Shown one piece after another: positions 1-64,000 of a stretch of DNA of 64,000 nt; the first letter of the stretch is position 1; each line of letters begins with the position of its first letter. The translations under genes and the position numbers were made by a program. Where the stretch lies: assembly GCA_964360335.1 (NCBI GenBank), contig CAYHVH010000001.1, positions 23,426 through 87,425 on the forward strand. The letters are read 5' to 3'. Origin of the DNA: an uncultured Candidatus Saccharibacteria bacterium (lineage in GTDB: Bacteria > Patescibacteriota > Doudnabacteria > UBA920 > 2-01-FULL-46-14). The notes beneath the pieces were generated by a model, which saw only the letters and a program-made list of their open reading frames with translations, ran no database searches and was not told the DNA's origin.

Positions 1-46
1 GATTTCACTAAATTTTTAACTTCAATGACGTTATTCATACTTGTTC

Positions 47-132
47 TGTCATCCCGGCCAAGCCTGCCCCGTACTTGATACGGGGAGCCGGGATCCAGGA
101 AGTATGGATTCCGGATCAAGCCCGGAATGACA
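47..132. repeat. Family-B palindromic repeat, copy 1 (TGTCATCCCGGCC...GCCCGGAATGACA), overlapping the 3' end of the upstream ORF
   Basis: Terminal inverted repeat TGTCATCCCGG / CCGGAATGACA encloses a CCCCGTACTTGATACGGGG hairpin. Closely similar to copies at 48299-48324 and 49281-49325. Confidence 0.6.
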
Positions 133-481
133 ACTTGCGCGGTTTGGTTATATTTGGCTCCTTATCATATTTCGGTAAAACTATTTCCTTTATTTTTCCA
201 GACGGCCATTCGGCCACGGGAATACCTAAAGCATAGGCCAAAGCATTGGCTATGGCCACTCCGGTGCGCGTGGCAGAAAACGCCCCCGGGCCAGGATTAA
301 CGAGAATCTTAGTTAGCGCGGCGAGTTTAACTTTTTTCTTGCGCAAAAACTTCTCCAGTTCTGGAAGCAAGTTTTCCGAAAGACCTTCTACTGATTTTTC
401 CAGCCGAGCTAAAGTTTTCTGGTTTTCCAGAAGTGCAAGCGCCAAACGGCCCGATTGCGTTGTATCAATTAATAAATTCAT
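116..481 (-). CDS. Short TsaB/YeaZ-like protein (Kae1/TsaD-family inactive homolog), 121 aa
   Basis: N-terminus MNLLIDTTQSGRLALAL and a PGPGAFSATRTG motif resemble TsaB. The 3' end overlaps repeat copy B1, so the stop is likely supplied by the element. Confidence 0.4.
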   Translation of the reverse strand: MNLLIDTTQSGRLALALLENQKTLARLEKSVEGLSENLLPELEKFLRKKKVKLAALTKILVNPGPGAFSATRTGVAIANALAYALGIPVAEWPSGKIKEIVLPKYDKEPNITKPRKLSFRA

Positions 482-496
482 CCTATCTACTCACTA

Positions 497-1876
497 CTAT
501 CTACTAACTCCTAACTTTTTAAGTTCTTCCCTTGCCACCTCCCGCTCGTCCCAAGGCAGCTCCACACCGTCCACATTCAAGCTTTGCTCGTGCCCCTTGC
601 CCGTGATGGCCACCAAATCACCGCTTTTGGCTTGGTTGAGGGCAAATCTGATAGCTTCGCGGCGATCAGGGATGATAAACAAATCAGTATTAAGGCGCTT
701 GTTTTTTACGCCGGACGCAATTTCTTGGCAGATTTTCTCGGCTGGTTCCGACCGATTGTCCTCTCGGGTTAAAACTATGGAGTTGGCAAACTCGTCGGCG
801 GCGCTTCCCATCAGCGGCCGCTTGGTCGAATCACGCTCGCCGGCGGCGCCAAACACCATAATAATGCTGCCCGAAACTTTCGGCCGTAAAAACGACAGCA
901 ACTCTCGCAAGCCGTTCGGCGTATGAGCAAAATCCACCAGGACCAAAAAAGGCGCTTTGGTTTCCAAAAACTCCATCCGGCCGGAAACGGTTTTTATCTG
1001 ACTAAGCCCCTTTTGAATACTGGCCACTGGAATTTTGTAAGCTGTAGCTACGGCAATGGCCGCCAAGGCATTTTTGACATTAAACTGGCCGGGAAGGCTC
1101 AACTCTATGGGAAAGCCGCCTGCTGGAGTATGAACTGAGAGCTTGCTTCCTTCCAAACTTTCATTGATGTCGCTGGCCCAAATCTGTGCCCGACTACTGA
1201 AGCCGTAAGTAAGCAACCTCTCCTTTAATTCCTCCCCATCGCTTGGGGAGGAAGATCGGAAGGAAAGACCATCACCAGGAGACCCGCCTTCGGCAAGCTT
1301 CGGACGGGCAGGTGGGGAGAGGGGGAGAGAGGTCGAAATTAATTTCAATAGTTGTTCATAACTTTTATCCTCTCGGTTCAAAACCGCGTATTTCACATTT
1401 TTAAACACTTTTGCTTTTGCCCGCAAATACTCCCCATAAGTTTTATGATAATCCAAATGCTCGTGGGTGACATTGGTAATGACCGCCGTTTCAAAGGTAA
1501 TTCCCCATGTCCGGTATTGGTCTAAGGCGTGGGAGGTGACTTCCAAAACCGCGTACTGGGAGCCGGCTTTGACCATTTGCTGAAGCAGCCGTTGCAACAA
1601 AAAGGAGCTGGGCGTGGTGGTATGCAGGCCGGTGTCAAGCGCTTGTCGCCCGATCTGCGCATTAATTGTCGAGAGAAAAGACACTGGCAGCCCTGCGGCT
1701 TTCAAGATGCTCGCTACGAGATTAACCGTCGTGGTTTTGCCGTCAGTACCAGTGACCCCGATGACATGCAGTTTGCGGGACGGGAAGCCATAGATAAAAT
1801 TCGCGAGGATGGCTCCCGCGAGGTGGTAGTAATTGATAAGTTTTTGACCTAAAAATTTACGTAAAAAGTTTTTCAT
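497..1876 (-). CDS. murE: UDP-N-acetylmuramoyl-tripeptide synthetase (Mur ligase, MurE-like) carrying an in-frame repeat insertion
   Basis: P-loop GVTGTDGKTTT, Mur ligase middle and C-terminal domains, and a REDNRSEP motif (DNPR-like). 459 aa including a roughly 41-aa insert. Confidence 0.75.
   Translation of the reverse strand: MKNFLRKFLGQKLINYYHLAGAILANFIYGFPSRKLHVIGVTGTDGKTTTVNLVASILKAAGLPVSFLSTINAQIGRQALDTGLHTTTPSSFLLQRLLQQMVKAGSQYAVLEVTSHALDQYRTWGITFETAVITNVTHEHLDYHKTYGEYLRAKAKVFKNVKYAVLNREDKSYEQLLKLISTSLPLSPPARPKLAEGGSPGDGLSFRSSSPSDGEELKERLLTYGFSSRAQIWASDINESLEGSKLSVHTPAGGFPIELSLPGQFNVKNALAAIAVATAYKIPVASIQKGLSQIKTVSGRMEFLETKAPFLVLVDFAHTPNGLRELLSFLRPKVSGSIIMVFGAAGERDSTKRPLMGSAADEFANSIVLTREDNRSEPAEKICQEIASGVKNKRLNTDLFIIPDRREAIRFALNQAKSGDLVAITGKGHEQSLNVDGVELPWDEREVAREELKKLGVSR
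1213..1335. repeat. Family-A palindromic element inside murE, in frame (~123 bp)
   Basis: GCAACCTCTCC...CTCCCCATCGCTTGGGGAGG...GGAGAGAGGTCGAA. Encodes the loop SPGDGLSFRSSSPSDGEELKERLL. About 85% identical to the copy at 5981. Confidence 0.7.
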
Positions 1877-2008
1877 GAAACTTCCCTCCTCCCCAGGCGC
1901 CCGGCCTTCGTAGCCACTTCGGCGGAGTAGGCTGGGGAGGAGAAGGAGGAGAGGTCGAACTGTGGATCCTTGTATGCAACCTCTCTCCAGCTCTCCCCTC
2001 GCCAGGGG
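1872..2008. repeat. Family-A element, intergenic (murE start / ruvA stop), two units
   Basis: CCTCCTCCCCAGGCG...GGCTGGGGAGGAG...GGAGAGGTCGAAC and GCAACCTCTCTCCAGCTCTCCCCTCGCCAGGGGAGAGAG. Confidence 0.65.
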
Positions 2009-2021
2009 AGAGAGTTAAGCG

Positions 2022-2606
2022 TTATTGTTTCGCCAAAAGCCGCAACGCTTCCCGAATCCTTTCCTCGGAAGAGCTGAGGTTTTTCGGAATCTCCGCCAAA
2101 GCCTGCCGCGCCTCGGACCGGCTATAACCGAGCGCCAGCAAAACGTCCAGCACGTCGGCATGGGCTTTGGAGAGTTCGCGCAAGTCCTCTTCTTTGCCGC
2201 CCAAGTCCTCGCTGATCTTGTCTTTGAGCTCGACGATGAGCCGCTCGGCGGTCTTGCGGCCAATCCCCGAAACTTTGGTAAAAACGGCGGGGTCCTCATT
2301 AACAATTCCGGATTTGATCATCGCCAAGTCCGCCAGCGACATCACGGACAAAGCGAGCTTCGGTCCCACGCCCGAGACCGTGAGCAAGAGTTCAAAAAAC
2401 TCGAGCTCCGCAGTGCTGGTAAAACCATAAAGTGCGAGCTGGTCTTCGCGAACATGAGTATGAATATACAGCGAAAGTTTTTTGCCAACCTCCGAGGTCA
2501 AAGAAAGCTGGGGAATGACAAAAACTTTGTAGCCGACATAGTCGGTCGCCAGGATAATGTAGTTTTTGCGGATGGCTTTAACGGTGCCGGAGAGATAGCC
2601 GATCAT
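2022..2606 (-). CDS. ruvA: Holliday junction DNA helicase RuvA
   Basis: 194 aa. OB-fold N-terminus MIGYLSGTV, HhH motifs (LLTVSGVGPKLA, FTKVSGIGRKTAERL) and a C-terminal RuvB-binding domain. Confidence 0.85.
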   Translation of the reverse strand: MIGYLSGTVKAIRKNYIILATDYVGYKVFVIPQLSLTSEVGKKLSLYIHTHVREDQLALYGFTSTAELEFFELLLTVSGVGPKLALSVMSLADLAMIKSGIVNEDPAVFTKVSGIGRKTAERLIVELKDKISEDLGGKEEDLRELSKAHADVLDVLLALGYSRSEARQALAEIPKNLSSSEERIREALRLLAKQ

Positions 2607-2686
2607 GCAGGTATTATGCCTATTGAATAAGTTTTTTTCAATCTGCTAAAATGAAAGTTGACCCTGTCTAATCTAATGCTAATGCT

Positions 2687-2785
2687 GCCCTCTCCAGGCG
2701 TGGAGAGGGACTAAGGGAGAGGTCGCATTTGCGACATAATAAACGACCTCTCTTCCGGCCTCTCCCCACGCCTGGGGAGAGGAGA
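2687..2785. repeat. Family-A element, intergenic (ruvA / uvrB), two half-units; its 3' end GGAGAGGAGAAG lies at the Shine-Dalgarno position for uvrB
   Basis: CTCTCCAGGCGTGGAGAGGGACTAAGGGAGAGGTCGC ... CGACCTCTCTTCCGGCCTCTCCCCACGCCTGGGGAGAGGAGAAG, followed by the uvrB ATG at 2794. Confidence 0.65.
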
Positions 2786-2793
2786 AGTAGCTT

Positions 2794-4785
2794 ATGCAGA
2801 AATTCAAACTCGTCTCAAAATTTCAACCCGCGGGCGACCAACCCCAAGCGATTGAAAAACTCGTGGCTGGCATCAAAAAAGGCCATAATTTTCAAACCCT
2901 CCTGGGCGTTACCGGCAGCGGCAAGACTTTTACCATGGCCAACGTGATCCAGGAAATCCAAAAACCCACGCTGGTGATTTCCCATAACAAAACTTTGACT
3001 GCCCAGCTCGCCTCGGAATTCCAGGAATTTTTCCCGCAAAACGCCGTGCACTATTTCGTTTCCTATTACGACTACTACCAACCCGAGGCATATATTCCCC
3101 GCACTGACACTTATATTGAAAAAGAAACCGATATTAATGAGGAAATTGATAGGTTGCGAAATGCGGCCACCATGTCTTTACTGACCCGCAAAGACGTCCT
3201 GATTGTCGCCTCGGTATCCTGCATTTACGGCCTCGGCAACCCCAGCAACTATTTGGATTTGAGTCTGCTCCTCGAAACCGGCAAACCCTACAAGCGGGAA
3301 AAGCTTTTGCGGCGAATAGTGGATCTGCAGTACCTGCGCAATGACTTGGAACTGCGCCGAGGGACTTTCCGCTTGCGCGGCGACGTCTTGGAAATTGTGC
3401 CGGCGCACGAGGACCGAGTATTAAGATTGGACTTTTTTGGCGACACTCTGGAAAAAATCACGGAGTTCGAGGCGCTCACCGGCGAGGACGAAACAAAGCA
3501 CGACTCCTACCGCCTGTTTCCGGCCAAGCACTTCATCACCCCACACGACAAACTGCTTTTGGCCGCCGACAACATCCGCCAGGAACTGCGGGAGAGACTG
3601 CAGTATTTCAAAAGCCGCAATCTCCTTCTCGAAGCCCAGCGCATCGAACAGCGCACGAATTTCGACCTTGAGATGATGCTCGAGACCGGCTACGTCAACG
3701 GGATTGAAAATTACTCGCGACAGTTAGATTTCCGCAAACCGGGGGAACCACCCTCCACCCTCCTTGACTATTTTCCCGACGACTTTCTGTTGTTTATTGA
3801 CGAATCGCACATGACCGTGCCGCAAATTCGCGGGATGTATGAGGGAGATCACTCCCGCAAAAAAAACCTGGTCGACTACGGCTTTCGGCTGCCTTCGGCT
3901 CTGGACAACCGGCCTCTGAAATTTTCCGAGTTTTTGAAGAAAGTTGGCCGGGCGGTTTTTGTCTCGGCGACTCCGGCAGAATACGAAATCAACAAGTCCC
4001 GCCAAATCGTAGAACAGCTCGTGCGCCCGACGGGGCTCTTGGACCCGGAGGTTGAGGTCCGTCCAACCCGCCACCAGATTGACGACCTGCTCGAGGAGAT
4101 TCGGAAGCGCACCGACCAGGCCCAGCGCGTATTGGTAACGACTCTGACCAAAAAAATGGCCGAGGAACTCTCTGAGTACCTCAAGGAAATTGGGGTGAAG
4201 ACTCACTATCTGCACTCGGACATTGACACCTTTGAGCGCCTCGAGATCCTGCGCGATCTGCGCCTCGGAGTTTACGATGTAGTGGTGGGGATTAACCTTT
4301 TGCGGGAGGGCTTGGATCTGCCGGAAGTCTCCCTGATAGCGATCTTGGACGCTGACAAAGAAGGATACTTGCGCTCAAAAACCGCACTACTGCAGGTGAT
4401 GGGCCGCGCCGCGCGACATTTAGACGGCCACATCATCATGTACGCTGACCGCGTGACTGGCTCGATGCGCTCCGCCATGGACGAAGTCCAAAGACGCCGC
4501 AAAATCCAGGAGGAGTATAACCGGCGTCACGGCATTACCCCGCAGAGTATTATCAAAGAGGTCCGGGAAAGCCGTTTGGCGGGGGCAAAAATCGCTCCTG
4601 CAGAACAAAAAACTGAAATCGATTACGCCAAGCTCGACAAAAAAGAACTAAGATATTACCTTGAGGAGCTCAAAGACCGCATGGATTTGGCCTCAAAAAA
4701 TCTGGAATTTGAAAAAGCCGCCGCGCTAAGAGACGAGATCATCGAAATAAATAAAAGCCTCAAACGGACGAGGCATAAAGTTTGA
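2794..4785 (+). CDS. uvrB: Excinuclease ABC subunit B
   Basis: 663 aa. Walker A GVTGSGKT, helicase motifs, a UvrB interaction domain and a C-terminal UVR domain ([14 protein letters not shown]). Confidence 0.95.
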
Positions 4786-4850
4786 GCGATCCGAATGATC
4801 CTAATTTTCATCCGAATGTTCCAAATCAGGTAGATTGGGATCGCTTTTTT
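4786..4850 (+). terminator. Hairpin plus T-run after uvrB
   Basis: GCGATCC...GGATCGC stem followed by TTTTTTAT. Sits between convergent uvrB and rpsT. Confidence 0.45.
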
Positions 4851-5109
4851 ATATTTTCGCTATCGCCTGACTAAGCCGAGATTTCAATCGCGCGGCTTTG
4901 TTTTTGTGAATGACGTGCTTTTTCCAAGCCTTGTCGATTTGTTTGTAGGCAAGACTTAAGGCTTTGACCGCTTCTTCTTTCTTTTTCGCGGCCACGGCCT
5001 GGCGAACAGACTTTACCGCATCCTTGTACTTCCCAATAGTCACTAGGTTAATCGTCCGTCTGCGACGGCTCTGTCTCATCGCCTTGGCTGCAGATCGCGT
5101 AATCGGCAT
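4849..5109 (-). CDS. rpsT: 30S ribosomal protein S20
   Basis: MPITRSAAKAMRQSRRRRTINL...; 86 aa from an internal ATG. The longer 110-aa ORF has an implausible hydrophobic leader. Confidence 0.85.
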   Translation of the reverse strand: MPITRSAAKAMRQSRRRRTINLVTIGKYKDAVKSVRQAVAAKKKEEAVKALSLAYKQIDKAWKKHVIHKNKAARLKSRLSQAIAKI

Positions 5110-5177
5110 GATAGTAAAAAAATAAAATTCAAACGTTAAATGACGTAGCGTTACATTAGCAAAAAAGGGAAACCCGG

Positions 5178-6410
5178 TCAACCCCGGAACAGCTTGTAAA
5201 GTTTAAACAGCGCGTAAAATGCCCGATTCAAAACCAGATCCCGGGCGCCGACACCGTAGACTTCCTTGCCCGTCACTCCGGCCGTGACATACCGGGTTTT
5301 GAACCGGGTAATCCCAGCCCAAGGATGGTCTGGTTCGTTCGGCGGGGCGACGCCCCACAAATCATACCATTTTTTGCCGCGTTGTCTGCTTAATTTGATT
5401 GCTTCCCAAAGGACAAGGCTTGGAGCATTGGCGGTTCGCTCTTTGGCAGAAGAAGCCGCGTACAAATAAGTTCCGGAATCACCGAAAAGCATAATGACGG
5501 CGGCAGCCAGGATTTCGCCTTGATATTCGCCGACCAGAAGCTCGGCGTGGGGTGCAAGCGACCTCTCCTTTGGTCCCTCCCCACGCCTGGGGAGGGAAGA
5601 AGAAAATAAAGCTTCTACTTGCGGAGTATTTGACCCCTCCTCAACCCTCCCCTCCTGCCCGTCCGGCAGGCGGGCGTCAGGAGAGGGAGTCATGAAGATA
5701 TCACGGAATTTCATGAATCGCTCGCGCGGCCAAGATACAATCCCGTCTCGTTTGGTGGTTTCCTCCAAAAGCTTCAAGAAAATTTCAAAAGCCCCTTTGT
5801 CTTGAGTCGCTACTCGCACTTTTACTCCCCTGCGCTGGGCGAGGCGGATATTGTAGCGGGATTTTTCGTGCATATTCTCCAAGAGTTCTTCCTCGCTTCT
5901 GCTTAAATCCACCAAAATCGTGCGAGCTGGCTCCATCTGCCGAAGCAAAATCTCGGGCTTTCTGAAACCCAGACCTGCAAGCGACCTCTCCTTCAACTCC
6001 TCCCCATCGCCTGGGGAGGAAGAGACAGAAGGATGCGGCGGATTAATTCTCGCCAAAACGGATTTTTCCTGCCGGCCGATTTCTTTGATTTTTTCTATCA
6101 AGGCCTGCATACCCCCTCTCCACTCTCCCCCTAAGTTAGGGGGAGAAAAAGAGGGGGTACCGCCCAATTCATGATTCGTAATTCTTGATTCGTCGAAAAT
6201 CGGTCCCTTCGGCACTTCCAAATAAGTTCTGCCAAACGGCAGCCTTTTTATTACGACTTGCGCTAAAAGCTGGTTCTGGATATCGAAGCGATAAACTTTG
6301 TGGCCGAGAGCGGCTTGAAACTGCCCCCATTGCCAGGACTGGAGGAAAGAGGAAGGAGAAGAGTTCCTGGCTACAAATTCATTCCAATTATCTTTAGAAA
6401 GTAGATTCAT
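5178..6410 (-). CDS. FemAB-family peptidoglycan aminoacyltransferase (lipid II amino-acid transferase-like) carrying two in-frame repeat insertions
   Basis: FemAB/FemX-like N-terminus (SSFLQSWQWGQF) and C-terminal GNAT-like fold. 410 aa including inserts. Confidence 0.65.
   Translation of the reverse strand: MNLLSKDNWNEFVARNSSPSSFLQSWQWGQFQAALGHKVYRFDIQNQLLAQVVIKRLPFGRTYLEVPKGPIFDESRITNHELGGTPSFSPPNLGGEWRGGMQALIEKIKEIGRQEKSVLARINPPHPSVSSSPGDGEELKERSLAGLGFRKPEILLRQMEPARTILVDLSRSEEELLENMHEKSRYNIRLAQRRGVKVRVATQDKGAFEIFLKLLEETTKRDGIVSWPRERFMKFRDIFMTPSPDARLPDGQEGRVEEGSNTPQVEALFSSSLPRRGEGPKERSLAPHAELLVGEYQGEILAAAVIMLFGDSGTYLYAASSAKERTANAPSLVLWEAIKLSRQRGKKWYDLWGVAPPNEPDHPWAGITRFKTRYVTAGVTGKEVYGVGARDLVLNRAFYALFKLYKLFRG
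5566..5690. repeat. Family-A element, in frame in the FemAB-like gene (unit 1)
   Basis: GCGACCTCTCCTTTGGTCCCTCCCCACGCCTGGGGAGGGAAGAAG... Encodes ...SLPRRGEGPKERSLAP... Confidence 0.65.
5981..6160. repeat. Family-A element(s), in frame in the FemAB-like gene (unit 2 plus a nested palindrome)
   Basis: GCGACCTCTCCTTCAACTCCTCCCCATCGCCTGGGGAGGAAGAGACAGAAGG (encodes SPGDGEELKERSLAG) and CCCCCTCTCCACTCTCCCCCTAAGTTAGGGGGAGAAAAAGAGGGGG (encodes GTPSFSPPNLGGEWRGG). Confidence 0.65.
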
Positions 6411-6501
6411 AATTATACGCTCGCCATTCTGGAGTCCCGCCCTCTGGCGGGACGATAGAATCCTAGAGATCCTTCCCCCTCGACTACGCTCGGGGTCAGG
6501 A

Positions 6502-9276
6502 TTACACGGCTTGCCGTGTCATCTCTTCCCAATTATCGCCGAACTTGGCTTCCACGACGAGGGGAACTTTGAGTTTATAAATATTCTGCATGATTTTGGT
6601 AATTTTTCCGGCATAGTCATCAACTTTCTTTTCGGCTATTTCAAACACCAGCTCATCGTGAACCTGTAAGAGCAACCGGCAATCCTCGCGAGACGTCAAA
6701 TTTTCCTCCGCCAGTTTGTTCATCGCCAGTTTGATAATATCCGCCGAAAGCGATTGAAACGGCATGTTGATGGCCGCTCGTTCAGCAGCGGCGCGAACTG
6801 GCCACTGCGAAGAATTAATCTCGGGGAGATACCGGAGTCGCCCGAGTTCGTTTTTGACGTAGCCCGAGCGGCGCGTTTCCCCAACTATTTCCTCAAGGTA
6901 GTGAGTCAAGCTGTGATAGGTTTCGAAATATTTATCGATAAAATCTTGGGCTTCGCCTTGGGACACTCCTTTGATCCGGCTCTTGAGACCATAAGCGGAA
7001 AGGCCGTAGAGTACCCCGAAATTTATGGTCTTGGCATCTCGGCGCATTTCCGGGGTAATTTCGACCTCTCCTCCAGCTCCTCCCCTCGCCAGGGGAGAAG
7101 GGAGGGATTGAAAAATCTCGCGAGCTGTTGCTTCGTGAATGTCGCCGCCTTCGTGAAAAACTTTAATCATTTTCTCGTCGCCCGACAAATGGGCGGCCAG
7201 ACGAAGCTCAATCTGGGAGTAGTCCACGGACAGCAATTTATACCCTGTTTCGGCAACGAACGCCCCGCGGATTTTTCGACCAAACTCGGTGCGGATCGGA
7301 ATGTTCTGGAGATTCGGTTCGCTGGAGGACAATCGCCCGGTGGCAGTAACTGTCTGGTTAAAACTTGTGTGTAGCCGCCGCGTTTGAGGACTAACCAAAT
7401 CCGGCAAGGCATCTAGATAAGTATTTTTAAGTTTCGTTAATTCCCGCCATTCCGATATCAAATCAATAATCGGATGCAATCCTTTGAGCTTCTCGAGTTC
7501 CGTGGCCGCCGTGGACAGGCCGGTTTTGCCTTTTTTGAGCTCCTCGGTGGGAATCCCCAATTTCTCAAATAATATCTGTTTTAGCTGGATCGGGCTGCCG
7601 ATGTTAAATCTCTCGCCCGAAAGCCGGTAAATCTTCTGTTCGAGTTTCGAAATCTCCGCCGTGGCCTCGGCCGACAACTCCTTCAAGCACGACGGATTGA
7701 CCTTTACTCCCCAGCGTTCCATTTCCGCCAAAACTCTCACCAGCGGCATTTCGATCTCATAAAAAATTTTCTCTAAATCTTTACTTCTTAGCTCTTTTTC
7801 CAGTTTTTGTTTTAGCCGGAAAGTGTAGTCCACATCCTCGCAACAGTAAGCCGCGACCTCTCGGACCGGCACTTCGGCCATGCTAATCTCTTTTTTGCCT
7901 TCGCCAATCAAACTTTTAATCGGGGTTTTCCGGAAGCCAAACTCGGTAAAACTTAGGGTGTCCAAATCGAAATTCCGCGCCCCGGGGTTTAAAAGATAGG
8001 CGGCAATCATCGTGTCAAAAAACTCTCCTCCCAAAATCACTCCGGCCTTTTGCAAAATCAAATAATCATACTTGAGATTATGGCCGATTTTCAGAACTTC
8101 CGGATTCTGCAAAATTTCCGTGAGGGCCGGGGAAATCATCGCCGCCGGCAGGTAAAAGGCCCGGTTTTCTTGCCACGCCAACCCGAGGCCGAGAAGCTCA
8201 GCCTGCATCGGGTGAACCGAGGTCGTTTCGGTATCAATAGCGATTTGTTTCTGCCTCTCAAGCTCAGTAATGATGCTTTGGAATTTTTTCGGCGTATCAA
8301 GGAGCTGATAGTCAAATTCCTCCTCGCCCCCTCTGCTCCCTCGAGCTCTACTTAGGGCAGGCTCATGAGGGGAGTGGGGGATGTCAGTCTTTGGCAGTTT
8401 ATCCAAAAGTGAACGGAACTCCAGCTCCTGAAAAAGTTTAAAAACTTTCTGTTCATCATAAGCCAGAAGCCGGGCCTGGGTTAAATCCAGTTTCACCGGG
8501 AGGTTTTTGACGATTGTTGCCAATTTTTTGGAAATTTCCGCATCCGCCCGGTGTTCCAGAAGCAGTCGAGCGACGCGCGGCTTGAGCGCCGAGTGGTCTT
8601 TGCCGACTAAATATTTATAAATTCCTTCCAAGGTCTTAAATTTTTGCAGGAGCTCGGTCGCGGTTTTTTCCCCGATGCCTTTGACCCCGGGAATGTTATC
8701 CGAAGGATCACCGCGCAGGGCTTTAAAATCTAGAAGTTCCTCGGGTCTGAGGCCATATCGCTCCCGAACCGCCCCCACGTCATAAAGTTTGGTTTCGGTC
8801 AAGCCTTGCTTAGGAGCATAGACTTTCACCCGTTCGTCTACTAATTGCAGGGTGTCCAAATCCCCGGTTAAAATCACAGTATCCAAATCTTCCTGCTTCC
8901 GGGCTTTTTCGGCCAGAGTGCCAATCAAATCATCAGCTTCATAACTTTCCAGTTCATAGACTGGAAGATTAAAAGCTCTGACCAATTCTTTGACGCGGGG
9001 AATTTGCTCATAAAGTTCGGCGGGGGCTTTAATTCTTGTTGCCTTATAAGGCTCATAAATTTTTTCCCGGAAAGTTGGCGCCGGAAAGTCAAACGTCACT
9101 GCCACGTACTCGGGCCGCAGTTCTTTGAGGGCTTTCAAAAACAACAGGGCAAAACCGTAAACGCCGTTTACTGGCTCGCCCTTTTTGGTGGACAGGTGAG
9201 GAATCGCGTGAAAGCCGCGGTGGACCAAAGCATTGCCGTCTACCAATAATAAAACTGGTTTATCTTTGCTGGACAT
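6502..9276 (-). CDS. polA: DNA polymerase I
   Basis: 924 aa. 5'-3' exonuclease, 3'-5' exonuclease-like and polymerase domains (motif RRDAKTINFGVLYG, and the motif-C region SQIELRLAAHLSGDE). Two in-frame repeat insertions. Confidence 0.95.
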   Translation of the reverse strand: MSSKDKPVLLLVDGNALVHRGFHAIPHLSTKKGEPVNGVYGFALLFLKALKELRPEYVAVTFDFPAPTFREKIYEPYKATRIKAPAELYEQIPRVKELVRAFNLPVYELESYEADDLIGTLAEKARKQEDLDTVILTGDLDTLQLVDERVKVYAPKQGLTETKLYDVGAVRERYGLRPEELLDFKALRGDPSDNIPGVKGIGEKTATELLQKFKTLEGIYKYLVGKDHSALKPRVARLLLEHRADAEISKKLATIVKNLPVKLDLTQARLLAYDEQKVFKLFQELEFRSLLDKLPKTDIPHSPHEPALSRARGSRGGEEEFDYQLLDTPKKFQSIITELERQKQIAIDTETTSVHPMQAELLGLGLAWQENRAFYLPAAMISPALTEILQNPEVLKIGHNLKYDYLILQKAGVILGGEFFDTMIAAYLLNPGARNFDLDTLSFTEFGFRKTPIKSLIGEGKKEISMAEVPVREVAAYCCEDVDYTFRLKQKLEKELRSKDLEKIFYEIEMPLVRVLAEMERWGVKVNPSCLKELSAEATAEISKLEQKIYRLSGERFNIGSPIQLKQILFEKLGIPTEELKKGKTGLSTAATELEKLKGLHPIIDLISEWRELTKLKNTYLDALPDLVSPQTRRLHTSFNQTVTATGRLSSSEPNLQNIPIRTEFGRKIRGAFVAETGYKLLSVDYSQIELRLAAHLSGDEKMIKVFHEGGDIHEATAREIFQSLPSPLARGGAGGEVEITPEMRRDAKTINFGVLYGLSAYGLKSRIKGVSQGEAQDFIDKYFETYHSLTHYLEEIVGETRRSGYVKNELGRLRYLPEINSSQWPVRAAAERAAINMPFQSLSADIIKLAMNKLAEENLTSREDCRLLLQVHDELVFEIAEKKVDDYAGKITKIMQNIYKLKVPLVVEAKFGDNWEEMTRQAV
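7061..7106. repeat. Family-A element in frame in the polA fingers region
   Basis: TCGACCTCTCCTCCAGCTCCTCCCCTCGCCAGGGGAGAAGGGAGGG. Encodes SLPSPLARGGAGGEVE immediately upstream of the RRxxKxxNFG O-helix. Confidence 0.65.
8318..8385. repeat. Degenerate family-A-like palindromic insert in the polA interdomain linker
   Basis: CCCCCTCTGCTCCCTCGAGC...GAGGGGAGTGGGGG. Encodes HSPHEPALSRARGSRGGEEE. Confidence 0.4.
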
Positions 9277-9379
9277 ATCTTCATGCTATCAAAAAATCGC
9301 CCCCAAGGCGACAGCTGGAAATTTCCAATTTCTAAACAACCTCCAAATCCCAACGACCAAAATTAGAAATTTTTTTGAA

Positions 9380-11050
9380 CTATTCCTCCGTCACCCGCCA
9401 GACTTCAGGGAGATCGGTAATTCCCTCCAAGGCCTTCAAGATCCCGTCCTGCTGCATAGTCAGCATCCCGGATGCGACCGCCGCTTTTTTGATTTCCAGA
9501 GTCGAGGCCTGTTGAAAAATCAGGCTTTCGATTTTTTCGTCCACGGCAAAGACCTCAAAGGCCCCGATGCGGCCCCGGTAGCCCAAATCATGGCACTCCG
9601 GACAGCCTCTGCTATGATAAAAAATTAGGTGCTCTGGTACGGTTACCGCCGCCTGGGGAGGAATTCGGGAAAGGGCAAGTTTAACCTGCTGCAGTTCCTC
9701 ACTACCGGGCCGGTAGGGCTCCTTGCAGTGCGGACAAATTTTCCGCAACAAGCGCTGGGCAATCAGGGCATTCAGAGCGGGAGCTAAGGTTACCGGCTTT
9801 ACTCCCAAATCCAAGAGCCGGGGAATGGCCCCAGCCGCGTCATTGGTATGCAGGGTGGAGAGCACGACATGGCCGGTCAGGGCGGCTTGGCTCGCGGTTT
9901 CGGCCGTTTCGTAATCGCGGATTTCTCCAACCATGACAATATCAGGATCCTGCCGGAGAATCGACCGCAGACCACTGGCAAAATCTACGCCGCTCGTGTG
10001 GTCAATCGGCGTCTGAACGATACCCTCCAACTGGTACTCCACCGGATCCTCCAGGGTAATAATTTTCACTCCGGGTTTGTTGAGGTGATTTAAAAAGGAA
10101 TATAAGGTCGTGGTTTTCCCCGAACCAGTCGGCCCGGTCGTCAAAGTCATGCCGTTGGGTTTTTTTAGTTCATGATTCACCACCTTCAGAGCCTGACCGT
10201 GCAACCCCAGTTTTTCGATGTCCAAGCCCACCTCCTGCATCCCCAAAATTCTCATCACTACAGACTCGCCGTGCGCCGAGGGCAACACCGAAACCCGAAT
10301 TTCCAAATTTCGCTCCGGCAACTTCACGGTAAATCTGCCGTCTTGGGCGACCGCCGTGACGTTAAGCTTCAGATTCGACAAAAGTTTGATCCGGGAAAGC
10401 AAAGAGTGTTGCAGACCGAGTGGAAAATCCAAAATTTCCGCCAATACCCCGTCCACCCGAAACCGGACCTTGAGTTGAGTTTTTTCCGGCTCGAGATGGA
10501 CATCCGAGGCCCGCATGATGATAGCCGCGCCAAGCATCAAGCCCACAAGCTCACTCGCAGAAATCGAGAGCAGGGATTCCCCCAAAGTCGGCAGGGCCTT
10601 GAATTTCTCCAGGACTTCCCGGCCGAGGGTTACCGCGACCTCGTGTTTGAGCGACAAAAAGGCGGGCAGAATTTTCTTGTACTGTTGCAGAGCGGCCGCG
10701 AGGGCCGTGCGCGCAACCAAATAAATCTGAACTTGGAATTTCCGCTTGGCCAATTGGGCGAGCAGAAGCTTGAGGCTCGGGTTTTGCGGTTCGGTAATTG
10801 CAACCTTCAGGAGCAAGCCGTCTTTGAAGAATGGCACGGCCGCGGCGGCAACGGCTTGTTCATACGGCACCAAATCCAAAGCCTCCTCGTCAATTGGTAG
10901 GCCCATGAGGTCAAAATATGGAAGAGAAAGAGCGGCGGCACGCCGTTGCGCTTCCTGCTCCTCGAACTTCCGATTGAGATCAGTGAAAACCCGCTGTACT
11001 CCCGCCCCGCCGTCCGGGGCCGGGACGTGTTTGCCTACTCCCGGAGCCAT
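9380..11050 (-). CDS. Type II secretion / type IV pilus assembly ATPase (GspE/PilB family)
   Basis: 556 aa. Walker A GPTGSGKTTT, GspE N-terminal domain, and a C-terminal CxxC...CxxC zinc motif (CPHC...CPEC). Confidence 0.85.
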   Translation of the reverse strand: MAPGVGKHVPAPDGGAGVQRVFTDLNRKFEEQEAQRRAAALSLPYFDLMGLPIDEEALDLVPYEQAVAAAAVPFFKDGLLLKVAITEPQNPSLKLLLAQLAKRKFQVQIYLVARTALAAALQQYKKILPAFLSLKHEVAVTLGREVLEKFKALPTLGESLLSISASELVGLMLGAAIIMRASDVHLEPEKTQLKVRFRVDGVLAEILDFPLGLQHSLLSRIKLLSNLKLNVTAVAQDGRFTVKLPERNLEIRVSVLPSAHGESVVMRILGMQEVGLDIEKLGLHGQALKVVNHELKKPNGMTLTTGPTGSGKTTTLYSFLNHLNKPGVKIITLEDPVEYQLEGIVQTPIDHTSGVDFASGLRSILRQDPDIVMVGEIRDYETAETASQAALTGHVVLSTLHTNDAAGAIPRLLDLGVKPVTLAPALNALIAQRLLRKICPHCKEPYRPGSEELQQVKLALSRIPPQAAVTVPEHLIFYHSRGCPECHDLGYRGRIGAFEVFAVDEKIESLIFQQASTLEIKKAAVASGMLTMQQDGILKALEGITDLPEVWRVTEE

Positions 11051-11113
11051 TTTTTGTTTCCCGCTTAACGCTAACGCTTAAGTCAGTATAGCGAAAAAAA
11101 CAGGAATACCCAA

Positions 11114-12286
11114 CTAGACCACGATTTGCGCCCGGAGTTTCTGCAATTTTTCCAGGACGTCTTTCTCCACCTCCAAGAGGCTTTGCCCCTGAACCCGGAA
11201 GGTGCCAAGCGAGCCGTTGAGCATTTGGCCGGCGAGAGCGGCCGTAACCACCTGGGCCTTGATGCTGGGATGGAGATGAAAATAGCCGACGATCTCCTGT
11301 CCGTTGACTTCTGCCAAAAACAAAATGATTTTTCGTCCCGCCAAGTTCGCCACCAGCTCCTTCATCACGCCGTAAATATCGTCCGGACTGGCGCCCGCCT
11401 TCTCTAAATCGGTAGCGGTCACCAAAGAATAGGTCAAACCCAATTCTTCTACCTCGCGCACCCGCGCCAAGGCGCGTCCCCAAAGTTTGAGAAGGGAAAT
11501 GTTCTTGGTCTTGTAGAGTTCCCGGATAATCTCCTGGTGCTTGCCGCCCTGGGCGATGAGGTTACTGGCCTTCAAAAAGGCCCGGGGGGTAGTTTTGACA
11601 TGCTGAAAACTGTTGGTCTCCACAATGATGCCGGTCAAAAGATTTGTGGCGATTGCCTCGTCAATCAAGCCAGCTTCGAAATTCTCCAGCAAACTCACTA
11701 AAATCTCCGAGGTGGCGGTCGCCGTCAAATCCACCAGATTGATCTCCCCATAATGCTCGTTGTTGGGGTGGTGATCGATGTTGATAATGGCCGTTTCAAA
11801 AAACAGGTCAGTGTTTTTCTCGTAGATCTGGCCCAAGTGCTCCAGAGAAGGGGTATCCAAAGTGACAATCAAATCATAAGGAAATTTTGCGTTGCGGAAA
11901 GAGACATCCTGGGGCGTAAACTTGCCGTCTTTCGGTTTCAGAAAAATATCCACCCGCTCAGGTTCCACCTCGTAGGAAAGCTCGTCCAGATGCGCGGCGG
12001 TGGTCTTTAAGGAAATAACAAAGCTTTGGAAAACCTGGAGATCTTTTTTAAGCTCTTCGATACCGGACAGAAAACCAAAAGGACTCAAATTGCTGGCCGC
12101 ACAAACAATCTCCGGGTTCTTTTCCAATTTTTTAAAAAAAGCAAATAAGGCCAAACCCGCTCCTAAGGCGTCGCCGTTGGGGTTCTGCGGCAAAGCCAGG
12201 AGGATCCGGTTTGCTTTGCCAATCGCGTCAATGACTTGTTTTTCGATTTGTTCTACCACAGTTGTTCTGTCATAAAAAATCGTCAA
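11114..12286 (-). CDS. DHH/DHHA1-family phosphoesterase (NrnA-like nanoRNase / pAp phosphatase)
   Basis: 390 aa. DHH motif (NIDHHPNNE) and a C-terminal DHHA1 domain. Confidence 0.7.
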   Translation of the reverse strand: MTIFYDRTTVVEQIEKQVIDAIGKANRILLALPQNPNGDALGAGLALFAFFKKLEKNPEIVCAASNLSPFGFLSGIEELKKDLQVFQSFVISLKTTAAHLDELSYEVEPERVDIFLKPKDGKFTPQDVSFRNAKFPYDLIVTLDTPSLEHLGQIYEKNTDLFFETAIINIDHHPNNEHYGEINLVDLTATATSEILVSLLENFEAGLIDEAIATNLLTGIIVETNSFQHVKTTPRAFLKASNLIAQGGKHQEIIRELYKTKNISLLKLWGRALARVREVEELGLTYSLVTATDLEKAGASPDDIYGVMKELVANLAGRKIILFLAEVNGQEIVGYFHLHPSIKAQVVTAALAGQMLNGSLGTFRVQGQSLLEVEKDVLEKLQKLRAQIVV

Positions 12287-12415
12287 TCCTGATAACTTTC
12301 GCGGAAAAATTCCGAAAGAGTTATCGGATTACTATAGATTAAGCGATTTGGGTCGTCAAGTGGTGTGGATAGCTTTGTGGATTTCTGCTAAGATTAGCCC
12401 ACTGAAAGCCAAAAA

Positions 12416-12844
12416 ATGATTAAGATTGTTTCCCGGTCAGAGAGAGAAACCAGGAGTTTGGCTCAAGACTTGGCCCGCCGCCTGAAAGGTGGGGAAATTC
12501 TTACCCTTCAGGGACCCTTAGGGAGCGGCAAGACCTGCTTTGTTAAAGGCCTCGCCCAGGGCTTGGGGATTAAAACCCGGATCATGAGTCCGACCTTTGT
12601 CCTGATGCGGTCCTACCACTTCGGAAAAAAGAAAGAGCGGGTGTTCTACCACTTTGATCTTTACCGGCTCAAAAAGTCCGGGGAGCTCCTAGAACTGGGA
12701 TTCCCAGATGTCCTCCGGAATCCGCAGAGCATTATCGCCATCGAGTGGCCCGAAAAAACTCGCAGACTGTTGCCCCCTTGGGTTATCCGGCTAAACTTTG
12801 CCCATGGTCGGCATCCCCGGGAAAGGATTATTCGCATATGGTAA
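12416..12844 (+). CDS. tsaE: tRNA threonylcarbamoyladenosine biosynthesis protein TsaE
   Basis: 142 aa. P-loop GPLGSGKT and the YjeE-family motif. Confidence 0.85.
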   Translation: MIKIVSRSERETRSLAQDLARRLKGGEILTLQGPLGSGKTCFVKGLAQGLGIKTRIMSPTFVLMRSYHFGKKKERVFYHFDLYRLKKSGELLELGFPDVLRNPQSIIAIEWPEKTRRLLPPWVIRLNFAHGRHPRERIIRIW

Positions 12845-14169
12845 AAAAAATCCTTATTCTTCTGCTGCTATTTTTGTTCACCGAGGTTACCGCGGTCGCG
12901 GTCGTGCTTAGAAACTTTGGCCCGCAGCGACAATTCTTTATCCCAAAACCCCAGAGCGAATATGACAATCCGGAGGGGAACCAAAGTCTCGAATCTTCCT
13001 GGCCGGAAAGCTTAAACCTGGTTGCGGCCGGGAAAACCTGGCGCCTGCCAAAATCTCAACTTCAGACTTGGCGGCAGCCTTCGGGCACGCTCCGCCTGCA
13101 CCAGGTCGTGCTCTCCTCCCTCACTACCTACTTCTACCGCCAAACTGCAACGGCCCATCCCTGGACGAGTTATGATTTTTTTGCTACGGTCAAAGGCCTG
13201 GAGCTAAGTGAGGGGGCTCTGGGAACCTATCTCGTGGACCGAGCGAACGAGATTAATCGCTCCCCGGAAGAGCCGAGGCTGAAGATTGAAGATAACCGGG
13301 CCACGGTTTTCGTCCCCCCCCAAACCGGACAAAACCTCGATCTCTTGGCGACTCGCCGAAAGTTGGCTGCGGCTTTGCTGACTGGAGTCGGAGCGGTATC
13401 TCTACCTGTCCTGGTCCAAGAGCCGCAAACTAACTTGGGAGATTTAAATTCCCTGGGAATCAAAACACTGCTGGCGCGGGGCCAAACGGACTTTTCCGGC
13501 TCGTCTCCCTCCCGGATCCAAAACATCAAGGTCGGCGCTGCGCGTTTCCAAGGTTTGCTCATCAAGCCAGGCGAAGAATTTTCGTTTAACGCTCGGCTAG
13601 GCCCGATTGATGCCGCCCACGGCTATTTGCCGGAGCTCGTGATCAAACCGGAAGGTACTGTGCCGGAATTCGGCGGCGGCTTGTGCCAAGTCTCTTCCAC
13701 GGCGTTCCGGGCCGCTTTCTTTACGGGGCTGCCGATTACCGAGCGCCGCAATCATTCTTATCCGGTACGCTACTACGAGTGGCTGGGCGACGACCAGCCA
13801 CGGGCGGTGGGACTGGACGCGACCATTTACCCGGGCTACCAGGATCTGAAGTTCACGAACGATACCCCCGGCACGATCCTGGTCTGGACAAAAATCGAAA
13901 GCAATCGGCTGTACTTTGATTTCTACGGGACTACCGACGGCCGGGAGGTCCTTGTGGACGGACCGCATCCTTATGACCGCCAACTCGACGGAGCCGTTAA
14001 ATCCACGGTCACCCGCACCGTGATTCATCCCAACCAGGAACCGCAAAAGTTAATTCTTAATTCCCGCTATGTCTCGCCCAACAAATATCCACGGGTCTAC
14101 GAATATCCAAAGCCCGCCACTCCCACCTCCACCGCCGTCTCCCTCCCGGCCGAGACCATTACCAATTAA
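12838..14169 (+). CDS. VanW-family protein (membrane-anchored)
   Basis: ATG at 12838 overlaps the tsaE stop. N-terminal TM helix, then VanW domain (FGGGLCQVSSTAFRAAFFTGLP). Confidence 0.7.
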   Translation: MVKKILILLLLFLFTEVTAVAVVLRNFGPQRQFFIPKPQSEYDNPEGNQSLESSWPESLNLVAAGKTWRLPKSQLQTWRQPSGTLRLHQVVLSSLTTYFYRQTATAHPWTSYDFFATVKGLELSEGALGTYLVDRANEINRSPEEPRLKIEDNRATVFVPPQTGQNLDLLATRRKLAAALLTGVGAVSLPVLVQEPQTNLGDLNSLGIKTLLARGQTDFSGSSPSRIQNIKVGAARFQGLLIKPGEEFSFNARLGPIDAAHGYLPELVIKPEGTVPEFGGGLCQVSSTAFRAAFFTGLPITERRNHSYPVRYYEWLGDDQPRAVGLDATIYPGYQDLKFTNDTPGTILVWTKIESNRLYFDFYGTTDGREVLVDGPHPYDRQLDGAVKSTVTRTVIHPNQEPQKLILNSRYVSPNKYPRVYEYPKPATPTSTAVSLPAETITN

Positions 14170-14181
14170 CTTCTAAAAAAC

Positions 14182-15663
14182 ATGAAAATTTCAGTTATCT
14201 CTAAACCTTTAGAAAAACTCTCTGCCGAGCTCTTGGTGACTTTTGCCGTCGAGGACAAACTCCTGCCTGAAGAAAAACTGGCGGACCGCTTCTTGGCTGG
14301 CCGGGTGGCGAAGCTTCGCCAGTCCAAAGATTTTCACGGCGAGGCCAACCAAACTCGTTTAATTTTTGCTACGGGGTCAACCCCGCGCATCCTCTTGGTC
14401 GGCCTCGGTAAACAAAAGGTCTTGACTCTCGAAACCATCCGGGAAGCCGCGGCTGCCGCCGGGAGTGAGCTCAAACGCCTACCGGTGAAGCACGCGGCCT
14501 TTCTTCTCCCGAGCTTGCCTAGCCTCTCCCCCCAGACTCTGGCCCAAGCGGTGACGGAAACCGTTCTCCTCGCTAACTACGAATTTCCTTATTACAAGCG
14601 GCCTGGCAAGGACCGCGCCAAGCTCGAGAATCTGGAACTAGTCACTGCTCCCAAAGATGTCGCTCGCGTCAAGGCCGGAAGTATCACTGGCCAAATTCTG
14701 GCAGAAGCGATAATGGCCGTGCGCGATTTGGGCAACCACCCCAGCAATGTTGCCACTCCCACTCATCTCGCGGAGCATGCTAAGCGAATCGCCAAGGGTA
14801 ACAAAAACCTCAAGGTAAAAATTTTGCACCGGCCAGAAATCAAAAAAGAAAATATGGGAGCGCTCCTGGCTGTTTCGCAAGGCTCGGACGAGGAGCCGAA
14901 GTTTATCATTTTAGAGTATCACGGCCGCGGCGACGGCCCGAGAGTAGTCCTCGTCGGCAAGGGCATCACCTTTGACAGCGGTGGAATTTCTCTCAAGCCA
15001 GGGGAAAAAATGGAAGAGATGAAATATGACATGGCTGGGGCGGCCACCGTGATGGGGGTCATAAAAGCCGCCTGCGAACTCGGACTCCCTCTTAACCTGG
15101 TGGGGCTCATTCCGGCCACCGAAAACCTGCCCTCTGGTAAAGCCAGCCGGCCAGGAGATATTGTCAAAAGTCGCTCGGGCAAGACCATTGAAATCATCAG
15201 TACGGATGCGGAGGGTCGGCTGGTGCTCTCAGATGCTCTGGACTATGCCAAAAAATACAAACCTGATTTGGTGATTGACTTTGCGACTTTGACGGGTGCC
15301 ATTGTGGTAGCCCTGGGCGATGATTTGATAGGGGCGTTTACCAACCGGGAGCGGTTTGTCCCCCAGCTCAAAGCGGCGGCCGAGGCGACCGGGGAGCCGC
15401 TATGGCCCATGCCGCTTTATCGAGGATACGAAGAATTTATCAAAAGCGACTTTGCCGATATTCGCAATCTTGGCAGCACAACTAAGTACGGCGATGCCAT
15501 CAACGCCGCGCTGTTCCTGCAAAACTTCGTGGACTATCCGTGGATTCACCTGGACATTGCCGGGGTCGCCTGGACGACGCGCGAAAAACCCTACCGGCCG
15601 AAAGGTGCCACCGGCACTGGCTTGCGCCTCGCGATTGAATTTCTGAAAAATTTTAGGAAATAA
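14182..15663 (+). CDS. pepA: Leucyl aminopeptidase (M17 family)
   Basis: 493 aa. M17 catalytic motifs (VGKGITFDSGGISLKP, NTDAEGRL). Confidence 0.9.
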   Translation: MKISVISKPLEKLSAELLVTFAVEDKLLPEEKLADRFLAGRVAKLRQSKDFHGEANQTRLIFATGSTPRILLVGLGKQKVLTLETIREAAAAAGSELKRLPVKHAAFLLPSLPSLSPQTLAQAVTETVLLANYEFPYYKRPGKDRAKLENLELVTAPKDVARVKAGSITGQILAEAIMAVRDLGNHPSNVATPTHLAEHAKRIAKGNKNLKVKILHRPEIKKENMGALLAVSQGSDEEPKFIILEYHGRGDGPRVVLVGKGITFDSGGISLKPGEKMEEMKYDMAGAATVMGVIKAACELGLPLNLVGLIPATENLPSGKASRPGDIVKSRSGKTIEIISTDAEGRLVLSDALDYAKKYKPDLVIDFATLTGAIVVALGDDLIGAFTNRERFVPQLKAAAEATGEPLWPMPLYRGYEEFIKSDFADIRNLGSTTKYGDAINAALFLQNFVDYPWIHLDIAGVAWTTREKPYRPKGATGTGLRLAIEFLKNFRK

Positions 15664-15698
15664 CGGCCAAATCAAACTAATCTCCAAATTTCCTTTCG

Positions 15699-15726
15699 TA
15701 AAATACCCGCCATGGCGGGTATTTTA
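15699..15726 (+). terminator. Perfect palindrome TACCCGCCATGGCGGGTA flanked by A/T runs; a bidirectional intrinsic terminator after pepA
   Basis: AAAATACCCGCCATGGCGGGTATTTTAC. Confidence 0.6.
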
Positions 15727-15802
15727 CAACATAAGTCCATATTGTCTACGTTTTTATGTAATTACATAATGTTGTAGACAAGCGAATTTAGCAAAAAGTA
15801 AA

Positions 15803-15838
15803 AAAGGAGACAGACTACAACGCGGTCTGTCAGCGCTT
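15803..15838 (-). repeat. 36-bp hairpin repeat copy 1 (AAAAAGGAGACAGACTACAACGCGGTCTGTCAGCGCT); terminator of the minus-strand RibA-like gene
   Basis: Identical copy at 17683-17717. On the minus strand it reads GACAGACCGCGTTGTAGTCTGTC then TCCTTTTT. Confidence 0.7.
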
Positions 15839-15846
15839 CTTTGGGG

Positions 15847-16731
15847 CTACCCCGGCCAATCAGAGTAATCCCAGCCATCTGCAAGGGGAAGGTGTATGTT
15901 GTGTCCGTGGAGAGATTTTGTCGAAAGCTCAAGTCTGTTAAAGTCATTAACTTCTGCCTGAAGGGGCACCCATTGTACTGCAAATCCTTCTTGCTTGAGG
16001 CGGTTGATTTTCCGAGGGTTATTCGTGGCGGCAATCAGACCGATTTTTGTGATATCGAAGTGTTTGAGGATTACCATCTGATCTTCCAGCTCGTCCCACT
16101 CCGGACGGCTGGAAATTCTGACAAACGGCTCCCACCAGCGGTCTATCTTGGCCGGGTCGGGGTCAAGGCCTTTTCGAATGGCGACTATTTCCGCCATTGT
16201 ATCAATCAGCGCGTGGTTCCTCGGCCCCAGTCCTTTTCCAACATGATGCAGAGCGAGAATAATCATCCCGGGGTGACCTTCTCCCCAGCTGTTGGAAACC
16301 CGCTGCTTTGCCATCTCGAACTGATCACCGCAATCACACGTTACCGCCCCTTCAACAATGCCATTAAGGCACATCGATTGGAGACGAACGACTACTGCCT
16401 CGGTTTGGAGGCTGCTGTCATTCCCCAGCCAAAGCACCCGATATTCCCGCTCTGGATGATAACAATAACCAGCGATTTCCGGTGGCTGGCTGTCCCTTTT
16501 CGCAACGTCTGACCCTCCCCAAAAACGGAAATGGGCCTTATTGAACAAGACCGCCCTTTCCTCACGACCCCCCAAGCGGCCGAGCGACCACCATTTCCGA
16601 TGACTTTCTGATCGTCGCAACCGCAACCACTCGTGATAGGGCCCAATCATCTCGAAGCCTTGCTCTTGGTTGGTCACAATACCCTCTAGCTTACCCCAAA
16701 AATCCTGACTGCCCCCCTTATTGTCACTCAT
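15847..16731 (-). CDS. GTP cyclohydrolase II (RibA)-family protein with an N-terminal extension
   Basis: 294 aa. VRLQSMCLNG...CDCGDQFE matches the RibA zinc site (HSECLTG...CDCGFQ). GMIILALHHVGKGLG matches GILLYHRQEGRNIG. AATNNPRKINRLKQEGF matches LTNNPKKVEILTEAG. Confidence 0.6.
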   Translation of the reverse strand: MSDNKGGSQDFWGKLEGIVTNQEQGFEMIGPYHEWLRLRRSESHRKWWSLGRLGGREERAVLFNKAHFRFWGGSDVAKRDSQPPEIAGYCYHPEREYRVLWLGNDSSLQTEAVVVRLQSMCLNGIVEGAVTCDCGDQFEMAKQRVSNSWGEGHPGMIILALHHVGKGLGPRNHALIDTMAEIVAIRKGLDPDPAKIDRWWEPFVRISSRPEWDELEDQMVILKHFDITKIGLIAATNNPRKINRLKQEGFAVQWVPLQAEVNDFNRLELSTKSLHGHNIHLPLADGWDYSDWPG

Positions 16732-16829
16732 TGGGTGTCCTCCTTAATGATTTCGAACATTCGATTCTAGCTGAAACTTACAAACTAGTCAATATTAACC
16801 GACTTCTCAATCTTTTAAACATCAAGTGT

Positions 16830-16885
16830 TGACTTATTTTAGCCAAAAATCTATACTATAATTGTTGTCGGATATTACCGACAAT
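16830..16885 (+). promoter_or_regulatory. Sigma-70-like promoter (TTGACT-N17-TATACT) followed by a 20-bp palindromic operator TTGTCGGATATTACCGACAA overlapping the TrmB start; related half-site at ~16772-16790
   Basis: Read directly from the sequence. The second site CTAGTCAATATTAACCGACT shares the ATATTA(A)CCGAC core. Confidence 0.5.
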
Positions 16886-17653
16886 ATAACGGAAAGCTCC
16901 TACATGCCCCTTGAAATAGATTTGAAACAATTTGGTTTTGACGAGAAAAAAGCCAGGATTTACCTGGCAGTCTTAGAGCTGGGTGAGGCAAAAGCAGCCG
17001 AGGTTGCCAAAAAGTCCGGGATAGAAAGACCAACGTGTTATGACATTTTAAATAAACTGGTCCAAGATGGACTTATTAGCTTCTTCGATAAAAGAGGAGT
17101 CAAGCATTTCGTGGCCGAGGACCCAGAAAAAATCCAAGTCCGGCTCGCAGAAAAAGAAAGGGCTCTTAATCAATTATTGCCGGAATTAAAATCGGTTTAT
17201 AATAGCCTAAAAACAAAACCCAAAATCAAATTCTTTGAAGGCCTTGCGGGAATTAAAACAATCCTGGAAGACACGCTTACTCCCCACGATAAACAGCTCT
17301 TGGGCATTTTATCAATGCGGGATCTCTATGAAATTCCGGGGAAAGAATTTATGGACAACTATGTTAAGAGGAGAATTGAAGCAAAAGTTAAACTCCGGGT
17401 TATTCGGTCAAGGATTAAAGAGGTTGGGGAGACTTGGCCTACTAATCCAAAAGAATACCGAGAATTGCGCTACGCTCCGGAAAAATTATCCTTCCCCGTA
17501 ACAATCTACATTTATGATAATAAGGTTGGAATAATCGGCACCAAAAAAGAAAACTTCGGCATGCTCATTGAGTCAGAGGAATTTTTTGAAACCTTCAAGA
17601 ATCTATTCGAAGTTTTGTGGCTCGTATCAAAAGCTGGGCCGACAAAAGATTAA
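16862..17653 (+). CDS. TrmB-family transcriptional regulator (winged-HTH)
   Basis: N-terminal TrmB HTH (GFDEKKARIYLAVLELGEAKAAEVAKKSGIERPTCYDILNKL). The real start may be the internal Met (MPLEID). AT-rich gene. Confidence 0.7.
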   Translation: MLSDITDNITESSYMPLEIDLKQFGFDEKKARIYLAVLELGEAKAAEVAKKSGIERPTCYDILNKLVQDGLISFFDKRGVKHFVAEDPEKIQVRLAEKERALNQLLPELKSVYNSLKTKPKIKFFEGLAGIKTILEDTLTPHDKQLLGILSMRDLYEIPGKEFMDNYVKRRIEAKVKLRVIRSRIKEVGETWPTNPKEYRELRYAPEKLSFPVTIYIYDNKVGIIGTKKENFGMLIESEEFFETFKNLFEVLWLVSKAGPTKD

Positions 17654-17682
17654 ATTTTCTGGACTAGGAAAAGGGGATAAAA

Positions 17683-17717
17683 AGGAGACAGACTACAACG
17701 CGGTCTGTCAGCGCTAA
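17683..17717 (-). repeat. 36-bp hairpin repeat copy 2; terminator of the minus-strand OMP-like gene
   Basis: Identical to 15803-15838. On the minus strand the hairpin is followed by TCCTTTTTAT. Confidence 0.7.
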
Positions 17718-18295
17718 AAACGAACAGTGGTGATGACGTAGGTCCGGAAGAAACGCGGCTCGCCTTGGTTGCGGAAATGGTAAGTCCCAGTTACCCAAAG
17801 GGTAACAGGACCTCGGTTTACGAGCCGAAAGCTGAGTCGCGAGCCACCGCCGTAGGAATCACGCCCACGCTTGTGAAGGTTTTCCGTCTCCACCCCAATC
17901 TTCCATCTGTCGCTTAACCGATAGTCAAATATGACGACTTCGGAAAAACTCCTGCGACTGGAAACGGGATACAACTCAAGGTAGAGATTGGCGCGTTTGC
18001 CGAAATCCCGGTTGAAACGGAAATTGAGCTGCCACTGGTGTCCCTTGGTGCTCCACTGCCGCTGGACGAGTGTCTCGAGCCACCAGTTATTGCGCTTGTA
18101 TCCCAGTCCGCCGAAGAGGTTGATGTTGTCTGGCTGCGCCTGCCGTACATTGCCAATCATCCACCCTGCAAGAAACCAGTTCTCGCCCAGCTTTTTGGTG
18201 ATATGCACTGGCGTCCGCAACTGAACAACATGATCCTGGGCCAAGAGGGGAGAGCCAAAAAGAAGAGCGAGTATCAGCAGCGTTGCTTTGCCCAT
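17714..18295 (-). CDS. Secreted beta-barrel-like protein (OmpW/OMP-beta-barrel-like), 193 aa
   Basis: Signal peptide MGKATLLILALLFGSPLLAQ, alternating amphipathic beta-strand pattern, and a C-terminal aromatic residue (..TTVRF). Confidence 0.4.
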   Translation of the reverse strand: MGKATLLILALLFGSPLLAQDHVVQLRTPVHITKKLGENWFLAGWMIGNVRQAQPDNINLFGGLGYKRNNWWLETLVQRQWSTKGHQWQLNFRFNRDFGKRANLYLELYPVSSRRSFSEVVIFDYRLSDRWKIGVETENLHKRGRDSYGGGSRLSFRLVNRGPVTLWVTGTYHFRNQGEPRFFRTYVITTVRF

Positions 18296-18395
18296 TATTC
18301 CTCCTTGACTTAACCTTTGACAGATTAAGGGGGGAGCATATATTATCTATATGGAGTGGTCAATACCACCACGAGGTGATAATTAACACCACAAA

Positions 18396-19148
18396 ATGTA
18401 TCAAGAAACGTTTGAGAGCTTAGGTTTAAGCCCCAATGAAGCGAAAATCTACGAAGCCCTGGTGGAAAAAGGGGAGTCCTCGGTAAGCGGGGTGGCGGTT
18501 GCTGCAGGCGTGCACCGCCGCAATGCCTACGATGCCATTCGGCGCCTCATTGATAAGGGCCTGTGCTTTGAAATCTTTTCTTCTGGAGAAAATCGATACA
18601 ATGCGGTCGATCCGGATAAACTCACTGAACTTGTGGCCGAGAGGCAGCAAAAATTAGAAAGTATTCTTCCGGAGCTAAAAAAGAAGTTTACCAAACGCAT
18701 TGCCCCCGAGGAAGCCTACATTTACCGGGGGTACGAGGGCCAAAAAAATATCTGGCGCGATTTGCTGCGGGTCGGGGGCGAGAGCTACGTGGTGGGGGCA
18801 AAAGGCGGATGGTTTGAGCCGAACTTGCAGGCAAGCCGTATCGAATTTTTCAAAGAAGCCAACCGAAAAAAAATCAAATTCTTTCAGCTTTTCGACCATG
18901 AAATAAAAATTCAATTTCCGCGGTTCGTCAAAGACTATCCCGGGACGCTTAAATCTCGGTATTTGCCCAAGGAATACTCCACTAATTCGCTGATTCATGT
19001 CTTTGGGGACTACTTCATTACCTATACGGGCTTGGAACTTATGAGGCTAAGTGAAAAAACAGTATTTTTTGTGATCAAAAGCCGCGACCTCGCGGAAAGC
19101 TACCGGACCTGGTTTTGGTACATGTGGGAACAATCTTCGGAAAAGTAG
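18396..19148 (+). CDS. TrmB-family transcriptional regulator (second paralog)
   Basis: N-terminal HTH (LGLSPNEAKIYEALVEKGESSVSGVAVAAGVHRRNAYDAIRRLIDKGL). Upstream TTGACA-N16-TATATT and palindromes GTGGTCAATACCAC / GGTGATAATTAACACC. Confidence 0.7.
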   Translation: MYQETFESLGLSPNEAKIYEALVEKGESSVSGVAVAAGVHRRNAYDAIRRLIDKGLCFEIFSSGENRYNAVDPDKLTELVAERQQKLESILPELKKKFTKRIAPEEAYIYRGYEGQKNIWRDLLRVGGESYVVGAKGGWFEPNLQASRIEFFKEANRKKIKFFQLFDHEIKIQFPRFVKDYPGTLKSRYLPKEYSTNSLIHVFGDYFITYTGLELMRLSEKTVFFVIKSRDLAESYRTWFWYMWEQSSEK

Positions 19149-19222
19149 CCCTTCGACCCAGCCTTCGCTAAAGCTTCGGCGGGCAGGCAAGCCTGGGGGT
19201 AATATGCTAAAATGAAACCGCG

Positions 19223-20251
19223 ATGATTAACAAAACCTCCAAACCAAAAAGCCGGGTGGTGACGGCCAAAGAGGAGGTCGCGGACCGCGAGCTGGATTTA
19301 ACGCTGCGGCCGAAAACGCTCGAAGAATACATCGGCCAGAAAAAAATCAAAGAACACCTGGCGATTTTTTTGGGGGCGGCGAAAAAACGCAAGGAGCCGA
19401 TGGAACACGTTCTGGTCTACGGCTCCCCGGGCTTGGGCAAAACCACGCTCGCCCACGTGCTGGCGAAAGAAATGGGAGTGGCCATCAAGGTCACTTCAGG
19501 GCCAGCCATCGAACGAGCCGGGGATTTGGCCAGCCTGCTAACCAATCTCCAGGATCATGACGTTCTGTTTATCGACGAAGTCCACCGCTTGCCCCGGGTG
19601 GTCGAAGAAATTCTCTATCCGGCCATGGAAGACTTTCGGTTTGACATTATCTTGGGCAAGGGGCCCGGGGCGCGCTCGGTCAGGCTAGAGCTGCCGCGCT
19701 TCACCATCATCGGGGCGACGACCCGCATCGGCCTGATTTCTGCCCCCCTGCGCGACCGGTTCGGCGTGACTTTGAAACTCGATTACTACGAACCGCAGGA
19801 AATCGAACAAATTATCGCCCGGTCGGCCAAAATTTTGGCCATTAAAATTGCGGAGGGCGCGATTCGGGAGATCGGCCACCGCGCCCGCTTTACGCCCCGC
19901 ATCGCCAACCGGCTCTTGCGTCGCGTCCGAGATTTTGCCCAAATGCGCGGCGACGGAACGATTACTGAAGATTTGGCCAACACTGCTCTGGAACTTTTAG
20001 AGGTGGACGCTTTGGGTTTGGATCGCAACGACCGACAATTTCTCCTGGCGCTGATTGAAAAGTTTCACGGCGGGCCGGTCGGCTTGGGCTCCCTGGCGGC
20101 CGCTACCAGTGAAGAAGAGGATACCATTGCCGATGTCTACGAGCCATATCTGCTAAGATTGGGGATGCTGTCCCGCACTGCCAAAGGGCGAATGGCCACC
20201 CCGAAAGCCTACAATCACCTCGGCCGGAAACCGGAGCGTTCCCTACTATGA
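19223..20251 (+). CDS. ruvB: Holliday junction branch migration ATPase RuvB
   Basis: 342 aa. AAA+ motifs: Walker [10 protein letters not shown] and Walker B FIDEVHRL. Confidence 0.95.
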
Positions 20252-20454
20252 TCAAACTCCTAGCAGAAATCCTTTTTTACGCCTTGATGCTCCTCCTGGC
20301 GGTTTACAGCGCCGTCATGATTTACGTCTTATTGCGGTTCGGGGAATCAAAGATTTTCGGTTTCGTCCTGTCGGCGTTTTATTTCCTTTTGATGGTTAGT
20401 TTTTACGCCGCGGCTTCCGTGCAGTTTGAAAATCTCCCATTTCCCGAAATATGA
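20248..20454 (+). CDS. Small two-TM membrane protein
   Basis: 68 aa, hydrophobic, translationally coupled to neighbours by ATGA overlaps. Confidence 0.35.
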
Positions 20455-21014
20455 GTAAATTTCTCGCGAAGCGAAAATATCTCTTTCCCGGCCAGCAGGC
20501 CCAAGAAAAGATTTATCTGGTCACCCGGCGACACTGGATCGTACTTATGAAAGAGGTTGCCGTCTGGCTGTTGTTTGTGGCAATTCTCCTGGTGGCCGAT
20601 AATTTCCTAACGCCGCGGTTTCCGATTCTGAACGAGTCCCCTTATGCCCAAATCTTGGGTCTCCTCAAAACGGTTTATATGATGTTTCTGCTGGCTGCCC
20701 TGTTTTCCATCTGGATTTTGTACTACCTCAACTACCAAGTCGTTACGAACGAGCGAATTGTCGACGTCACCCAAACCAACCTCTTGCACCACACCACTTC
20801 CGAATTTCACTTAAGCCGGACCCAAGATGTCACGGCCGAGATCCGAGGAATTTTTGGAAACTTTTTCAACTACGGAAACGTCTATGTTCAGACGGCAGGG
20901 GAGACGGTCCGGTTTGAATTTGACCGCGTTCCCAATCCCCATCAGGTCGAAAAATTAATCCTCGACCTCTACGAGCGCCTGCCGGACAGCCAAAAGCGCC
21001 CAAAGGAATGGTAA
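20451..21014 (+). CDS. Membrane protein with a bacterial PH (bPH_2 / YdbS-YdbT-like) domain
   Basis: 187 aa. Two TM helices followed by a PH-like domain (KIYLVTRRHW...TNERIVDVTQ). Confidence 0.5.
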   Translation: MSKFLAKRKYLFPGQQAQEKIYLVTRRHWIVLMKEVAVWLLFVAILLVADNFLTPRFPILNESPYAQILGLLKTVYMMFLLAALFSIWILYYLNYQVVTNERIVDVTQTNLLHHTTSEFHLSRTQDVTAEIRGIFGNFFNYGNVYVQTAGETVRFEFDRVPNPHQVEKLILDLYERLPDSQKRPKEW

Positions 21015-21442
21015 GGAGAACCACAGTTGCGGTTTCGGGGGGCTTTGATCCCGTGCATAGCGGGCACATCAGTCTGTTTCGCGAAGCCAAAAAGCTTGGG
21101 GACCGTTTGGTCGTGATTTTGAACAACGACCATTGGCTAAAGAAAAAGAAGGGATATGTGTTTATGCCACAGAAAGACCGAGAGGCGGTTCTCCGGGCCA
21201 TCAGGTATGTCGATGACGTCAAAGTTACCGCTCATCCCAAAAATTCCGACGACATATCGGTCTGCCAGATACTCAAGCGACTCCGGCCCAATATTTTCGC
21301 CAACGGGGGAGATCGCCTGCCCAGCAATATTCCGGAATATGACCTCTGCGAAAAACTGGGAATCAAAATGGTTTTCAAGGTTGGCGGGGAAAAAGCGCAA
21401 AGTTCCAGCGAACTTGTGAGGCAAGTAAGAAGCCGCAAATAA
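21008..21442 (+). CDS. Cytidylyl/adenylyl-transferase (HIGH-motif nucleotidyltransferase; RfaE-domain-II / TagD-like)
   Basis: 144 aa. GGFDPVHSGH signature. Confidence 0.65.
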   Translation: MVRRTTVAVSGGFDPVHSGHISLFREAKKLGDRLVVILNNDHWLKKKKGYVFMPQKDREAVLRAIRYVDDVKVTAHPKNSDDISVCQILKRLRPNIFANGGDRLPSNIPEYDLCEKLGIKMVFKVGGEKAQSSSELVRQVRSRK

Positions 21443-22858
21443 ATGTCTCTCGGACGCCGGATCTTTTATAACACCATCGCACAAACCCTCGGCAAAGCCG
21501 GGGCGATTGTTATTGGGCTTGTTACCATTGCTTTCTTAAGTCGCTACCTTCAGGAATCTGGCTTCGGGCAGTATGCCACCGTGATTGCTTTCTTGGGTTT
21601 TTTTGTGGTCCTGGCCGATCTGGGGCTTTACTTATATGTGGTCAGGGAAATTAGTAAGCCCGAAACCAACCACCCAAAAATTTTAAGCAACGCTTTGGGC
21701 TTAAGACTGGTGGCCTCGCTCGTGGCACTGGTCATCGGGGCGATAATTGCTCTCCTCTTTCCTTATGACCCGCTGGTCAAAAAGACCATGTTCGTGGGGA
21801 TTGGAGCCTTTTTATTCGCCTCCCTGAATCAGTCCTTAATCGGCGTTTTTCAAAAACATCTCGTCCAGCATCTAGTAGTCTTCTCCGAAACGGTTGGGCG
21901 GGCGGTTAATCTCCTCTTGGTCTATCTTTTTATCCGAGCTTCCCTGTCGCTTCCTTTTTTTGTTTTGGCCCTGCTTTTGGCCAACGCCGTAATTTTTTCG
22001 CTGACGCTCAAGTTTGCGCGCCGTTATGAGTATTTTGGGATTGCTTTTGATCTAGAATTTTGGAAAAAAATCTTGGCGGCCACCTGGCCCCTCATCTTCT
22101 CGGTCGTTTTGAATCTTCTTTACTTCAAGGCCGATACCATCATTCTTTCGATATTCCACCCCCAAGCCGTGGTCGGGATCTATAGCCTGCCCTATAAAAT
22201 TTTGGAGGGGTTGCTGGCTTTCCCGGCGATGTTTGTGGGATTGATCATGCCATTGCTCTCGTCTTCCGCTTTTGTCGACTGGAAAAAGTTTCAATATTAC
22301 CTCCAGCGCGCCTTTGATGCTCTAGCTTTGATGGCCACTCTAGTCGTGGTAGTAACCCTCTTTTTTGCTCACGAGATAGTTGATCTTCTTAGAGGAGAAC
22401 AACCCTATCTTGATTCTCCAGCTCTCTTACAAATTCTCATTTTGCCTGCCGCGACCATCTTTTTAGGCACACTCTTCGGCTACGCGGTTGTGGCCGTAAA
22501 TCAGCAAAAAGCCATGATTAAAGGGTACTTGTTGGGGGCGATTGTTGGTTTAATCTTATATTTTGCTTTCATCCCTCAATTTGGCTATTGGGGAGCGGCT
22601 TGGGGCACGGTCGTTACCGAAATTGTGGTCGCCAGTTTTGCCTATTTCTTGGTGAAAAAATCAGTGGGTCGGGGGCTCTCCTGGCAAATTCTCGGGCGCA
22701 CCGTCCCGGCAGTCCTTCTGATGATCTTATTTTTCTATTTTGTGTCCATCCAGTGGCTTCTGGAAATTGGGCTGGGTTTCTTTATTTATGTGCTGGGGCT
22801 CATGCTCTTCCGGGCCATACCCTATTCCTTCGTCCGAGAGCTTTTGTTCCGCAAATGA
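21443..22858 (+). CDS. Polysaccharide biosynthesis / export flippase (Wzx/MOP superfamily)
   Basis: 471 aa with roughly 12-14 TM helices; N-terminus RIFYNTIAQTLGKAG. Confidence 0.7.
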   Translation: MSLGRRIFYNTIAQTLGKAGAIVIGLVTIAFLSRYLQESGFGQYATVIAFLGFFVVLADLGLYLYVVREISKPETNHPKILSNALGLRLVASLVALVIGAIIALLFPYDPLVKKTMFVGIGAFLFASLNQSLIGVFQKHLVQHLVVFSETVGRAVNLLLVYLFIRASLSLPFFVLALLLANAVIFSLTLKFARRYEYFGIAFDLEFWKKILAATWPLIFSVVLNLLYFKADTIILSIFHPQAVVGIYSLPYKILEGLLAFPAMFVGLIMPLLSSSAFVDWKKFQYYLQRAFDALALMATLVVVVTLFFAHEIVDLLRGEQPYLDSPALLQILILPAATIFLGTLFGYAVVAVNQQKAMIKGYLLGAIVGLILYFAFIPQFGYWGAAWGTVVTEIVVASFAYFLVKKSVGRGLSWQILGRTVPAVLLMILFFYFVSIQWLLEIGLGFFIYVLGLMLFRAIPYSFVRELLFRK

Positions 22859-23997
22859 AAATTTATTTTTTTAAATTCCCCCTGGGAGCTTCGCTCGGCG
22901 GAGCAGAATTCCATTCCTTGCAACTGGCCGAATATTTCCAAAGGCAAGGGCATGAAGTTCAGCTCTTTAGTTCGGACCGCCGGCTGTTCCGGCTCTTCGA
23001 ACAGCGCCGCTTGCCAAGAAGACGATTATTCGTGGGCTACGAGCCGACCAGCAAACCTGCCCTGCTGCTTTGGCCGCTAACTTACTTTCTGGCCAAACGA
23101 AAATTCCTAAAAATTCTGGCGGCTGTCCCAAACGGCAGCGTGTTCCTTTTTCAGAGTTTAACCGAAAAATTGATTCTGACCGGCCCTGCCCTCAAACACG
23201 GGGTAAAAATTTTCTGGCTTGAGCATAAAATCCCGGGCCGCTGGCTTTGGCAAAACCCCCTAAAATTCTGGTATCTTAAGTTGTCAAGACTGGTTCAGTT
23301 GGTGACTGTGTCGAATTTTGCCAAGCAAGAATTTATTAAACTCGGTGTCCCTGCAAAGAATATTCAAATAATCTACCCCGGCATAAAAACGGGCGGCCTT
23401 GAGCGACCGCCTTTTACCCGCTCCTACACCATCGGCCTTTTGTCGCGGCTCGAACCCGAGAAGGGAATATTAGATTTTCTGCAAATCCTTGGCCCTTATC
23501 TCAAAAAACGCCCGAATTGGCAAGTCCTGGTTGCCGGAACGGGAAGTCAGAATTCCCAAATCCAGAAACTCATTACCGAAACTGCTCTGACAAACCAAGT
23601 CCGACTCTTTGGGTTTGTATCCTCTTTAGACGACTTTTTCTCCCAAATTGCGGTTTTGGTTTATCCCTCCCTTGTCCCCGAATCTTTTGGCCTAAGTATC
23701 GCCCAGGCTCAAGGGCGGGGTATTCCAGTGGTCGCCTCGAGCCGCGGGGCCTTGTCGGAAAGTGTCACGCATCAAAAAACTGGCTTTCTGGTAGAGCCGG
23801 GGAGTCCTGGGCAGTGGGTGGCCTATCTCGAAAAACTAACAAACCCTAAAATCTACCAAGAGATGTCGGCACAAGCCAGGCTGGCCGCGGTAAACTTTGC
23901 CGAAGAGAAAATGTTCACCGCTTTCCACAAACTTTTTTTTCCAGCTAAAATCGGTAAATCACTCGCTTCACCGCTTGGTGGCCGACAGTCTGATTGA
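22855..23997 (+). CDS. Glycosyltransferase family 1
   Basis: Starts MKIYFFKFPLG; the ATG overlaps the flippase stop (ATGA). C-terminal GT1 motif (ESFGLSIAQAQGRGIPVVAS). Confidence 0.75.
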   Translation: MKIYFFKFPLGASLGGAEFHSLQLAEYFQRQGHEVQLFSSDRRLFRLFEQRRLPRRRLFVGYEPTSKPALLLWPLTYFLAKRKFLKILAAVPNGSVFLFQSLTEKLILTGPALKHGVKIFWLEHKIPGRWLWQNPLKFWYLKLSRLVQLVTVSNFAKQEFIKLGVPAKNIQIIYPGIKTGGLERPPFTRSYTIGLLSRLEPEKGILDFLQILGPYLKKRPNWQVLVAGTGSQNSQIQKLITETALTNQVRLFGFVSSLDDFFSQIAVLVYPSLVPESFGLSIAQAQGRGIPVVASSRGALSESVTHQKTGFLVEPGSPGQWVAYLEKLTNPKIYQEMSAQARLAAVNFAEEKMFTAFHKLFFPAKIGKSLASPLGGRQSD

Positions 23998-24235
23998 TGA
24001 CCTTCAGAATTTTTGCCTCATGGAGCCGGAGTTCATTGGCCATCACGGCGCTTCGGGTTTTGACGGTGAGGGTTTTTTTCTGGAGACTGACTGGCCTGAT
24101 CGCCTCGGATTCGGGGATCAAATTTTTTATTTCCGCCCGATAGAGATCGAAAATTCGCACGATTTCCAGCTGCCGCGAAAGCTCGTCTTTGCGGCTGAAT
24201 TTGCCCTGGAGCGTTTCCCCTAATTTTTTAAACAT
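23945..24235 (-). CDS. DUF721 (DciA-like) protein downstream of recF
   Basis: 96 aa. Conserved position after recF in the dnaA-dnaN-recF cluster. Confidence 0.55.
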   Translation of the reverse strand: MFKKLGETLQGKFSRKDELSRQLEIVRIFDLYRAEIKNLIPESEAIRPVSLQKKTLTVKTRSAVMANELRLHEAKILKVINQTVGHQAVKRVIYRF

Positions 24236-25358
24236 TTATCGCGGTCGAAGTTACTGCTCCCTGATTGACGGCATAGACCTGCGCCCTTTTCGGCAAAAAA
24301 TCCTGAACCTCTTCGAGATGAATAGTAGTGAGAAATACCTGTTTCAGGATGGACAAAAAGCCGGTTAATTTTTTCTGGTGCTCAAAATCAAACTCGGAAA
24401 AGATATCATCCAAAAGCATGATTGGGGATTCTCCGGTTTGCTCCTCCAGATATTGCTTTTCCGTAAACTTTAGCGCCAGGGTCAAGCTCCGCATCTGCCC
24501 ACGAGAAACAAACCCAACCACGTCCTTGCCCTGAAGCAGGGTCGCAAAGTCATCGCGGTGCGGCCCGAGAAGAGTGGTACCGCGCTGCCGTTCGGTTTGG
24601 CGCAAACTGCGAAGCTTTTCGAGAAATTCCTGCTTGTTCACCGCTCCAGACATACGATAAACAAACTTCACTTCCGTAAGTTCGGGGGATAGGGAAGCGA
24701 TAATGGCGGGAAGGGAAGCGTTCAAATATTTTAAGAGGTTGTCTCGGTGCTGACAGATGAGGCTGCCAAACTCCGCCAATTTTTCATCCCAAATGTCCAT
24801 CTCTGGAAGCCCGAGTTTTTCATCATCGATACGCTCCCGGCCTTGACCGGAAATCTTTTGCCAGAGCTCATTGCGCTGCCGTAAACTTTTTTCATACTGC
24901 TGTTGAGCATATCGATATTGCCGAGTACCGAGCGACAGGGTTTCGCTTAGAAACCGCCGCCGGTTGCTAGGGGACCGCGTTAAGATATTCAAGTCCTGGG
25001 GCACGAAACTGACAATGGGCAGGATCCCGGCATACTTGCTGCGCGGTGTTTCTTGGCCATTAACTTTGAGTTTGTAAATTGGCCGTGTCTCTCTATATTC
25101 TGCGTAAACCTCCTGAACGACCGGTTCCCGGTTTTCCAACTCTATTTTTGCGCGCAAAAAATTTCGCCCTTCCAAAAACAACTGCCCAAATTTGCTTTCG
25201 GGAAACTTTCGCAGCGTGCTCCCGAAATATATACCCTCCAAAAAATTGGTTTTTCCGGCACCATTCGGCCCCGTTAAAACTACAAAGCCCTGATCGAGAT
25301 GCAAATCAAGGCTTTGAAAGTTTCGAAAGTTTTGGAATAGGAGCCGGGCAATATGCAT
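24228..25358 (-). CDS. recF: DNA replication and repair protein RecF
   Basis: 376 aa. Walker A GPNGAGKTN and the SMC-like signature. Confidence 0.9.
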   Translation of the reverse strand: MHIARLLFQNFRNFQSLDLHLDQGFVVLTGPNGAGKTNFLEGIYFGSTLRKFPESKFGQLFLEGRNFLRAKIELENREPVVQEVYAEYRETRPIYKLKVNGQETPRSKYAGILPIVSFVPQDLNILTRSPSNRRRFLSETLSLGTRQYRYAQQQYEKSLRQRNELWQKISGQGRERIDDEKLGLPEMDIWDEKLAEFGSLICQHRDNLLKYLNASLPAIIASLSPELTEVKFVYRMSGAVNKQEFLEKLRSLRQTERQRGTTLLGPHRDDFATLLQGKDVVGFVSRGQMRSLTLALKFTEKQYLEEQTGESPIMLLDDIFSEFDFEHQKKLTGFLSILKQVFLTTIHLEEVQDFLPKRAQVYAVNQGAVTSTAINV

Positions 25359-25360
25359 TT

Positions 25361-26455
25361 TCAGATCTTGATCGGCATGACGATATAGAGGTAGTTGTCC
25401 CTCCCTGCCGGTACCAAGGCCGCAGGAGACGAAGAGTTGATGACTCTTAAAGAAACCTGCTCGTCTGGTAAATTATTCAGGCACTCCAGGAGATAGCGGT
25501 AGTTGAAAACTGCCGCATTTTTTTCGCCCGTTAATTCCCCGAACAGGCGAATTTCGCTCCCTCCCACCTGGACCGCTTGGGACTTGATTACCACCTGCTT
25601 CCCTGGCGGATTGAGTTCCAGCTCAATGTTGTTGGTGTCCCCGGCGAAAAGGCTTGCCGCCTTCAAAGCCTGTACAAATTCGCCCCGCTTGAGCTCTGCC
25701 TGGGTTGTGAAGTTTTGAGGGACTATCTGTTTGTAATCTGGATACTGGCCCTCGATCAGACGCGAAATAAGTTCAACCTCCTCGGTTCTCAAACAAATTT
25801 GCCCTTCCTTGAGAAAGACCTCGATTGTTCCCTCCCCCATGCTTCTACTTGCTTCATTGACGGCGCGGGTTGGGACAATCACCTGGCGGTTGCTACCCAC
25901 CTCTTCCCCAAGTGGGATTTTTACTTCTGCCAAGCGGTAGCGGTCGGTGGTAGCCAGGGTTAGCCCTTTCCCCTCAAAACTAAACAACACCCCAGAAATT
26001 TCCGGCTGGGTTTCGGAAAAGGCCGCGGCAAATCCTACCTCCCCAACTCCTTCCCGAAGCGCTTTCCCTGAGAGTTTGGTATAAACCCCGCCTTCCCCCC
26101 CGGGAATGAGGGGAAAGTCTTCTACCCCCAAGCCGTTGATATGAGTTTTGGCGTTTTCCCCTTCCAGCAACAGGTCGGTTTTTTCTGTGGAGATAGTGAG
26201 CTTTTCCGTTAGCAAATTAGCCACGAGTTCGTTGAGTAATTTCGCCGGTACCGTAAGCTCCCCGTCTTCTACTACTTTCCCCCCCACCCAAGTATTAACC
26301 GCCATCTCTAGATTTGTGGTGGTGAGTTTGAGGCGACCCTTCTCTGTGCGGAGCAAAATATTGTTGAGAATGGGTAGGGCGTTCCCTCCCCCAATAATCC
26401 GCGAGCAGATCTGTAAGCCAGCATTGAGGTTTTTTTTTGTACACTGCATTTTCAT
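25361..26455 (-). CDS. dnaN: DNA polymerase III beta sliding clamp
   Basis: 364 aa, three-domain clamp architecture, immediately downstream of dnaA. Confidence 0.9.
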   Translation of the reverse strand: MKMQCTKKNLNAGLQICSRIIGGGNALPILNNILLRTEKGRLKLTTTNLEMAVNTWVGGKVVEDGELTVPAKLLNELVANLLTEKLTISTEKTDLLLEGENAKTHINGLGVEDFPLIPGGEGGVYTKLSGKALREGVGEVGFAAAFSETQPEISGVLFSFEGKGLTLATTDRYRLAEVKIPLGEEVGSNRQVIVPTRAVNEASRSMGEGTIEVFLKEGQICLRTEEVELISRLIEGQYPDYKQIVPQNFTTQAELKRGEFVQALKAASLFAGDTNNIELELNPPGKQVVIKSQAVQVGGSEIRLFGELTGEKNAAVFNYRYLLECLNNLPDEQVSLRVINSSSPAALVPAGRDNYLYIVMPIKI

Positions 26456-26499
26456 AAAAGTGATTGTTTCTAAAGAAGAAGTTTTAGTAAGGAGTAATT

Positions 26500-26660
26500 A
26501 TAGTAATTGCTGGGGGAATGTGGGAAAGGGGGAGATTCTGCTGCTAGCGCCCGTCCCCAGTTCGCGGCCGGTGGGGAAGGTGGTGACAGGGGTGGGGAGA
26601 GATTGGGGGGGAAGGAAACAAGGACAGGATCTTTCCCCCAATCCCCCCACAGTTAATCCA
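26500..26660. repeat. G-run-rich palindromic spacer between dnaA and dnaN (GGGGA/TCCCC hairpins), possibly related to family A
   Basis: GATTGGGGGGGAAGG...CTTTCCCCCAATCCCCCC (roughly 13-bp stem), plus GTCCCCAG...GGTGGGGAAGG and GGGGTGGGGAGAG. Confidence 0.4.
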
Positions 26661-28017
26661 TATAGATTCGGTTGGTAATCAGGCTTATTTCATGTTTGAG
26701 GGCTTCCTTTTCCTTTCCTACCCTTTGGACTTTGTCAATGGCGTGGATGACTGTGGTGTGGTCGCGCCCGCCGAAAATTTCCCCTATCATCGGTAGACTG
26801 GTCTCGAGTTCTTTCCTGATAATATACATCGCCACCTGGCGGGGGAGGACGTACTCTTTTTTGCGGGATTGTTTGACGAGGTCGTCAATTGTCACATTGT
26901 AGAAGTCCGCCACGACCTCCATAATTTTTTTTGCCGAGGCCATCCGTTTTTTTGGAGGGAAAACAATGTTGGCAAGGATATTTTTCACCTTGTCCAAGGT
27001 TGGGGAGGTGTTGTTGAGCTGACAAAAAACCATCAGGCGGTTAAGCGAGCCCTCGAGTTCGCGAATGTTAGTCTCCACGGTTTGGGCAATATACTCAAGC
27101 ACCCCTGGCCCAACATCGTAACCTCGCTCTTTGGCTTTTGAGCGCAAGATTGCAAGCCGAGTTTCGAAGTCCGGCGGCTGGACGTCTGCAATCATCCCCC
27201 ATTCAAAGCGGGAAACCAGCCGCTCTTCAATGGCAGGGATTTCCTTTGGTAAACGGTCCGAAGATAGCACTATTTGTTTGTTGATTTGATGTAAGGCGTT
27301 GAAGGTGTGAAAAAATTCTTCCTGGGTTTGTTCCTTGCCTGCCAAAAATTGTACGTCATCGATGAGGAGGACGTCTACCCCCCGATAGAGATTTTTAAAA
27401 GTTTCCCCTTTGTTGTAGCGAACCGCTTGAATGAATTCATTGGTAAATTTTTCCGTGGTGACATACAAAACTTGCTTGGCCACCCCACTATTTAAAAAAT
27501 CATTCCCGATCGCCTGCAGGAGGTGGGTTTTTCCCAGACCGACCCCGCCGTAAATGAACAACGGGTTGTAAGCCCTTCCCGGATTTTTGGTTACTCCCTG
27601 AGCGGCGGCAACGGCCAATTCGTTGTTGCCACCAACAATAAAGTTCAAGAAAGTGTATTTTGGGTTAAGCCCCGTGCTGAGGGAGGAAGACTTGACGGTT
27701 GGGGTATGTTCGGGCGAAGCGGGAAGTGACACAATCCTGGGAGGAGGTTCGGCCGCCCGGCGGTTATAGCCACCGGTAATTTGGTATTCGATTTGTTTGA
27801 TTTCGGGGTTAACAGCGCGGATAGCCCGCAGAATTGCCTGATGGAACTTGTTCATCAGCCATTCTTTGGTAAAGGCGTTGGGCACACCAATAACCACTTT
27901 TCCCGAACTTTGTTCCAAAATTGCGGTGTTTTTAAACCAGGTGGTGAAGCTCGCCTTGGACAGGGAGAGCTCAAGGTTTCCCAGAACCGCCTGCCAGATT
28001 TGTTTAGTGGAGTTCAC
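26653..28017 (-). CDS. dnaA: Chromosomal replication initiator DnaA
   Basis: AAA+ motifs (GGVGLGKTHLL, LIDDVQF) and a C-terminal DnaA-box-binding domain. The real N-terminus (IWQAVLGNLELSLSKASFTTWF) implies a GTG start near 28017. The longer ORF extension to 28233 is rejected. Confidence 0.85.
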   Translation of the reverse strand: MNSTKQIWQAVLGNLELSLSKASFTTWFKNTAILEQSSGKVVIGVPNAFTKEWLMNKFHQAILRAIRAVNPEIKQIEYQITGGYNRRAAEPPPRIVSLPASPEHTPTVKSSSLSTGLNPKYTFLNFIVGGNNELAVAAAQGVTKNPGRAYNPLFIYGGVGLGKTHLLQAIGNDFLNSGVAKQVLYVTTEKFTNEFIQAVRYNKGETFKNLYRGVDVLLIDDVQFLAGKEQTQEEFFHTFNALHQINKQIVLSSDRLPKEIPAIEERLVSRFEWGMIADVQPPDFETRLAILRSKAKERGYDVGPGVLEYIAQTVETNIRELEGSLNRLMVFCQLNNTSPTLDKVKNILANIVFPPKKRMASAKKIMEVVADFYNVTIDDLVKQSRKKEYVLPRQVAMYIIRKELETSLPMIGEIFGGRDHTTVIHAIDKVQRVGKEKEALKHEISLITNRIYMD

Positions 28018-28211
28018 TTTTGTACCCCATTCTTTTTGCTTATGTTTTTCCCTTGCTGCTATTCTAACAGAATGGTTATCAACATGTAAAATAATAGGAA
28101 ATCCCCAGGAATAAGCCAAAAAAAGGATTGTATGTGGATAGGGTGTGTAAAACCAGTGCATCAAATTTTTGAATTGGCCAAATTCGATTTGGGAAGGTAT
28201 AATTAGAAAAG
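28018..28211. promoter_or_regulatory. AT-rich dnaA/rpmH divergent intergenic region with DnaA-box-like 9-mers (candidate oriC / dnaA promoter)
   Basis: TTATCAACA and TGTGGATAG are each one mismatch from the TTATCCACA box. The region is AT-rich. Confidence 0.4.
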
Positions 28212-37781: not shown

Positions 37782-38768
37782 CTAGCGGGTTACGCTAAGC
37801 TTTGCGGTTTCGCTAAAACCAGCGCCTTTGGTCTCAAAACCAAAAATTTTTATCTCGTATTCGCCCGGCTCTTTGGGCGCCGAGAACCGAAACTGAAAAG
37901 GCGCGCTCCGGTCCAAGAGGTCTAAGTTTGGCATCACGAGCTTGACGCTCACAAGTTCAATGCCCGCTACCGGCCGGACCTCCAGAGTTACTTCCTCGGT
38001 GGGGTAAAACGGCTTTTTGCTTAGGTCGGTAACCAGCAAGACACCGCCGGCCGGCCGGCTGCTGAGCCCCTTGATAAGTGAATCTTGGCTGATGATGAGG
38101 TCGGCCGGCAGCCGGTTTTCCGAAGACACAACCTGGAGGCCTTGCTTCAGAGTTCCGAGGTTCGTTTCCAACAAAAAGGACAGCGAATAGTGCAAGGCCG
38201 GCTCGCCCAAAGGAGTATAGAGGTAGGGCTCATTGGTTTTGGGATCACGGGGGAGGGCAACCAGCAATTCCTGATCTACGAGTGTGGTCAGGCTTTGGGG
38301 GTAGAATTTATTAGTTTCATAGTAACTCTCCAGGGCAGTTTGGAGATTTTGGACAGCAACGATTCTTTGCCGGTCGCGGATCCCTTCCGGTTGTTCCTGG
38401 GCCGGAGTTTGATTTTGGGTTGCGTTCGCAGGCGGCTTTAGAGTTTGGGTGGCCGCCGGCGGCAAGTCATTCTTTTTTTGGAAGAATTTTTGGTAGGTAA
38501 GGAGCCCGCCATAACCAAGGATAGGAAGAGCGATTAAAATTACCAAAACCGTAATTAAGGGTTTGCCATATTTGCCCAAAAAGCCGCCGGCTTTTGGCAG
38601 ATTCCCCGTGAGTGCTTCCTCTGGGGCGAGCATCTCGACTTCGAAAATTGCTTGCTCAATTTCCGTTTCCTGCCAGCCAGCCGCCCGCAAGGCCTGCCGG
38701 ATTTGCTCTTCCGGAAAACCCGCGGCCAAGTTTTGTTTGATGTATTTAAGGAGTATTTGCTCGGGCAT
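37782..38768 (-). CDS. Hypothetical single-pass membrane protein with a cytoplasmic N-terminal domain and an extracellular C-terminal domain
   Basis: 328 aa, TM at roughly residues 70-92, Q/P-rich linker, no recognisable catalytic motif. Confidence 0.45.
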   Translation of the reverse strand: MPEQILLKYIKQNLAAGFPEEQIRQALRAAGWQETEIEQAIFEVEMLAPEEALTGNLPKAGGFLGKYGKPLITVLVILIALPILGYGGLLTYQKFFQKKNDLPPAATQTLKPPANATQNQTPAQEQPEGIRDRQRIVAVQNLQTALESYYETNKFYPQSLTTLVDQELLVALPRDPKTNEPYLYTPLGEPALHYSLSFLLETNLGTLKQGLQVVSSENRLPADLIISQDSLIKGLSSRPAGGVLLVTDLSKKPFYPTEEVTLEVRPVAGIELVSVKLVMPNLDLLDRSAPFQFRFSAPKEPGEYEIKIFGFETKGAGFSETAKLSVTR

Positions 38769-38786
38769 ATTGGGAAGCGCTTAGCT

Positions 38787-38862
38787 TGGTGGGCCAGGAT
38801 GGATTCGAACCATCGACCCCGGCTTTATAAGAGCCGTGCTCTAACCGCTGAGCTACTGGCCC
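38787..38862 (-). tRNA. tRNA-Ile with anticodon UAU (CCA encoded)
   Basis: GGGCCAGTAGCTCAGCGGTTAGAGCACGGCTCTTATAAAGCCGGGGTCGATGGTTCGAATCCATCCTGGCCCACCA. Clean cloverleaf. Anticodon loop is CTTATAA. Overall similarity to tRNA-Ile. Confidence 0.75.
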
Positions 38863-38883
38863 TGGCTTATTTTACCATAAACT

Positions 38884-41391
38884 TCAAACAATTGCGGCAG
38901 AGGCCACACTATCGCCTGGCTCCAGTTTGATGACCCTCACCCCTTGGGTTGCCCGGCCTAAGGTCGAGACTGGCCCTAGGGCGGTGCGCAAAGTCTGGCC
39001 GGTTTTGGAGATGACTACCAGATCGGCTTCTTTGGCGCGGCTGACAATATGCATTACCATGATTCGCCCGGTTTTTTTGGTAAGGTTCATGGTTTTGATC
39101 CCGGAACCGCCTCGGTGCTGGATTTTGTATTCCTGTAGCGGTGTTTTTTTACCTAAGCCCAGTTCCGAGATGACCAGCACCTGGAGATTTTTGGACTCCT
39201 GCCGCTTCTCAATCACATCCAGACTCATTACTTCATCGTTTTTCTTTAAGCGAATGCCCCGCACGCCGCTGGCCGCCCGGCCCATGGGTCGGACGTCAGT
39301 CTCTCTGAACCGGATGGCTTGCCCCCCGCCGGTAGTAATCATAATTTCGTCCGTTCCCGAGGTGAGCATGACCCATTTTAGTTCGTCGTCTTTCCGAAGT
39401 TTGATAGCAATTAGCCCAGAGCGACGGACCTTGACAAACTCTGCCACCGTGGTTTTCTTCACGGTGCCAAATCTGGTACCCATGAGGAGGTATTTGTATT
39501 TGGTTCGCTCGCCTTTACCGAAAGTCAGCACCGCGGTGGCGGCTTCCTGTGGACCTAACTCCAGAAAATTCACCAGGGCTTGCCCCTTGGCGATGCGCGA
39601 GGCCTCGGGGAGTTCGTAAACCTTGGTCTGAAACACCCGGCCCCGGTTGGTGAAAAACAGGATGTCGTCATGGGTCTCGGCAGAAAGCAATTTGTTAACC
39701 ACATCCTGTTCTTTGGTGGTAATGCCGATCACGCCTTTTCCGCCGCGCCCCTGCTTGCGGTAGGTGTCGGGCGGCAGACGTTTGACGTACCCGGACTTGG
39801 TCACGACGATAATCGCTTCCTCGTTGGCAATCAAATCTTCCACCTTGAATTCCCCGACCGCCTGTTTAATCATCTGGGTGCGGCGTAAATCTCCGTATTT
39901 TTCTTTGAGTTCCGCCAGTTCCCGTTTGATGACGGCGTCGATTTTTTTGGGCGAGCGCAAAAGTTCTTCTAGTTCTTTGACGAGCACGCGTTTTTCTTTG
40001 AGTTCCTCCTCGACTCTCCGGCGTTCCAGCCCGGCTAAAGCCTGAAGTTTCATTTCCAAAATGGCGGTGGCTTGTTTTTCCGACAGCTTGAACTTTTTTT
40101 GCAGCTCCCGGTGGGCCTGCTCTTTGGTATCGGCTTGTTTGATGGTTTTGATAACCGCATCGATGTGATCCAGGGCAATCTTTAGCCCTTCCAGGATGTG
40201 GGCCCGGTCCTCGGCTTTGGTGAGGTCAAATTGGGTGCGGCGGGTGACGACCTTGCGGCGGTGGGCGATATAAGCTTCCAGAATCATCTTCAGGTTTAAA
40301 ATCCGCGGCTCAATGCCGTCTACCAAGGCGAGCATGTTGAGGTGGAAGGTGTCCTGCAGCTGGGTATATTTGAAGAGCTGGTTTAAGACCTTATTCGACA
40401 GGGCGTCTTTTTTGAGTTCCACGACGATGCGTACCCCCTCTTTGTCGGATTCGTCCCGTAAGTTTTTAACCCCCTCAATTTTTTTATCCCGGATGAGTTC
40501 CGCAAACTTTTCCAAAAGTGAGGCCTTGTTGACTCGATAGGGGATTTCCGTGATTAAAATTTGATAAGCGCCGTCCCGACTCTCCACAATTTCGGTTTTG
40601 GCCCGCACCGTGACGCTGCCTTTGCCGGTGGCATAGGCGCTTTGGATGGCGTTCCAGTCGTAGATAATGCCGCCGGTCGGAAAGTCCGGGCCCAACACAA
40701 AATTCATCAGGTCCTCGCTGGTGAGCTTCGGGTCGTCAATCAGGGCGGCCGTGGCTTCCACAATTTCTTTGAGGTTGTGCGGCGGGATGTCGGTCGCCAT
40801 CCCCACCGCAATTCCCAAGGTGCCGTTCAGCAGGAGGTTGGGGAGTTTGGCTGGCAGTACTGTCGGTTCCTTTTTGGTGGCATCGTAGTTGTCCATCCAG
40901 TCAACCGTGTTTTTTTCAAGGTCGGCGAGGAGTTCCAAAGACAGAGGAGCCAGCCGGCATTCCGAATAGCGCATGGCCGCCGGTGCATCCCCGTCCAGAG
41001 AACCAAAGTTACCCTGCCCGTCCACTAGGGGATAGCGCATTGCAAAGTCCTGGGCCAGTCTGACGAGCGAATCGTAGACTGCCACGTCTCCGTGCGGGTG
41101 ATATTTTCCCAAAACTTCCCCGACCACGGTGGCTGATTTGCGGTAGCGACCGCCGGCGTTTAGGCCGAGTTCGCTCATGGCAAAGAGCACGCGCCGGTGC
41201 ACGGGTTTCAAGCCGTCGCGCACATCGGGTAGCGCGCGCGACACAATTACGCTCATCGCGTAGTCCAGGTAGGACTCCCTCATTTCTTCTTCAATTACCC
41301 GCGGTTTGACATAGCCAATTTCCCGACCCGTGGGGGGATTGTCGGCAGGCGGGGATTGACCGGTGGATTTTTTTAGCTTCGGTTTTTTCAT
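38884..41391 (-). CDS. gyrA: DNA gyrase subunit A
   Basis: 835 aa. Active-site region ([10 protein letters not shown]), QRDR-like segment, and C-terminal beta-pinwheel repeats. Confidence 0.95.
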
Positions 41392-41398
41392 AAACTAC

Positions 41399-41629
41399 CT
41401 AAGGCTGGGTCTGCTGCGGAATGATATTTTTCAGATTTTTTAAATTTTCCCAGACCGGCGCCAGTTTGTTTGGCTCACTGGCGGCTGGGGGTTTGCGAAA
41501 CTGGAGAGTCAAAATCCAAAACCCGAGGAGGAGAATTGCGGCGGTAATGGCCACTCGGCGCAAAAGTTTAAGCTTTTCCTCATAGGGTCGGTTTTGCAGC
41601 GCGATCAGTTTTTTACGCAGCCAGTTCAT
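41399..41629 (-). CDS. Small single-TM protein
   Basis: 76 aa with a central hydrophobic helix. Confidence 0.35.
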   Translation of the reverse strand: MNWLRKKLIALQNRPYEEKLKLLRRVAITAAILLLGFWILTLQFRKPPAASEPNKLAPVWENLKNLKNIIPQQTQP

Positions 41630-41635
41630 CTCAAA

Positions 41636-42313
41636 TCAGCGTTGCGGCGAAAGGACGACCACCTGGGTGGTTTCGCCAAGCTCCTGGAGGTTTGATTTTT
41701 TCAAAGTCAATTTTTCCTGCGCCGTTTCTTTGGCGGAGCCGATTTCTTTTAAGAAGTGTTCGACCTTGTCCTGGGGCAGGAGCAGGCCTTTTTGCGCGTA
41801 ATGCAAGGGGATGACGAGGTGAGGTTCGATCTGGTTAACGATCGTGACTGCTTCTTCGGCATCACAAACGGTTTTGCCCCCCACGGGGATGAGCAGGATG
41901 TCTATCTCGCCGAGTTCTTCAAGTTGCGAATCAGTCAGCTCCTTTTGTTTAAGGCTTCCCAAGAATCCCAGACGGATATCTTCCATCCGTACCGCGTAAA
42001 TCGTGGTAAAATCAAAGCCATTATCGTTATGTTTGGGATCGCCGGTCGCCGCCACGCCGTGGATAAACAAGCCCCTGACGTCCAATTCTCCCGGCCCGTC
42101 CGCAACAAAAATTTTATCTCCGCCGAGAGACGTCAGGTTGTTGTAGGCCGGGTTTTTAATATTGGAAACCACTGCGATATCGGTCTGCATCCGGGGGGGA
42201 GTGAGGCCTACGCTTTTGGAAAAAGGATCGGTGACGACGGTCAGATTGCCGGACGAGATTTTGCAGCAGGAAAGGCCAAACCAAGTGATTACCATAGGAT
42301 AATTATATCGCAA
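41636..42313 (-). CDS. MBL-fold metallo-hydrolase
   Basis: 225 aa. Histidine/aspartate motif region typical of metallo-beta-lactamase-fold proteins. Confidence 0.7.
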   Translation of the reverse strand: MRYNYPMVITWFGLSCCKISSGNLTVVTDPFSKSVGLTPPRMQTDIAVVSNIKNPAYNNLTSLGGDKIFVADGPGELDVRGLFIHGVAATGDPKHNDNGFDFTTIYAVRMEDIRLGFLGSLKQKELTDSQLEELGEIDILLIPVGGKTVCDAEEAVTIVNQIEPHLVIPLHYAQKGLLLPQDKVEHFLKEIGSAKETAQEKLTLKKSNLQELGETTQVVVLSPQR

Positions 42314-42462
42314 GACTTGATTTTTTTCCAGGTGTTTGCTAGGCTAAGCTGGCCAGAAAAATCAAAGATTCCGGACGAGCTTTTAAGCCACAATTTGAAG
42401 TTTTAACCCTTAACCCTTGTTTTAGGCAGTTTGCGGATACCATCAGGGTATCCGTTTAAAAT

Positions 42463-43632
42463 ATGAGCGAGACTTTGCAATCCATGAACGATTTGCTGGC
42501 CGCCACCGCGGCTGGTAAGCTCCGGATTTTACAGGAAGGCGACGTGATCAAAGGCCGCATTTTGAGCGTGGGTAAAAACGAGGTTTATGTGGATGTCGAA
42601 GGAGTCGGCATCGGCGTGGTGCGGGGCCGGGAGCTGTATGACGATGAACAAATTCTCTCCTCGCTGCAAGCCGGTAGTGAGGTTTACGCTTCGGTCATTG
42701 ATATTGAAAACAAAGAAGGCAATATCGAACTGTCATTCCGCAAAGCCGGCCAGGAACGGGTCTGGCAGGCGCTTCGGGAGAAGCTTTTGAATAAAGAAGT
42801 GGTCACGACCAAGATTTTAGAGGCGAATAAGGGCGGCCTGATGGTAAAAATCAACAACGTCCTCGGTTTTTTGCCGGTTTCCCAGCTAGCACCTTCGCAC
42901 TATCCCCGGGTGGAGGATGGGGACAAAAATAAAATTTTAAGCGTTTTGCGCAGCTTCGTCGGGCAAGATTTTCCGGTCCGGATTATTACGGCCGAGCCGC
43001 AGGGGGAAAAGTTGATTGTCTCGGAACGGGCGGTTATTGAGGAAGAGTTGCTGAAAAAGATCGGCAAGCTCACCGTCGGTTCAGTGGTGGAGGGAGCGGT
43101 CACGGGAGTCGTCGATTTCGGCGCGTTTGTGAAGTTTGATGACGAGCTGGAAGGCCTGGCTCATATTTCCGAGCTTGCGTGGCAGCGGATTGAGGATCCC
43201 AAAGACATCGTTAAAGTCGGGGATAAAGTCAAAGCGCAAATCATCGCCATTGAAAATGACCGGATCAGTCTCTCCCTGAAGCGGCTCCTCAAGGATCCGT
43301 GGGAAGATGCCGTAAAAAAGTACCAGATTGGGCAGGTCATTAAAGGCAAGGTTTTGAAACTTGCCCCCTTTGGCGCTTTTGTGGAGCTCGATCCGGACAT
43401 TCACGGGCTCGCCCACTTGGGGGAGCTCTCCGAGGAAAAAATTGCTGACCCGAGCGCCGTCTTGAAGGAAGGAGAAGAGCGAGAGTTCAAAATCATCTCC
43501 ATCGAGCCGCAGGAGCACCGCTTAGGCCTCTCGCTCAAGGCTTTAAAAAGCGGGGGCAAAACCCCGGAGTCGCCGGAGCCGGCAGCAGCCGAGGCCAGTC
43601 CCGCGCCGTCGTCAGCCGAAACACCGGTTTAG
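42463..43632 (+). CDS. rpsA: 30S ribosomal protein S1 (four S1 domains)
   Basis: Repeated S1 OB-fold domains (GxV.G.V..I...G.FV). Confidence 0.85.
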   Translation: MSETLQSMNDLLAATAAGKLRILQEGDVIKGRILSVGKNEVYVDVEGVGIGVVRGRELYDDEQILSSLQAGSEVYASVIDIENKEGNIELSFRKAGQERVWQALREKLLNKEVVTTKILEANKGGLMVKINNVLGFLPVSQLAPSHYPRVEDGDKNKILSVLRSFVGQDFPVRIITAEPQGEKLIVSERAVIEEELLKKIGKLTVGSVVEGAVTGVVDFGAFVKFDDELEGLAHISELAWQRIEDPKDIVKVGDKVKAQIIAIENDRISLSLKRLLKDPWEDAVKKYQIGQVIKGKVLKLAPFGAFVELDPDIHGLAHLGELSEEKIADPSAVLKEGEEREFKIISIEPQEHRLGLSLKALKSGGKTPESPEPAAAEASPAPSSAETPV

Positions 43633-43840
43633 GGTTTTAGTAACGAAATTTCGCGCGAGCTAATAAAGCTCCCCAGCCTGAAGGCTGGTATATTCCTTGA
43701 GCCTCTGGCTCTGCGGAATACGTCGCCGCATCGGCATTCGCCGATTCATTGCGGCTCCCGGAGCTGTGTTATCCCCTCCGCTTCGCTCCGGGCTTGGCTT
43801 CATCTCCGCGCTTGAAAGCGCGGAGTATTCGCCTAAGGGA

Positions 43841-43893
43841 TAATAAAAAAGCCCGAGAAGGGGTTTTCCGTTGCCGCCCTGCCTTCTCCGGGA
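43841..43893 (-). terminator. Intrinsic terminator of the minus-strand CBS gene
   Basis: On the minus strand: CCCGGAGAAGGCAGGGCGGCAACGGAAAACCCCTTCTCGGGC followed by TTTTTTATTAT. Confidence 0.5.
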
Positions 43894-43894
43894 T

Positions 43895-44572
43895 TTAGAG
43901 GATACGAATGCGAATGATTACCGCTAACGATATTATTATTCCAATGACCAGAAAAGCAATCAGAGCGAAGTACCAAAATCGCGCCCGAGCTTGGCTGACC
44001 ACCACGTATTTCTTTTCCACCTCCTCGATGAGTTTGGGAATTTCGGTTTCCTCAGTCAGAGACGGACGAGGTTTGATCGGCTCCAGTGGATTGGTAAGAG
44101 ATTTGAGGATGTCGTATTTGGAAACCACCCCGACTAAGGTTTTAAAGTCATCAACTACCGGCAGCAGATCTTCATGGCGAAGTAAAAAGGCCTCTGCCGC
44201 TTTTTCCAAGCTGGTATTGGATACCAGGTACAGCGGCTCGCGGTTCATCACGTCGGAGGCTTTGAGTTTGTACAGGGCTTTGAGTTTTTTGTCTACCGTC
44301 GTGAGGTCTTCTCCGTGGATCATGTGGAGATTAGCCAGCAGATTGATCGCGGTCGGCAAATAGATGCCTTTGGAATCCAGGAGTTCTTTCATGGTAATCA
44401 TTCCCCGTAATTTGCCATCTTTGTCCACTACCGGCACGCCGTTAAAATTTTTCTCGAGCATAGCCTTGGCCACGTCCAAAACATTGTCCTCGGCCTGGGC
44501 CGCCAGGATTTTCGTGGTCATAATCTCTTTGACTTGGATTTCCGAGAGACCTTTGGGCATTGCTAAGCACAT
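43895..44572 (-). CDS. CBS-pair domain protein with a C-terminal TM anchor
   Basis: Two CBS motifs and a C-terminal hydrophobic helix. Confidence 0.7.
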   Translation of the reverse strand: MCLAMPKGLSEIQVKEIMTTKILAAQAEDNVLDVAKAMLEKNFNGVPVVDKDGKLRGMITMKELLDSKGIYLPTAINLLANLHMIHGEDLTTVDKKLKALYKLKASDVMNREPLYLVSNTSLEKAAEAFLLRHEDLLPVVDDFKTLVGVVSKYDILKSLTNPLEPIKPRPSLTEETEIPKLIEEVEKKYVVVSQARARFWYFALIAFLVIGIIISLAVIIRIRIL

Positions 44573-44737
44573 TATATAGTGTTGCCCTCACCACCCGCAA
44601 ACTTTATAATTATCCTGCTGGCCTGGTAGCTCGTACCTTCGGTAGATGCCCCGCAGGGGCACAAGTGGCCCCGAAGAACAGCATAGCTCTGTCTACGGGG
44701 TAAATAAGGGAGCGGTCTGCTGCCCGCCACAGCCTGA

Positions 44738-44808
44738 GGCGTGATGGCCGAGTAGTTAGGCAGAGGTCTGCAAAACCTCTCACACGGGTGCAAATCCCGT
44801 TCACGCCT
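44738..44808 (+). tRNA. tRNA-Cys (GCA)
   Basis: GGCGTGA/TCACGCC acceptor, anticodon loop CTGCAAA, discriminator U. The D-arm and T-loop (TGCAAAT) are somewhat atypical. Confidence 0.6.
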
Positions 44809-44878
44809 GAGGCGATGGCAGGCGGGCAAAACCGCTTGACAACAGGTGCGATTCCCGTCCGGCCTTTTAGTGGAACGA

Positions 44879-44966
44879 GCCGAGGTGGTGAAACCGGCAG
44901 ACACTAGGGACTTAAAATCCCTTGGGGGAATACCCCGTGCGGGTTCGAATCCCGCCCTCGGCACCA
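44879..44966 (+). tRNA. tRNA-Leu (UAA), type II with a long variable arm; CCA encoded
   Basis: GCCGAGG...CCTCGGC acceptor, anticodon loop CTTAAAA, variable hairpin GGGGGAATACCCC, T-arm GCGGGTTCGAATCCCGC. Confidence 0.85.
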
Positions 44967-45053
44967 GATGAGAGTTCCCCAGAACCGGGTTTTTTTAGGA
45001 AATCCGTGACCCGAAAGGGATTGAGGATTTAGCCTCTGACGTATTATTTTTTT

Positions 45054-45383
45054 ATGTCAATTGCAATTACTTTTGAAGAATTTAAAAAATTAGACCTGCG
45101 TATCGCGCTTGTGGTTGAAGCGACTCCGGTGGAGGGCTCGGAAAAACTCGTAAAACTCAAAATCGACACCGGCGACGGCGAGCGGCTACTTGTGGCGGGC
45201 ATTGCGCAATATTATGCTCCCGAAGAATTGGTCGGCCGTCGCATTGTGCTGGTGGCAAACTTGGAACCGAAAATTTTCATGGGCGTTGAAAGCCAGGGGA
45301 TGTTGCTCGCGGCCGAAGGCCCCGAGGGGCCGGTGCTTTTAATGCCGGATCGCGAAGTTCCGCCCGGTTCCCGAATCCGCTAG
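45054..45383 (+). CDS. tRNA-binding domain protein (CsaA/Trbp111-like, Myf domain)
   Basis: LDLRIALVVEATPVEGSEKLVKLKIDTGDGERLLVAGIAQYY. Confidence 0.75.
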   Translation: MSIAITFEEFKKLDLRIALVVEATPVEGSEKLVKLKIDTGDGERLLVAGIAQYYAPEELVGRRIVLVANLEPKIFMGVESQGMLLAAEGPEGPVLLMPDREVPPGSRIR

Positions 45384-45393
45384 GCGCCACACT

Positions 45394-45422
45394 TGACGAA
45401 AAGTCCAAAATCAGGTAAGATA
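45394..45422 (+). promoter_or_regulatory. Sigma-70-like promoter TTGACG-N17-TAAGAT driving a ~170-nt structured leader that ends in a GCAGGTTTCGCCACCTG plus T6 terminator/attenuator
   Basis: Read directly. The leader contains a TCCCGACTTGTCGGGA hairpin and a CGCGTC...GACGCG helix. Confidence 0.5.
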
Positions 45423-45590
45423 GAGTGCTAACTAAATAATGTGAGCTGTGAAGCGCGTCGAATTGGTCACCTTCCCGACTTGTCGGGATAAGACGCGTGG
45501 AGCTTTAGGGTGAAACCGGCACTCGTATTTTGCAGAGCAGGTTTCGCCACCTGTTTTTTAGTTAGCGCAACAACCAAACAGGAGGCGAAG

Positions 45591-46145
45591 ATGTGGTGGA
45601 AAAAACCGCGGTGGTTTTTCACAGGGTTATACTTGGTATTCGTTGAGGTCTTTATTCACGGCCGGGATGTCCGCGAGGGGTATTCTAAAGATATTCTGTC
45701 CGGACTTTATAATCAGCGGGCTATTCTAGAACTTGCAGTTCGAGCATTAGCGGATGCTAGGCGCGTCGGCAAATGGCTTGCGGTCGTGCACATTGATCTT
45801 GATCACTTCAAAGCCTACAATGACCAGTTTGGTCATTTACGGGGCAACGAAGTGATTCGGCAGTTTGGTCGAATCTTGACTTCTGGCTTGCGGCCGACGG
45901 ATTGGGCTGGCAGATTTGGCGGAGACGAATTTCTGCTGATTCTCCCCGGCGCCGATCCTTATGAGGCCAGCTGTGTAGTACAGAGGCTTAAGCAACTTGG
46001 TCCTCAAATTCCCTTCAGCTTTGGGGTACACAGTGAGCTTGTGATGCGAGGAAGCCAAGTCACGCTCGAGCATTTTATCGAGCGGGCAGACCAAGAAATG
46101 TACGCTCATAAACGGTCCAAGCAACAATTCGCAGTCCAAGTGTAA
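45591..46145 (+). CDS. GGDEF-domain diguanylate cyclase (single N-terminal TM helix)
   Basis: RFGGDEFLLIL active-site motif. AGGAGG SD precedes the ATG at about 45591. Confidence 0.8.
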   Translation: MWWKKPRWFFTGLYLVFVEVFIHGRDVREGYSKDILSGLYNQRAILELAVRALADARRVGKWLAVVHIDLDHFKAYNDQFGHLRGNEVIRQFGRILTSGLRPTDWAGRFGGDEFLLILPGADPYEASCVVQRLKQLGPQIPFSFGVHSELVMRGSQVTLEHFIERADQEMYAHKRSKQQFAVQV

Positions 46146-46212
46146 GTGGTCTTCCGGCCGGAAAGGTGCAAACCTTTCCGGCCGCGTTTTTTTTCGATAT
46201 AATTGCAATACT

Positions 46213-48270
46213 ATGGCTGACCTTGTGAAACTCAAAGAACTCGCCAGGCTCGTTCGTTACTATATTCTGGTCTCGACCACGGCCGCGGGGTCCGGGCACC
46301 CAACATCTTCGCTGTCTGGCGTGGAACTGATGACGGCATTGATGTTTGGCGGCTATTTTCGCTTTGACTTGAATCGTCTGGGATACGCAAACAATGACCG
46401 GCTGATTTTCTCCAAAGGCCATGCCTCGCCCCTCTTCTATGCGCTGTGGGCAGCGGCTGGCGCGCTGACGGAAAAAGAGCTTTTGACTTTGCGCAAATTT
46501 GGCAGCCCTTTGGAGGGGCATCCTACCCCGGCATTTCCCTATACCGAAGCGGCGACAGGCTCTTTGGGACAAGGGTTGTCAATTGGCGTGGGCATGGCCC
46601 TTAATGCCAAGCTTGACCGGCTTCCCTATCGCACTTATGTGCTTTTGGGGGACAGTGAAATGGCCGAGGGCTCGCAATGGGAGGCGATTCAGCTCGCCGC
46701 GTACTATAAACTTGATAATTTGGTCGGCGTTCTCGATGTCAATCGTTTGGGTCAACGAGGGCAGACGATTTACGGGCATGATATTAAAGCTTATCAGAAA
46801 CGCATCGCGGCGTTCGGGTGGAAGACTATAGTCGTGAATGGGCATAATTTGAATGAGATTTTGAAAGCGTACAAACAGGCGACCCCCTCTTCATCTCCCC
46901 CTATCCCGTTTGACGGGACAGGGGGAGAAAAGAGAGGGGGTGGAAGGCCGGTGATGATCATTGCCAAAACCATTAAAGGTAAAGGAGTTTCATTTATCGA
47001 AAACAAAGAAGGCTGGCATGGGAAGGCGCTTTCCCCGGAGGATTTGAGGAAGGCACTACGAGAATTGGGGAAAGTCGACAAGAAGATGCGAGGAGAGATG
47101 GCAAAGCCGGAGAGAATTAGTAGACCGGAGACAGTAGATAGTAGATCGGAAAGCAAAGAAAAAATTAATTACAAAATCGGAGAAGAGGCGGCAACAAGGA
47201 AGGCTTACGGTAACGCCCTAGTCAGGATTTATCCGAAGTTTCCGAATATCGTAGTCCTCGACGCCGAGGTTTCCAATTCAACTTACGCGGAGATATTCAA
47301 GGAAAAATATCCGGACCGGTTTTTGGAGATGTTTGTGGCGGAGCAGAATATGGTGGGTGCGGCTCTTGGTCTTTCGCGGCGCGGCAAGATCCCGTTTGTT
47401 TCGACCTTTGCCGCGTTCCTGACGCGCGCTTTTGACCAAATCCGAATGAGCCAGTATTCGGCCGCCAACATCAAGTTTGTGGGCTCGCACGCCGGGGTGT
47501 CCATCGGCGAGGACGGGCCGTCGCAGATGGGCCTCGAGGATTTGGCAATGTTTCGCAGTATTTTAGGAAGCGTGGTTTTGTATCCTTCGGATGCGGTTTC
47601 AACCGATAAGCTTGTGGAAGCGGCAGCTAAGCACAAAGGCATTGTCTATATCAGAACAACGCGAATGGAAACCCCGGTGCTTTATTCCCCGGGGCAGGAG
47701 TTCAAAATCGGCGGGAGTAAAGTTTTGCGCCATAGCCGGAAAGACGTGGCGACAGTGCTGGCGGCCGGGATAACATTGCATGAAGCGTTGGCCGCTTATG
47801 AAGAACTCAAGAAGCAAGGGGTTTTGATTCGGGTGATTGACTTGTACAGCATCAAACCGATTGATAAAAAGACATTGACGCAGGCTGCCAAAGAAACGGG
47901 AGCGATAATCACGGTCGAGGACCATTATCCCGAGGGCGGGATTGGGGAAGCGATTAGAAGCGCTCTTTCTGACCTCCCTCCCCAAAGCATGGGGAGGGAT
48001 AAAGGGAGAGGTTTTCCGCCAGCCCGCCCCGCTTCGCTTGGCGAGGCCGGGGAGGCGGATCCGCCTTGGGCAGAGAAACTCCCTGGTAAAACCGACCTCT
48101 CTCCTTCTCTCCCCATCACCTGGGGAGAGGGTAGGATTATCTCTTTAGCGGTGCGCAAAATGCCGCGAAGCGGCAAACCGCAGGAGCTTTTGGATTATGA
48201 AGAGATATCGCGCGATGCTATTATTAAGGAAGTAAAGAGAATTGTTTCTAAATCGTCACCTCGAATTTAA
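46213..48270 (+). CDS. tkt: Transketolase (full length) carrying 2-3 in-frame repeat insertions
   Basis: ThDP-binding motifs (GHPTPAF..., LLGDSEMAEGSQWEA), pyrimidine-binding and C-terminal domains. 685 aa. Confidence 0.9.
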   Translation: MADLVKLKELARLVRYYILVSTTAAGSGHPTSSLSGVELMTALMFGGYFRFDLNRLGYANNDRLIFSKGHASPLFYALWAAAGALTEKELLTLRKFGSPLEGHPTPAFPYTEAATGSLGQGLSIGVGMALNAKLDRLPYRTYVLLGDSEMAEGSQWEAIQLAAYYKLDNLVGVLDVNRLGQRGQTIYGHDIKAYQKRIAAFGWKTIVVNGHNLNEILKAYKQATPSSSPPIPFDGTGGEKRGGGRPVMIIAKTIKGKGVSFIENKEGWHGKALSPEDLRKALRELGKVDKKMRGEMAKPERISRPETVDSRSESKEKINYKIGEEAATRKAYGNALVRIYPKFPNIVVLDAEVSNSTYAEIFKEKYPDRFLEMFVAEQNMVGAALGLSRRGKIPFVSTFAAFLTRAFDQIRMSQYSAANIKFVGSHAGVSIGEDGPSQMGLEDLAMFRSILGSVVLYPSDAVSTDKLVEAAAKHKGIVYIRTTRMETPVLYSPGQEFKIGGSKVLRHSRKDVATVLAAGITLHEALAAYEELKKQGVLIRVIDLYSIKPIDKKTLTQAAKETGAIITVEDHYPEGGIGEAIRSALSDLPPQSMGRDKGRGFPPARPASLGEAGEADPPWAEKLPGKTDLSPSLPITWGEGRIISLAVRKMPRSGKPQELLDYEEISRDAIIKEVKRIVSKSSPRI
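46880..46945. repeat. Family-A-type nested palindrome in frame in tkt
   Basis: CGACCCCCTCTTCATCTCCCCCTATCCCGTTTGACGGGACAGGGGGAGAAAAGAGAGGGGGTGG. Encodes TPSSSPPIPFDGTGGEKRGGG. Confidence 0.65.
47970..48140. repeat. Composite family-A insertion (three palindromic units, ~171 bp) in frame in the tkt C-terminal domain
   Basis: TGACCTCCCTCCCCAAAGCATGGGGAGGGATAAAGGGAGAGG ... GGCGGATCCGCC ... CCGACCTCTCTCCTTCTCTCCCCATCACCTGGGGAGAGGG. Encodes a 57-aa loop. Confidence 0.7.
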
Positions 48271-48298
48271 TTCGGGAACCAGGATTAAAACTTCTGGA

Positions 48299-48324
48299 TT
48301 CCCCGATTAAATCGGGGAATGACA
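48299..48324. repeat. Family-B repeat, copy 2 (partial: TTCCCCGATTAAATCGGGGAATGACA) upstream of glpX
   Basis: Shares the ...CGGGGAATGACA terminus with copies at 47-132 and 49281-49325. Confidence 0.5.
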
Positions 48325-48328
48325 AAGA

Positions 48329-49279
48329 ATGCAAATGGATCGAAATTTGGCTTTAGAATTTGTGCGCGTCACCGAAGCGGCGGCAATTGCCGCCTCCTCC
48401 TGGATTGGCCGCGGCGACAAAAACGCCGCTGATCAGGCCGCGGTTGACGAGATGCGCGCGCGGTTCAACCAGATTGATTTTGCCGGTACGATCGTTATCG
48501 GCGAGGGAGCCAAGGACGAAGCTCCGGAGCTTTACACCGGCGAGAAAGTCGGCACCGGCAAAGGCCCGGAAATGGATCTGGCCGTTGATCCTCTGGAAGC
48601 CACGGACAGTGTGGCCCACGGCCGCTACAACGCGATTTCCGTGATTGTCGCCGGGCCCAAAGGGTCACTCCTTTCTGCGCCGGATACTTATATGAATAAA
48701 CTGGCCGTAGGCAAAGCCGCTGCTAAAGTCGTGGATTTGGATTTTCCCGTAAAACAGAATATTGAGCGCGTGGCCAAGTCCTTGGGCAAAGACATTGGGG
48801 AAATTACGGTCGTGGTTTTGGACCGCGAGCGGCATGAGGGGTTGATCAAGGAAATTCGCGCTGCCGGCGCGCGGGTGCGCACCATCACTGACGGCGACGT
48901 GGCGGGCGCTATCGCTCCGTGCCTGCCCGAGTCGGGGATCGATATGCTTTTGGGAATTGGCGCCTCGACAGAAGCAGTGCTCGCCGCCGCGGCCATGAAA
49001 ATCCTGGGCGGCGAGCTTTTCTGCCGGTTTGCGCCTAAGAATGAGAAAGATCAGAAAGCAATTTTGGAGGCCGGGATCAAAGATCTAAATAAAGTCTACT
49101 CTGCTGAGGACTTGGCAAAGGGCAAGCAGTTAACCTTTACTGCCACGGGCGTGATTGACGGGCCGCTTTTAGAGGGAGTGCGGTTTGCGAAGCACCGCAT
49201 CATCACCCATTCGGTCGTGATGCGCGGGTCGTCTGGTACAATACGGTACATCACCACTCATCATCATACTACTAAGTAA
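48329..49279 (+). CDS. glpX: Fructose-1,6-bisphosphatase class II (GlpX)
   Basis: 316 aa. GlpX N-terminal signature (RVTEAAAIA..GRGDKNAAD.AAV). Confidence 0.85.
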   Translation: MQMDRNLALEFVRVTEAAAIAASSWIGRGDKNAADQAAVDEMRARFNQIDFAGTIVIGEGAKDEAPELYTGEKVGTGKGPEMDLAVDPLEATDSVAHGRYNAISVIVAGPKGSLLSAPDTYMNKLAVGKAAAKVVDLDFPVKQNIERVAKSLGKDIGEITVVVLDRERHEGLIKEIRAAGARVRTITDGDVAGAIAPCLPESGIDMLLGIGASTEAVLAAAAMKILGGELFCRFAPKNEKDQKAILEAGIKDLNKVYSAEDLAKGKQLTFTATGVIDGPLLEGVRFAKHRIITHSVVMRGSSGTIRYITTHHHTTK

Positions 49280-49280
49280 T

Positions 49281-49325
49281 TGTCATTCCGGCCAAAGTTT
49301 ACCCCGCACTTGATGCGGAATGACA
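49281..49325. repeat. Family-B repeat, copy 3 (TGTCATTCCGGCCAAAGTTTACCCCGCACTTGATGCGGAATGACA)
   Basis: Near-identical to the 5' half of copy 1, plus the terminal inverted repeat. Confidence 0.6.
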
Positions 49326-49369
49326 GGCAGGTACAAGTAAGTATTAATTACGTAATTAAATAAGTATTT

Positions 49370-50284
49370 ATGAAAAACTTAGGCTATAGTAAACCGCTTT
49401 TCATCCTTGCTTTTGATCACCGCTCGTCCTTTTTTAAGATGTTCGGCTACAAAGAGCCGCTGACCGCGGAGCAGGCTAGAGAAATTAGCGAGGCTAAGTG
49501 GCTGGTCTATGAGGGGTTTAAACAGGCCGTGGCCAAAGACTTTCCGCCGAAAGAAAACGCGGGAGTGTTGGTGGATGAACAGTTTGGGAAAAAGGTACAC
49601 CGTGAGGCTCAACCCGCCGGTTATTTGACGCTTTTGACTCAAGAGAAAAGCGGGCAAGATGAGTTTGACTTTGAGTATGGCGAACAGTTTGCCGAGCATA
49701 TTGAAAATCTTAAACCCAGATTTGCCAAGGTCCTGATTCGCTACAACCCGGAAAGTGATAAAGAGATGAATTTAAGGCAGCGAGAAAGGCTTAAGATTTT
49801 GAGTGGCTGGTGCCATGAGAAAGGTTACAAGTTTTTGATAGAGCCACTCATTCCGGCGACAGAGCAACAGCTTGCCGGGGTCGGAGGGGACCAGGCGCGT
49901 TATGATAACGAACTAAGGCCCGGGCTAATGGTCAAAATGATAGCCGAGCTGCAGGCAGGTGGAGTGGAGCCGGATATCTGGAAGATTGAAGGCCTTGAGG
50001 ATCCGAAACATTACGAAGAGGTGGTGCGCCAAGCCCGGACCGGCGGCCGGGGAGGAGTCTCGGCCGTGGTTTTGGGTCGCGGCGCGGATGCCGCGCAGGT
50101 GGAGAAATGGCTCAAGGCCGGAGCGAAAGTGAAAGGGATTATCGGGTTTGCCATCGGCCGGACGATTTTCTGGGAACCACTCTTGTCGTGGAAAGAGGGG
50201 AAGACGAGTCGAGAGGAAACCGTCAGGAAGATCGCGGAGAATTATAAACATTTTTACAAGGTGTTTGTTAGTAGCACAAAATAG
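49370..50284 (+). CDS. Class I aldolase of the DeoC/LacD superfamily (DUF2090-type; putative fructose-bisphosphate aldolase)
   Basis: 304 aa. FILAFDHRSSF N-terminal motif typical of LacD/DUF2090 TIM-barrel aldolases. Sits between glpX and tal. Confidence 0.6.
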   Translation: MKNLGYSKPLFILAFDHRSSFFKMFGYKEPLTAEQAREISEAKWLVYEGFKQAVAKDFPPKENAGVLVDEQFGKKVHREAQPAGYLTLLTQEKSGQDEFDFEYGEQFAEHIENLKPRFAKVLIRYNPESDKEMNLRQRERLKILSGWCHEKGYKFLIEPLIPATEQQLAGVGGDQARYDNELRPGLMVKMIAELQAGGVEPDIWKIEGLEDPKHYEEVVRQARTGGRGGVSAVVLGRGADAAQVEKWLKAGAKVKGIIGFAIGRTIFWEPLLSWKEGKTSREETVRKIAENYKHFYKVFVSSTK

Positions 50285-50297
50285 TCTGAACCAGAAG

Positions 50298-50921
50298 TTG
50301 ATAGAGAATATTCACAAGTGTTTGCGTACGGTGGTTTCCCAATTTTATTACCGTCCATTTTTGTTTTTTAACGAAATCGGTTTTCATACTTACTGCTACG
50401 CAGTTTTCTATCGCAACCCCGTTTTCGCTAAACTTTTTACAACCCGTGACGGCAAAAACACCAACCTTATCCACCCTGAGTACGGTTCAATAAAAACTAA
50501 AATCGGCGGGAAGGGCAGGGCTTGGTATGATTTAGTTATCCTTAATCCCCGGTTCGTACAAGACAACGATCTTGAAAGAGTCGCCAACAATTATGGAACA
50601 GCGACGAGTTATAAACCGGATGACCTAATGGCGGTTCTAGAATTTAAGTACCTTAGATCTTCTTCTAAAGAATACGTTAGGCAACTGCAAAAAGATTATC
50701 ATTCCTTATCTAACGCTGTTGAAGCACTGAACAAATATATGATTGTTTTTGCCGATGTTAAAAGTCCTTTTGATTATTTTTCGGGTATGCAGTGGGACGA
50801 CCACACAAAACTCGTTTATACGGTTGTTGATTTTAGTCAAATTGGACGAAAGCAGATCAAAGTGCTTATTAAGCCTGATAATTTCTTAAAATTACCGGGA
50901 CAGTGGCTGGCGACGGTCTAA
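50298..50921 (+). CDS. Hypothetical protein in an AT-rich segment; start uncertain (TTG/GTG candidates, or internal ATG near 50628); possible PD-ExK-like motif
   Basis: Marked drop in GC. ...KPDDLMAVLEFKYL... is a PD-(D/E)xK-like pattern. Otherwise no recognisable family. Confidence 0.3.
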   Translation: MIENIHKCLRTVVSQFYYRPFLFFNEIGFHTYCYAVFYRNPVFAKLFTTRDGKNTNLIHPEYGSIKTKIGGKGRAWYDLVILNPRFVQDNDLERVANNYGTATSYKPDDLMAVLEFKYLRSSSKEYVRQLQKDYHSLSNAVEALNKYMIVFADVKSPFDYFSGMQWDDHTKLVYTVVDFSQIGRKQIKVLIKPDNFLKLPGQWLATV

Positions 50922-50930
50922 AAATGCCAT

Positions 50931-51827
50931 ATGAGGCCCTCAAATTTAAAAACCCGCATCTTTCTTGACTCTGGGGATCCGAACGAAACGCGTGAAGTCA
51001 TAAAGTTTCTCGGGTTTTTGGACGGTCAGACGACTAATCCCAGCTTAATTGCCAAGAACCCGGAAACGACCGGCAAGAAATTTTCCCAAAAAGAGATTTT
51101 GGAATTTTATAAAAAAGTCGTGGTTGAGGTTTCCGCTCTGATCCCCGCCGGTTCCGTATCAGTTGAGGTTTACGCTGACCCTTCGACAAGCTCAGGGGAT
51201 ATGTTAGAACAAGGTCGAGATTTTTTTTCTTGGATTCCAAACGCACACATCAAATTTCCGACAACCAAAGAGGGCCTGAAGGCCGCTGAAATTGCCGTTA
51301 AAGAAGGCATGCGCGTCAATTTGACTTTGTGCTTTTCCCAGGAGCAGGCGGCGGCCGTGTACGCGGCAACGAGGGGAGCAAAAAAAGGGCAGGTCTTTGT
51401 TTCGCCGTTTGTCGGGCGGCTGGATGATCGGGGGGAGAACGGGATGCAGCTCGTTGAGAATATTATCAAAATGTATCGGGCGGGAGACGGGCATGTGGAG
51501 GTGCTGACCGCGAGCGTACGGAATCTCAATCATTTGCAGTACGCAATTCAGCTCGGTTCCGACATCCTGACCGCGCTGTTGAAGGTTTTGAAGGAGTGGG
51601 CCGACTCCAATTTCCCTCCCCAGGCGTGGAGAGCCCCCTTCTCTATCCCTCCCCAGGCGAGGGGAGGGATTAAGGGAGAGGTCGAAACGGCAAAGGAGTT
51701 GAAGCCAATACCCTACCGCGAGGTTTCTCTTGACAATCCCTGGCAGGACTACGACATTCGTCATGAGCTGACCGACGTCGGCATTGAAAAGTTTGCCGCG
51801 GATTGGAACGCGCTTATCAAGCCATAA
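50931..51827 (+). CDS. tal: Transaldolase / fructose-6-phosphate aldolase family (TalC/MipB-type) with an in-frame repeat insertion
   Basis: DSGDPNE..., FPTTKEGLKAAE..., NLTLCFS motifs. 298 aa. Confidence 0.85.
   Translation: MRPSNLKTRIFLDSGDPNETREVIKFLGFLDGQTTNPSLIAKNPETTGKKFSQKEILEFYKKVVVEVSALIPAGSVSVEVYADPSTSSGDMLEQGRDFFSWIPNAHIKFPTTKEGLKAAEIAVKEGMRVNLTLCFSQEQAAAVYAATRGAKKGQVFVSPFVGRLDDRGENGMQLVENIIKMYRAGDGHVEVLTASVRNLNHLQYAIQLGSDILTALLKVLKEWADSNFPPQAWRAPFSIPPQARGGIKGEVETAKELKPIPYREVSLDNPWQDYDIRHELTDVGIEKFAADWNALIKP
51611..51685. repeat. Family-A element in frame in tal
   Basis: ...CCCTCCCCAGGCGTGGAGAG...CCCTCCCCAGGCGAGGGGAGGGATTAAGGGAGAGGTCGAA. Encodes FPPQAWRAPFSIPPQARGGIKGEVE. Confidence 0.7.
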
Positions 51828-51857
51828 AATAATATTCTTCGAACGGTATTTAACAAT

Positions 51858-52916
51858 ATGATGCGCGACGCGATTCTCAGTTTTCCGAAGCAGTTCCGGT
51901 TCGTCCCGAAGGTGGAAAACGGGCCGGTGAAAAAATACAAAAAATACATTGTCGCCGGCATGGGCGGTTCGCACCTCGCCGCGGATATTTTGAAGACTTT
52001 AAAACCGGAATTGGATATCATCGTACATAGTGATTACGGATTGCCGGCTTTTCTCGACCCCTCCCGGCCTTCGGCCACCCTCCCCTCGTCAGGAGAGGGG
52101 GGAAGTAAGGAAAAACGTCTGGAGAGGCGAATTTCGCAAACTTTGCTCATCGCGAGTTCCTATTCGGGTAATACTGAAGAGACACTGGATGCATTTGAAC
52201 AAGCAAGAAGTAAAGGAATCGCAGTGGCGGCGATTGCGGTTGGCGGCAAGCTTCTGGAACTGGCCAAGCAGTATCAAACTCCTTATGTTCAGATGCCGGA
52301 TACGGGGATTCAGCCCCGTTCGGCCCTGGGCTTCAATTTGCGAGCGCTTCTGAAAATCATGAAGCAAGGCGAGCTCCTCAGGCAGAGCCGGGAGCTGGCT
52401 AAAAGTTTGCAGCCTAAGAATATCGAGGAAAAAGGCCGAGCGCTCGCGCAAAAGCTAAAGAGTCGGATGCCGGTAATTTACGCGTCGCAAAAAAACTATT
52501 CGCTCGCCTATAACTGGAAAATCAAATTTAACGAGACGGGCAAAATCCCGACCTTTTACAATATTTTTCCGGAACTGAATCACAACGAGATGTCCGGATT
52601 TTCCGCCGCAGGCGGACCCGCCTCTGGCGGGGACGCACCCGATCCTAAAAGTTTGTCAGAAAAATTTTATTTTCTCTTTTTGCATGACAGCAGCGATCAC
52701 CCGCAAATCCAAAAGCGAATGGACGCAACCGCGAAACTTTATCGGGAGCGCGGTTTGCCAGTGGAAATTTTACCGATTCAGGGGGAGAACGCCATGCACA
52801 AAATCTTCTCCTCACTGGTCCTTGCCGACTGGGCGGCACTTTACACGGCCGAGGGATATGGGTTTGAGGCCGAACGGGTGCCGATGGTGGAGGAGTTCAA
52901 GAAACTGATTAAGTGA
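51858..52916 (+). CDS. Bifunctional phosphoglucose/phosphomannose isomerase (archaeal-type SIS-domain PGI/PMI) with an in-frame repeat insertion
   Basis: Two SIS domains (VAGMGGSHLAADIL...; ...LIASSYSGNTEETL). 352 aa. Confidence 0.7.
   Translation: MMRDAILSFPKQFRFVPKVENGPVKKYKKYIVAGMGGSHLAADILKTLKPELDIIVHSDYGLPAFLDPSRPSATLPSSGEGGSKEKRLERRISQTLLIASSYSGNTEETLDAFEQARSKGIAVAAIAVGGKLLELAKQYQTPYVQMPDTGIQPRSALGFNLRALLKIMKQGELLRQSRELAKSLQPKNIEEKGRALAQKLKSRMPVIYASQKNYSLAYNWKIKFNETGKIPTFYNIFPELNHNEMSGFSAAGGPASGGDAPDPKSLSEKFYFLFLHDSSDHPQIQKRMDATAKLYRERGLPVEILPIQGENAMHKIFSSLVLADWAALYTAEGYGFEAERVPMVEEFKKLIK
52054..52110. repeat. Family-A-like palindrome in frame in the PGI/PMI gene
   Basis: CTCGACCCCTCCCGGCCTTCGGCCACCCTCCCCTCGTCAGGAGAGGGGGGAAG. 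Encodes DPSRPSATLPSSGEGGSKE. Confidence 0.6.
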
Positions 52917-52927
52917 CGGAAGTGCAT

Positions 52928-54607
52928 ATGAAAAAGTTTAACCTTGTCGTGTTCGGAACCTTGGTTGTCGTCGGGGCAATTTGGATAACGCTCAATTATT
53001 TACCCCAGCTCGTCGGTTTCATCAAGGGCATTCGGCCGGTCATCACCCCACCGCCGCGGGATATCAGCCGCCCCGGGGTCAATGATACTGACTTGCCTTT
53101 GAACCTGCCGGATAATTTCGGTATCTCGATTTTCGCTTCGGGAGTTGAGGGCGCGCGCGTCTTGACCTGGGACCCAATGGGGCGGCTGCTGGTTTCCCTG
53201 ACGAGCGAAGGCCGGGTGGTCGCTTTGCCGGACGAAAACGTTGACCATAAAGCCGATAAGGTGCTGGTGGTTACGGAGGGACTCAATCGGCCGCATGGCT
53301 TGGCCATGGACTGCGAGGGTAATGCGGCGGTCCAACAATGTAAGCTCTACATCGGCGAAACGAATCAAGTCAGTGTTTTTGATTATAACCAGAGCGAAGC
53401 TCGCGTCACTAATAAAAGAAAGTTAGTCGATTTGCCCTCCGGGGGAGGACATTTCACGAGAACTATTGCCTTTGGCCCGGACCAGAGGCTGTATGTGTCC
53501 ATCGGCTCGTCCTGCAATGTCTGCAACGAATCAGACGACCGCCGGGCCAAGATTTTCTCGATGAACAAGGACAGCAGCGATTTCCGCGAGTATGCGCGTG
53601 GGCTGCGAAACGCCGTATTTTTCACGTGGAGCTATGTGGACGGACGGATGTGGGCCACGGAAATGGGCCGTGATCATTTGGGCGACGACTTGCCGCCGGA
53701 TGAAATCAACCTTATCCGGGAAGGAGGGAATTACGGCTGGCCGACTTGCTACGGCAAAAACATTCACGATACCGATTTTGATAAAAATACCTACATTCGC
53801 AATCCTTGTGAGGAGCCGACGGAAACCGGCAGCCATGTTGATCTTCCCGCGCACTCCGCGCCTTTGGGGCTGGCTTTTGTTCCGGAAGAGGGCTGGCCCG
53901 AGGAGTATTGGTACGATTTGATTGTCGCTTACCACGGTTCGTGGAATAGAAGCGAGCCCACGGGCTACAAACTGGTGCGCGTCAAACTCGATGCCCAAGG
54001 AAATTACGAAGGGACGGAGGACTTCATTACCGGTTGGCTGGAAGGGGGTACAGCGCTGGGGCGGCCGGTGGACGTACTCATCCAGCCGGGGGGCGTGATG
54101 TATGTTTCGGACGACAAAGCCGGGGTAGTTTATCGCGTGACCTATGGGCATGATATTAGTACTCAAAGCTTCGAAGACTGCCTGGCCGCCGGCTACCCGG
54201 TAATGGAATCGTATCCGCGCCAGTGTCGGCTGCCTAGTGGAAAAACTCTAGTCGAGGACATCGGTAACGAGCTCGAGAAACAGGATTTGATTCGGATTAG
54301 CACCCCGCGGCCGAATCAAGAAGTCAAGAGCCCGCTTCTGATCGAGGGAGAAGCGCGCGGCACTTGGTTTTTCGAGGCGTCTTTTCCCGTGAGGCTTCTG
54401 GATGAAGAAGGAAAGGAGATTGCGATTGGGATCGCCCAAGCGCAAGGGGAGTGGATGACCGAAGAGTTTGTGCCGTTTGCGTTGAGTTTGAATTTTTCTA
54501 AGCCGGGAACCGCGAAAGGGACGTTGGTTTTGGAGAAAGATAATCCCTCTGGTCTCCCGGCAAATGCCGATGAATTACGGATTCCCGTGCGGTTCCAACC
54601 CCAATGA
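52928..54607 (+). CDS. PQQ-dependent sugar (glucose/sorbosone) dehydrogenase-like beta-propeller with an N-terminal TM anchor and a C-terminal Gmad2-type Ig-like domain
   Basis: GSDH-family motifs (GLNRPHGLA, LYVSIGSSCNVC, REGGNYGWPTCYG). The track start at 52913 is GTG; the ATG at 52928 (MKKFNL) is more likely. Confidence 0.65.
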   Translation: MKKFNLVVFGTLVVVGAIWITLNYLPQLVGFIKGIRPVITPPPRDISRPGVNDTDLPLNLPDNFGISIFASGVEGARVLTWDPMGRLLVSLTSEGRVVALPDENVDHKADKVLVVTEGLNRPHGLAMDCEGNAAVQQCKLYIGETNQVSVFDYNQSEARVTNKRKLVDLPSGGGHFTRTIAFGPDQRLYVSIGSSCNVCNESDDRRAKIFSMNKDSSDFREYARGLRNAVFFTWSYVDGRMWATEMGRDHLGDDLPPDEINLIREGGNYGWPTCYGKNIHDTDFDKNTYIRNPCEEPTETGSHVDLPAHSAPLGLAFVPEEGWPEEYWYDLIVAYHGSWNRSEPTGYKLVRVKLDAQGNYEGTEDFITGWLEGGTALGRPVDVLIQPGGVMYVSDDKAGVVYRVTYGHDISTQSFEDCLAAGYPVMESYPRQCRLPSGKTLVEDIGNELEKQDLIRISTPRPNQEVKSPLLIEGEARGTWFFEASFPVRLLDEEGKEIAIGIAQAQGEWMTEEFVPFALSLNFSKPGTAKGTLVLEKDNPSGLPANADELRIPVRFQPQ

Positions 54608-54876
54608 AAAGGTTCATTTATATAATCGCTTTTACGTTTTTGGGGATTCTCGTGCAGTTTATGCTGCACGCCATCCTGGAGATTTGGTATCTGCAATATC
54701 TCTTGGCGGATTTTCCAAAGTTTGGCTTCGGGCTTTCCTGGCAGCAGTGGTTTATCATTCATCACTTGAGCGCAATTGTTCTGTTCTTTGCCGGTCTGCT
54801 GTTCGGTTTTTGGCAGGGCATGTATTGGTGGGAACAAATTTACGTACGGCACCGTTACAGTAAAAAATCTTCTTGA
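54604..54876 (+). CDS. Small three-TM membrane protein
   Basis: 90 aa, hydrophobic, overlaps the upstream stop (ATGA). Confidence 0.35.
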   Translation: MKRFIYIIAFTFLGILVQFMLHAILEIWYLQYLLADFPKFGFGLSWQQWFIIHHLSAIVLFFAGLLFGFWQGMYWWEQIYVRHRYSKKSS

Positions 54877-54886
54877 AGGAGGGTAC

Positions 54887-54915
54887 TTGACAAACTTCCG
54901 GGGGCGGGTAAGATA
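54887..54915 (+). promoter_or_regulatory. Candidate rpoB promoter TTGACA-N17-AAGATA
   Basis: Read directly. An AGGAGG SD follows at roughly 54980. Confidence 0.4.
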
Positions 54916-54992
54916 GGAGTATGGACAATAGGGGAATATGGTAGAGCCATTAATTTGGCCCTCTTTGCTTTTGTAGCAAAGGAGGTATTTTT

Positions 54993-57900
54993 ATGTCATC
55001 TAAAAAAAGCCAAACCGCCAATTTACCCATCAGGAAGAGCGTTACTGCCAAGCGCAACCGCTTTACGGCTACGACGGAAGTGGTGGAACTGCCGAATTTG
55101 ATCGAGATTCAAACCCAGTCCTACCGCTGGTTTTTTGAAAAAGGTTTGAAAGAGCTTTTTGAAGAGGTCAGCCCGGTCAAAGATTTTACGGGCAAAAATT
55201 TAGAGCTGCATTTCGGACAATACTTTTTGGACAAACCGAAATTTACCGAACTTGTGGCCAAGGAGCGCAATACGACCTACGAGGCGCCGCTTTACGTTCA
55301 AGTGAAACTCTTGAACAAGGCCAAGAACAAAACCAAAACCCAGGATGTTTACCTGGGCGATTTTCCGTTAATGACCAACCGCGGCACGTTTGTGATTAAC
55401 GGGGTGGAACGGGTAGTGGTCTCGCAGCTCATTAAATCGCCGGGAGTATTTTTCAGCGCGGTTTATGGCCGCGGCCGCAACTACTATGGCGCCAAGGTCA
55501 TCCCCAATCGGGGAGCGTGGTTGGAACTTGACACTGATCTCAACGGCGTGATTGGCGTGAAAATTGACCGCAAGCGCCGAATTCCGATTACCGCGCTGCT
55601 GCGGGTTTTCGGCCTTTCGGCAGACGAAGACATTCTGGCGGCGTTTGCGGATGTTGATACCAACCCCGATCTTAAATACCTGCAAAATACTTTGGAGAAA
55701 GATCTCTCCAAAAACGCCGATGAAGGGTTCAAAGAGGTTTATAAAAGAATCCGGCCGGGGGATCTGGCCACCGTAGACAACGCGCGGTCCCTGATCGAAG
55801 CCATGTTTTTTAACTTTGACCGTTATGACCTCTCTTTGGTCGGCCGCTACAAGTTCAACCAGCGGCTCGGAGTCAAAGGACGCTCAGACCGGATTTTGAC
55901 CCGCGAAGATTTGGTGGCAGTGGTCCGGGAGATTGTCCGCTTGAACAACTCCCAGGAGCCGCCGGATGACATCGATCATTTAGCGAATCGCCGAGTGCGG
56001 GCGGTGGGGGAGCTCATTCAGACAAAGTTTCGGGTGGGTTTGGCACGGATGAGCCGAATCGGCAAAGACCGAATGAGTCTGGCGGATTTGGAAACGGTCA
56101 TGCCGGCCCAGCTCATCCACGTCCGGCCGATTGTGGCGGTGATGCAGGAGTTCTTTTCTTCTTCCCAGCTTTCGCAATTTATGGATCAGACTAATCCTTT
56201 GGCCGAGCTTGAGCACAAACGGCGGCTGTCCGCGATGGGCCCCGGCGGGCTGTCGCGGGAACGGGCCGGTTTTGAGGTGCGCGATGTCCACCGGTCGCAT
56301 TACGGACGGCTCTGCCCGATTACCACGCCGGAAGGCCCGAACATTGGGCTAGTGGCCCATTTGGCATCCTATGCACGGATTAACGAATTTGGCTTTCTTG
56401 AAACTCCTTACCGGAAGGTGATCAAAGAAGGAGAGAGGCGGCGGGTAACCAATGACATTGTTTATTTAGATGCTTACGAAGAGGGACAGTATATCATTGC
56501 CCAGGCCAACACCAGAACAGACGAACAGGGTTATTTTTTGGAAGAGCGAGTTTCCGTGAGAGTCCACGGCGAGCCTTCTCTGGCCCCGACCTCCGAGATT
56601 GACTATATGGAAGTTTCTCCCAAACAGATTGTCTCGATTACTACTTCCTTGATTCCTTTTTTGGAACACGATGACGCCAACCGGGCGCTAATGGGCAGTA
56701 ACATGCAGCGGCAAGCCGTCCCCTGTATCCGGCCCCAAGCCCCGCTGGTGGGGACGGGGGTGGAAGAAAAAGCCGCTTTTGATTCGGGCCAGATTATAGT
56801 TTGCGACGCATCGGGAACGGTGACTTCAGTAACCGGCGAGAAAATTGTGGTGACCGGCGAGGACGGGACCAAACGGGAATATCTTTTAAAGAAGTTTTTG
56901 CGTTCAAATACCAGTACTAGTATCAATCAAAAACCGATTGTCCGGCGGGGCGAGAAGGTCGTCCGGGGCCAGGCTTTGGCGGATGGGCCGGCGACCGCTT
57001 CGGGTGAACTGGCTTTGGGACAAAACCTTCTGGTGGCGTTTATGTCTTGGGGCGGCTATAACTACGAAGATGCGGTGATTATTTCCTCGCGCGTCGTCCA
57101 GGACGATCGGTTTAGCTCGATTCATATCGAGGATTTCAAGGTTGACGTCCGGGATACTAAATTGGGCCCGGAGATTGTGACCCGGGATATCCCGAATGTC
57201 GGAGAGGAAAAATTGAAAGATTTGGATGAAAACGGGGTTGTCCGCATCGGTGCCCAAGTCAAGGCCGGCGATATTTTGGTCGGCAAGATTACTCCCAAAG
57301 GGGAAACAGATCTCACGGCCGAGGAAAAACTTTTACGTGTGATCTTCGGCGAAAAAGCCCGCGACGTCAAGGACACCTCTTTGACTTTACCCCATGGGGA
57401 ATACGGCAAAGTCGTCAACATCCGGGAATTTTCCCGGGAGCGAGGGGACAAATTGCCCTCCGGCGTAATTCGCTCCATCCAAGTTTCGGTGGCCGTAGTG
57501 CGGAGAATTTCCATGGGCGACAAGATGGCGGGGCGGCACGGGAACAAGGGTGTGATTTCCACCATCGTGCCGGCAGAGGATATGCCGTTTATGGCTGACG
57601 GAATGTCCGTGGACATCATTCTCAATCCGCTGGGGGTGGCCTCGCGCATGAATCTGGGACAAATTTTAGAAACCCACCTGGGGTTAGCCGCCCATAAACT
57701 GGGATATCAAGTCGTCAGCCCCGCGCTCGACGGAGTGCCGGAGGCAGTCATCAAGCAGGAGCTTATAAGGGCGGGCTACACGCCAGACGGCAAAGTGATT
57801 TTGTATGATGGGAAAACGGGAATGCCCTTCGCCGAGAAAGTTACGGTGGGTTATATCTACATGATGAAATTGCACCACCTTGTGGACGATAAAATGCACG

Positions 57901-58292
57901 CCCGTTCGACCGGCCCATATTCGCTCATTACCCAGCAACCGCTGGGCGGGAAAGCGCAGTTTGGGGGTCAGCGATTTGGCGAGATGGAAGTCTGGGCCTT
58001 GGAGGGTTACGGGGCGGCGCATACCTTGCAGGAAATGTTGACAATCAAATCGGATGACGTGGTCGGCCGATCCAGGACTTACGAGTCTATTGTTAAAGGG
58101 GAACCAATTAAAACCCCGAACATTCCTGAATCTTTCCGGGTTTTGGTTAAAGAGCTGCAGTCTCTGTGTCTGGATGTCAATCTGGTGGGCGAAGAACAAA
58201 AGCCGGACACGGAAGGGGAAGTGCAAGAGCTGGTTGCTCCGGTTTCCGAGGAGCGAGAGAAAAAGCGGGAAAAAACCCCAGCCGAAGCCTAG
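54993..58292 (+). CDS. rpoB: DNA-directed RNA polymerase subunit beta
   Basis: 1099 aa; conserved beta-subunit blocks throughout. Confidence 0.97.
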
Positions 58293-58305
58293 GATCAACC
58301 AAAAG

Positions 58306-61300
58306 ATGTTTCAAAAAACTTCGGAATTCAAAGCCGTCCAAGTGAAACTCGCTTCCCCCGAGCAGATTTTGAATTGGTCTTATGGTGAGGTAACCAAGCC
58401 GGAAACGATTAATTATCGAACCCAGCGTCCGGAAAAGGACGGCTTGTTTGATGAGAAAATTTTCGGGCCGGTCAAGGACTGGGAGTGTTATTGCGGGAAA
58501 TATAAACGGATTCGTTACAAAGGTATCATTTGCGACAAATGCGGCGTGGAAGTAACCCGCGCCCAGGTGCGGCGGGAACGGATGGGGCACATCAAACTGG
58601 CCGTACCGGTGGCCCATATTTGGTTTTTGCGCGGTGTGCCTTCGCGCCTGGGCTTGATTTTGAACCTCTCCGTCCAAGATTTGGAAAAAGTTATTTATTT
58701 CGCCTCTTATATTATCACCGAGGTCAAGGAAGACGCGCGGGCGGAAACATTGAACCAGATTGAAAAAGAATTCAAACTCAAGAAAAAGGAAATCGAGGGG
58801 CGTTACGAGAAGCTTTTCTCGAAGGCCAAGGGGGCAAAGCCTCCGACTGGGGCCGACCAGGAAGTTTGGGGCGCCCAGGTCGAAACCGAAATTGTGAAGC
58901 TTCGGGAAAACCAGCAGCACGAAGTTGTGGCCTTGGAGAAAATTCGCGATTTGGCCCGCTCGGAACTTAAAAGTCTCAAAAAGCTGCAGGTGATTTCTGA
59001 ACTAGAATACCGGGATTTGTCTCTGAAATACGGACCGGTTTTCAAAGCCAGCATTGGCGCCGAGGCGATTTGGCAGACTGTCAAAGACCTCGATTTGGAA
59101 AAACTGGTTCAGGAATTGGAGCAGGAATTGGGCAGAGCAGAGGGGGCAATAAGGCGGAAGATTATCAAACGTTTGAAGCTTGGGAAATCCTTATTGAAGG
59201 GTGGCATGCGGCCGGAATGGACGCTGATCACCGTTTTGCCGGTGATTCCTCCTGATCTAAGACCCATGGTCCAGTTGGATGGCGGCCGGTTTGCCGCTTC
59301 AGATTTAAATGATCTCTACCGCCGGGTCATCAATCGGAACAATCGTCTGAAACGGCTTTTAGAGATCAACGCTCCCGAAGTTATTACCCGCAATGAAAAA
59401 CGAATGTTGCAGGAAGCGGTGGATGCGCTAATTGACAATTCCATCCGGCACGGCAAGGAGGTTACTGCCTCCACCGGCCAGCGCCGAAAACTCCGCTCGC
59501 TGGCGGACATGCTCAAAGGCAAGCAGGGACGGTTCCGCCAGAATTTGCTTGGGAAAAGGGTGGATTATTCCGGGCGCTCGGTAATCGTGGTCGGGCCGGA
59601 GTTGAAACTCCATCAGTGCGGCTTGCCGAAACGCATGGCTTTGGAATTATTCAAACCGTTCGTGATTTCCAAACTGATTGCCCGCGAGTATGCCCACAAT
59701 GTCCGGTCCGCCAACCGACTGATTGAGCAGCAGCGTTCGGAAGTCTATGATATTTTGGAGGAGGTCACCAAAGACCATTATGTCCTTTTAAATCGCGCCC
59801 CGACCTTGCACCGCCTCGGCTTTCAAGCATTTCAGCCGGTGTTGATTGAGGGCAAAGCCATCCAGATTCATCCCATGGTCTGCCAGGCTTTCAATGCCGA
59901 TTTTGACGGAGACCAGATGGCGGTTCACGTGCCTTTAACCTCCCAAGCCCAGCAGGAAGCTAGGGAGCTCATGGTTTCTTCTCATAACTTACTGAAGCCG
60001 GCTTCGGGGGAGCCGATTATGACTCCCGATAAGGACGTGGTACTCGGTTGCTATTACATTACCTATTTTCGGATCGGGGCCTTGGGAGAAAACAAGATTT
60101 TTAGCGACGAACAGGAAGCCATTCTGGCTTATCAGTCCGGGGCCGTGTCGATTAATGCCAAGATCAAGGCCCGGATTCAGGGGAAGCTTTTAGAAACCTG
60201 TGTCGGGCGGATTTTGTTCAACCAGCTTCTTCCTCAAGAGCTCCAGTTTGTTAACGAGGTCACGGACAAGAAGCGGTTACGCCAGGTGGTGCGGGAGTGC
60301 TACCGCAATTTTGGTACGGAGCGCACAGCGGTTTTGATTGATGAGATTAAAAAGATTGGTTTTTCCCACCTTACCCAGTCAGGGTTGTCGTGGGGGATGG
60401 ATGATTTGCGGGTGCCGGTGATCAAACAGAAATTACTCCAAAGCGCCGACGAGGCCGTACAGCGGACCTACGAGCAGTATCAGGAGGGGCTACTGACCAA
60501 CGCGGAACGCTATAACCGGGTGGTCGAGATTTGGGCCGAAGTTCGAGACAAGATCACCGACGAAGTTACGAAGTCCCTCGACCAATACGGACCAGTTTAT
60601 TCGATGGTCGTTTCCGGCGCGCGCGGTTCCCTGTCGCAGGTTTCGCAGATGACCGGGATGAAAGGTTTGGTCGTCAATCCGGCCGGCGACGTCATTGAGC
60701 TGCCGGTCCGGGACAGCTTCAAAGAGGGTTTGAGCATTTTGGAATACTTTATTTCTACACACGGTTCGCGCAAAGGGATGAGCGATACGGCCTTGCGGAC
60801 TGCAGACGCCGGTTATCTCACTCGCCGGTTGGTGGATGTGGCGCAGGACGTGGTGGTCAACGAAGAAGATTGCGGCACGAAGTCCAGCATTGTAATTAAT
60901 CGCCAAGCGACGGCACAGATGGGAAAGACCGTGACCGAGCGGCTTTTCGGGCGAGTGTTGGCTCGGGATGTAGTTCACCCCCAGAGCCGCAAGACCTTGG
61001 CGAAACGCGGCCAGATTATCGATGATGTTTTGTCCCGGGATTTGGACAAGAGCGGGGCGGAAGAAATCTTGGTTCGTTCCGTACTGCATTGCACCCTGAA
61101 GCGGGGGGTTTGCATCAACTGTTATGGTTTTGATCTGGGTTACAACCGACCCGTGGAGCTGGGTGCGGCAGTAGGGATTATTGCGGCTCAGGCCATTGGG
61201 GAGCCGGGAACGCAATTGACTATGAGAACCTTCCATACCGGAGGAGTCGCTGGGTTGGACATCACTCAGGGTTTACCGCGGGTTGAGGAGCTATTCGAGG

Positions 61301-62205
61301 CGCGGGAACCCAAAGGGCAGGCGGTCGTTTCGGAAATCGACGGGCTCGTCTACACGTCGCGGCCGAATTCCAAGGAGCTCGTCATTCGGATCGAGGCCGA
61401 GGATTTGCAAAAAGACGAATATCTCTTGCCGCCGGGGAAACTGCCCCAGATTACCGATGGCGAGAAAGTCAAAAAGGGAGAGCCGATTTTGCTCGACCAA
61501 GAGGGCCAGACTTTAAAGGCCAAAAATTCCGGAGTTGCAAAGCTGGAAACCGGCCCAGACGGCCAAAAAAAGCTGGTGGTGATCCGGGAGTCGGAAAATT
61601 TCCGCGAATACGTGGTGTCCTCAGCCGTTACGCTACTTCTGAAGGATGGGGATTTGGTTGCCAAGGGGCAGCAGCTAACCGAGGGTAATCTCAATTTGCA
61701 TCAGATTATGCAGTTGCGCGGGATTGAAGCCTGTCAGAATTATGTTATCCGCGAAGTGCAGAATATTTATTCGTCGCAAGGACAGAATATTGCCGATAAA
61801 CACATCGAGATTATCGTTCGCCAGATATTTTCGAAGCTGCGGATTGTTGACCCCGGCGATTCCGAGTATTTGGTCGGCGATATTGATGACCGGCTGCGCT
61901 TGGATGAGATGAATAAAGAAATCGGCAAGCGGGGCGGCCGGAAAGCCCAGACCGAACAGTTGCTTTTGGGAATTACCAAAGCTTCACTGAATACCGAGTC
62001 TTTCCTGGCGGCCGCTTCTTTTCAGGAAACAACCCGGGTCCTGATTGAAGCCGCGGTCACCGCAAAAACCGATTATCTGCGGGGCTTAAAGGAAAACGTA
62101 ATTATTGGGAAACTGATTCCCGCCGGTACCGGTTTTAGCAAAGAGCGCTTGGTCAACCTGACGGAGCAGGTTACCCCCGCGAGTGAGCTGATGGCCGAAG
62201 AATAA
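58306..62205 (+). CDS. rpoC: DNA-directed RNA polymerase subunit beta'
   Basis: Starts MFQKTSEFKAVQVKLASPEQI. Zn finger CGKYKRIRYKGIICDKCGVEV and the NADFDGD catalytic motif. The track ORF's 5' extension into rpoB is rejected. Confidence 0.97.
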   Translation: MFQKTSEFKAVQVKLASPEQILNWSYGEVTKPETINYRTQRPEKDGLFDEKIFGPVKDWECYCGKYKRIRYKGIICDKCGVEVTRAQVRRERMGHIKLAVPVAHIWFLRGVPSRLGLILNLSVQDLEKVIYFASYIITEVKEDARAETLNQIEKEFKLKKKEIEGRYEKLFSKAKGAKPPTGADQEVWGAQVETEIVKLRENQQHEVVALEKIRDLARSELKSLKKLQVISELEYRDLSLKYGPVFKASIGAEAIWQTVKDLDLEKLVQELEQELGRAEGAIRRKIIKRLKLGKSLLKGGMRPEWTLITVLPVIPPDLRPMVQLDGGRFAASDLNDLYRRVINRNNRLKRLLEINAPEVITRNEKRMLQEAVDALIDNSIRHGKEVTASTGQRRKLRSLADMLKGKQGRFRQNLLGKRVDYSGRSVIVVGPELKLHQCGLPKRMALELFKPFVISKLIAREYAHNVRSANRLIEQQRSEVYDILEEVTKDHYVLLNRAPTLHRLGFQAFQPVLIEGKAIQIHPMVCQAFNADFDGDQMAVHVPLTSQAQQEARELMVSSHNLLKPASGEPIMTPDKDVVLGCYYITYFRIGALGENKIFSDEQEAILAYQSGAVSINAKIKARIQGKLLETCVGRILFNQLLPQELQFVNEVTDKKRLRQVVRECYRNFGTERTAVLIDEIKKIGFSHLTQSGLSWGMDDLRVPVIKQKLLQSADEAVQRTYEQYQEGLLTNAERYNRVVEIWAEVRDKITDEVTKSLDQYGPVYSMVVSGARGSLSQVSQMTGMKGLVVNPAGDVIELPVRDSFKEGLSILEYFISTHGSRKGMSDTALRTADAGYLTRRLVDVAQDVVVNEEDCGTKSSIVINRQATAQMGKTVTERLFGRVLARDVVHPQSRKTLAKRGQIIDDVLSRDLDKSGAEEILVRSVLHCTLKRGVCINCYGFDLGYNRPVELGAAVGIIAAQAIGEPGTQLTMRTFHTGGVAGLDITQGLPRVEELFEAREPKGQAVVSEIDGLVYTSRPNSKELVIRIEAEDLQKDEYLLPPGKLPQITDGEKVKKGEPILLDQEGQTLKAKNSGVAKLETGPDGQKKLVVIRESENFREYVVSSAVTLLLKDGDLVAKGQQLTEGNLNLHQIMQLRGIEACQNYVIREVQNIYSSQGQNIADKHIEIIVRQIFSKLRIVDPGDSEYLVGDIDDRLRLDEMNKEIGKRGGRKAQTEQLLLGITKASLNTESFLAAASFQETTRVLIEAAVTAKTDYLRGLKENVIIGKLIPAGTGFSKERLVNLTEQVTPASELMAEE

Positions 62206-62282
62206 ATTCGGTCAGCGCCAGCCCTAATTGACTTTCCTCTAAAAGCCTCTGCCAGTCCGCTTTTTCTAAAATCCGGTTCCAT

Positions 62283-64000
62283 TTATCTTAGTTGCTGAAG
62301 TTTGGCCTCGAGTTTTTCCTGGCGGTCTTTTAGAACTTCAAAGTCGGCCCTAATTTTCGCCACGACTTCGGCGGGGGCTTTCTCGAGGAAGTCTTTTTTC
62401 TTAAGTTGCGCGTTCAACTTTTCCGCCACGACAGCCGTTTCCTCGAGCTCCTTTTCGGTTAAATGCTCTTCTTTTTGAGGATCAAAGTCAGGGATAATGA
62501 GGTAAACGCGGGTGTTCTCCCAGAGAAAGTAAGGCATTTTTTTATCTCCGGGTATTGCCTCAAAGTTTACCTTAACTCTGGCGAGTTTTTCGATGTTCGG
62601 TACTTGCTCCGCAAGCCACAGCTCGGGTTTCGGGTCGGCAACGTAACAGGCAAAAATTTCGGCCGGCTCCTGGCGGTATTCGCTGCGTAAATTGCGCAGC
62701 CCCGTAATTAGTGCCTGTAACATTGAGAATTTTGCGATTGCCTGCCCGCCCAAATTTCTTTTGGAAGTTGGGGCGGGTGAAGGATATTCCTGAATCATTA
62801 GCAATTCTTTGGAGAACTGCGACCAGAGGTGTTCGGTCACAAACGGGATGAAAGGGTGCCAGAGTTTGAGTAACTGTGGGAGGATGTAGAGCAAAACCTC
62901 CTGTTTGTTTTTTTCAATTTTACTGATTTCCAAATACCAGTCCGCAAATTTATTCCAGGTAAAGTCTAGCAGGAGTTCGCCGGCCTGGCCATATTGGTAG
63001 CTGTTGAAATTTTTCTGAACCTTGGCTATCAAATTCTGCAGTTCGGCGAGGATCCACTGGTCAGAGAGGGTTTGGGATTTTAACATTTCCTTCTCCCCGG
63101 CTTTAAGAGGCGGCTTCCGGACATCAGTTGCGTAAGACAAAATGAAGCGGGAGATGTTCCAAAGCTTATTGACGAAGTTTCGATAGTTCTGGATTTTTTC
63201 CTCGGAGATTTTGGTATCGTTTCCCGGAGTGGTACCGAGAATCAGAGAAAGCCGTAGCGCATCAGTGCCGTAGTTTTCAATTATTTCCAGGGGATTTACG
63301 GCATTCCCTCTGGACTTGCTCATCTTTTTTCCCTCGAAGTCCCGCACTAAGCCGTGGAGGTATACGTGCCGGAAAGGGACATCTTCCAGGACGAAGCCGG
63401 TCATGATAATCATCCGCGCGACCCAAAAAAACAAAATATCATAGCCGGTTTCGAGGATGCTGGTCGGGTGGAAGATTTTCAGGTCCTCGGTCTCCTTCGG
63501 CCAGCCGAGCGTGGAAAAAGTCCAGAGACTACTGGAGAACCACGTATCCAGGGTATCGGGGTCTTGGCTAAGTTTGGTAGAGCGGCATTGCGGGCAAAGG
63601 GTGGGCGTTTCAACCTCGACGATTGTTTGTTGGCATTCTTCGCAATACCATACCGGAATGCGGTGGCCGAACCAGATTTGTCGGCTGATATTCCAGTCCC
63701 GCAGATTTTCCATCCAATTCAAGTAGACTTTGACAAATCGCTCGGGGATGATCTTAATCGCCCCGCTGTTGACGGCGGCCGTGGCAATTTCTTTGAGGGA
63801 GGCCTGTTCATTTATTTGTAGCAGCTTACGAAAATTTTGATTTTTGATATTTAATTTTTGATTTACATTTATGAACCACTGTTTGGAAATAAGGGGTTCC
63901 ACTATTGTGGCGCAGCGGTAACAAAAACCGACATTGTGGGTGATATCCTCGGTTTTCTGCAGGAAGCCGCCGTCAGTCAAGGCCTTGGTGATTTTTTCCC
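62283..64000 (-). CDS. valS: Valyl-tRNA synthetase, C-terminal part (gene continues beyond the window)
   Basis: KMSKS (KKMSKSRGN), anticodon-binding domain, and a C-terminal coiled coil. Confidence 0.9.
   Translation of the reverse strand, partial: EKITKALTDGGFLQKTEDITHNVGFCYRCATIVEPLISKQWFINVNQKLNIKNQNFRKLLQINEQASLKEIATAAVNSGAIKIIPERFVKVYLNWMENLRDWNISRQIWFGHRIPVWYCEECQQTIVEVETPTLCPQCRSTKLSQDPDTLDTWFSSSLWTFSTLGWPKETEDLKIFHPTSILETGYDILFFWVARMIIMTGFVLEDVPFRHVYLHGLVRDFEGKKMSKSRGNAVNPLEIIENYGTDALRLSLILGTTPGNDTKISEEKIQNYRNFVNKLWNISRFILSYATDVRKPPLKAGEKEMLKSQTLSDQWILAELQNLIAKVQKNFNSYQYGQAGELLLDFTWNKFADWYLEISKIEKNKQEVLLYILPQLLKLWHPFIPFVTEHLWSQFSKELLMIQEYPSPAPTSKRNLGGQAIAKFSMLQALITGLRNLRSEYRQEPAEIFACYVADPKPELWLAEQVPNIEKLARVKVNFEAIPGDKKMPYFLWENTRVYLIIPDFDPQKEEHLTEKELEETAVVAEKLNAQLKKKDFLEKAPAEVVAKIRADFEVLKDRQEKLEAKLQQLR

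Follow-up and report, generated by a model that had tools for sequence, protein, structure and literature searches.

Intergenic hairpin repeats of a Doudnabacteria-like CPR genome belong to a known, very widespread repeat family

CGTC-tagged REPs form a superfamily that includes Neisseria dRS3 and Rickettsia RPE-4 and RPE-6, with tens to thousands of dispersed copies per genome (Di Nocera 2013, BMC Genomics 14:522, PMC3733652). These repeats show no transposase association and do not adjoin RAYT genes, and many were argued to be transcribed (PMC3733652). They were renamed NTS/SRM by Chenal et al. 2025 (Nat Commun 16:2388, PMC11893778). The associated protein, Ssn, is a 94-aa GIY-YIG nuclease (cd10448; SsnA in Neisseria) that binds ssDNA, not RNA, and cuts single-stranded DNA only, on one strand, at a point some nucleotides 5′ to the hairpin; ssn genes lie between two outward-facing units (PMC11893778). 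Published Ssn data come from the Neisseria and Wolbachia homologues and show that Ssn binds and cleaves its target and affects transformation; they do not extend to copying of units (PMC11893778).

Three repeats from a Doudnabacteria-like CPR genome were compared with these systems. The window, i.e., the whole 64-kb stretch of DNA that was analysed, was scanned with R1, a covariance model made only from units of other phyla and unrelated genomes. The repeats are members of a known, very widespread hairpin repeat family, genuine but ordinary. Very probably, all of them are SRM (Ssn-related motifs), which correspond to CGTC-tagged REPs, with copies 1 and 2 being dimers and copy 3 an internally deleted form. 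Here, the general unit is ∼29 nt long and has a TGTC or CGTC tag, followed by an 8-bp stem that opens with AT and encloses a CTTGA-type loop, and by CCA as its tail. Coordinates are given in Table 1.

Table 1. Repeat units and neighbouring genes in the window, with R1 scores where a complete unit was matched
Feature	Position	Strand	Sequence or description
Copy 1, dimer	47-132		TGTCATCCCGG...CCGGAATGACA; sequence verified
Copy 1 left unit, long form	47-98	+	TGTC tag, ATCCCGG/CCGGGAT stem, internal loop, inner hairpin, CCA tail
Copy 1 spacer	99-103		GAAGT, 5 nt
Copy 1 right unit, short canonical	104-132	-	TGTC-ATTCCGGG-CTTGA-TCCGGAAT-CCAT; R1 42.2 bits, E 3e-8
TsaB-like ORF	116-481	-	121 aa, PF00814; 3′ end overlaps copy 1
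Transketolase (tkt)	46213-48270	+	C-terminus lengthened by copy 2 left unit
Copy 2, full dimer	48254-48324		two units, tags outward
Copy 2 left unit, decayed	48254-48282	+	CGTC-ACCTCGAA-TTTAA-TTCGGGAA-CCAG; 21/29 vs consensus
Copy 2 spacer	48283-48293		GATTAAAACTT, 11 nt
Copy 2 right unit	48294-48324	-	TGTC-ATTCCCCGAT-TTA-ATCGGGGAAT-CCAG; R1 20.6 bits, E 0.007
glpX, class II fructose-1,6-bisphosphatase	48335-49279	+	between copies 2 and 3
Copy 3, putative internally deleted dimer	49281-49325	+	long-unit TGTC tag, 5′ arm, inner hairpin, then AATGACA

Like CGTC-tagged REPs, in particular CGTC-2 to CGTC-4 with their 5-nt loops (BMC Genomics 14:522), the copies carry an unpaired tag, an 8-9-bp stem whose first two pairs are A-T and T-A, a loop of 4-5 nt and a short unpaired CCA tail. 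CGTC-tagged REPs occur for the most part as head-to-head dimers, mostly heterodimers, with the tags outside; copies 1 and 2 are arranged in the same way, and their spacers of 5 and 11 nt fall in the published range of 1-100 bp. In both, the repeats lie between genes of the same orientation, just past the 3′ end of the preceding ORF, and occasionally supply ORF codons. The differences are a CPR host, whereas the paper names five other phyla, and a low copy number. Moreover, copy 1 has an extended, bulged left unit in which an AT-stem of 7 bp surrounds a second hairpin, and the stem and loop of the right unit in copy 2 measure 10 bp and 3 nt.

With Neisseria NTS (CGTCATTCCCGCGMAVGCGGGAATCYRG), the repeats share an oriented hairpin whose palindrome is preceded by GTC and followed by C. 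The loop is CTTGA here and GMAV in NTS, and the copy number is far under the hundreds of Neisseria. The published SRM motif HGTCWYN(0-2)YYVSBRHN(0-5)WNVSBRGN(0-2)RNCYNB, which is hand-made and degenerate and gives on average 0.57 matches in shuffled windows, matches 48294-48324(-) exactly and also fits 49294-49325(-). A single base keeps the right unit of copy 1 from matching, and both the long unit and the decayed unit fall outside the motif.

Neisseria dRS3/NIME and Rickettsia RPE-4 and RPE-6 belong to the same CGTC superfamily and show mosaic arrangements, and the RPE repeats contribute in frame to proteins (PMC3733652). Neisseria dRS3 has the form ATTCCC-N8-GGGAAT and occurs in large clusters, whereas the window holds isolated dimers. 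It is also a target for phage and IS110-type integration. REPIN-RAYT systems (Bertels and Rainey 2011) likewise combine an inverted hairpin pair with a single-copy nuclease gene between units, and there too an occupied site persists across related genomes, as it does here at the tsaB end; they differ in their GTAG tag and in having an HUH/Y1 transposase instead of a GIY-YIG nuclease.

In copy 1, the left unit carries its TGTC tag at 47-50 and ends on CCAG. Its 7-bp stem encloses an inner hairpin, CCCCGTA-CTTGA-TACGGGG (67-85), to which a partial R1 match (68-84) corresponds. The unit is identical to a Polaromonas unit at 48/53 positions and to a Chloroflexota unit at 47/54. The right unit, tagged at 129-132 on the minus strand, has a stem of seven Watson-Crick pairs and one G-T. 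The reading made from the sequence alone (below, the sequence-only reading) had assigned 11-bp terminal inverted repeats to this copy; these are the outer portions of its two hairpin units, which are inverted relative to each other. It had also placed copy 1 over the final codons and stop of the TsaB-like ORF. Indeed, the end of this ORF, RKLSFRA*, is encoded by copy 1, with the LSFRA codons and the TGA stop in the right unit. The next gene downstream, also on the minus strand, encodes an ABC ATPase.

Copy 2 had been read as a right half only (48299-48324), which turned out to be incorrect. A decayed left unit, CGTCACCTCGAATTTAATTCGGGAACCAG, precedes it in the position and orientation expected for a dimer partner (binomial p ∼1e-7 for its identity to the family consensus). 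Its CGTC tag is at 48254-48257 and its tail is CCAG, while two outer stem pairs have been lost by decay. This unit encodes the SSPRI end of the tkt product as well as the TAA stop at 48268-48270. The right unit is a variant with a 10-bp stem (ATTCCCCGAT/ATCGGGGAAT) and is tagged at 48321-48324 on the minus strand. As stated earlier, copies 2 and 3 flank glpX on both sides; the start of glpX is likely the ATG at 48335.

The sequence of copy 3 was exactly as quoted. Its tags are TGTC at 49281-49284 and, on the minus strand, at 49322-49325. The inner hairpin, CCGCA-CTTGA-TGCGG, differs from that of copy 1 by one compensatory pair, overlaps a partial R1 match (49303-49319) and is joined directly to AATGACA, the end of a right unit, without CCA tails. 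The proposal that copy 3 is a deletion derivative is plausible, since the 41 nt missing from it are bordered on both sides by CGG in copy 1. Copy 3 also lacks the C after the palindrome, which is critical for Ssn binding in Neisseria. At this junction, relatives carry an unrelated hairpin, CCCCAGTTAAAT...ATTTAACGGGG. Derivation of CCAAAGTTTAC in copy 3 from an ancestral hairpin GCCAAAGATTTAAC of these relatives was considered and rejected, the match being too short against the variable internal loop of the family.

All three copies were thus found where they had been placed, far above chance, and are distinct from family A. The pattern TGTCATYCCGGCCAAN{4,8}CCCCGYACTTGATRCGG matched twice in the window, compared with 0.00 times in 100 shuffles. 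Scanning the window with R1 revealed no significant match beyond the right units of copies 1 and 2, and the 7 kb beyond its left edge contained no further repeat site, giving three sites in ∼71 kb. In the genome scan, at least 118 loci from many phyla were recovered, compared with ∼0.2 chance matches by our rough estimate. The layout of unit, spacer and inverted unit was seen across these loci; units also occur singly, as tandem halves and in clusters. Pairing was analysed in 55 units not chosen for pairing. Paired cells amounted to 87.7%, versus 73.4% in shuffles, and double-change cells to 61, versus 20.6 (0/500 shuffles as high); slid controls of the pairing test reached at most 45.5%. These paired stems argue against a resemblance to CGTC REPs that ends at the tag. 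Folding of copy 1 yielded -40.7 kcal/mol (z = -4.1 against shuffles), and z values of the other copies ranged from -2.5 to -3.8. Literature matches to the literal repeat strings were limited to primers and irrelevant items.

This family is associated with Ssn, a small ssDNA nuclease of the GIY-YIG type, and not with a transposase from any known IS family. GIY-YIG ORFs adjoin units in four loci from four phyla, and in a Parcubacteria MAG (L076) ssn adjoins such units. For 69 evaluable ssn genes from metagenomes, units were present on both sides in 26 cases and on one side in 17 (43/69 flanked), consistent with the published 71% and 42% (PMC11893778). Tags faced outward in 39 versus 6 cases upstream and 39 versus 11 downstream. 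The SRM-ssn-SRM layout was found again in 80 metagenome loci. Using an HMM built from four Ssn ORFs, no ssn was detected among window ORFs of ≥50 aa, nor was one present in the 7 kb to the left (locus L136), i.e., in the ∼71 kb of this genome that could be read.

The copies could instead be functional RNA elements, in which operon-spacer hairpins serve as 3′-end protectors, processing sites or terminators and repetition is secondary. All three lie between co-directional genes, immediately past stop codons, they fold far better than their shuffles, and many REPs have been argued to be transcribed (PMC3733652). Nevertheless, we consider this improbable as the primary explanation. None of the copies is an intrinsic terminator, because no T-run follows any of them, and the terminator scan reported none of the three. 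Both strands fold about equally well, relatives manage without copy 2, and the protein of the family recognizes ssDNA and not RNA (PMC11893778). No Rfam family was matched: the Rfam scan of the window yielded only three tRNAs, and region 1-200 gave only sub-threshold noise. An RNA-level role is compatible with the SRM explanation as a secondary effect.

The sequence-only reading had called the repeats REP/MITE-like. The REP part agrees with the features of CGTC-tagged REPs listed above; the MITE part is not supported, given the missing target-site duplications and transposase and the covarying, self-folding stems. Classical MITEs are deletion derivatives of DDE-transposase IS, mobilised in trans via their TIRs and leaving target-site duplications. 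Such an origin would suit small, AT-poor, intergenic copies of variable length, of which copies 1 and 3 begin with TGTCAT and finish with ATGACA. However, direct repeats are absent from the flanks of every copy (TCATACTTGTTC/ACTTGCGCGGTT, TTGTTTCTAAAT/AAGAATGCAAAT and CTACTAAGTAAT/GGCAGGTACAAG). The pentamer ACTTG on both sides of copy 1 was rejected as a duplication and taken as chance, because it is offset by 3 nt and has no parallel at the other copies. Among the 118 loci, neither a consistent flank nor a recurrent transposase was found; recurrent clusters comprised ABC ATPases, BipA, RluB, thioredoxin and similar proteins. Di Nocera 2013 likewise reported no transposase association (PMC3733652). 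In addition, each supposed TIR is a hairpin unit in its own right, found alone, as tandem halves and clustered as well. Together, this makes a MITE origin highly improbable.

Mobilisation as GTAG-type REPs/REPINs by a RAYT, an IS200/IS605-like tyrosine transposase, is scarcely credible: the overall design is shared (an oriented hairpin unit, inverted dimers, intergenic position), but the tags are TGTC/CGTC and not GTAG, CGTC REPs do not adjoin RAYT genes (PMC3733652) and the gene flanked in this family encodes a GIY-YIG nuclease. An HUH/rolling-circle nick site, suggested by the resemblance of the loop CTTGAT(A) to the pC194/phiX174 nick sequence, was set aside as well, the GIY-YIG association and Ssn explaining the family instead. 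An origin from the T-arm of a tRNA was also discarded, the resemblance being unsupported. Chance similarity confined to the short motif GGAATGACA can practically be dismissed: this 9-mer alone does occur at the chance rate (12 matches versus 13.4 expected, those at 2512, 16416 and 42731 being chance matches within coding sequence) and is uninformative, but similarity extends beyond it, as seen from the long-pattern matches versus zero expected, the covariance model E-values of 3e-8 and 0.007 and the ∼90% identity to units of other phyla.

The SRM sites were followed in relatives of this genome. Relatives whose GlpX is 80-86% identical lack copy 2, and their tkt stop and glpX start are 2 bp apart. 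The copy 1 site is occupied in two relatives, L317 and L318 (TsaB-like protein 67-68% identical), in one of them by a different unit subtype. Across the three CPR lineages (the window, L317 and L318), occupation of the tsaB 3′ junction is at the identical nucleotide but by different unit subtypes. The copy 2 site is young, and the tsaB-end site is old, with swapped subtypes.

Under the SRM explanation, Ssn acting on ssDNA hairpins would spread or maintain the repeats, as RAYTs do for REPINs. In this genome, the repeats may represent a small, partly decaying population; a large active one is not supported, because only three copies are present in ∼71 kb. They would be tolerated just past stop codons inside operons and appear to have been recruited as final codons and stops of tsaB and tkt.

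More tentatively, and with considerable doubt on our part, SRM sites might be long-lived 'slots' whose content is rewritten by Ssn-driven copy-and-replace, from or to the hairpin loop and between phyla. This reading is based on the subtype swaps at the tsaB junction, on the ∼90% identity of the long unit in the window to Betaproteobacteria and Chloroflexota units, on tandem half-unit arrays in other genomes, which break in the loop just after CTTGA, and on the presence of SRM units on 97 viral contigs. Scanning viral sequences with the long-unit pattern gave no match. If true, slot rewriting would answer how these repeats multiply.

The 'second repeat family' is removed as a candidate novelty, since the repeat/nuclease system to which it belongs had been published in 2013 and 2025. 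That system is modestly extended to a Doudnabacteria-like CPR bacterium with a reduced genome, a host mentioned in neither paper. In two clean cases, the core genes tkt and tsaB take both their C-terminal codons and their stop from these repeats. The comparison across lineages, covering a young site and an old one whose subtypes were swapped, is the type of data from which SRM turnover can be learned.

The three copies of the hairpin repeat that the sequence-only reading had described were found in the window, all in short spacers between co-directional genes. Copies 2 and 3 do bracket glpX, in the tkt/glpX and glpX/DUF2090 spacers respectively. The right half of copy 2 is present as claimed; that only this half was kept is wrong, as a decayed left unit was recognized too. 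Copy 3 had been taken for a deletion derivative. It consists of the left tag, arm and inner hairpin of the long unit (an AT-stem around a second hairpin) joined straight to AATGACA. Relative to copy 1, 41 nt are gone and CGG stands at both edges of the missing stretch, so that copy 3 fits a deletion.

Coordinates of the repeat units and related features (window positions, except for contigs L317 and L318)
Feature	Position	Strand	Sequence or structure	Remarks
Copy 1	47-132		TGTCATCCCGGCCAAGCCTGCCCCGTACTTGATACGGGGAGCCGGGATCCAGGAAGTATGGATTCCGGATCAAGCCCGGAATGACA	Read directly in window; neighbours TsaB-like ORF / ABC ATPase (minus strand)
Copy 1, long unit	47-98		AT-stem enclosing second hairpin	
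Copy 1, spacer		 	5 nt	Between long and short unit
Copy 1, canonical short unit	104-132	minus		
Copy 2	48254-48324			Neighbours tkt / glpX (plus strand)
Copy 2, left unit	48254-48282		CGTCACCTCGAATTTAATTCGGGAACCAG	Decayed; 21/29 identical to consensus, p about 1e-7
Copy 2, spacer			11 nt	
Copy 2, right unit	48294-48324	minus	TGTCATTCCCCGATTTAATCGGGGAATCCAG	
Copy 3	49281-49325		TGTCATTCCGGCCAAAGTTTACCCCGCACTTGATGCGGAATGACA	Read directly in window; neighbours glpX / DUF2090 gene (plus strand)
L317, tsaB-like 3′ junction	1755-1782 (unit)		...ACTAAGA/TGTCATTCCGGACTTGATCCGGAATC	Other CPR lineage
L318, tsaB-like 3′ junction	843-915		...CGTAAGT/TGTCATCCTGA...CAGAATGACA/GATATT	Other CPR lineage
Family A repeats (different family)	1211-1255, 2741-2785, 5556-5600, 5979-6023, 7062-7098, 36170-36214, 47977-48014, 51647-51684		CGACCTCTCC...CCTCCCCAyGCCTGGGGAGGG	In frame within ORFs

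The pattern of shared left end plus hairpin was matched twice in the window and never in 100 shuffles. The bare 9-mer GGAATGACA occurred at chance rate, its other occurrences (2512, 16416 and 42731) all lying in coding sequence. The copies fold strongly in either strand; a T-run follows the hairpin at none of the three, and none was matched in Rfam. The ATGACA terminus of copy 1 and a TATATT 16 nt downstream (127-154, plus strand) form a −35/−10-like match (10/12), outward from copy 1 and antisense to tsaB, at chance level in the scan.

A covariance model (R1) was built from hairpin units of other genomes and run on the window with filters off. It scored 42.2 bits (E 3e-8) on the short unit of copy 1 and 20.6 bits (E 0.007) on the right unit of copy 2, and partly matched the inner hairpin in copy 1 and in copy 3. 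No further match was obtained in the whole window, which therefore holds exactly three sites. Units were likewise absent from the 7 kb past its left edge (L136) and from the tkt-glpX regions of four relatives (L122, L123, L130 and L134).

Scanning 185,579 species genomes with the pattern TGTCATYCCGGN{8,14}CCCGNNCTTGANNCGG yielded at least 118 loci, against about 0.2 matches by chance (our own rough estimate). Hosts among the matches listed were Betaproteobacteria, Coxiellaceae, Alphaproteobacteria, Fibrobacter (many loci from a single MAG), Chloroflexota/Dehalococcoidia, Planctomycetota, Bacteroidota, Actinomycetota, Treponema and one Parcubacteria MAG. The building block in these matches is about 29 nt long and runs from (T/C)GTC through a stem beginning with AT, a loop (mostly CTTGA) and the complementary arm to CCA. 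It is usually followed by a short spacer and an inverted unit, tags outward.

For a test of base pairing, units were taken from the at least 118 loci via unpaired anchors alone (GTCAT, six bases, CYYGA), leaving out tandem half-units and anything ascertainable by the database pattern; 55 distinct sequences remained, and R1 was built from these. Stem cells were paired in 87.7% of cases versus 73.4% in column shuffles, and 61 cells were changed on both sides versus 20.6 (0 of 500 shuffles as high). When the partner was slid by 1-3 columns, pairing fell to 19-46%.

The anatomy of the window copies is that of the CGTC-tagged REPs described in 2013 by Di Nocera, De Gregorio and Rocco (PMC3733652), which bears out the earlier REP-like reading. 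There, the terminus is CGTC, often TGTC, the stems are 8-9 bp long with A-T residues almost always first, and the loops of 4-5 nt are accompanied by a CCA tail. Most are HH dimers (tags outside), CGTC-2 and CGTC-3 show heterodimers, and the repeats now and then contribute in frame to proteins; CGTC-1 corresponds to Neisseria dRS3, CGTC-1/4 to Rickettsia RPE-6/4 (PMC3733652). The framing as a MITE with terminal inverted repeats and a transposase is not supported, as target-site duplications were found at none of the three copies and clustering of all ORFs from the at least 118 loci gave no recurrent transposase.

Among those ORFs, a small GIY-YIG ORF (PF01541) directly abuts units in four loci, each from a different phylum, with 43-62% pairwise identity. 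The association was tested by combining a metagenome scan for the GIY-YIG protein (80 loci) with an independent strict hairpin scan. Of 69 ssn genes with enough flank, 26 were flanked by units both upstream and downstream within 150 bp, 8 upstream only, 9 downstream only and 26 not at all. Tags pointed outward in 39 versus 6 cases upstream and 39 versus 11 downstream, and units were about 27 times as dense beside the gene as at distances above 500 bp. The picture obtained with R1 was the same.

This association had been reported before, by Chenal et al. (2025; PMC11893778). In that paper, the Neisseria NTS, defined as CGTCATTCCCGCGMAVGCGGGAATCYRG, was generalized to Ssn-related motifs (SRM), with at least one SRM near 71% of ssn homologues and SRM on both sides in 42%. 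SsnA (94 aa, cd10448) binds the hairpin as ssDNA only, its cut falling a few nucleotides upstream of the hairpin, and lowers transformation by NTS-bearing DNA; SRM-ssn-SRM was likened to IS elements and RAYT/REP (PMC11893778). The published degenerate motif matches the right unit of copy 2 exactly and also matches 49294-49325 (minus strand), shuffled windows averaging 0.57 matches; the right unit of copy 1 is one base off. A search of the window for an ssn homologue found none.

Tandem half-unit arrays, such as (TGTCATCCCGGGCTTGACC)n, were seen in L026, L013, L050, L054 and L083 (genome loci). The repeated part is the tag, 5′ arm and loop, with the break directly after CTTGA, within the loop; no mention of them was found in the available portions of Di Nocera 2013 or Chenal 2025. 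The short SRM unit GTCATYCCGGNCTTGANCCGGRATCC was present on 97 viral or prophage contigs of IMG/VR (L220-L299 and further loci), six times within 8.5 kb in one (L253). Such units could be a vehicle for inter-phylum spread or host DNA in viral bins. In two loci of a Chloroflexota MAG (L022 and L059), the spacer of SRM dimers contains a hairpin resembling family A, CCCTCTCCCCTACGAGGGAGAGGG, so both types of repeat in the window co-occur elsewhere too.

Judging by the names that GlpX and TsaB homologues bear, the window comes from a CPR bacterium near Candidatus Doudnabacteria. All three copies recur unchanged in near-identical contigs from Hainich H51 groundwater metagenomes. Copy 2 is absent from L122-L133 (84-86% GlpX identity; Rifle and other aquifers), where 2 bp separate the tkt stop from the glpX start, and a Doudnabacteria MAG (L134, 80% identity) likewise has no unit there, so that copy 2 is confined to the lineage of the window. 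The end of tkt, ...SSPRI*, is now encoded by the left unit of this copy. The glpX start is more likely the ATG at 48335 (MDRNL...), as in relatives and the 314-aa database entry P0003; an alternative ATG at 48329 lies just past the end of copy 2. At the glpX/DUF2090 junction, relatives have an unrelated hairpin (CCCCAGTTAAAT...ATTTAACGGGG) in place of copy 3. Tails of TsaB-like homologues (RKLSFRA, TKMSFRT, RKLSS) hint at SRM-derived codons in several lineages, and such codons were confirmed in contigs L317 and L318. Both contigs have SRM units at the junction that holds copy 1 in the window, the L318 dimer being of a different subtype (ATCCTGA.../...CAGAAT), so this site is old or was used repeatedly, with changed content.

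In the context of family A, tkt encodes 685 aa versus 628-632 aa in relatives, transaldolase 298 aa versus 282 aa, and the Mur ligase ORF carries an insert rich in Pro and Gly. An ORF at 50148-50921, between the DUF2090 gene and transaldolase, has no Pfam match; in sister contigs it measures 196-207 aa. The 84% relatives (L122-L125) lack this ORF, and their DUF2090 and transaldolase genes are 95 bp apart. ARAGORN called a tRNA-Ile with anticodon UAU at 38787-38862 (minus strand), an uncommon means of AUA reading in bacteria. GC skew flips from negative to positive at about 28000-32000, with left genes on the minus and right genes on the plus strand; a replication origin is likely there. A perfect 37-bp direct repeat with an internal hairpin, AAAAAGGAGACAGACTACAACGCGGTCTGTCAGCGCT, occurs at 15801-15837 and 17679-17715, 1878 bp apart.

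The window copies are best explained as a small, partly decayed population of SRM/CGTC-REP units. Ssn is the molecular partner of such units in other bacteria, as reported in PMC11893778, and by analogy we infer that it may have a role in copying the repeats. An RNA-level effect of the copies on their operons is possible. The CPR bacterium of the window is a new host of the known SRM/Ssn system.

Follow-up and report, generated by a model that had tools for sequence, protein, structure and literature searches.

The window analysed here is the whole 64,000-nucleotide (64 kb) stretch of DNA, which derives from a CPR bacterium resembling Doudnabacteria in 0.1 µm-filtered Hainich groundwater, in agreement with the CPR-like genome suspected in an earlier note on this DNA. 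Its genes include ruvA and uvrB, alongside murE, a FemAB-family gene, polA, ruvC, tkt, tal and pgi, which Pfam assigns to the Mur ligase, FemAB, DNA polymerase I, RuvC, transketolase, transaldolase and bacterial PGI families. Scanning the window for hairpins with pyrimidine/purine arms and a stem of at least 9 bp returned 14, where Markov simulations predict 0.3. This was an independent scan, and all 14 hairpins belong to one family, each lying within an element region. The family signature is the terminus (TT)CGACCTCTCC together with a CCTCCCC-loop-GGGGAGG core. Across the 64 kb, GGAGAGGTCG with up to one mismatch is matched 16 times (3.8 expected) and CTCCCC-N6-GGGGAG nine times (0.23 expected), and 13 non-overlapping copies and 3 partial termini are recovered with an nhmmer profile. 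The repeat family is real and well beyond chance, which confirms the recurrent GC-rich palindrome first noted with an estimated 13–15 copies.

Each unit forms an imperfect ~50–60-nt hairpin with an invariant pyrimidine/purine core and the terminus on one side only; two inverted units give a composite of ~97 nt. Fold analyses bear out the palindromic nature, with stable hairpins of -29 to -50 kcal/mol inside coding sequence. Eleven of the 14 hairpins lie within intact ORFs (murE, the FemAB-family gene, polA, ruvC, tkt and tal), and weaker copies extend the hosts to pgi and a doubtful second site in polA (Table 1). The host genes listed in the earlier note stand, but its copy counts do not: the FemAB-family gene holds four units rather than two, and tkt four rather than two to three. 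Of its two polA copies, that at 7059..7112 is upheld, whereas that at 8311..8391 is doubtful, with an RNA fold of -31.5 kcal/mol, a DNA fold z-score of just -0.6 and no detection when the element profile was run against the window. Copies are clustered in few genes, while four to five intergenic units form two inverted doublets (1880–2016 and 2685–2787). Intergenic copies are enriched 3.6-fold (p = 0.02), which is what purifying selection would produce.

Table 1. Element copies in the window, with host residues and, where available, characteristic sequences and folds.
Feature	Position	Strand	Residues (aa)	Sequence or fold
murE, composite element	1210..1339	+	~180-223	
murE/ruvA intergenic, left doublet half	1880..1959	-		hairpin end GGAGGAGAGGTCGAA
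murE/ruvA intergenic, right doublet half	1973..2016	+		type 2: GCAACCTCTCTCC..CTCTCCCC-TCGCCA-GGGGAGAG
ruvA/uvrB intergenic, left half of tail-to-tail doublet	2685..2729	-		
ruvA/uvrB intergenic, right doublet half	2740..2787	+		purine-rich arm GGGGAGAGGAGAAG
FemAB-family gene, unit	5555..5602	+	270-286	SSSLPRRGEGPKERSLA
FemAB-family gene, partial unit and second-type hairpin	5627..5674	+	246-262	GCCCGTCCGGCAGGCGGGC
FemAB-family gene, unit	5978..6035	+	126-145	SPGDGEELKERS; -30.3 kcal/mol, z -2.5
FemAB-family gene, full-palindrome variant	6109..6160	.	~84-100	DNA fold z -5.1
polA, unit in polymerase domain	7059..7112	+	722-740	SLPSPLARGGAGGEVE; -29.1 kcal/mol, z -2.8
polA, possible decayed copy (low confidence)	8311..8391	.	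296-322	
ruvC, unit	36169..36232	+	18-39	APSLSSLPRRGEGIRERS; -34.6 kcal/mol, z -3.4
tkt, full-palindrome variant (site 1)	46885..46945	.	225-243	DNA fold z -6.2
tkt, unit in third frame	47958..48017	-	582-602	GRDKGRGF
tkt, second-type GC hairpin flanked by two units	48020..48080	.	603-623	PARPASLGEAGEADPP
tkt, unit opposite in orientation to 47958..48017	48090..48136	+	626-642	DLSPSLPITWGEG
tal, partial unit	51607..51633	-	226-235	
tal, unit	51642..51687	-	238-253	SIPPQARGGIKGEVET
pgi, degenerate unit	52055..52110	+	66-85	LDPSRPSATLPSSGEGGSKE; weak fold, z -0.75

The murE composite opens with the terminus CAACCTCTCC, continues with the core hairpin (1229–1253) and another GC hairpin (GACCCGCC..GGACGGGC) and closes with the inverted terminus GGAGAGAGGTCGAA; it has an RNA fold of -48.9 kcal/mol (z -2.4). 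The inverted counterpart of 1301–1337 is the FemAB copy at 5627..5674, and the FemAB palindrome at 6109..6160 is laid out as ACCCCCTCT..TCTCCCCCT-loop-AGGGGGAGA..AGAGGGGGT. The ruvA/uvrB doublet (2680–2792) folds at -61.2 kcal/mol (z -6.0).

We compared the host proteins to solved structures and ~240 orthologs. The inserts are added segments of 10–52 aa that most orthologs lack, confirming that they are extra relative to their families. The surplus is ~35–40 aa in MurE (PDB 8f5d), ~10 aa at polA 7059..7112 (Taq polymerase, 1bgx), 19 aa at tkt site 1 (human TKT, 6rjb) and ~27 aa in PGI (1tzb), while the tal unit at 51642..51687 falls within aa 222–275, a stretch equivalent to 2 residues of the transaldolase 9ui2. 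Compared with E. coli RuvC (1hjr), the window RuvC has ~16 additional aa in the hairpin that joins strands two and three, and this insert is coil in the AF2 model (pLDDT 59–69, model mean 89). The tkt units at 47958–48136 jointly comprise ~52 aa that are absent from the closest ortholog, P0121.

None of the ~14 genic copies shifts the frame or carries a stop. The earlier note had stressed that insert lengths are multiples of three and lack stops; this is true, yet it necessarily follows from the intactness of the ORFs and is informative for translation only, where frame preservation suggests that the inserts are translated. Genic copies of the element between them use all three reading frames and both orientations, and further copies lie between genes. 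One DNA sequence yields ..GEGIRERS, ..GGIKGEVE or ..GRDKGRGF depending on the frame, with others in reverse orientation, and the peptides originally quoted are present where they had been placed. Thus, the homology resides in the DNA and not in the peptides, of which Gly, Ser, Pro, Glu and Arg make up 66% of 296 aa. Most other copies have GATTAAGG, which would read TAA in the frame of the third-frame tkt copy; this copy has GATAAAGG instead.

Among 120 RuvC sequences (that of the window and 119 orthologs), 10 carry an insert resembling the element, all in one and the same loop, and 95 keep a short 8-residue loop. Each insert-bearing RuvC has an insert-free relative closer than any insert-bearing one, and on the tree, which is built from 148 columns and weakly resolved, Fitch parsimony requires 10 or more changes. 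This patchy distribution points to mobility; the repeated use of the loop could also stem from gene conversion, or from old insertions and frequent loss, instead of new insertions. The window Tkt has 685 aa, against 610–614 aa in most orthologs, and ~110 of 120 orthologs are without inserts. The site at aa 226 (site 1) is common to P0121, which carries another element variant there, and P0125. Between the window and P0125 the site 1 element is 78.8% identical (77% at third codon positions) and the gene 68.6% (43.5% at third positions), with compensatory change in three stem pairs, such that conservation of the element DNA exceeds that of host synonymous sites. No strain-level presence/absence polymorphism was seen among the database relatives, the nearest of which are merely ~70–79% identical in protein.

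Stretches of 40–46 nt match copies in MAGs of Saccharibacteria and Doudnabacteria at 93–97.5% identity, and the aligned host genes at those loci reach at most ~76%. Near-identical copies lie within Fpg, GatA, GatB, Fmt, MnmA, RmlD and TopA of other CPR genomes, and many phyla have related ones. MAG copies lie in Pfam-confirmed Fpg, CN-hydrolase, WecG, GatA, GatB, Fmt, RmlD, MnmA, M24 peptidase and RsmI domains and, by eye, inside TopA, AtpG and Gnd. Nine tail-to-tail doublets of ~97 nt were found, and one and the same doublet occurs intergenically in the window as well as inside Fpg and TopA. A crude and biased test showed no better conservation of doublets than of singlets.

We compared the family to known repeats. 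Rickettsia palindromic elements (RPEs; Ogata et al. 2000, reviewed in PMC10969869) are likewise repeated palindromic DNA, placed in frame in numerous housekeeping genes that are unrelated to each other, in a genome that is small and host-dependent; both add peptide segments without destroying the proteins, also occur between genes and include copies that look decayed. RPEs measure ~100–150 bp, longer than our unit or doublet, and are not known outside Rickettsia, whereas the present element is found in several CPR classes with a related form in other phyla. RPE-coded peptides are reported to be conserved, which implies one reading frame, in contrast to the three frames and two orientations seen here. 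The present element also differs in being GC-rich with a strict pyrimidine/purine hairpin. The term RPE-like describes its behaviour only, and the doublet architecture is nearer to REP/REPIN sequences, whose mobilising enzymes are RAYT transposases (Bertels & Rainey 2011, PMC3116915; Di Nocera et al. 2013, PMC3733652). These too are short GC-rich imperfect palindromes that form clusters and, often, inverted doublets with a short spacer and one long hairpin. However, the GTAG or CGTC tag by the REP stem is absent here, REPs are predominantly extragenic and their families usually species- or genus-specific, whereas most window hairpins are genic and the sequence is common to classes and phyla. 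Hosts in the window include polA and ruvC, and copies flank ruvA and uvrB. Bacterial MITEs with intragenic in-frame copies include Coxiella QMITE1, enterobacterial ERIC/RU and Neisseria Correia elements (PMC5896051, PMC2759123, PMC10969869). Like our element, MITEs are small non-autonomous repeats with terminal inverted repeats (CGACCTCTCC...GGAGAGGTCG in some composites here), hairpin folding and occasional in-frame fusion with host ORFs. They are typically AT-rich, with target-site duplications and a recognisable parent IS, whereas the present element is GC-rich, has no known parent IS and, by inspection, no evident target-site duplication at composite copies. The mobile GC clusters and 'byp' elements of yeast mitochondria are also short GC-rich palindromes that spread through a compact genome, including its protein-coding genes. 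The ribosome skips byp elements, which need not keep the frame; unlike these, every genic copy here is in frame and stop-free, which argues for translation.

We propose, with a probability of roughly 0.7, that the repeats are a non-autonomous palindromic mini-element family of REP/REPIN or MITE type that behaves like RPEs. Active transposition would spread copies in trans through a mobilising enzyme, for which a hairpin-recognising tyrosine (RAYT/IS200-like) transposase is a candidate; no transposase, RAYT or IS was present among ~50 Pfam-scanned ORFs of the window. Since the genome is 92% coding, most insertions would hit genes, and selection would leave only frame-keeping, stop-free insertions in tolerant surface loops. 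Surviving inserts would be translated into Gly/Ser/Pro/Glu/Arg-rich and probably disordered loops. The selfish-element reading of the earlier note is supported in all its testable parts, and neither of the two observations that it named as refuting was made. The family would represent an unusually dense new case of "selfish DNA inside genes", a kind already known from Rickettsia, with floppy loops added to no fewer than seven essential enzymes of an ultra-small CPR bacterium from groundwater.

Alternatively, the hairpins may be structured DNA or RNA kept by selection for a host function, such as mRNA stabilisation or processing, cistron separation, provision of a ribosome-binding sequence or binding of nucleoid or repair proteins, with genic copies as tolerated or useful by-products; a mobile origin could coexist. 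We consider this unlikely, although it accounts for several observations. The conserved arms and compensatory stem changes could equally reflect such selection, as could the same 40 nt being 93–97.5% identical between CPR classes. Both intergenic doublets place a purine-rich GGAGG-like arm 8–20 nt upstream of a start codon (8–18 nt from the murE ATG in 1880..1959; 9–20 nt from the uvrB ATG for GGGGAGAGGAGAAG in 2740..2787), while most window genes have no visible Shine-Dalgarno sequence. Several metagenome copies adjoin ORF starts or ends, and the mRNA order is hairpin then GGAGAGGUCG in 9 of 11 genic copies (p = 0.065). However, regulation leaves unexplained the copies deep in at least seven unrelated ORFs and three frames, their absence from most orthologs and their clustering in few genes; an Rfam search of the elements gave no family, and they have no terminator-type T-run. 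Template switching within a strand can preserve palindrome symmetry without function.

A second alternative, which we judge very unlikely, is that the element never reaches the protein, being excised like a tiny intron or passed over through the ribosomal bypassing known from byp elements and T4 gene 60, so that the enzymes are not lengthened. The very stable hairpins within coding sequence fit this, and the ~50 nt size and GC-rich palindrome resemble the bypassed mitochondrial elements. Yet removal would keep the frame in only ~1/3 of copies, or ~(1/3)^14 by chance for the ~14 that do, and would not impose the avoidance of TAA seen in the third-frame tkt copy. Nothing resembling an intron or take-off/landing codons was noticed in the elements, nor did Rfam give any intron match.

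It is more improbable still that the inserts are ancestral, lineage-specific low-complexity loops under protein-level selection whose mutual similarity is convergent. Their uniform composition and the tkt site shared with P0121 and P0125 would suit such an origin, but the likeness lies in DNA that gives three peptides from three frames and others in reverse, and the intergenic copies exclude codon usage as its source. Relatives are mostly insert-free, in RuvC as in Tkt, and at shared sites the DNA has diverged less than the gene, not more. Finally, we give almost no credence to assembly or chimera artefacts: contig coverage is merely ~3–5x and assemblers can be misled by repeats, but every insert keeps the frame, an identical RuvC with its insert was independently assembled on 5 contigs (4 ENA assemblies and 1 Logan run), Tkt and FemAB proteins with their inserts are identical in independent assemblies (separate Hainich samples and Logan), over 1284 nt spanning the element L133 and the window are 99.9% identical, and like inserts occur in unrelated MAGs of other studies.

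A recurrent GC-rich hairpin family, described in the earlier note, was recovered in the window by terminus, hairpin, profile and motif-free scans. The terminus GGAGAGGTCG was observed 16 times with at most one mismatch (3.8 expected) and the CTCCCC-N6-GGGGAG hairpin nine times (0.23 expected), and a profile built from ten copies gave 13 non-overlapping units and three partial termini. A motif-free scan, set to stems of 9 bp or more, loops of 3–9 nt and one arm both pyrimidine-rich and GC-rich, returned 14 hairpins, against 0.3 in first-order Markov simulations, all of them within element regions. The copies are strongly clustered, at 0–7 kb, 36 kb and 47–52 kb (p about 2e-4). A GC-island scan was not specific in this window of 51% GC. 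Rfam searches, of the whole window at the gathering threshold and of positions 1000–7400 at permissive E-values, gave three tRNAs and chance microRNA-like matches but no known RNA family.

Each unit spans about 50–60 nt and is imperfectly palindromic. Its core is a perfect 9–10 bp stem, TCCCTCCCC-loop-GGGGAGGGA, forming a perfect hairpin of 22–26 nt that is flanked by CGACCTCTCC-N8 on one side and by purine-rich sequence on the other. The stem extends one way via a spacer (CTTAATCC/GGATTAAG) to the terminus (TT)CGACCTCTCC, reaching about 24 bp, and the arm opposite the terminus side is more degenerate. Units also pair tail to tail into composites of about 97 nt; we found nine such doublets in the window and at other CPR loci, seven with a gap of about 11–16 nt and two with gaps of 45 and 75 nt. 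Three further composites have their termini outward, resembling terminal inverted repeats, and composites that start with CGACCTCTCC and end with GGAGAGGTCG occur in murE and at seven loci from the genome and metagenome scans (L022, L083, L093, L145, L077, L081 and L115). Predicted folding energies are -29 to -35 kcal/mol for single units (z -2.5 to -3.4) and -61 kcal/mol for one window doublet (z = -6). In tkt (z -6.2) and in the FemAB gene (z -5.1) there is a full-palindrome variant, ACCCCCTCT..TCTCCCCCT-loop-AGGGGGAGA..AGAGGGGGT. Alongside some copies lies a second GC hairpin type (GCCCGTCCG...). This second GC-rich kind, seen as GACCCGCC..GGACGGGC, GCCCGTCCGGCAGGCGGGC or CCGCC..GGCGG with predicted translations such as PARPASLGEAGEADPP, may be a separate repeat family.

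Positions of the palindromic elements and of other features in the window
Feature	Position	Remark
Core hairpin	1229	
Core hairpin	1991	
Core hairpin	2688	
Core hairpin	2759	
Core hairpin	5574	
Core hairpin	5650	
Core hairpin	5998	
Core hairpin	6124	
Core hairpin	7077	
Core hairpin	36188	
Core hairpin	46894	
Core hairpin	47975	
Core hairpin	48107	
Core hairpin	51645	
Weaker copy, pgi	52055-52110	
Weaker copy, tal		partial unit
Weaker copy, polA	8311-8391	doubtful
Composite, murE	1210-1339	CGACCTCTCC ... GGAGAGGTCG
Doublet	2680-2792	fold -61 kcal/mol
Second hairpin kind	1275-1312	
Second hairpin kind	5650-5674	
Second hairpin kind	48020-48080	
Second hairpin kind	52605-52640	possible
37-nt direct repeat	15801-15837	first copy
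37-nt direct repeat	17679-17715	second copy
Loopless palindrome	15698-15727	spacer
Loopless palindrome	30116-30147	spacer
Loopless palindrome	37598-37625	spacer
dnaA, dnaN, recF	25361-28233	rnpA, yidC, jag on other side
Conserved non-coding segment	43662-43845	between S1-domain and CBS genes

The claim that copies sit in frame in at least seven housekeeping genes also held. Pfam confirmed seven hosts with intact ORFs: a Mur ligase (murE), a FemAB-family transferase, DNA polymerase I, RuvC, transketolase, transaldolase and a bacterial PGI. Genes contain 11 of the 14 core hairpins, all in intact ORFs, in addition to the weaker copies. The other copies form two inverted doublets, one filling the spacer between murE and ruvA and the other that between ruvA and uvrB; relative to the 8% of the window that is non-coding (92% is coding), intergenic copies are 3.6-fold enriched (p = 0.02). 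Element DNA is read in all three frames (..GEGIRERS, ..GGIKGEVE and ..GRDKGRGF) and, in two copies, in reverse orientation; therefore the similarity lies in the DNA and not in the peptide. In the third-frame copy in tkt, GATAAAGG stands in place of the GATTAAGG of most other copies, and the latter would read as TAA in that frame. As first reported, the frame is kept without a stop in all ~14 genic copies. This is expected of inserts that have passed selection and are translated, whereas splicing out or bypassing of the inserts would not require it. The insert peptides total about 296 aa, 66% of which are Gly, Ser, Pro, Glu or Arg.

Alignment to solved structures bore out that the inserts are extra sequence. 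Relative to E. coli 1hjr, RuvC has about 16 additional residues, placed between its second and third strands; the additional residues number in PolA about 10 (Taq polymerase), in Tkt 19 and about 50 (human TKT), in MurE about 35–40 (8f5d) and in PGI about 27 (1tzb), while the unit in Tal occupies a stretch matching just 2 residues of 9ui2. The PDB homologs of FemAB were too distant for placing its inserts. In the AlphaFold model of RuvC (mean pLDDT 89) the insert is predicted as coil (pLDDT 59–69) and the remaining fold is intact. The inserts of the 685-aa Tkt (226-243 and 589-639) are likewise modelled with low confidence, which is weak evidence because the whole model is poor (mean pLDDT 61.6).

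The best-supported reading is that of a non-autonomous mobile palindromic element. The doublet architecture, hairpin, clustering and occasional intragenic copies match REP/REPIN sequences, and the in-frame colonisation matches Rickettsia palindromic elements (RPEs). Like RPEs, the elements are palindromic with a stable hairpin and colonise unrelated housekeeping genes in frame, leaving ORFs intact. The host, from Hainich groundwater, is a CPR bacterium resembling Doudnabacteria and not a member of Rickettsia or Rickettsiales, and homology to the RPE-1 to RPE-10 consensus is unlikely because length, base composition and host taxon differ. The short, imperfect palindrome in many copies recalls REPs (20–40 nt), and the inverted doublets, with a spacer and foldable into one long hairpin, recall REPINs; hairpin, clustering and occasional intragenic copies are shared with both. 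In REPs a tetranucleotide tag, GTAG or CGTC, is conserved at one stem end (Di Nocera 2013, PMC3733652), whereas neither adjoins the element stem, and REPs are predominantly extragenic, unlike most core hairpins here. No RAYT (Y1 transposase) gene or other transposase was found among the window ORFs or in the gene tables of the other contigs examined. The terminal inverted repeats of the composites resemble those of MITEs, and no insertion sequence with the same termini was present in the window or at the other loci examined. REPINs would predict doublets to be better conserved than singlets, which was not seen (median 37 vs 41 bits, p = 0.08) in a comparison biased because profile and loci were chosen on the type-1 half of the doublet. 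By inspection, composite flanks carried no consistent target-site duplication; a TT...AA context was frequent. We liken the elements to RPEs and intragenic REPs by behaviour rather than by family membership.

Given a genome with 8% non-coding sequence, such an element would insert mostly into genes, and the insertions that persist would be those that keep the frame, lack stops and lie in tolerant loops. Persisting inserts would then be translated as disordered loops.

Less probably, the hairpin has a host function, perhaps alongside a selfish origin. The window and the Tkt ortholog P0125 share an element at the N-terminal tkt site; it is 78.8% identical (third codon positions 77%) in a gene that is 68.6% identical (third positions 43.5%, saturated), and three pairs of its inner stem differ in a compensatory way (CCCGT/ACGGG vs TTCGC/GCGAA). 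Both this conservation of the element arms and the compensatory changes speak for function, as do the purine arms that closely precede the start codons of murE and uvrB, most genes of the window having no Shine-Dalgarno sequence. However, template switching within palindromes can maintain their symmetry without function.

The orthologs do not bear out an ancestral loop with diverging DNA, which the earlier note had named as a refuting outcome. We compared 120 RuvC sequences, the window's and 119 orthologs at 52–76% identity. A short 8-residue loop is present in 95, and ten, the window's included, have an element-like insert at the same loop. For each of these ten the closest insert-free relative is nearer than the closest insert-bearing one, and parsimony needs ten changes on a weakly resolved tree. 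The DNAs of two ruvC orthologs (L006 and L008) have pyrimidine/purine hairpins of different sequence at this loop. Tkt orthologs are mostly 610–614 aa, against 685 aa in the window. In the closest, P0121, the C-terminal site is empty (SALPRS-NAP-IISLAV) where the window has 52 more residues, and P0125 and P0127 have other element-like inserts there; P0121 has a different element variant at the N-terminal site. On these comparisons the inserts are not loops of ancestral origin whose DNA has drifted. Permissive loops are occupied repeatedly, and the palindrome is actively kept.

Nor are the inserts an assembly artefact, the other concern raised at first. The sample is 0.1 um-filtered groundwater from Hainich well H51, and identical RuvC, Tkt and FemAB proteins, inserts included, were re-assembled independently from different replicate samples and in Logan. 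Another contig is 99.9% identical to the window across the ruvC element, and the RuvC relatives are named Candidatus Doudnabacteria. We set aside DNA-uptake sequences, CRISPR repeats, inteins and group I/II introns on size, hairpin form and cross-phylum sharing, and features matching them were also absent.

We compared the elements to copies in other genomes. Stretches of 40–46 nt are 93–97.5% identical to copies in Saccharibacteria MAGs and Doudnabacteria nzgw378, where the aligned host genes are at most ~76% identical or undetectable. Pfam-confirmed hosts in these MAGs are Fpg, CN-hydrolase, WecG/TagA, GatA, GatB, Fmt, RmlD, MnmA, M24 peptidase and RsmI domains; in other groundwater contigs the hosts look by eye like Fpg, topoisomerase I, ATP synthase gamma and 6-phosphogluconate dehydrogenase. 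The ~97-nt doublet is common to a Saccharibacterium Fpg, to Fpg and TopA of Hainich contigs and to the intergenic spacers of the window. Fpg genes from two CPR classes, at L129 (Hainich) and L022 (Saccharibacteria), have the same two-unit element at the same site; TopA at L143 also holds the element. The first half is read in different frames in the two Fpgs (LPRRGEGSRERS vs PPQAWGGIKGEVE) and the second half in the same frame, indicating independent insertions or compensated frameshifts within the element. Among 30 near-consensus copies from JGI and Hainich metagenomes, about six to eight lie deep in ORFs and the remainder mostly abut ORF ends or are intergenic; the genic fraction of the window is therefore on the high side. 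A motif scan of IMG/VR gave 0 matches and so no sign of phage carriage.

In GTDB species representatives, the 22-base pattern CGACCTCTCC-N7-9-CTCCCC-N5-8-GGGGAG gave more than 109 loci among the matches listed, against an estimated chance expectation of about 1–12, by GC content. Palindromic similarity reaches past the specified bases, and a few single matches may be chance. Several genomes among the matches listed are multi-copy, across Chloroflexota, Armatimonadota, Cyanobacteria, CPR (Saccharibacteria and Doudnabacteria), Edwardsbacteria and others. Multi-copy palindromic CGACCTCTCC-N-CTCCCC-loop-GGGGAG is seen, for example, at L025, L033, L037, L041 and L104 among the listed matches L010-L118, which include cultured Scytonema and Calothrix (Cyanobacteria) as well as Edwardsbacteria; often it is a two-hairpin unit with an inverted terminus, GGGGGxTTAGGTC or GGGGAGAGGTC. 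Copies lie within ORFs in 65% of cases in CPR (52% at random positions) and in 48% in other phyla (74% at random), a comparison that is no more than suggestive, since long open frames arise spuriously in GC-rich genomes. In one Armatimonadota MAG with conserved motif flanks, these were a longer non-coding repeat with no ORF and no neighbouring transposase.

We tentatively propose, at well below even odds, that the window elements are the CPR branch of one horizontally spreading super-family of pyrimidine/purine hairpins. Its shared form may be GACCTCTCCCC..CCCCTCCCC-loop-GGGGAGGGG.., often as a two-hairpin unit with an inverted terminus. Such a distribution across phyla would imply one widely distributed, putative mobilising enzyme. 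In CPR genomes, with almost no intergenic space, the super-family would have moved into coding sequence and repeatedly re-used permissive loops, and much of the lineage-specific insertion in CPR proteins would come from this overlooked source.

In an incomplete survey of the literature, we found no report of MITEs, REPs, palindromic inserts or this motif in CPR/Patescibacteria, a group whose mobile-element biology is almost unknown. The density in essential genes, the use of three frames, the re-use of loops and the near-identical copies across CPR classes stand out. Should the window be representative, its ~14 genic copies in 64 kb would amount to an order of a hundred or more in-frame copies in a genome of ~1 Mb, in enzymes that include PolA, RuvC, MurE, Tkt and Tal; this density would be higher than that reported for Rickettsia. 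It would account for many unexplained 'CPR-specific insertions' in conserved proteins and caution against taking them as adaptive features or phylogenetic markers. The inserts would also show, as a natural experiment, in which of their loops essential enzymes tolerate 10–50 extra residues. The conserved terminus and doublet architecture provide a handle for finding the mobilising enzyme, and the near-identical copies across CPR classes, with related ones across phyla, make horizontal spread a testable question.

Other observations concern the surroundings of the elements. Of 24 start codons inspected, most have no Shine-Dalgarno sequence in the preceding 25 nt; rpoB has AAGGAGG, and in murE and uvrB the purine-rich arm of the element lies at that position. 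TATAAT is found a few bases before the ATG of several genes, the FemAB gene, tyrS and tkt among them, a placement that suggests mRNAs with a very short leader or none. A perfect 37-nt direct repeat, AAAAAGGAGACAGACTACAACGCGGTCTGTCAGCGCT, with a GACAGAC/GTCTGTC hairpin, flanks a 1.9-kb segment with a GTP-cyclohydrolase-II-like ORF and a TrmB-family regulator, and is unrelated to the element family. Perfect loopless AT/GC palindromes of 14–16 bp in spacers look like ordinary bidirectional terminator-like hairpins outside the family. The arrangement of dnaA-dnaN-recF and rnpA-yidC-jag places the replication origin region near 28.3 kb, with element clusters about 20 kb to either side. An intergenic segment of 188 non-coding nt is 91% identical to two JGI loci (L141 and L147) whose flanking genes do not match in DNA sequence. 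Rfam gave no significant match to this segment, which may represent a conserved non-coding RNA not yet described.

What the first reader, a model, noticed from the sequence alone, without database searches (positions are those of the whole stretch)
497..1876. murE carries a 123-bp element insertion, and a second copy abuts its start codon
The in-frame copy at 1213-1335 adds about 41 residues (…SPGDGLSFRSSSPSDGEELKERLL…) to the N-terminal domain of the Mur ligase. A further two-unit copy at 1872-2008 fills the murE/ruvA spacer directly upstream of the murE start. The elements therefore contribute both coding sequence and 5' UTR to this gene.
Basis: seen in the sequence. Interest (0 to 1): 0.6.

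Follow-up and report, generated by a model that had tools for sequence, protein, structure and literature searches.

The report
Palindromic repeat inserted in-frame in murE
A small hairpin-forming repeat that is scattered through this groundwater Doudnabacteria (CPR) genome sits in-frame inside the cell-wall gene murE and fills the spacer in front of it, and it does the same to at least six other housekeeping genes nearby, a pattern best documented until now in Rickettsia.

Summary
ORF 497-1876 (-) is a MurE-type Mur ligase. It carries a 123-127 nt repeat copy (1211-1337) bounded by inverted termini CAACCTCTCC / AGAGAGGTCG. Two more units (1880-1957, 1974-2016) fill the 145-nt ruvA-murE spacer up to 3-8 nt from the ATG.

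The insert is missing from the syntenic orthologs L128, L129 and L006. It is predicted to be a disordered loop in an otherwise confident MurE fold. It lies in the central ATP-binding domain, not the N-terminal domain; this protein has no canonical N-terminal domain.

The same unit (CGACCTCTCC-N5-7-CCTCCCC-loop-GGGGAGG) occurs at about 12 loci in the 64 kb. Ten of these are in-frame inside murE, femAB (3), polA, ruvC, tkt (2), tal and pgi. They are read in different frames and orientations, so this is a DNA-level element.

Best explanation: a non-autonomous, stop-poor palindromic repeat tolerated in surface loops, analogous to Rickettsia palindromic elements.

Unresolved:
- who mobilises it;
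- why distant orthologs carry it at the same murE site;
- whether motif matches in more than 10 phyla and in phage contigs are true homologs;
- whether the SD-like arm next to the ATG matters.

New member of a known kind; interest moderate to high.

The parts
497..1876 (-). murE CDS (459 aa): MurE-type Mur ligase with central and C-terminal domains only
   Evidence: Pfam Mur_ligase_M 3.8e-50 and Mur_ligase_C 1.4e-30, no PF01225. Best PDB sequence matches are MurE. The AF2 model has pLDDT 91.8 and matches E. coli MurE 1e8c with TM 0.81-0.82 and rmsd 2.0-2.1 A.
1211..1337 (.). Intragenic double-hairpin element. The termini are CAACCTCTCC (1214-1223) and AGAGAGGTCG (1326-1335), with hairpin CCTCCCCATCGCTTGGGGAGG at 1228-1254. 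It encodes MurE residues about 180-222.
   Evidence: Absent from L128, L129 and L006. The RNA fold has the termini pairing as a closing stem around inner hairpins, z = -2.2. The model shows coil with pLDDT 43-75 between H173-181 and H215-220.
1880..1957 (-). Spacer unit next to the murE start. A long-loop hairpin (1886-1942) is followed by terminus GGAGAGGTCG (1948-1957).
1885..1890 (-). SD-like AGGAGG, 8 nt upstream of the murE ATG. It is part of the purine arm of the hairpin and is predicted to be base-paired.
   Evidence: Read directly from the sequence; fold. Only 8 of 50 genes in the window have any SD-like 4-mer.
1974..2016 (+). Second spacer unit: CAACCTCTCTCC plus hairpin CTCTCCCCTCGCCAGGGGAGAG. 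It ends 6-8 nt from the ruvA stop.
   Evidence: nhmmer E = 1e-9. The hairpin is conserved in L005 with one compensatory pair.
2022..2606 (-). ruvA, upstream of murE on the same strand. A promoter-like TTGAAA-17-CATAAT lies at 2641-2613.
2678..2791 (.). Inverted doublet of units between ruvA and uvrB. It ends 3 nt before the uvrB ATG (2794), and its purine arm supplies GGAGAGGAG.
   Evidence: Inverted repeat I5. Fold of -65.6 kcal/mol, z = -6.4. A promoter-like site at 2623-2652 (+) would place it in the uvrB leader.
5556..5690 (.). Two units in-frame in femAB (site 3, +38 aa vs L128)
5979..6040 (.). Unit in-frame in femAB (site 2, +12 aa). It is 91% identical to the murE copy over 45 nt.
6110..6159 (.). 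50-nt near-perfect pyrimidine/purine palindrome in-frame in femAB (site 1, contiguous 54-nt insertion)
7059..7115 (.). Unit in-frame in polA fingers region (+10 aa vs L128 and L129)
36170..36235 (.). Unit in-frame in ruvC (+16 aa vs E. coli RuvC 1hjr)
46883..46940 (.). Variant palindrome in-frame in transketolase (+19 aa vs human TKT)
47950..48140 (.). Two inverted units in-frame in transketolase C-terminal domain (+54 aa)
51600..51690 (.). Two hairpins plus terminus, in-frame in transaldolase (inside a 54-aa insertion)
52050..52125 (.). Variant unit (CGACCCCTCC...) within the pgi ORF, read in the opposite orientation. Whether it is an insertion was not checked against homologs.

Best explanation
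The 123-127 nt segment inside murE and the two units in front of it are copies of a small non-autonomous palindromic repeat that is dispersed through this Candidatus Doudnabacteria genome.

Each unit has a conserved terminus, CGACCTCTCC, followed by a pyrimidine arm, a short loop and a purine arm (CCTCCCC-N4-7-GGGGAGG). Full copies are closed by the inverted terminus GGAGAGGTCG.

The arms are almost pure pyrimidine on one strand and pure purine on the other, so most reading frames through them lack stop codons. Copies that land in a gene survive when three conditions hold: their length keeps the frame, the frame is open, and the site is a surface loop. In those cases they are simply translated. 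In MurE the result is a Pro/Ser/Gly/Glu-rich, disordered extra loop of about 35-40 residues in the central domain, and the ligase fold stays intact.

The spacer copy is most likely transcribed as part of a ruvA-murE-tsaB message. It can fold into stable hairpins that bury an AGGAGG lying 8 nt from the murE ATG.

Shown: repeat status, in-frame position, absence from syntenic orthologs, translation in several frames and orientations, hairpin potential, and predicted loop location.

Inferred: mobility, the trans-acting enzyme, transcription, translation of the insert, and any effect on initiation.
For: 1. Motif counts are far above shuffles. Pyrimidine/purine hairpins occur at 30 loci against 1-10 in shuffles.
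2. The filled site in the window contrasts with empty sites in syntenic relatives. This holds for murE, the ruvA-murE spacer (145 nt vs 9, 2 and 18 nt), femAB (three sites) and polA. nhmmer finds no unit in 37 kb of L128 and L129.
3. Inserts are also confirmed against solved structures for RuvC, transaldolase and transketolase.
4. The purine end of the unit is read in all three frames: KERS (murE, femAB x2, ruvC), GEVE (polA, tal) and GRGF (tkt). It is also read in the opposite orientation (pgi, second tkt unit, 5' half of the murE copy). Intergenic copies exist too. The repeat is therefore a DNA feature, not a protein motif.
5. All 10 intragenic loci keep the ORF open, so they behave as translated sequence.
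6. In the AF2 model (pLDDT 91.8) the insert is coil with pLDDT 43-75. The rest of the model superposes on MurE crystal structures with TM 0.81.
7. The DNA of L005, L127 and L007 shows that residues at this site in other orthologs are also encoded by such hairpins.
8. Folds: the termini close the murE copy. The spacer copies have z = -3.4 and -6.4, and the GGAGG motifs are paired.
9. In-frame repeats of this type are an established phenomenon in Rickettsia (PMC10969869, read).
Against: - No transposase or autonomous partner was found. The 29 window ORFs scanned against Pfam show none. No protein family recurs next to motif copies in other genomes; the maximum is 7 of 119 loci.
- No target-site duplication is visible at the five filled/empty comparisons.
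- No closely related strain is available, and no empty allele is on record. Recent movement is therefore not demonstrated.
- Copies remain 80-91% alike. The murE site is occupied in at least 4 subclades of orthologs that are only about 60% identical in protein. A purely neutral, decaying parasite does not explain this easily.
- The fold z-score of the intragenic copy is only -2.2.
Confidence: 0.75

Rival explanations
1. The hairpins are functional RNA or DNA modules kept by selection, for example mRNA stabilisers, processing sites, pause sites or translation-initiation switches. On this view the murE copies regulate expression of the ruvA-murE-tsaB and uvrB messages and are not mere passengers.
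For: - The hairpin at the murE site is kept in four lineages with different stem sequences: CCTCCCCAAGCGATGGGGAGG, CCCTCCCCAAGAGATGGGGAGGG, CCTCCCCCCTCGAGGGGGAGG and CCTCCCCCTTGAGGGGGGAGG.
- The two-unit spacer architecture is shared with L005, with compensatory pairs.
- The orthologous elements are 80% identical while the flanking gene DNA is 73-75%.
- Both intergenic copies end 3-8 nt from a start codon and bury a GGAGG in a stem.
Against: - The syntenic relatives L128, L129 and L006 do without any of these copies and have 2-18 nt spacers.
- Only 8 of 50 genes here have an SD-like motif, and many look leaderless.
- Across 148 motif copies in other genomes, a start codon 3-12 nt downstream of GGAGAGGT is no more frequent than at random positions (7.4% vs 7.6%).
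- Positions inside seven unrelated enzymes, in different frames, argue against a common regulatory role.
Confidence: 0.15
2. The segment is removed or skipped, through RNA splicing, ribosomal bypassing or protein splicing, so mature MurE does not contain it.
For: Short GC-rich hairpin elements inside genes are bypassed by ribosomes in some mitochondria (own knowledge). The insert is flanked by inverted termini that could bring its ends together.
Against: - All 10 intragenic loci preserve the frame and lack stops in the used frame. That would not be needed if they were skipped; the chance is about (1/3)^10 for frame alone.
- No Rfam intron or ribozyme matches.
- 41 residues of low complexity have no intein features.
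Confidence: 0.03
3. It is an ordinary lineage-specific low-complexity loop of MurE, and the DNA similarity to other loci is compositional coincidence or an assembly artefact.
For: The arms are low-complexity pyrimidine/purine runs. Many orthologs have Pro/Gly/Glu-rich extras at the same loop.
Against: - The 45-nt stretch is 91% identical to the femAB copy and 78% identical to another. The specific 10-mer termini are shared, and intergenic copies exist.
- 0 of 100 shuffles reach the motif counts.
- Four independent assemblies give the same protein.
Confidence: 0.02

Closest known systems
Rickettsia palindromic elements (RPE; Ogata et al. 2000, as summarised in PMC10969869)
   Same: - Short palindromic dispersed repeats.
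- A large share sit in-frame inside unrelated housekeeping genes and extend the protein without destroying it.
- Copies also occur between genes.
- No transposase is encoded.
- Insertion sites are compatible with the protein fold.
   Different: - The host is a different phylum (CPR/Patescibacteria, free in groundwater metagenomes).
- The unit is shorter (45-65 nt; doubles reach 115-140 nt).
- The arms are GC-rich pyrimidine/purine with CGACCTCTCC termini.
- Sequence relatedness to RPE families was not tested and is not expected.
- Here the motif also has matches in many other phyla.
REP / REPIN elements with RAYT transposases
   Same: - A small imperfect palindrome preceded by a conserved linear head.
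- Inverted doublets with a short spacer (2678-2791 and 1880-2016) look like REPINs.
- No target-site duplication.
   Different: - REPs are by definition extragenic and carry GTAG or CGTC heads (PMC3733652 abstract). Here 10 of 12 loci are intragenic and the head is CGACCTCTCC.
- No RAYT gene was seen in the ORFs scanned.
Bacterial MITEs (e.g. Correia, ERIC, Nezha)
   Same: Non-coding, non-autonomous and multi-copy, with terminal inverted repeats. Occasional in-frame intragenic copies are known (PMC10969869).
   Different: - About 90% of catalogued bacterial MITEs are intergenic (PMC11602168).
- No TSD and no matching IS were found here.
- The units are smaller than most MITEs.

Membership tests
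Rickettsia palindromic elements (RPE) | Dispersed palindromic repeat with several copies per genome | tested here: met
   About 17 hairpin units at about 12 loci in 64 kb; motif counts exceed all shuffles.
Rickettsia palindromic elements (RPE) | Copies inserted in-frame in protein-coding genes, leaving the ORF intact | tested here: met
   The copies lie in murE, femAB x3, polA, ruvC, tkt x2, tal and pgi. Insertions were verified against syntenic orthologs or PDB homologs for all except pgi.
Rickettsia palindromic elements (RPE) | Insert lies in a position compatible with the fold (surface loop) | tested here: met
   In the MurE AF2 model the insert is low-confidence coil, and the rest matches 1e8c with TM 0.81. 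This was tested for MurE only.
Rickettsia palindromic elements (RPE) | Sequence similarity to the RPE-1 to RPE-10 consensus; Rickettsia host | not testable with these tools
   No RPE consensus is held in the tools. The host here is Doudnabacteria. The relation is treated as an analogy, not membership.
MITE | Terminal inverted repeats | tested here: met
   The murE copy is bounded by CAACCTCTCC and AGAGAGGTCG. Consensus termini CGACCTCTCC / GGAGAGGTCG appear at other copies.
MITE | Target-site duplication flanking each copy | tested here: not met
   No consistent direct duplication at the murE, polA or three femAB filled-versus-empty comparisons. Junctions in low-complexity sequence are hard to place to the base.
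MITE | Parent insertion sequence with the same ends and a transposase | tested here: inconclusive
   No transposase among the 29 window ORFs scanned. No protein family recurs near motif copies in 119 loci. Paired copies 2 kb apart in phage contigs turned out to be two separate intergenic copies. The rest of the genome was not available.
REP/REPIN | Extragenic location | tested here: not met
   10 of 12 loci are inside ORFs.
REP/REPIN | GTAG or CGTC head next to the palindrome | tested here: not met
   Heads read (T/A)(T/A)(C/G)CGACCTCTCC.
REP/REPIN | Associated RAYT (Y1 transposase) gene flanked by REPs | tested here: inconclusive
   Not seen in the scanned ORFs. About 20 window ORFs and the rest of the 135-kb contig were not scanned.
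MurE (UDP-MurNAc-tripeptide synthetase) | Mur ligase central and C-terminal domains, with a fold matching solved MurE | tested here: met
MurE (UDP-MurNAc-tripeptide synthetase) | N-terminal UDP-binding domain (PF01225) | tested here: not met
   Residue 20 aligns with residues 97-134 of solved MurE. PF01225 is absent here and in CPR orthologs but present in non-CPR hits such as P0076 and P0093. A single N-terminal helix (2-29) replaces it.

The most novel reading that the evidence does not exclude
The Doudnabacteria repeat may belong to a very widespread superfamily of stop-poor double-hairpin elements.

The canonical form would be ACCTCTCCCCC-RR-CCCCTCCCC-loop-GGGGAGGGGAG ... CTCCCCCTTCCC-loop-GGGAAGGGGG-YY-GGGGGGTTAGGT. 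It occurs in Chloroflexota, Armatimonadota, Nostocales, Bacteroidota, Saccharibacteria and other phyla, and in phage contigs.

These elements would colonise coding sequence in-frame in many lineages. Copies were seen in HsdR of a Nostoc MAG, in Ddl, a GT2 glycosyltransferase and Wzy of Saccharibacteria MAGs, and in AcrB of an Elusimicrobia MAG. They would spread without a dedicated linked transposase, perhaps by homology-guided copying into sites that resemble their own ends. They would be held near consensus by selection or gene conversion.
Probability: 0.3. Interest if true: 0.8.

Novelty: new member of a known kind. Interest (0 to 1): 0.6.

Why it matters
If this reading holds, the phenomenon of selfish DNA inside protein-coding genes is not a Rickettsia oddity. 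It also shapes essential enzymes (cell wall, DNA repair and replication, pentose-phosphate pathway) in an ultra-small CPR bacterium.

- It offers a concrete source for the many unexplained loop insertions in CPR proteins.
- It warns annotators and structure predictors that such Pro/Ser/Gly/Glu-rich loops are repeat-derived.
- It gives a tractable test case, MurE with and without the insert, for how much foreign sequence an essential enzyme tolerates.

The motif matches in many phyla and in phages, if homologous, would point to an unusually mobile and durable class of miniature elements whose mechanism of spread is unknown.

Tried and rejected
- **Rfam.** Only three tRNAs reach gathering score in the window. 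On canonical copies from other phyla there are only sub-threshold miRNA-like hairpin hits.
- **Literature.** Seven full-text searches, including the terminus sequences themselves, found no name for this element and no report for CPR or Doudnabacteria.
- **'Portable Shine-Dalgarno module'.** This looked attractive by eye but is not supported. Start codons 3-12 nt after GGAGAGGT are as frequent as at random positions, and the genome itself rarely uses SD.
- **Autonomous transposon in phage contigs.** Two inverted copies 2,034 nt apart proved to be two separate intergenic copies between phage genes.
- **Linked transposase by guilt-by-association.** All-against-all BLAST of 2,059 ORFs around 119 loci gave no recurrent neighbour.
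- **Empty allele in the same population.** The 90% cluster holds only insert-bearing 459-aa proteins plus unrelated 49-aa sequences.
- **Target-site duplications.** None were seen.
- **'Host-derived palindrome arms' at femAB site 1.** This was an alignment artefact. Realigned, it is one contiguous 54-nt insertion.
- **Microhomology of empty sites to the element ends.** This is striking for polA in L128 (TTCGACCTC-N9-GAAGAGGTC), but it is post hoc, my rough estimate is p about 0.02, and it is not clear at other sites.
Full report
**1. What is at the coordinates**

ORF 497-1876 on the minus strand encodes a 459-aa protein with Pfam Mur_ligase_M (3.8e-50, matched in two stretches, the first being residues 41-180 = profile 1-135 of 200) and Mur_ligase_C (1.4e-30). 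Its best matches among solved structures are MurE enzymes. The named homologs come from Candidatus Doudnabacteria and other CPR lineages.

The identical protein is encoded on contigs from three replicate Hainich H51 groundwater metagenomes and a Logan assembly. ruvA (2022-2606) lies upstream on the same strand and a tsaB-like gene (116-481) lies downstream. This order is conserved in relatives.

**2. The repeat**

A unit of about 45 nt recurs in the window: CGACCTCTCC, 5-7 nt, then a hairpin CCTCCCC-N4-7-GGGGAGG.
- GGAGAGGTCG with up to one mismatch occurs 16 times against 3.8 expected.
- CTCCCC-N3-8-GGGGAG occurs 10 times against 0.05 expected.
- Neither count is reached by any of 100 shuffles.
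- A broader scan for pyrimidine-arm/purine-arm hairpins finds 30 loci against 1-10 in shuffles. About 17 of them are clearly of this family.

Stems vary in a compensatory way: CCTCCCC/GGGGAGG, CTCTCCCC/GGGGAGAG, CCCTCTCC/GGAGAGGG, TCTCCCCCT/AGGGGGAGA.

Complete copies are long imperfect palindromes, or two hairpins closed by the inverted termini.

**3. The murE copy**

The copy is bounded by CAACCTCTCC (1214-1223) and AGAGAGGTCG (1326-1335). It contributes residues about 180-222...STSLPLSPPARPKLAEGGSPGDGLSFRSSSPSDGEELKER.... As RNA, the termini are predicted to pair and enclose the inner hairpins, though the z-score is modest at -2.2.

In the alignment with 21 orthologs, and again with 113, the segment is an insertion after residue 180. 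The syntenic loci L128 (MurE 426 aa), L129 (419 aa) and L006 (424 aa) have plain sequence there. nhmmer with the unit profile finds nothing in the 37 kb of L128 and L129.

The AlphaFold model is confident (mean pLDDT 91.8, pTM 0.90) except for residues about 182-214. These are coil with pLDDT 43-75, between helix 173-181 and helix 215-220. The model superposes on E. coli and S. aureus MurE with TM 0.81-0.82 and rmsd about 2 A.

The insert is therefore a loop extension in the central ATP-binding domain. The canonical N-terminal domain (PF01225) is absent from this protein and from its CPR orthologs.

**4. The copy in front of murE**

The 145-nt spacer between the ruvA stop and the murE ATG consists almost entirely of two units in tail-to-tail arrangement, at 1880-1957 and 1974-2016. 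In relatives without the element the spacer is 18, 9 or 2 nt.

The purine arm next to the ATG reads GGGGAGGAGGG, which places AGGAGG 8 nt from the start. In the predicted fold (-70.5 kcal/mol, z = -3.4) it is paired.

A similar inverted doublet at 2678-2791 ends 3 nt before the uvrB ATG and folds very stably, with z = -6.4.

The only promoter-like matches near here are upstream of ruvA (2641-2613, minus strand) and upstream of the uvrB doublet (2623-2652, plus strand). None lies in the ruvA-murE spacer. The murE-proximal copy is thus more likely intercistronic than a true 5' UTR.

Only 8 of 50 genes in the window have any SD-like 4-mer, and many have TATAAT a few bases before the ATG. Whether the element's AGGAGG is used is therefore open.

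**5. The wider pattern in the window**

The same family sits inside six other genes:

| Gene | Position | Gain |
|---|---|---|
| femAB (three sites) | 5556-5690, 5979-6040, 6110-6159 | 38, 12 and 18 aa vs L128 |
| polA | 7059-7115 | 10 aa vs L128 and L129 |
| ruvC | 36170-36235 | 16 aa vs 1hjr |
| transketolase | 46883-46940 and 47950-48140 | 19 and 54 aa vs human TKT |
| transaldolase | 51600-51690 | lies inside a 54-aa insertion |
| pgi | 52050-52125 | not checked against homologs |

The purine end of the unit is translated as KERS, GEVE or GRGF depending on the gene. In pgi, the second tkt unit and the 5' half of the murE copy the opposite strand is read. The repeat is therefore defined at the DNA level.

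Ten of twelve loci are intragenic, and all ten keep the reading frame. In a census of 183,232 genomes, by contrast, about 90% of bacterial MITEs are intergenic (PMC11602168).

**6. History of the murE site**

Nine of 38 Doudnabacteria-clade orthologs carry at least 7 extra residues at this site. Further hot spots lie after residues 251-254, after 308, and at the C-terminus.

The DNA of L005 shows a 108-nt version of the same double-hairpin element with the same right junction, and the same two-unit spacer architecture. L127 and L007 keep a hairpin at the site.

A rough neighbour-joining tree groups the window's MurE with P0008 and P0003, which have no insert. P0002 (L005) falls elsewhere, and site-1 inserts occur in at least four subclades.

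The window and L005 elements are 80% identical, against 73-75% for the flanking gene DNA. The window's murE copy is 87-89% identical to its femAB copies.

Two readings fit. Either an old insertion was lost cleanly many times while the survivors were kept near consensus, or insertion recurs at the same spot. I cannot decide between them.

**7. Mechanism**

No transposase was found among the 29 window ORFs scanned. No target-site duplication was seen.

The most economical model is a non-autonomous palindromic repeat mobilised in trans by an unidentified activity. Selection then removes every intragenic copy that breaks a frame, brings a stop codon or hits a structured region. The pyrimidine/purine arms make most frames open; across the ten element copies examined, 3-5 of the six frames are stop-free.

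Removal by splicing or bypass is unlikely, because frame preservation at all ten loci would then be unnecessary.

A regulatory role for the intergenic copies is possible but untested.

**8. Beyond this genome**

My own uniform-composition estimate gives about 2 by chance. It also hit 15 IMG/VR contigs.

The hits span Chloroflexota, Armatimonadota, Nostocales, Bacteroidota, Saccharibacteria and other Patescibacteria, Bipolaricaulota, Planctomycetota and Proteobacteria.

Many show a common 85-nt form with a second hairpin and an opposite terminus GGGGGTTAGGT, features the pattern did not impose. Several lie in-frame in real genes: HsdR, Ddl, a GT2 glycosyltransferase, AcrB and Wzy.

Because the pattern is low-complexity and was taken from the window, homology with the Doudnabacteria unit is suggestive, not proven.

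Neither Rfam nor the searchable literature gave a name for it.

**9. Verdict**

The closest known phenomenon is the Rickettsia palindromic elements (PMC10969869). This is a new family in a new phylum rather than a member of the RPE families. Interest is moderate to high, chiefly because of the density of in-frame copies in essential genes of a CPR bacterium and the possible superfamily spanning many phyla.

Noticed in passing
window 497-1876 (and orthologs P0002-P0120): The MurE of this lineage, and of other CPR groups (Daviesbacteria, Woykebacteria), lacks the canonical N-terminal UDP-binding domain PF01225 and starts with a single long helix. Non-CPR hits in the same search (P0076, P0093) have the domain.
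   Followed up: partly
L008-L126 (GTDB genomes) and L130-L144 (IMG/VR): The unit pattern matches at least 119 genome stretches in more than 10 phyla, plus 15 viral contigs. Many share an 85-nt two-hairpin form ending in GGGGGTTAGGT. Some copies are in-frame in HsdR, Ddl, GT2, AcrB and Wzy genes.
   Followed up: partly
L128 3052-5904 (polA), region encoding EIFDLETPEEVTPEMRR: The 'empty' polA site of a relative reads TTCGACCTC-N9-GAAGAGGTC, resembling the element's two termini. This may hint at homology-guided insertion, or it may be coincidence.
   Followed up: partly
window 24228-28709: recF, dnaN and dnaA lie on the minus strand and rnpA on the plus strand. The chromosomal replication origin region probably lies near 28.2-28.35 kb.
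   Followed up: no
window, upstream of many genes (e.g. 6410, 34257, 34296, 46213): Most genes lack a Shine-Dalgarno motif (8 of 50 have one), and several have TATAAT 6-10 nt before the ATG. This suggests widespread leaderless or very short-leader mRNAs.
   Followed up: partly
window 15801-15837 and 17679-17715: A perfect 37-nt direct repeat occurs 1,878 nt apart. On the minus strand each copy is a terminator-like hairpin with a U-run, directly after the stop codons of two genes (15847-16731 and 17714-18295). Both genes also have strong AAGGAGG sites.
   Followed up: partly
L012 3772-4625 (Rikenellaceae MAG): Three of the four motif copies there sit in a tandem array with a 156-nt period. This is a different genomic arrangement from the dispersed copies elsewhere.
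   Followed up: no
L131 2873-2905 and 4907-4939 (also L139, L143): In a high-GC phage contig, two complete single-hairpin copies each sit exactly between a stop codon and the next start codon of neighbouring phage genes. GGAGAGGT lies 4-5 nt before one ATG.
   Followed up: yes
protein cluster of P0001: The 90% identity cluster of this MurE also lists three unrelated 49-aa proteins (P0121, P0122, P0124) seen on dozens of contigs. This looks like a clustering artefact.
   Followed up: partly
window 11114-12286: The DHH-family protein matches the 125-position Pfam DHH profile over 190 residues, so it may hold a further, more decayed insertion.
   Followed up: no

Follow-up and report, generated by a model that had tools for sequence, protein, structure and literature searches.

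The window analysed here, a stretch of DNA of 64 kb, comes from a Patescibacteria (CPR) genome of Hainich groundwater, whose nearest named relatives are labelled Kaiserbacteria, Doudnabacteria or 'Saccharibacteria', and is probably a small part of that genome, one that includes the dnaA region. Its gene at 5178..6410 on the minus strand encodes a 410-aa protein of the FemAB/FemX family and hosts three insertion blocks, which together hold four repeat units. Its score with the Pfam family FemAB (PF02388) is 104.3 bits (E = 8.7e-30), the gathering cut-off being 24, whereas with the NCBIfam FemX equivalog it reaches 41 bits, far under the 500-bit cut-off of that model. Aminoacyl-tRNA-dependent addition to the peptidoglycan precursor is the biochemical trait of this family. 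The first-pass annotation had described the gene as FemAB-like, open and element-bearing, and had named a hidden frameshift or stop, or a pseudogene, as what would speak against its reading. We found the ORF intact, with 75 of the 75 columns invariant among 25 orthologues retained, and a separate contig of ENA, L001, codes for the identical protein. The three insertion blocks are missing from the 345-aa relative encoded on the syntenic contig L002.

We predicted the structure of the FemAB protein with AF2 and obtained a model with a confident core and a pTM of 0.82. The top Foldseek matches of the model are the FemX structures 6snr, 1xe4 and 1ne9, with target-normalised TM scores of up to 0.78, and the protein is accordingly predicted to have the FemX fold of two GNAT-like domains. 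Residues 75-91, 127-131 and 247-280, where the pLDDT falls below 50, overlap the three insertion blocks, so that the modelling proposed earlier as a check of tolerance places all three in low-pLDDT loops of a confident model. The third insertion site is also the position at which the FemX of S. aureus (6snr) carries an extra segment of ~57 residues, and in other FemAB orthologues these three loops hold GC-hairpin inserts of their own.

Two separate insertions had been proposed for this gene; they are indeed insertions of a dispersed repeat, but the actual count is three blocks with four units. The copy reported at 5566-5690 is likewise repeat sequence but not one copy, as it consists of two tandem units, 5555..5603 and 5632..5688, both on the minus strand, which make up block 3. 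The unit at 5555..5603, a hairpin followed by a GGAGAGGTCG box, encodes SLPRRGEGPKERSLA, scores 69.7 bits with our covariance model (E = 4.5e-19) and forms a DNA hairpin of -12.7 kcal/mol, with none at the corresponding site of L002. The second and older unit, at 5632..5688, encodes TPSPDARLPDGQEGRVEEGSN and is a weak covariance match (E = 0.079). Its loop encloses a further, small hairpin, CCTGCCCGTCCGGCAGGCGGGC, at about 5650-5675; the FemAB ortholog in L110 carries an intact unit, TPSPGVGRVGERSN, at the same site and in the same frame. Block 2 is the unit at 5978..6027 on the minus strand, which encodes SSPGDGEELKERSLA (50.5 bits, E = 3e-13) and opposite which the L002 FemAB shows a gap of 12 aa. 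Block 1, annotated as a nested palindrome at 6110-6160, was found at 6111..6158 on the minus strand, where the palindrome ACCCCCTCTCC...GGAGAAAAAGAGGGGGT folds as a two-tier hairpin, ACCCCCTCT..CTCCCCC-loop-GGGGGAG..AGAGGGGGT, of -20.1 kcal/mol (z = -5.1). It encodes GTPSFSPPNLGGEWRGG, is a weak covariance match (E = 0.011), is missing from L002 and has a sister copy at 46880-46942 in the transketolase gene.

The copies at 5555 and 5978 belong to one repeat family, as had been claimed, judging from their covariance E-values and from the 17-mer GCAAGCGACCTCTCCTT, which occurs 3 times against 0.13 expected, and the peptides quoted in the first-pass annotation are correct on translation. The further claim that they are the same core read in two frames applies only to the 5' arm and loop. 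Both copies share their orientation and their codon phase over the 3' two-thirds (…KERSLA), reading GEGP-KERSLA and GEEL-KERSLA, respectively, from GGG GAG on, and they differ in the frame of the 5' arm because one loop is 1 nt longer (AGGCGT in copy 5555, AGGCGAT in copy 5978), the arm and loop reading CTC CCC AGG CGT in the former and C TCC CCA GGC GAT in the latter.

In the repeat unit, which is ~45 nt long, a short spacer separates a hairpin of 9-10 bp, CCCTCCCC-loop-GGGGAGGG, from the conserved box GGAGAGGTCG (reverse complement CGACCTCTCC), the hairpin consensus being tCCCTCCCC, a loop of 4-7 nt and GGGGAGGGa. The box is the conserved unpaired part and lies 4-8 nt from the stem in an alignment of 11 units and in 109 cross-phylum copies; the conserved tail measures 10-12 nt. 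Units are arranged singly, as inverted dimers, in tandem or with smaller hairpins nested in their loops. The pairing of the hairpin is maintained by compensatory changes. We observed that 96.6% of the cells of the 10-bp stem are paired and that 5 of the 10 stem pairs have changed on both sides, in 50 cells, a level reached by 0 of 500 shuffles; the hairpin covaries across 50 copies. We also considered whether every full element is a hairpin with two boxes, bounded by TIRs, and rejected this, as an upstream box lies within 90 nt in only 16 of the 109 cross-phylum copies. A role of the box as a Shine-Dalgarno or anti-SD mimic, specific to the sense RNA, was set aside in view of the mixed orientation of the units to their host genes in other genomes.

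We found 12 full units (covariance E from 1e-19 to 1e-6) plus fragments in the window, which is about one unit per 4-5 kb, and most of them lie in-frame inside seven intact housekeeping genes, namely those for a Mur ligase, FemAB, PolA, RuvC, transketolase, transaldolase and phosphoglucose isomerase (PGI). In the Mur ligase gene (497..1876, minus strand) the covariance model identifies a unit at 1210..1259 on the minus strand, which together with a partial inverted unit at 1287-1339 makes up a 37-aa insertion, and the composite 1210-1339 is bounded by inverted boxes. Two inverted dimers are intergenic. One of them, identified with the covariance model, occupies the RuvA-Mur ligase spacer at 1880..2019 (units 1880-1961 on the plus and 1973-2019 on the minus strand), and the other lies between RuvA and UvrB at 2681..2788 (2681-2729 plus, 2740-2788 minus; -30.6 kcal/mol, z = -5.1). 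The covariance model also places a minus-strand unit at 7058..7106 in PolA (6502..9276, minus), which is in a different phase and encodes SPLARGGAGGEVE, and another at 36169..36217 in RuvC (35765..36283, minus), where it amounts to a 16-aa insertion relative to E. coli RuvC. The transketolase gene (46213..48270, plus) contains the second copy of the two-tier variant, detected by the same model at 46880..46942 as a 19-aa insertion, and an inverted pair with a GC-rich spacer at 47969..48136 (47969-48015 plus, 48089-48136 minus), an insertion of about 54 aa. A partial and a full unit at 51616..51688 on the plus strand form part of an insertion of about 54 aa in transaldolase (50931..51827, plus), and a variant unit with a nested GGCCTTCGGCC hairpin lies at 52051..52106 on the minus strand in PGI (51858..52916, plus; E = 6.2e-6). 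The inserts of RuvC, transaldolase and transketolase match gaps in solved homologues. A Pfam scan of the window, which took in its ~50 main non-overlapping ORFs but not the short ones that overlap these and are considered spurious, gave housekeeping genes only and no transposase, RAYT (Y1_Tnp) or integrase, and no mobilising gene is among the window ORFs named through L002.

All of the intragenic blocks, about 10 in number, preserve the frame of their host gene and are free of stops in the frame used, as the first-pass annotation had stated for the FemAB units. Different frames do occur among the host genes, and at the level of the family that part of the earlier claim is sound: among 8 intragenic full units the box is in phase 0 in four, phase 1 in two and phase 2 in one, and one is antisense. 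Translation of the consensus in six frames, suggested as a check for the absence of stop codons, gave a TAA stop in one sense and one antisense frame. Among 47 units with a recognisable box these two frames are stopped in 21 and 22 units, and the remaining four frames in 1 to 7 units. Copy 47969 lies in a consensus-TAA frame and reads GATAAAG there, without an in-frame TAA.

The contig L002 agrees with the window in the content and order of 12 genes, and no unit is present in 20 kb of it, its RuvA-Mur ligase spacer included. Differing N-termini aside, the insertions of 9 aa or more that window proteins show relative to L002 all coincide with GC-rich repeat sequence, a comparison that covers the Mur ligase, the three blocks of FemAB and one site of PolA; a second PolA insert is GC-rich and unclassified. 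Some other relatives have units at the same sites as the window. The PolA unit common to the window and L111 is identical at 41 of 45 positions and at 13 of 15 third codon positions, against 67% and 39%, respectively, for the rest of PolA, with a 3-codon difference at the left junction, and the window copy has the loop/spacer subtype dominant in the other genome, not the window's own dominant subtype. The Mur ligase unit common to the window and L086 is identical at 29 of 39 positions, with 9 of 13 third positions against 41% for the gene, and its box has been lost in L086. L111 also has the orthologous RuvA-Mur ligase dimer. Conservation of this dimer extends to its boxes and its stems, which include a compensatory C:G to T:A change, but not to its spacers and loops; in the UvrB-RuvA spacer of L111 we saw other hairpins and none of this repeat family. 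Judging from these alignments, a small sample of three orthologous sites, the same-site copies in roughly equidistant relatives are much better conserved than the third codon positions of their hosts.

The FemAB alleles of L112 and L113 share about 96% identity. What sets them apart is an element block of 120 nt, which stands in place of 15 nt and is accompanied by nearby divergence, so that the change is not a clean insertion. We could define no target-site duplication or clean empty site, as the codon alignment with L002 is too diverged and the L112/L113 pair shows a replacement.

Besides Patescibacteria, the motif is found in Chloroflexota, Cyanobacteria and Armatimonadota, and over 35-40 nt it is near-identical across these phyla. 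Of 37 units at other loci of Patescibacteria, open frames of at least 150 aa contain 26, the intragenic orientation is mixed (roughly 14 sense and 12 antisense by manual count), and inverted dimers are also present in L053, L087 and L092. Rfam searches of the window and 17 loci of other phyla, at gathering and permissive thresholds, gave no family covering the motif, only weak chance miRNA-like matches. A full-text literature search on motif strings returned no relevant paper, and a search for RPE together with CPR returned none. Viral contigs gave only one exact match, and hence no sign of a phage vector.

Taken together, we consider it likely that this genome has been colonised by a family of GC-rich palindromic repeats, which inserted between and inside genes and survived in permissive loops. 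The copies are insertions of one family with a maintained hairpin, and those inside genes have open frames and lie in loops. Units would have inserted both between genes and inside genes, and the intragenic survivors would be only those copies that kept the frame, were free of stops and fell in permissive surface loops, where they would be translated as extra Pro/Gly/Glu/Arg/Ser-rich loops. In the FemAB gene the four units would have gathered at the three loops in at least two rounds, with the older unit of site 3, common to one relative, probably followed by a nested hairpin and a second tandem unit. We infer that the inserts are translated rather than removed, since open frames and the absence of stops in ~10 blocks point to translation through them and would not be required of removed sequence. 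The repeat itself is best regarded as a putative non-autonomous REP/MITE-like mobile element.

It is highly improbable that the inserts are removed on the way to the mature enzymes, which would then be unaltered, whether through excision from the RNA, through translational bypassing of the kind seen in T4 gene 60 and the mitochondrial 'byp' elements, or through intein-like splicing. GC-rich hairpin inserts are bypassed in some yeast mitochondria and the present elements form stable hairpins, yet nothing direct points to removal: stop-free blocks with a preserved downstream frame are expected of translated sequence only, copy 47969 has lost its TAA in the very frame in which the consensus has one, and there are neither intein or intron signatures nor an Rfam match. 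We give equally little credence to a pseudogene or assembly artefact, or to low-complexity linkers selected as protein without a common DNA origin. The inserts are of low complexity and disordered in the model, but the intact ORF with all its invariant residues and the identical protein on a separate contig argue against an artefact, and an origin at the protein level is excluded, given that the same DNA unit is also found antisense, read in other frames and in intergenic DNA.

The same-site copies leave more room for alternatives. Purely selfish, decaying insertions would not predict such conservation, which counts against them. Both this conservation at the DNA level and the compensatory changes in the stems contradict the earlier statement that selection on the elements acts solely against disruption of the host ORF. 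It is possible, if doubtful, that the same-site copies go back to separate, recent insertions with site specificity, or to homologous exchange of alleles that bear the insert, and are not ancient constrained orthologues. Their patchy distribution among roughly equidistant relatives (outside the window the PolA unit is confined to L111 and the Mur ligase unit to L086), the different left junctions in PolA, the resemblance of several empty host sites to the purine box of the element (TGGAGAG, TCTCC, GAAGT) and the divergence of the P0004/P0008 alleles, locally raised beside the element block as for a recombination tract, are consistent with this. The RuvA-Mur ligase dimer, in contrast, has the same two-unit architecture with different loops and spacers and looks like one old event, and the subtype of the window PolA copy, that of the other genome, also speaks against it. 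A rather unlikely alternative, compatible with an origin by insertion, is that the repeat is a functional DNA or RNA cis-element kept by selection wherever it is placed, for instance a site bound by a conserved protein (gyrase and nucleoid proteins are examples), a signal for recombination or repair, or one of the DNA-uptake type. The PolA and Mur ligase copies exceed the identity of their host genes, third positions included, the intergenic dimer has kept its stems and boxes, and the covariation of the hairpin and the presence of the same motif in several phyla would fit as well. Against a cis-element stand the lack of copies at the same sites in L002, L110 and L113, which are seemingly unaffected, the mixed intragenic orientation in other genomes, the visible decay of some copies such as that of L086, and the small number of sites; gene conversion between copies or recurrent insertion could also mimic conservation.

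Among the known repeats, the family resembles the Rickettsia palindromic elements (RPE), which were reportedly described by Ogata et al. in 2000. Both are short palindromic repeats dispersed in a reduced genome, between genes and in-frame in unrelated housekeeping genes, where they do not destroy the host protein and are thought to be translated as extra surface segments; here the palindromic in-frame repeat occurs in seven host genes, whose orthologues or solved homologues are without the inserts. The sequences are presumably unrelated, however, RPE-1 measures about 100-150 nt where the present unit has about 45 nt, a CGTC tag closes RPE-4 and RPE-6 beside the stem whereas the long GGAGAGGTCG box stands 4-8 nt off, and the host phylum is Patescibacteria, with the motif in other phyla too and same-site copies that look constrained at the nucleotide level. 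Judged by its C/G-rich CCCTCCCC stems and host phylum, membership in the RPE is implausible. RPEs are discussed in PMC3733652 and PMC1779305; the former also describes REPs and RPEs that lie inside genes, PolA and Uvr genes among them.

With the REP and REPIN repeats and those tagged with GTAG or CGTC (Di Nocera et al. 2013, PMC3733652; REPINs, PMC3116915) the family shares a GC-rich stem-loop with a 6-13 bp stem, a short loop and an unpaired conserved tail, the occurrence as singletons, head-to-head or tail-to-tail dimers and clusters, subfamilies that differ by compensatory stem changes, and intragenic copies, which are reported above all for genes of DNA replication and repair, PolA among them. 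It differs in that no GTAG or CGTC tetranucleotide stands at the foot of the stem (11-unit alignment and 109 cross-phylum copies), in that its copies are mostly intragenic whereas REPs are mostly extragenic, and in that the main ORFs of the 64-kb window include no RAYT, the IS200/IS605-type Y1 HUH transposase of REPINs, whose gene the repeats typically flank. Bacterial MITEs with in-frame insertions, e.g. Correia/NEMIS and Nezha (reviewed in PMC10969869; PMC3184786), are also small, non-autonomous, sometimes provided with terminal inverted repeats and readable through ORFs, and some composites here are bounded by CGACCTCTCC...GGAGAGGTCG, but most copies have one box only, and hence no bounding terminal inverted repeats, and we identified no target-site duplication or parent IS element. 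Cyanobacteria, one of the phyla with the present motif, are the home of a further group. The small dispersed repeats of heterocystous cyanobacteria, reportedly described by Elhai et al. in 2008, are similar by description only, being very short, mobile and often nested in other repeats or hairpins. These repeats are mentioned in passages of PMC5861425 and PMC6006769. We conclude that the family is a REP/RPE-like intragenic palindromic repeat that appears undescribed.

We speculate, although we consider it unlikely, that all copies belong to one ancient or horizontally spreading family, cCCCTCCCC-loop-GGGGAGGGG-nnn-GGGGAGAGGTCG, kept near-invariant in many phyla (Patescibacteria, Chloroflexota, Cyanobacteria, Armatimonadota and others) by a conserved trans-acting machine. 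Candidates for that machine would be a mobilising enzyme that has escaped recognition and a factor of the host that binds DNA or RNA, and the copies in essential genes would be under nucleotide-level constraint and not merely tolerated. Cross-phylum near-identity, same-site conservation beyond the synonymous level and the lack of a nearby transposase are unusual for REP-like repeats and provide a testable handle on how the element moves or what it does.

CPR genomes are tiny and usually described as poor in mobile elements. The colonisation reported here would extend the Rickettsia paradigm of selfish intragenic palindromes to the Candidate Phyla Radiation, and the repeated independent insertions at three FemX loops would give a map of the permissive surface in the FemX enzyme family. 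Many CPR proteins may carry loops of 10-55 residues, rich in Pro, Gly, Glu and Arg, that derive from repeats and not from function; such loops would inflate the apparent divergence of these proteins, and they could be masked once the motif is known.

The repeat copies that a first-pass annotation had picked out in the FemAB-like gene are real and non-random. A repeat search of the whole window showed that they are members of a dispersed family: the 17-mer GCAAGCGACCTCTCCTT occurs 3 times in the window against 0.13 expected, and a covariance model built from the aligned copies (R1), run with filters off, matches 12 full units in the 64 kb (E values between 4.5e-19 and 6e-6), in addition to partial and variant copies. 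The unit reads TCCCTCCCC-AGGCGT-GGGGAGGGA-TTAA-GGGAGAGGTCG-AA, in which a hairpin of 9-10 bp precedes a conserved purine box. Some units stand alone, others form inverted dimers (1880-2019, 2681-2788 and 47969-48136) or a tandem pair (5555-5688), and in a fourth arrangement smaller hairpins are nested in the loop (1880-1961, 5632-5688, 46880-46942 and 52051-52106). A second, smaller hairpin family lies inside main-unit loops or spacers at 5650-5675, 1283-1312, 1895-1925 and 52062-52075, and also at about 5800-5830 of L111, a syntenic locus from another genome, and in FemAB site 3 of locus L112. It includes CCTGCCCGTCCGGCAGGCGGGC and several stems with closing C(TTCG)G loops. Loops of the UUCG type stabilise RNA, and finding them here hints that RNA is involved, either in a role of the element or as an intermediate.

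The host gene at 5178..6410 (-) is open throughout its 410 codons, and its product belongs to the FemAB/FemX family (Pfam PF02388, 104 bits, E = 8.7e-30). An identical protein is encoded on an ENA contig from the Hainich groundwater metagenome (Hain_H51, 0.1 µm fraction); the frame is therefore not misread, and an assembly artefact is unlikely. The nearest database relatives share 45-59% identity in local alignment and are 336-380 aa long, and the few named ones are all Patescibacteria/CPR, e.g. Kaiserbacteria. All 75 of the 75 invariant columns in a 25-sequence orthologue alignment are kept in the window protein, and neither the ORF nor this alignment gives any sign of pseudogenisation.

Measured against the 345-aa ortholog of a syntenic relative (L002, GCA_041497195.1), which lacks the inserted segments, the gene carries three blocks with four units, instead of the two insertions and a palindrome originally described; the proposed reading of a dispersed element inserted in-frame holds in its main lines. 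Block 1 (aa 83-103, about 6102-6164, - strand) is a two-tier palindrome, ACCCCCTCT..CTCCCCC-TAAGTTA-GGGGGAG..AGAGGGGGT, at 6111-6158, which folds with -20.1 kcal/mol (z = -5.1) and has a sister copy at 46880-46942 in the transketolase gene. Block 2 (aa 131-142, - strand) is a single unit at 5978-6027, and block 3 (aa 248-285, - strand) consists of the tandem units 5632-5688 and 5555-5603. The AlphaFold2 model of the protein, computed from the orthologue alignment, is confident overall (pTM 0.82), and FemX proteins head its structural matches (target-normalised TM of at most 0.78). Residues 75-91, 127-131 and 247-280 have pLDDT < 50 and overlap all three blocks, in line with the proposed tolerance in loops of the FemX fold. 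The same three loops hold other, different GC-hairpin inserts in other orthologues, and site 3 is the position of a ~57-residue extra segment in S. aureus FemX (6snr), outside the profile coverage. We also noted that ortholog P0029 in our FemAB alignment (A1) has one 13-aa insert twice, GPPAPQAGALRAG and GPPASQAGALRAG, at columns 58-69 and 449-460, presumably from a further GC-rich repeat family that entered this gene two times.

The older unit at site 3 is common to the window and locus L110, where both the nested hairpin and the second tandem unit are missing, a difference which shows that the units accumulated stepwise. Two ~96%-identical FemAB alleles differ by a 120-nt element block in place of 15 nt, with divergence raised beside the block, so turnover is ongoing; no clean target-site duplication is readable in this pair.

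The insertions extend to other housekeeping genes. L002 has the gene order of the window (TsaD-like, Mur ligase, RuvA, UvrB, S20, FemAB, PolA, T2SS ATPase, DHH, TsaE, VanW, M17), and the R1 scan finds no units within 20 kb in it. In pairwise comparison with L002, and differences at the N-termini aside, all insertions of at least 9 aa in the window proteins coincide with GC-rich repeat sequence: 37 aa in the Mur ligase, the three blocks in FemAB and 9 aa in PolA. For hosts outside this syntenic region the comparison was with solved structures: RuvC has an insertion of 16 aa, transaldolase one of about 54 aa, and transketolase two of 19 aa and about 54 aa. The host genes are all intact and all housekeeping. 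PolA has a second GC-rich insert relative to L002 at 8314-8382 (-), …SRARGSRGGEEEF…, of about 11 aa more, which is outside the R1 model and might represent either a degenerate copy or a different family. The PolA-FemAB spacer (6411-6501) is 91 nt long against 14 nt in L002 and contains two other hairpins, GTCCCGCCCTCTGGCGGGAC and CCCCTCGACTACGCTCGGGG, which are small palindromic insertions of other types.

The first-pass annotation held that the same core is read in two different frames within FemAB. This does not apply to the two copies concerned. Copy 5555 (TCC CTC CCC AGG CGT GGG GAG GGA CCA AAG GAG AGG TCG CTT GCA, S L P R R G E G P K E R S L A) and copy 5978 (TCC TCC CCA GGC GAT GGG GAG GAG TTG AAG GAG AGG TCG CTT GCA, S S P G D G E E L K E R S L A) have identical orientation and share codon phase from GGG GAG onward; only in the 5' arm and loop is the reading offset by one base, owing to a loop of 6 nt in one and 7 nt in the other. 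The use of different frames does hold for the family: of its intragenic full units, 8 in number, four have the box in phase 0 (…KERS…), two have it in phase 1 (…GGEVE… in PolA and …KGEVE… in transaldolase), one has it in phase 2, and one is antisense. Nor is the consensus open in all six frames: it has a TAA in one sense and one antisense frame, and among 47 units with a recognisable box these frames contain stops in 21 and 22 units, the other four in 1-7. The transketolase copy using the "closed" sense frame has GATAAAG versus GATTAAG, as survivorship under open-frame selection predicts. All of the ~10 independent intragenic blocks keep the downstream frame and lack stops, from which we infer that the inserts are translated, not skipped or excised.

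The motif is distributed far beyond the window. Scanning one genome per species with the pattern CTCCCC-N4-7-GGGGAG-N8-GGAGAGGTCG gave at least 104 loci, where by our own estimate <1 would be expected, or a few allowing for GC-rich genomes. Among the matches listed are several MAGs of Patescibacteria, with numerous copies in some of them, as well as many Chloroflexota, Armatimonadota and Bipolaricaulota; there are also cyanobacteria, including the isolates Calothrix NIES-2100 (L075) and Scytonema hofmanni UTEX 2349 (L070); an Anaerolineae locus (L042) and an Armatimonadota locus (L017) are further examples in the range L005-L108. Conservation extends to unforced positions, giving the fuller motif cCCCTCCCC-loop-GGGGAGGGG-yyg-GGGGAGAGGTCG, and among the matches listed a second hairpin, ACCTAACCCCC..GCCCCCTTCCCT-loop-AGGGAAGGGGGAG, is often found upstream. 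Of 37 units in other Patescibacteria loci, 26 lie within open frames of at least 150 aa, and one viral contig only has a match. Rfam has no family covering the motif, and literature searches for its sequence strings found nothing relevant. In the Stigonema locus L030 a HEARO RNA (Rfam RF02033, 97.5 bits, 5025-5240) lies ~2.4 kb from two motif copies, with no evidence of a link between them.

Selection only for not breaking the host ORF, as initially proposed, is too narrow an account of these elements. Across 50 units from the window and other Patescibacteria loci, 96.6% of the stem cells are paired, and both-side changes occur in 5 of the 10 stem pairs (50 cells), values reached by 0 of 500 shuffles. 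Copies at the same site are also conserved above the third-position level of their hosts. L111 (GCA_964396685.1) is a second syntenic relative (PolA-FemAB-UvrB-RuvA-Mur ligase-TsaD) at a distance like that of L002, near 73% aa identity, and the three form a rough trichotomy. Its MAG is labelled 'uncultured Candidatus Saccharibacteria', a label that looks loose, and has the same repeat family at L111, L046, L073 and L100 (contigs CAYNFS01…). The PolA unit is at the identical codon position in L111 and the window (…PPLARGGGGGEVEITPE against …SPLARGGAGGEVEITPE), with 41/45 nucleotides and 13/15 third codon positions identical, versus 67% and 39%, respectively, outside the element. Both genomes also have the same inverted dimer between RuvA and the Mur ligase gene, with stems and boxes kept, spacers and loop contents diverged, and one compensatory C:G to T:A change; units of this kind are missing from the corresponding L002 spacer. 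The unit that the window and locus L086 have in common inside the Mur ligase gene has 29/39 nucleotides and 9/13 third positions identical, against 41% of third positions outside it, and in L086 the hairpin is retained while the box is decayed.

These same-site copies are patchy among roughly equidistant lineages. Their conservation could reflect selection at the nucleotide level, gene conversion between copies, or recurrent site-specific insertion or allele exchange.

Some other features of the window may be recorded here. A perfect 37-nt direct repeat with a hairpin inside, AAAAAGGAGACAGACTACAACGCGGTCTGTCAGCGCT, at 15801-15837 and 17679-17715 brackets a 1.9-kb segment with a GTP-cyclohydrolase-II-like gene and a TrmB-type regulator; the repeats might mark the boundary of a cassette or be terminators that were duplicated. 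At 24228-30104, recF-dnaN-dnaA (-) faces rnpA-yidC-KH/R3H (+), the classical replication-origin neighbourhood, so oriC is probably near 28.2-28.9 kb, a position that could serve to test whether the repeats are strand-biased. As listed, rpoB (54993..58292) and rpoC (58054..62205) overlap by about 240 nt, and rpoC probably starts further downstream than its first in-frame start codon.

The units behave like the Rickettsia palindromic elements and like the intragenic REPs in the catalogue of Di Nocera et al. (PMC3733652), who report REP dimers that encode 20-30 aa within genes, above all those for DNA replication and repair such as PolA. Membership in the GTAG or CGTC REP super-families is ruled out by the absence of the defining tag; unlike in those REPs, the unpaired conserved stretch here is a box of 10-12 nt lying 4-8 nt off the stem. 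Pfam scans of the roughly 50 main non-overlapping ORFs in the 64-kb window, which is probably a small part of the genome, detected neither a RAYT nor any other transposase. Given this behaviour and the missing tag, we consider it quite likely that the repeat is a new family of the known REP/RPE-like intragenic palindromic repeats, inserted in genes. Its unusual traits are the sequence conservation across phyla, the apparent constraint on same-site copies, and the preference for the interiors of core genes in a reduced genome.
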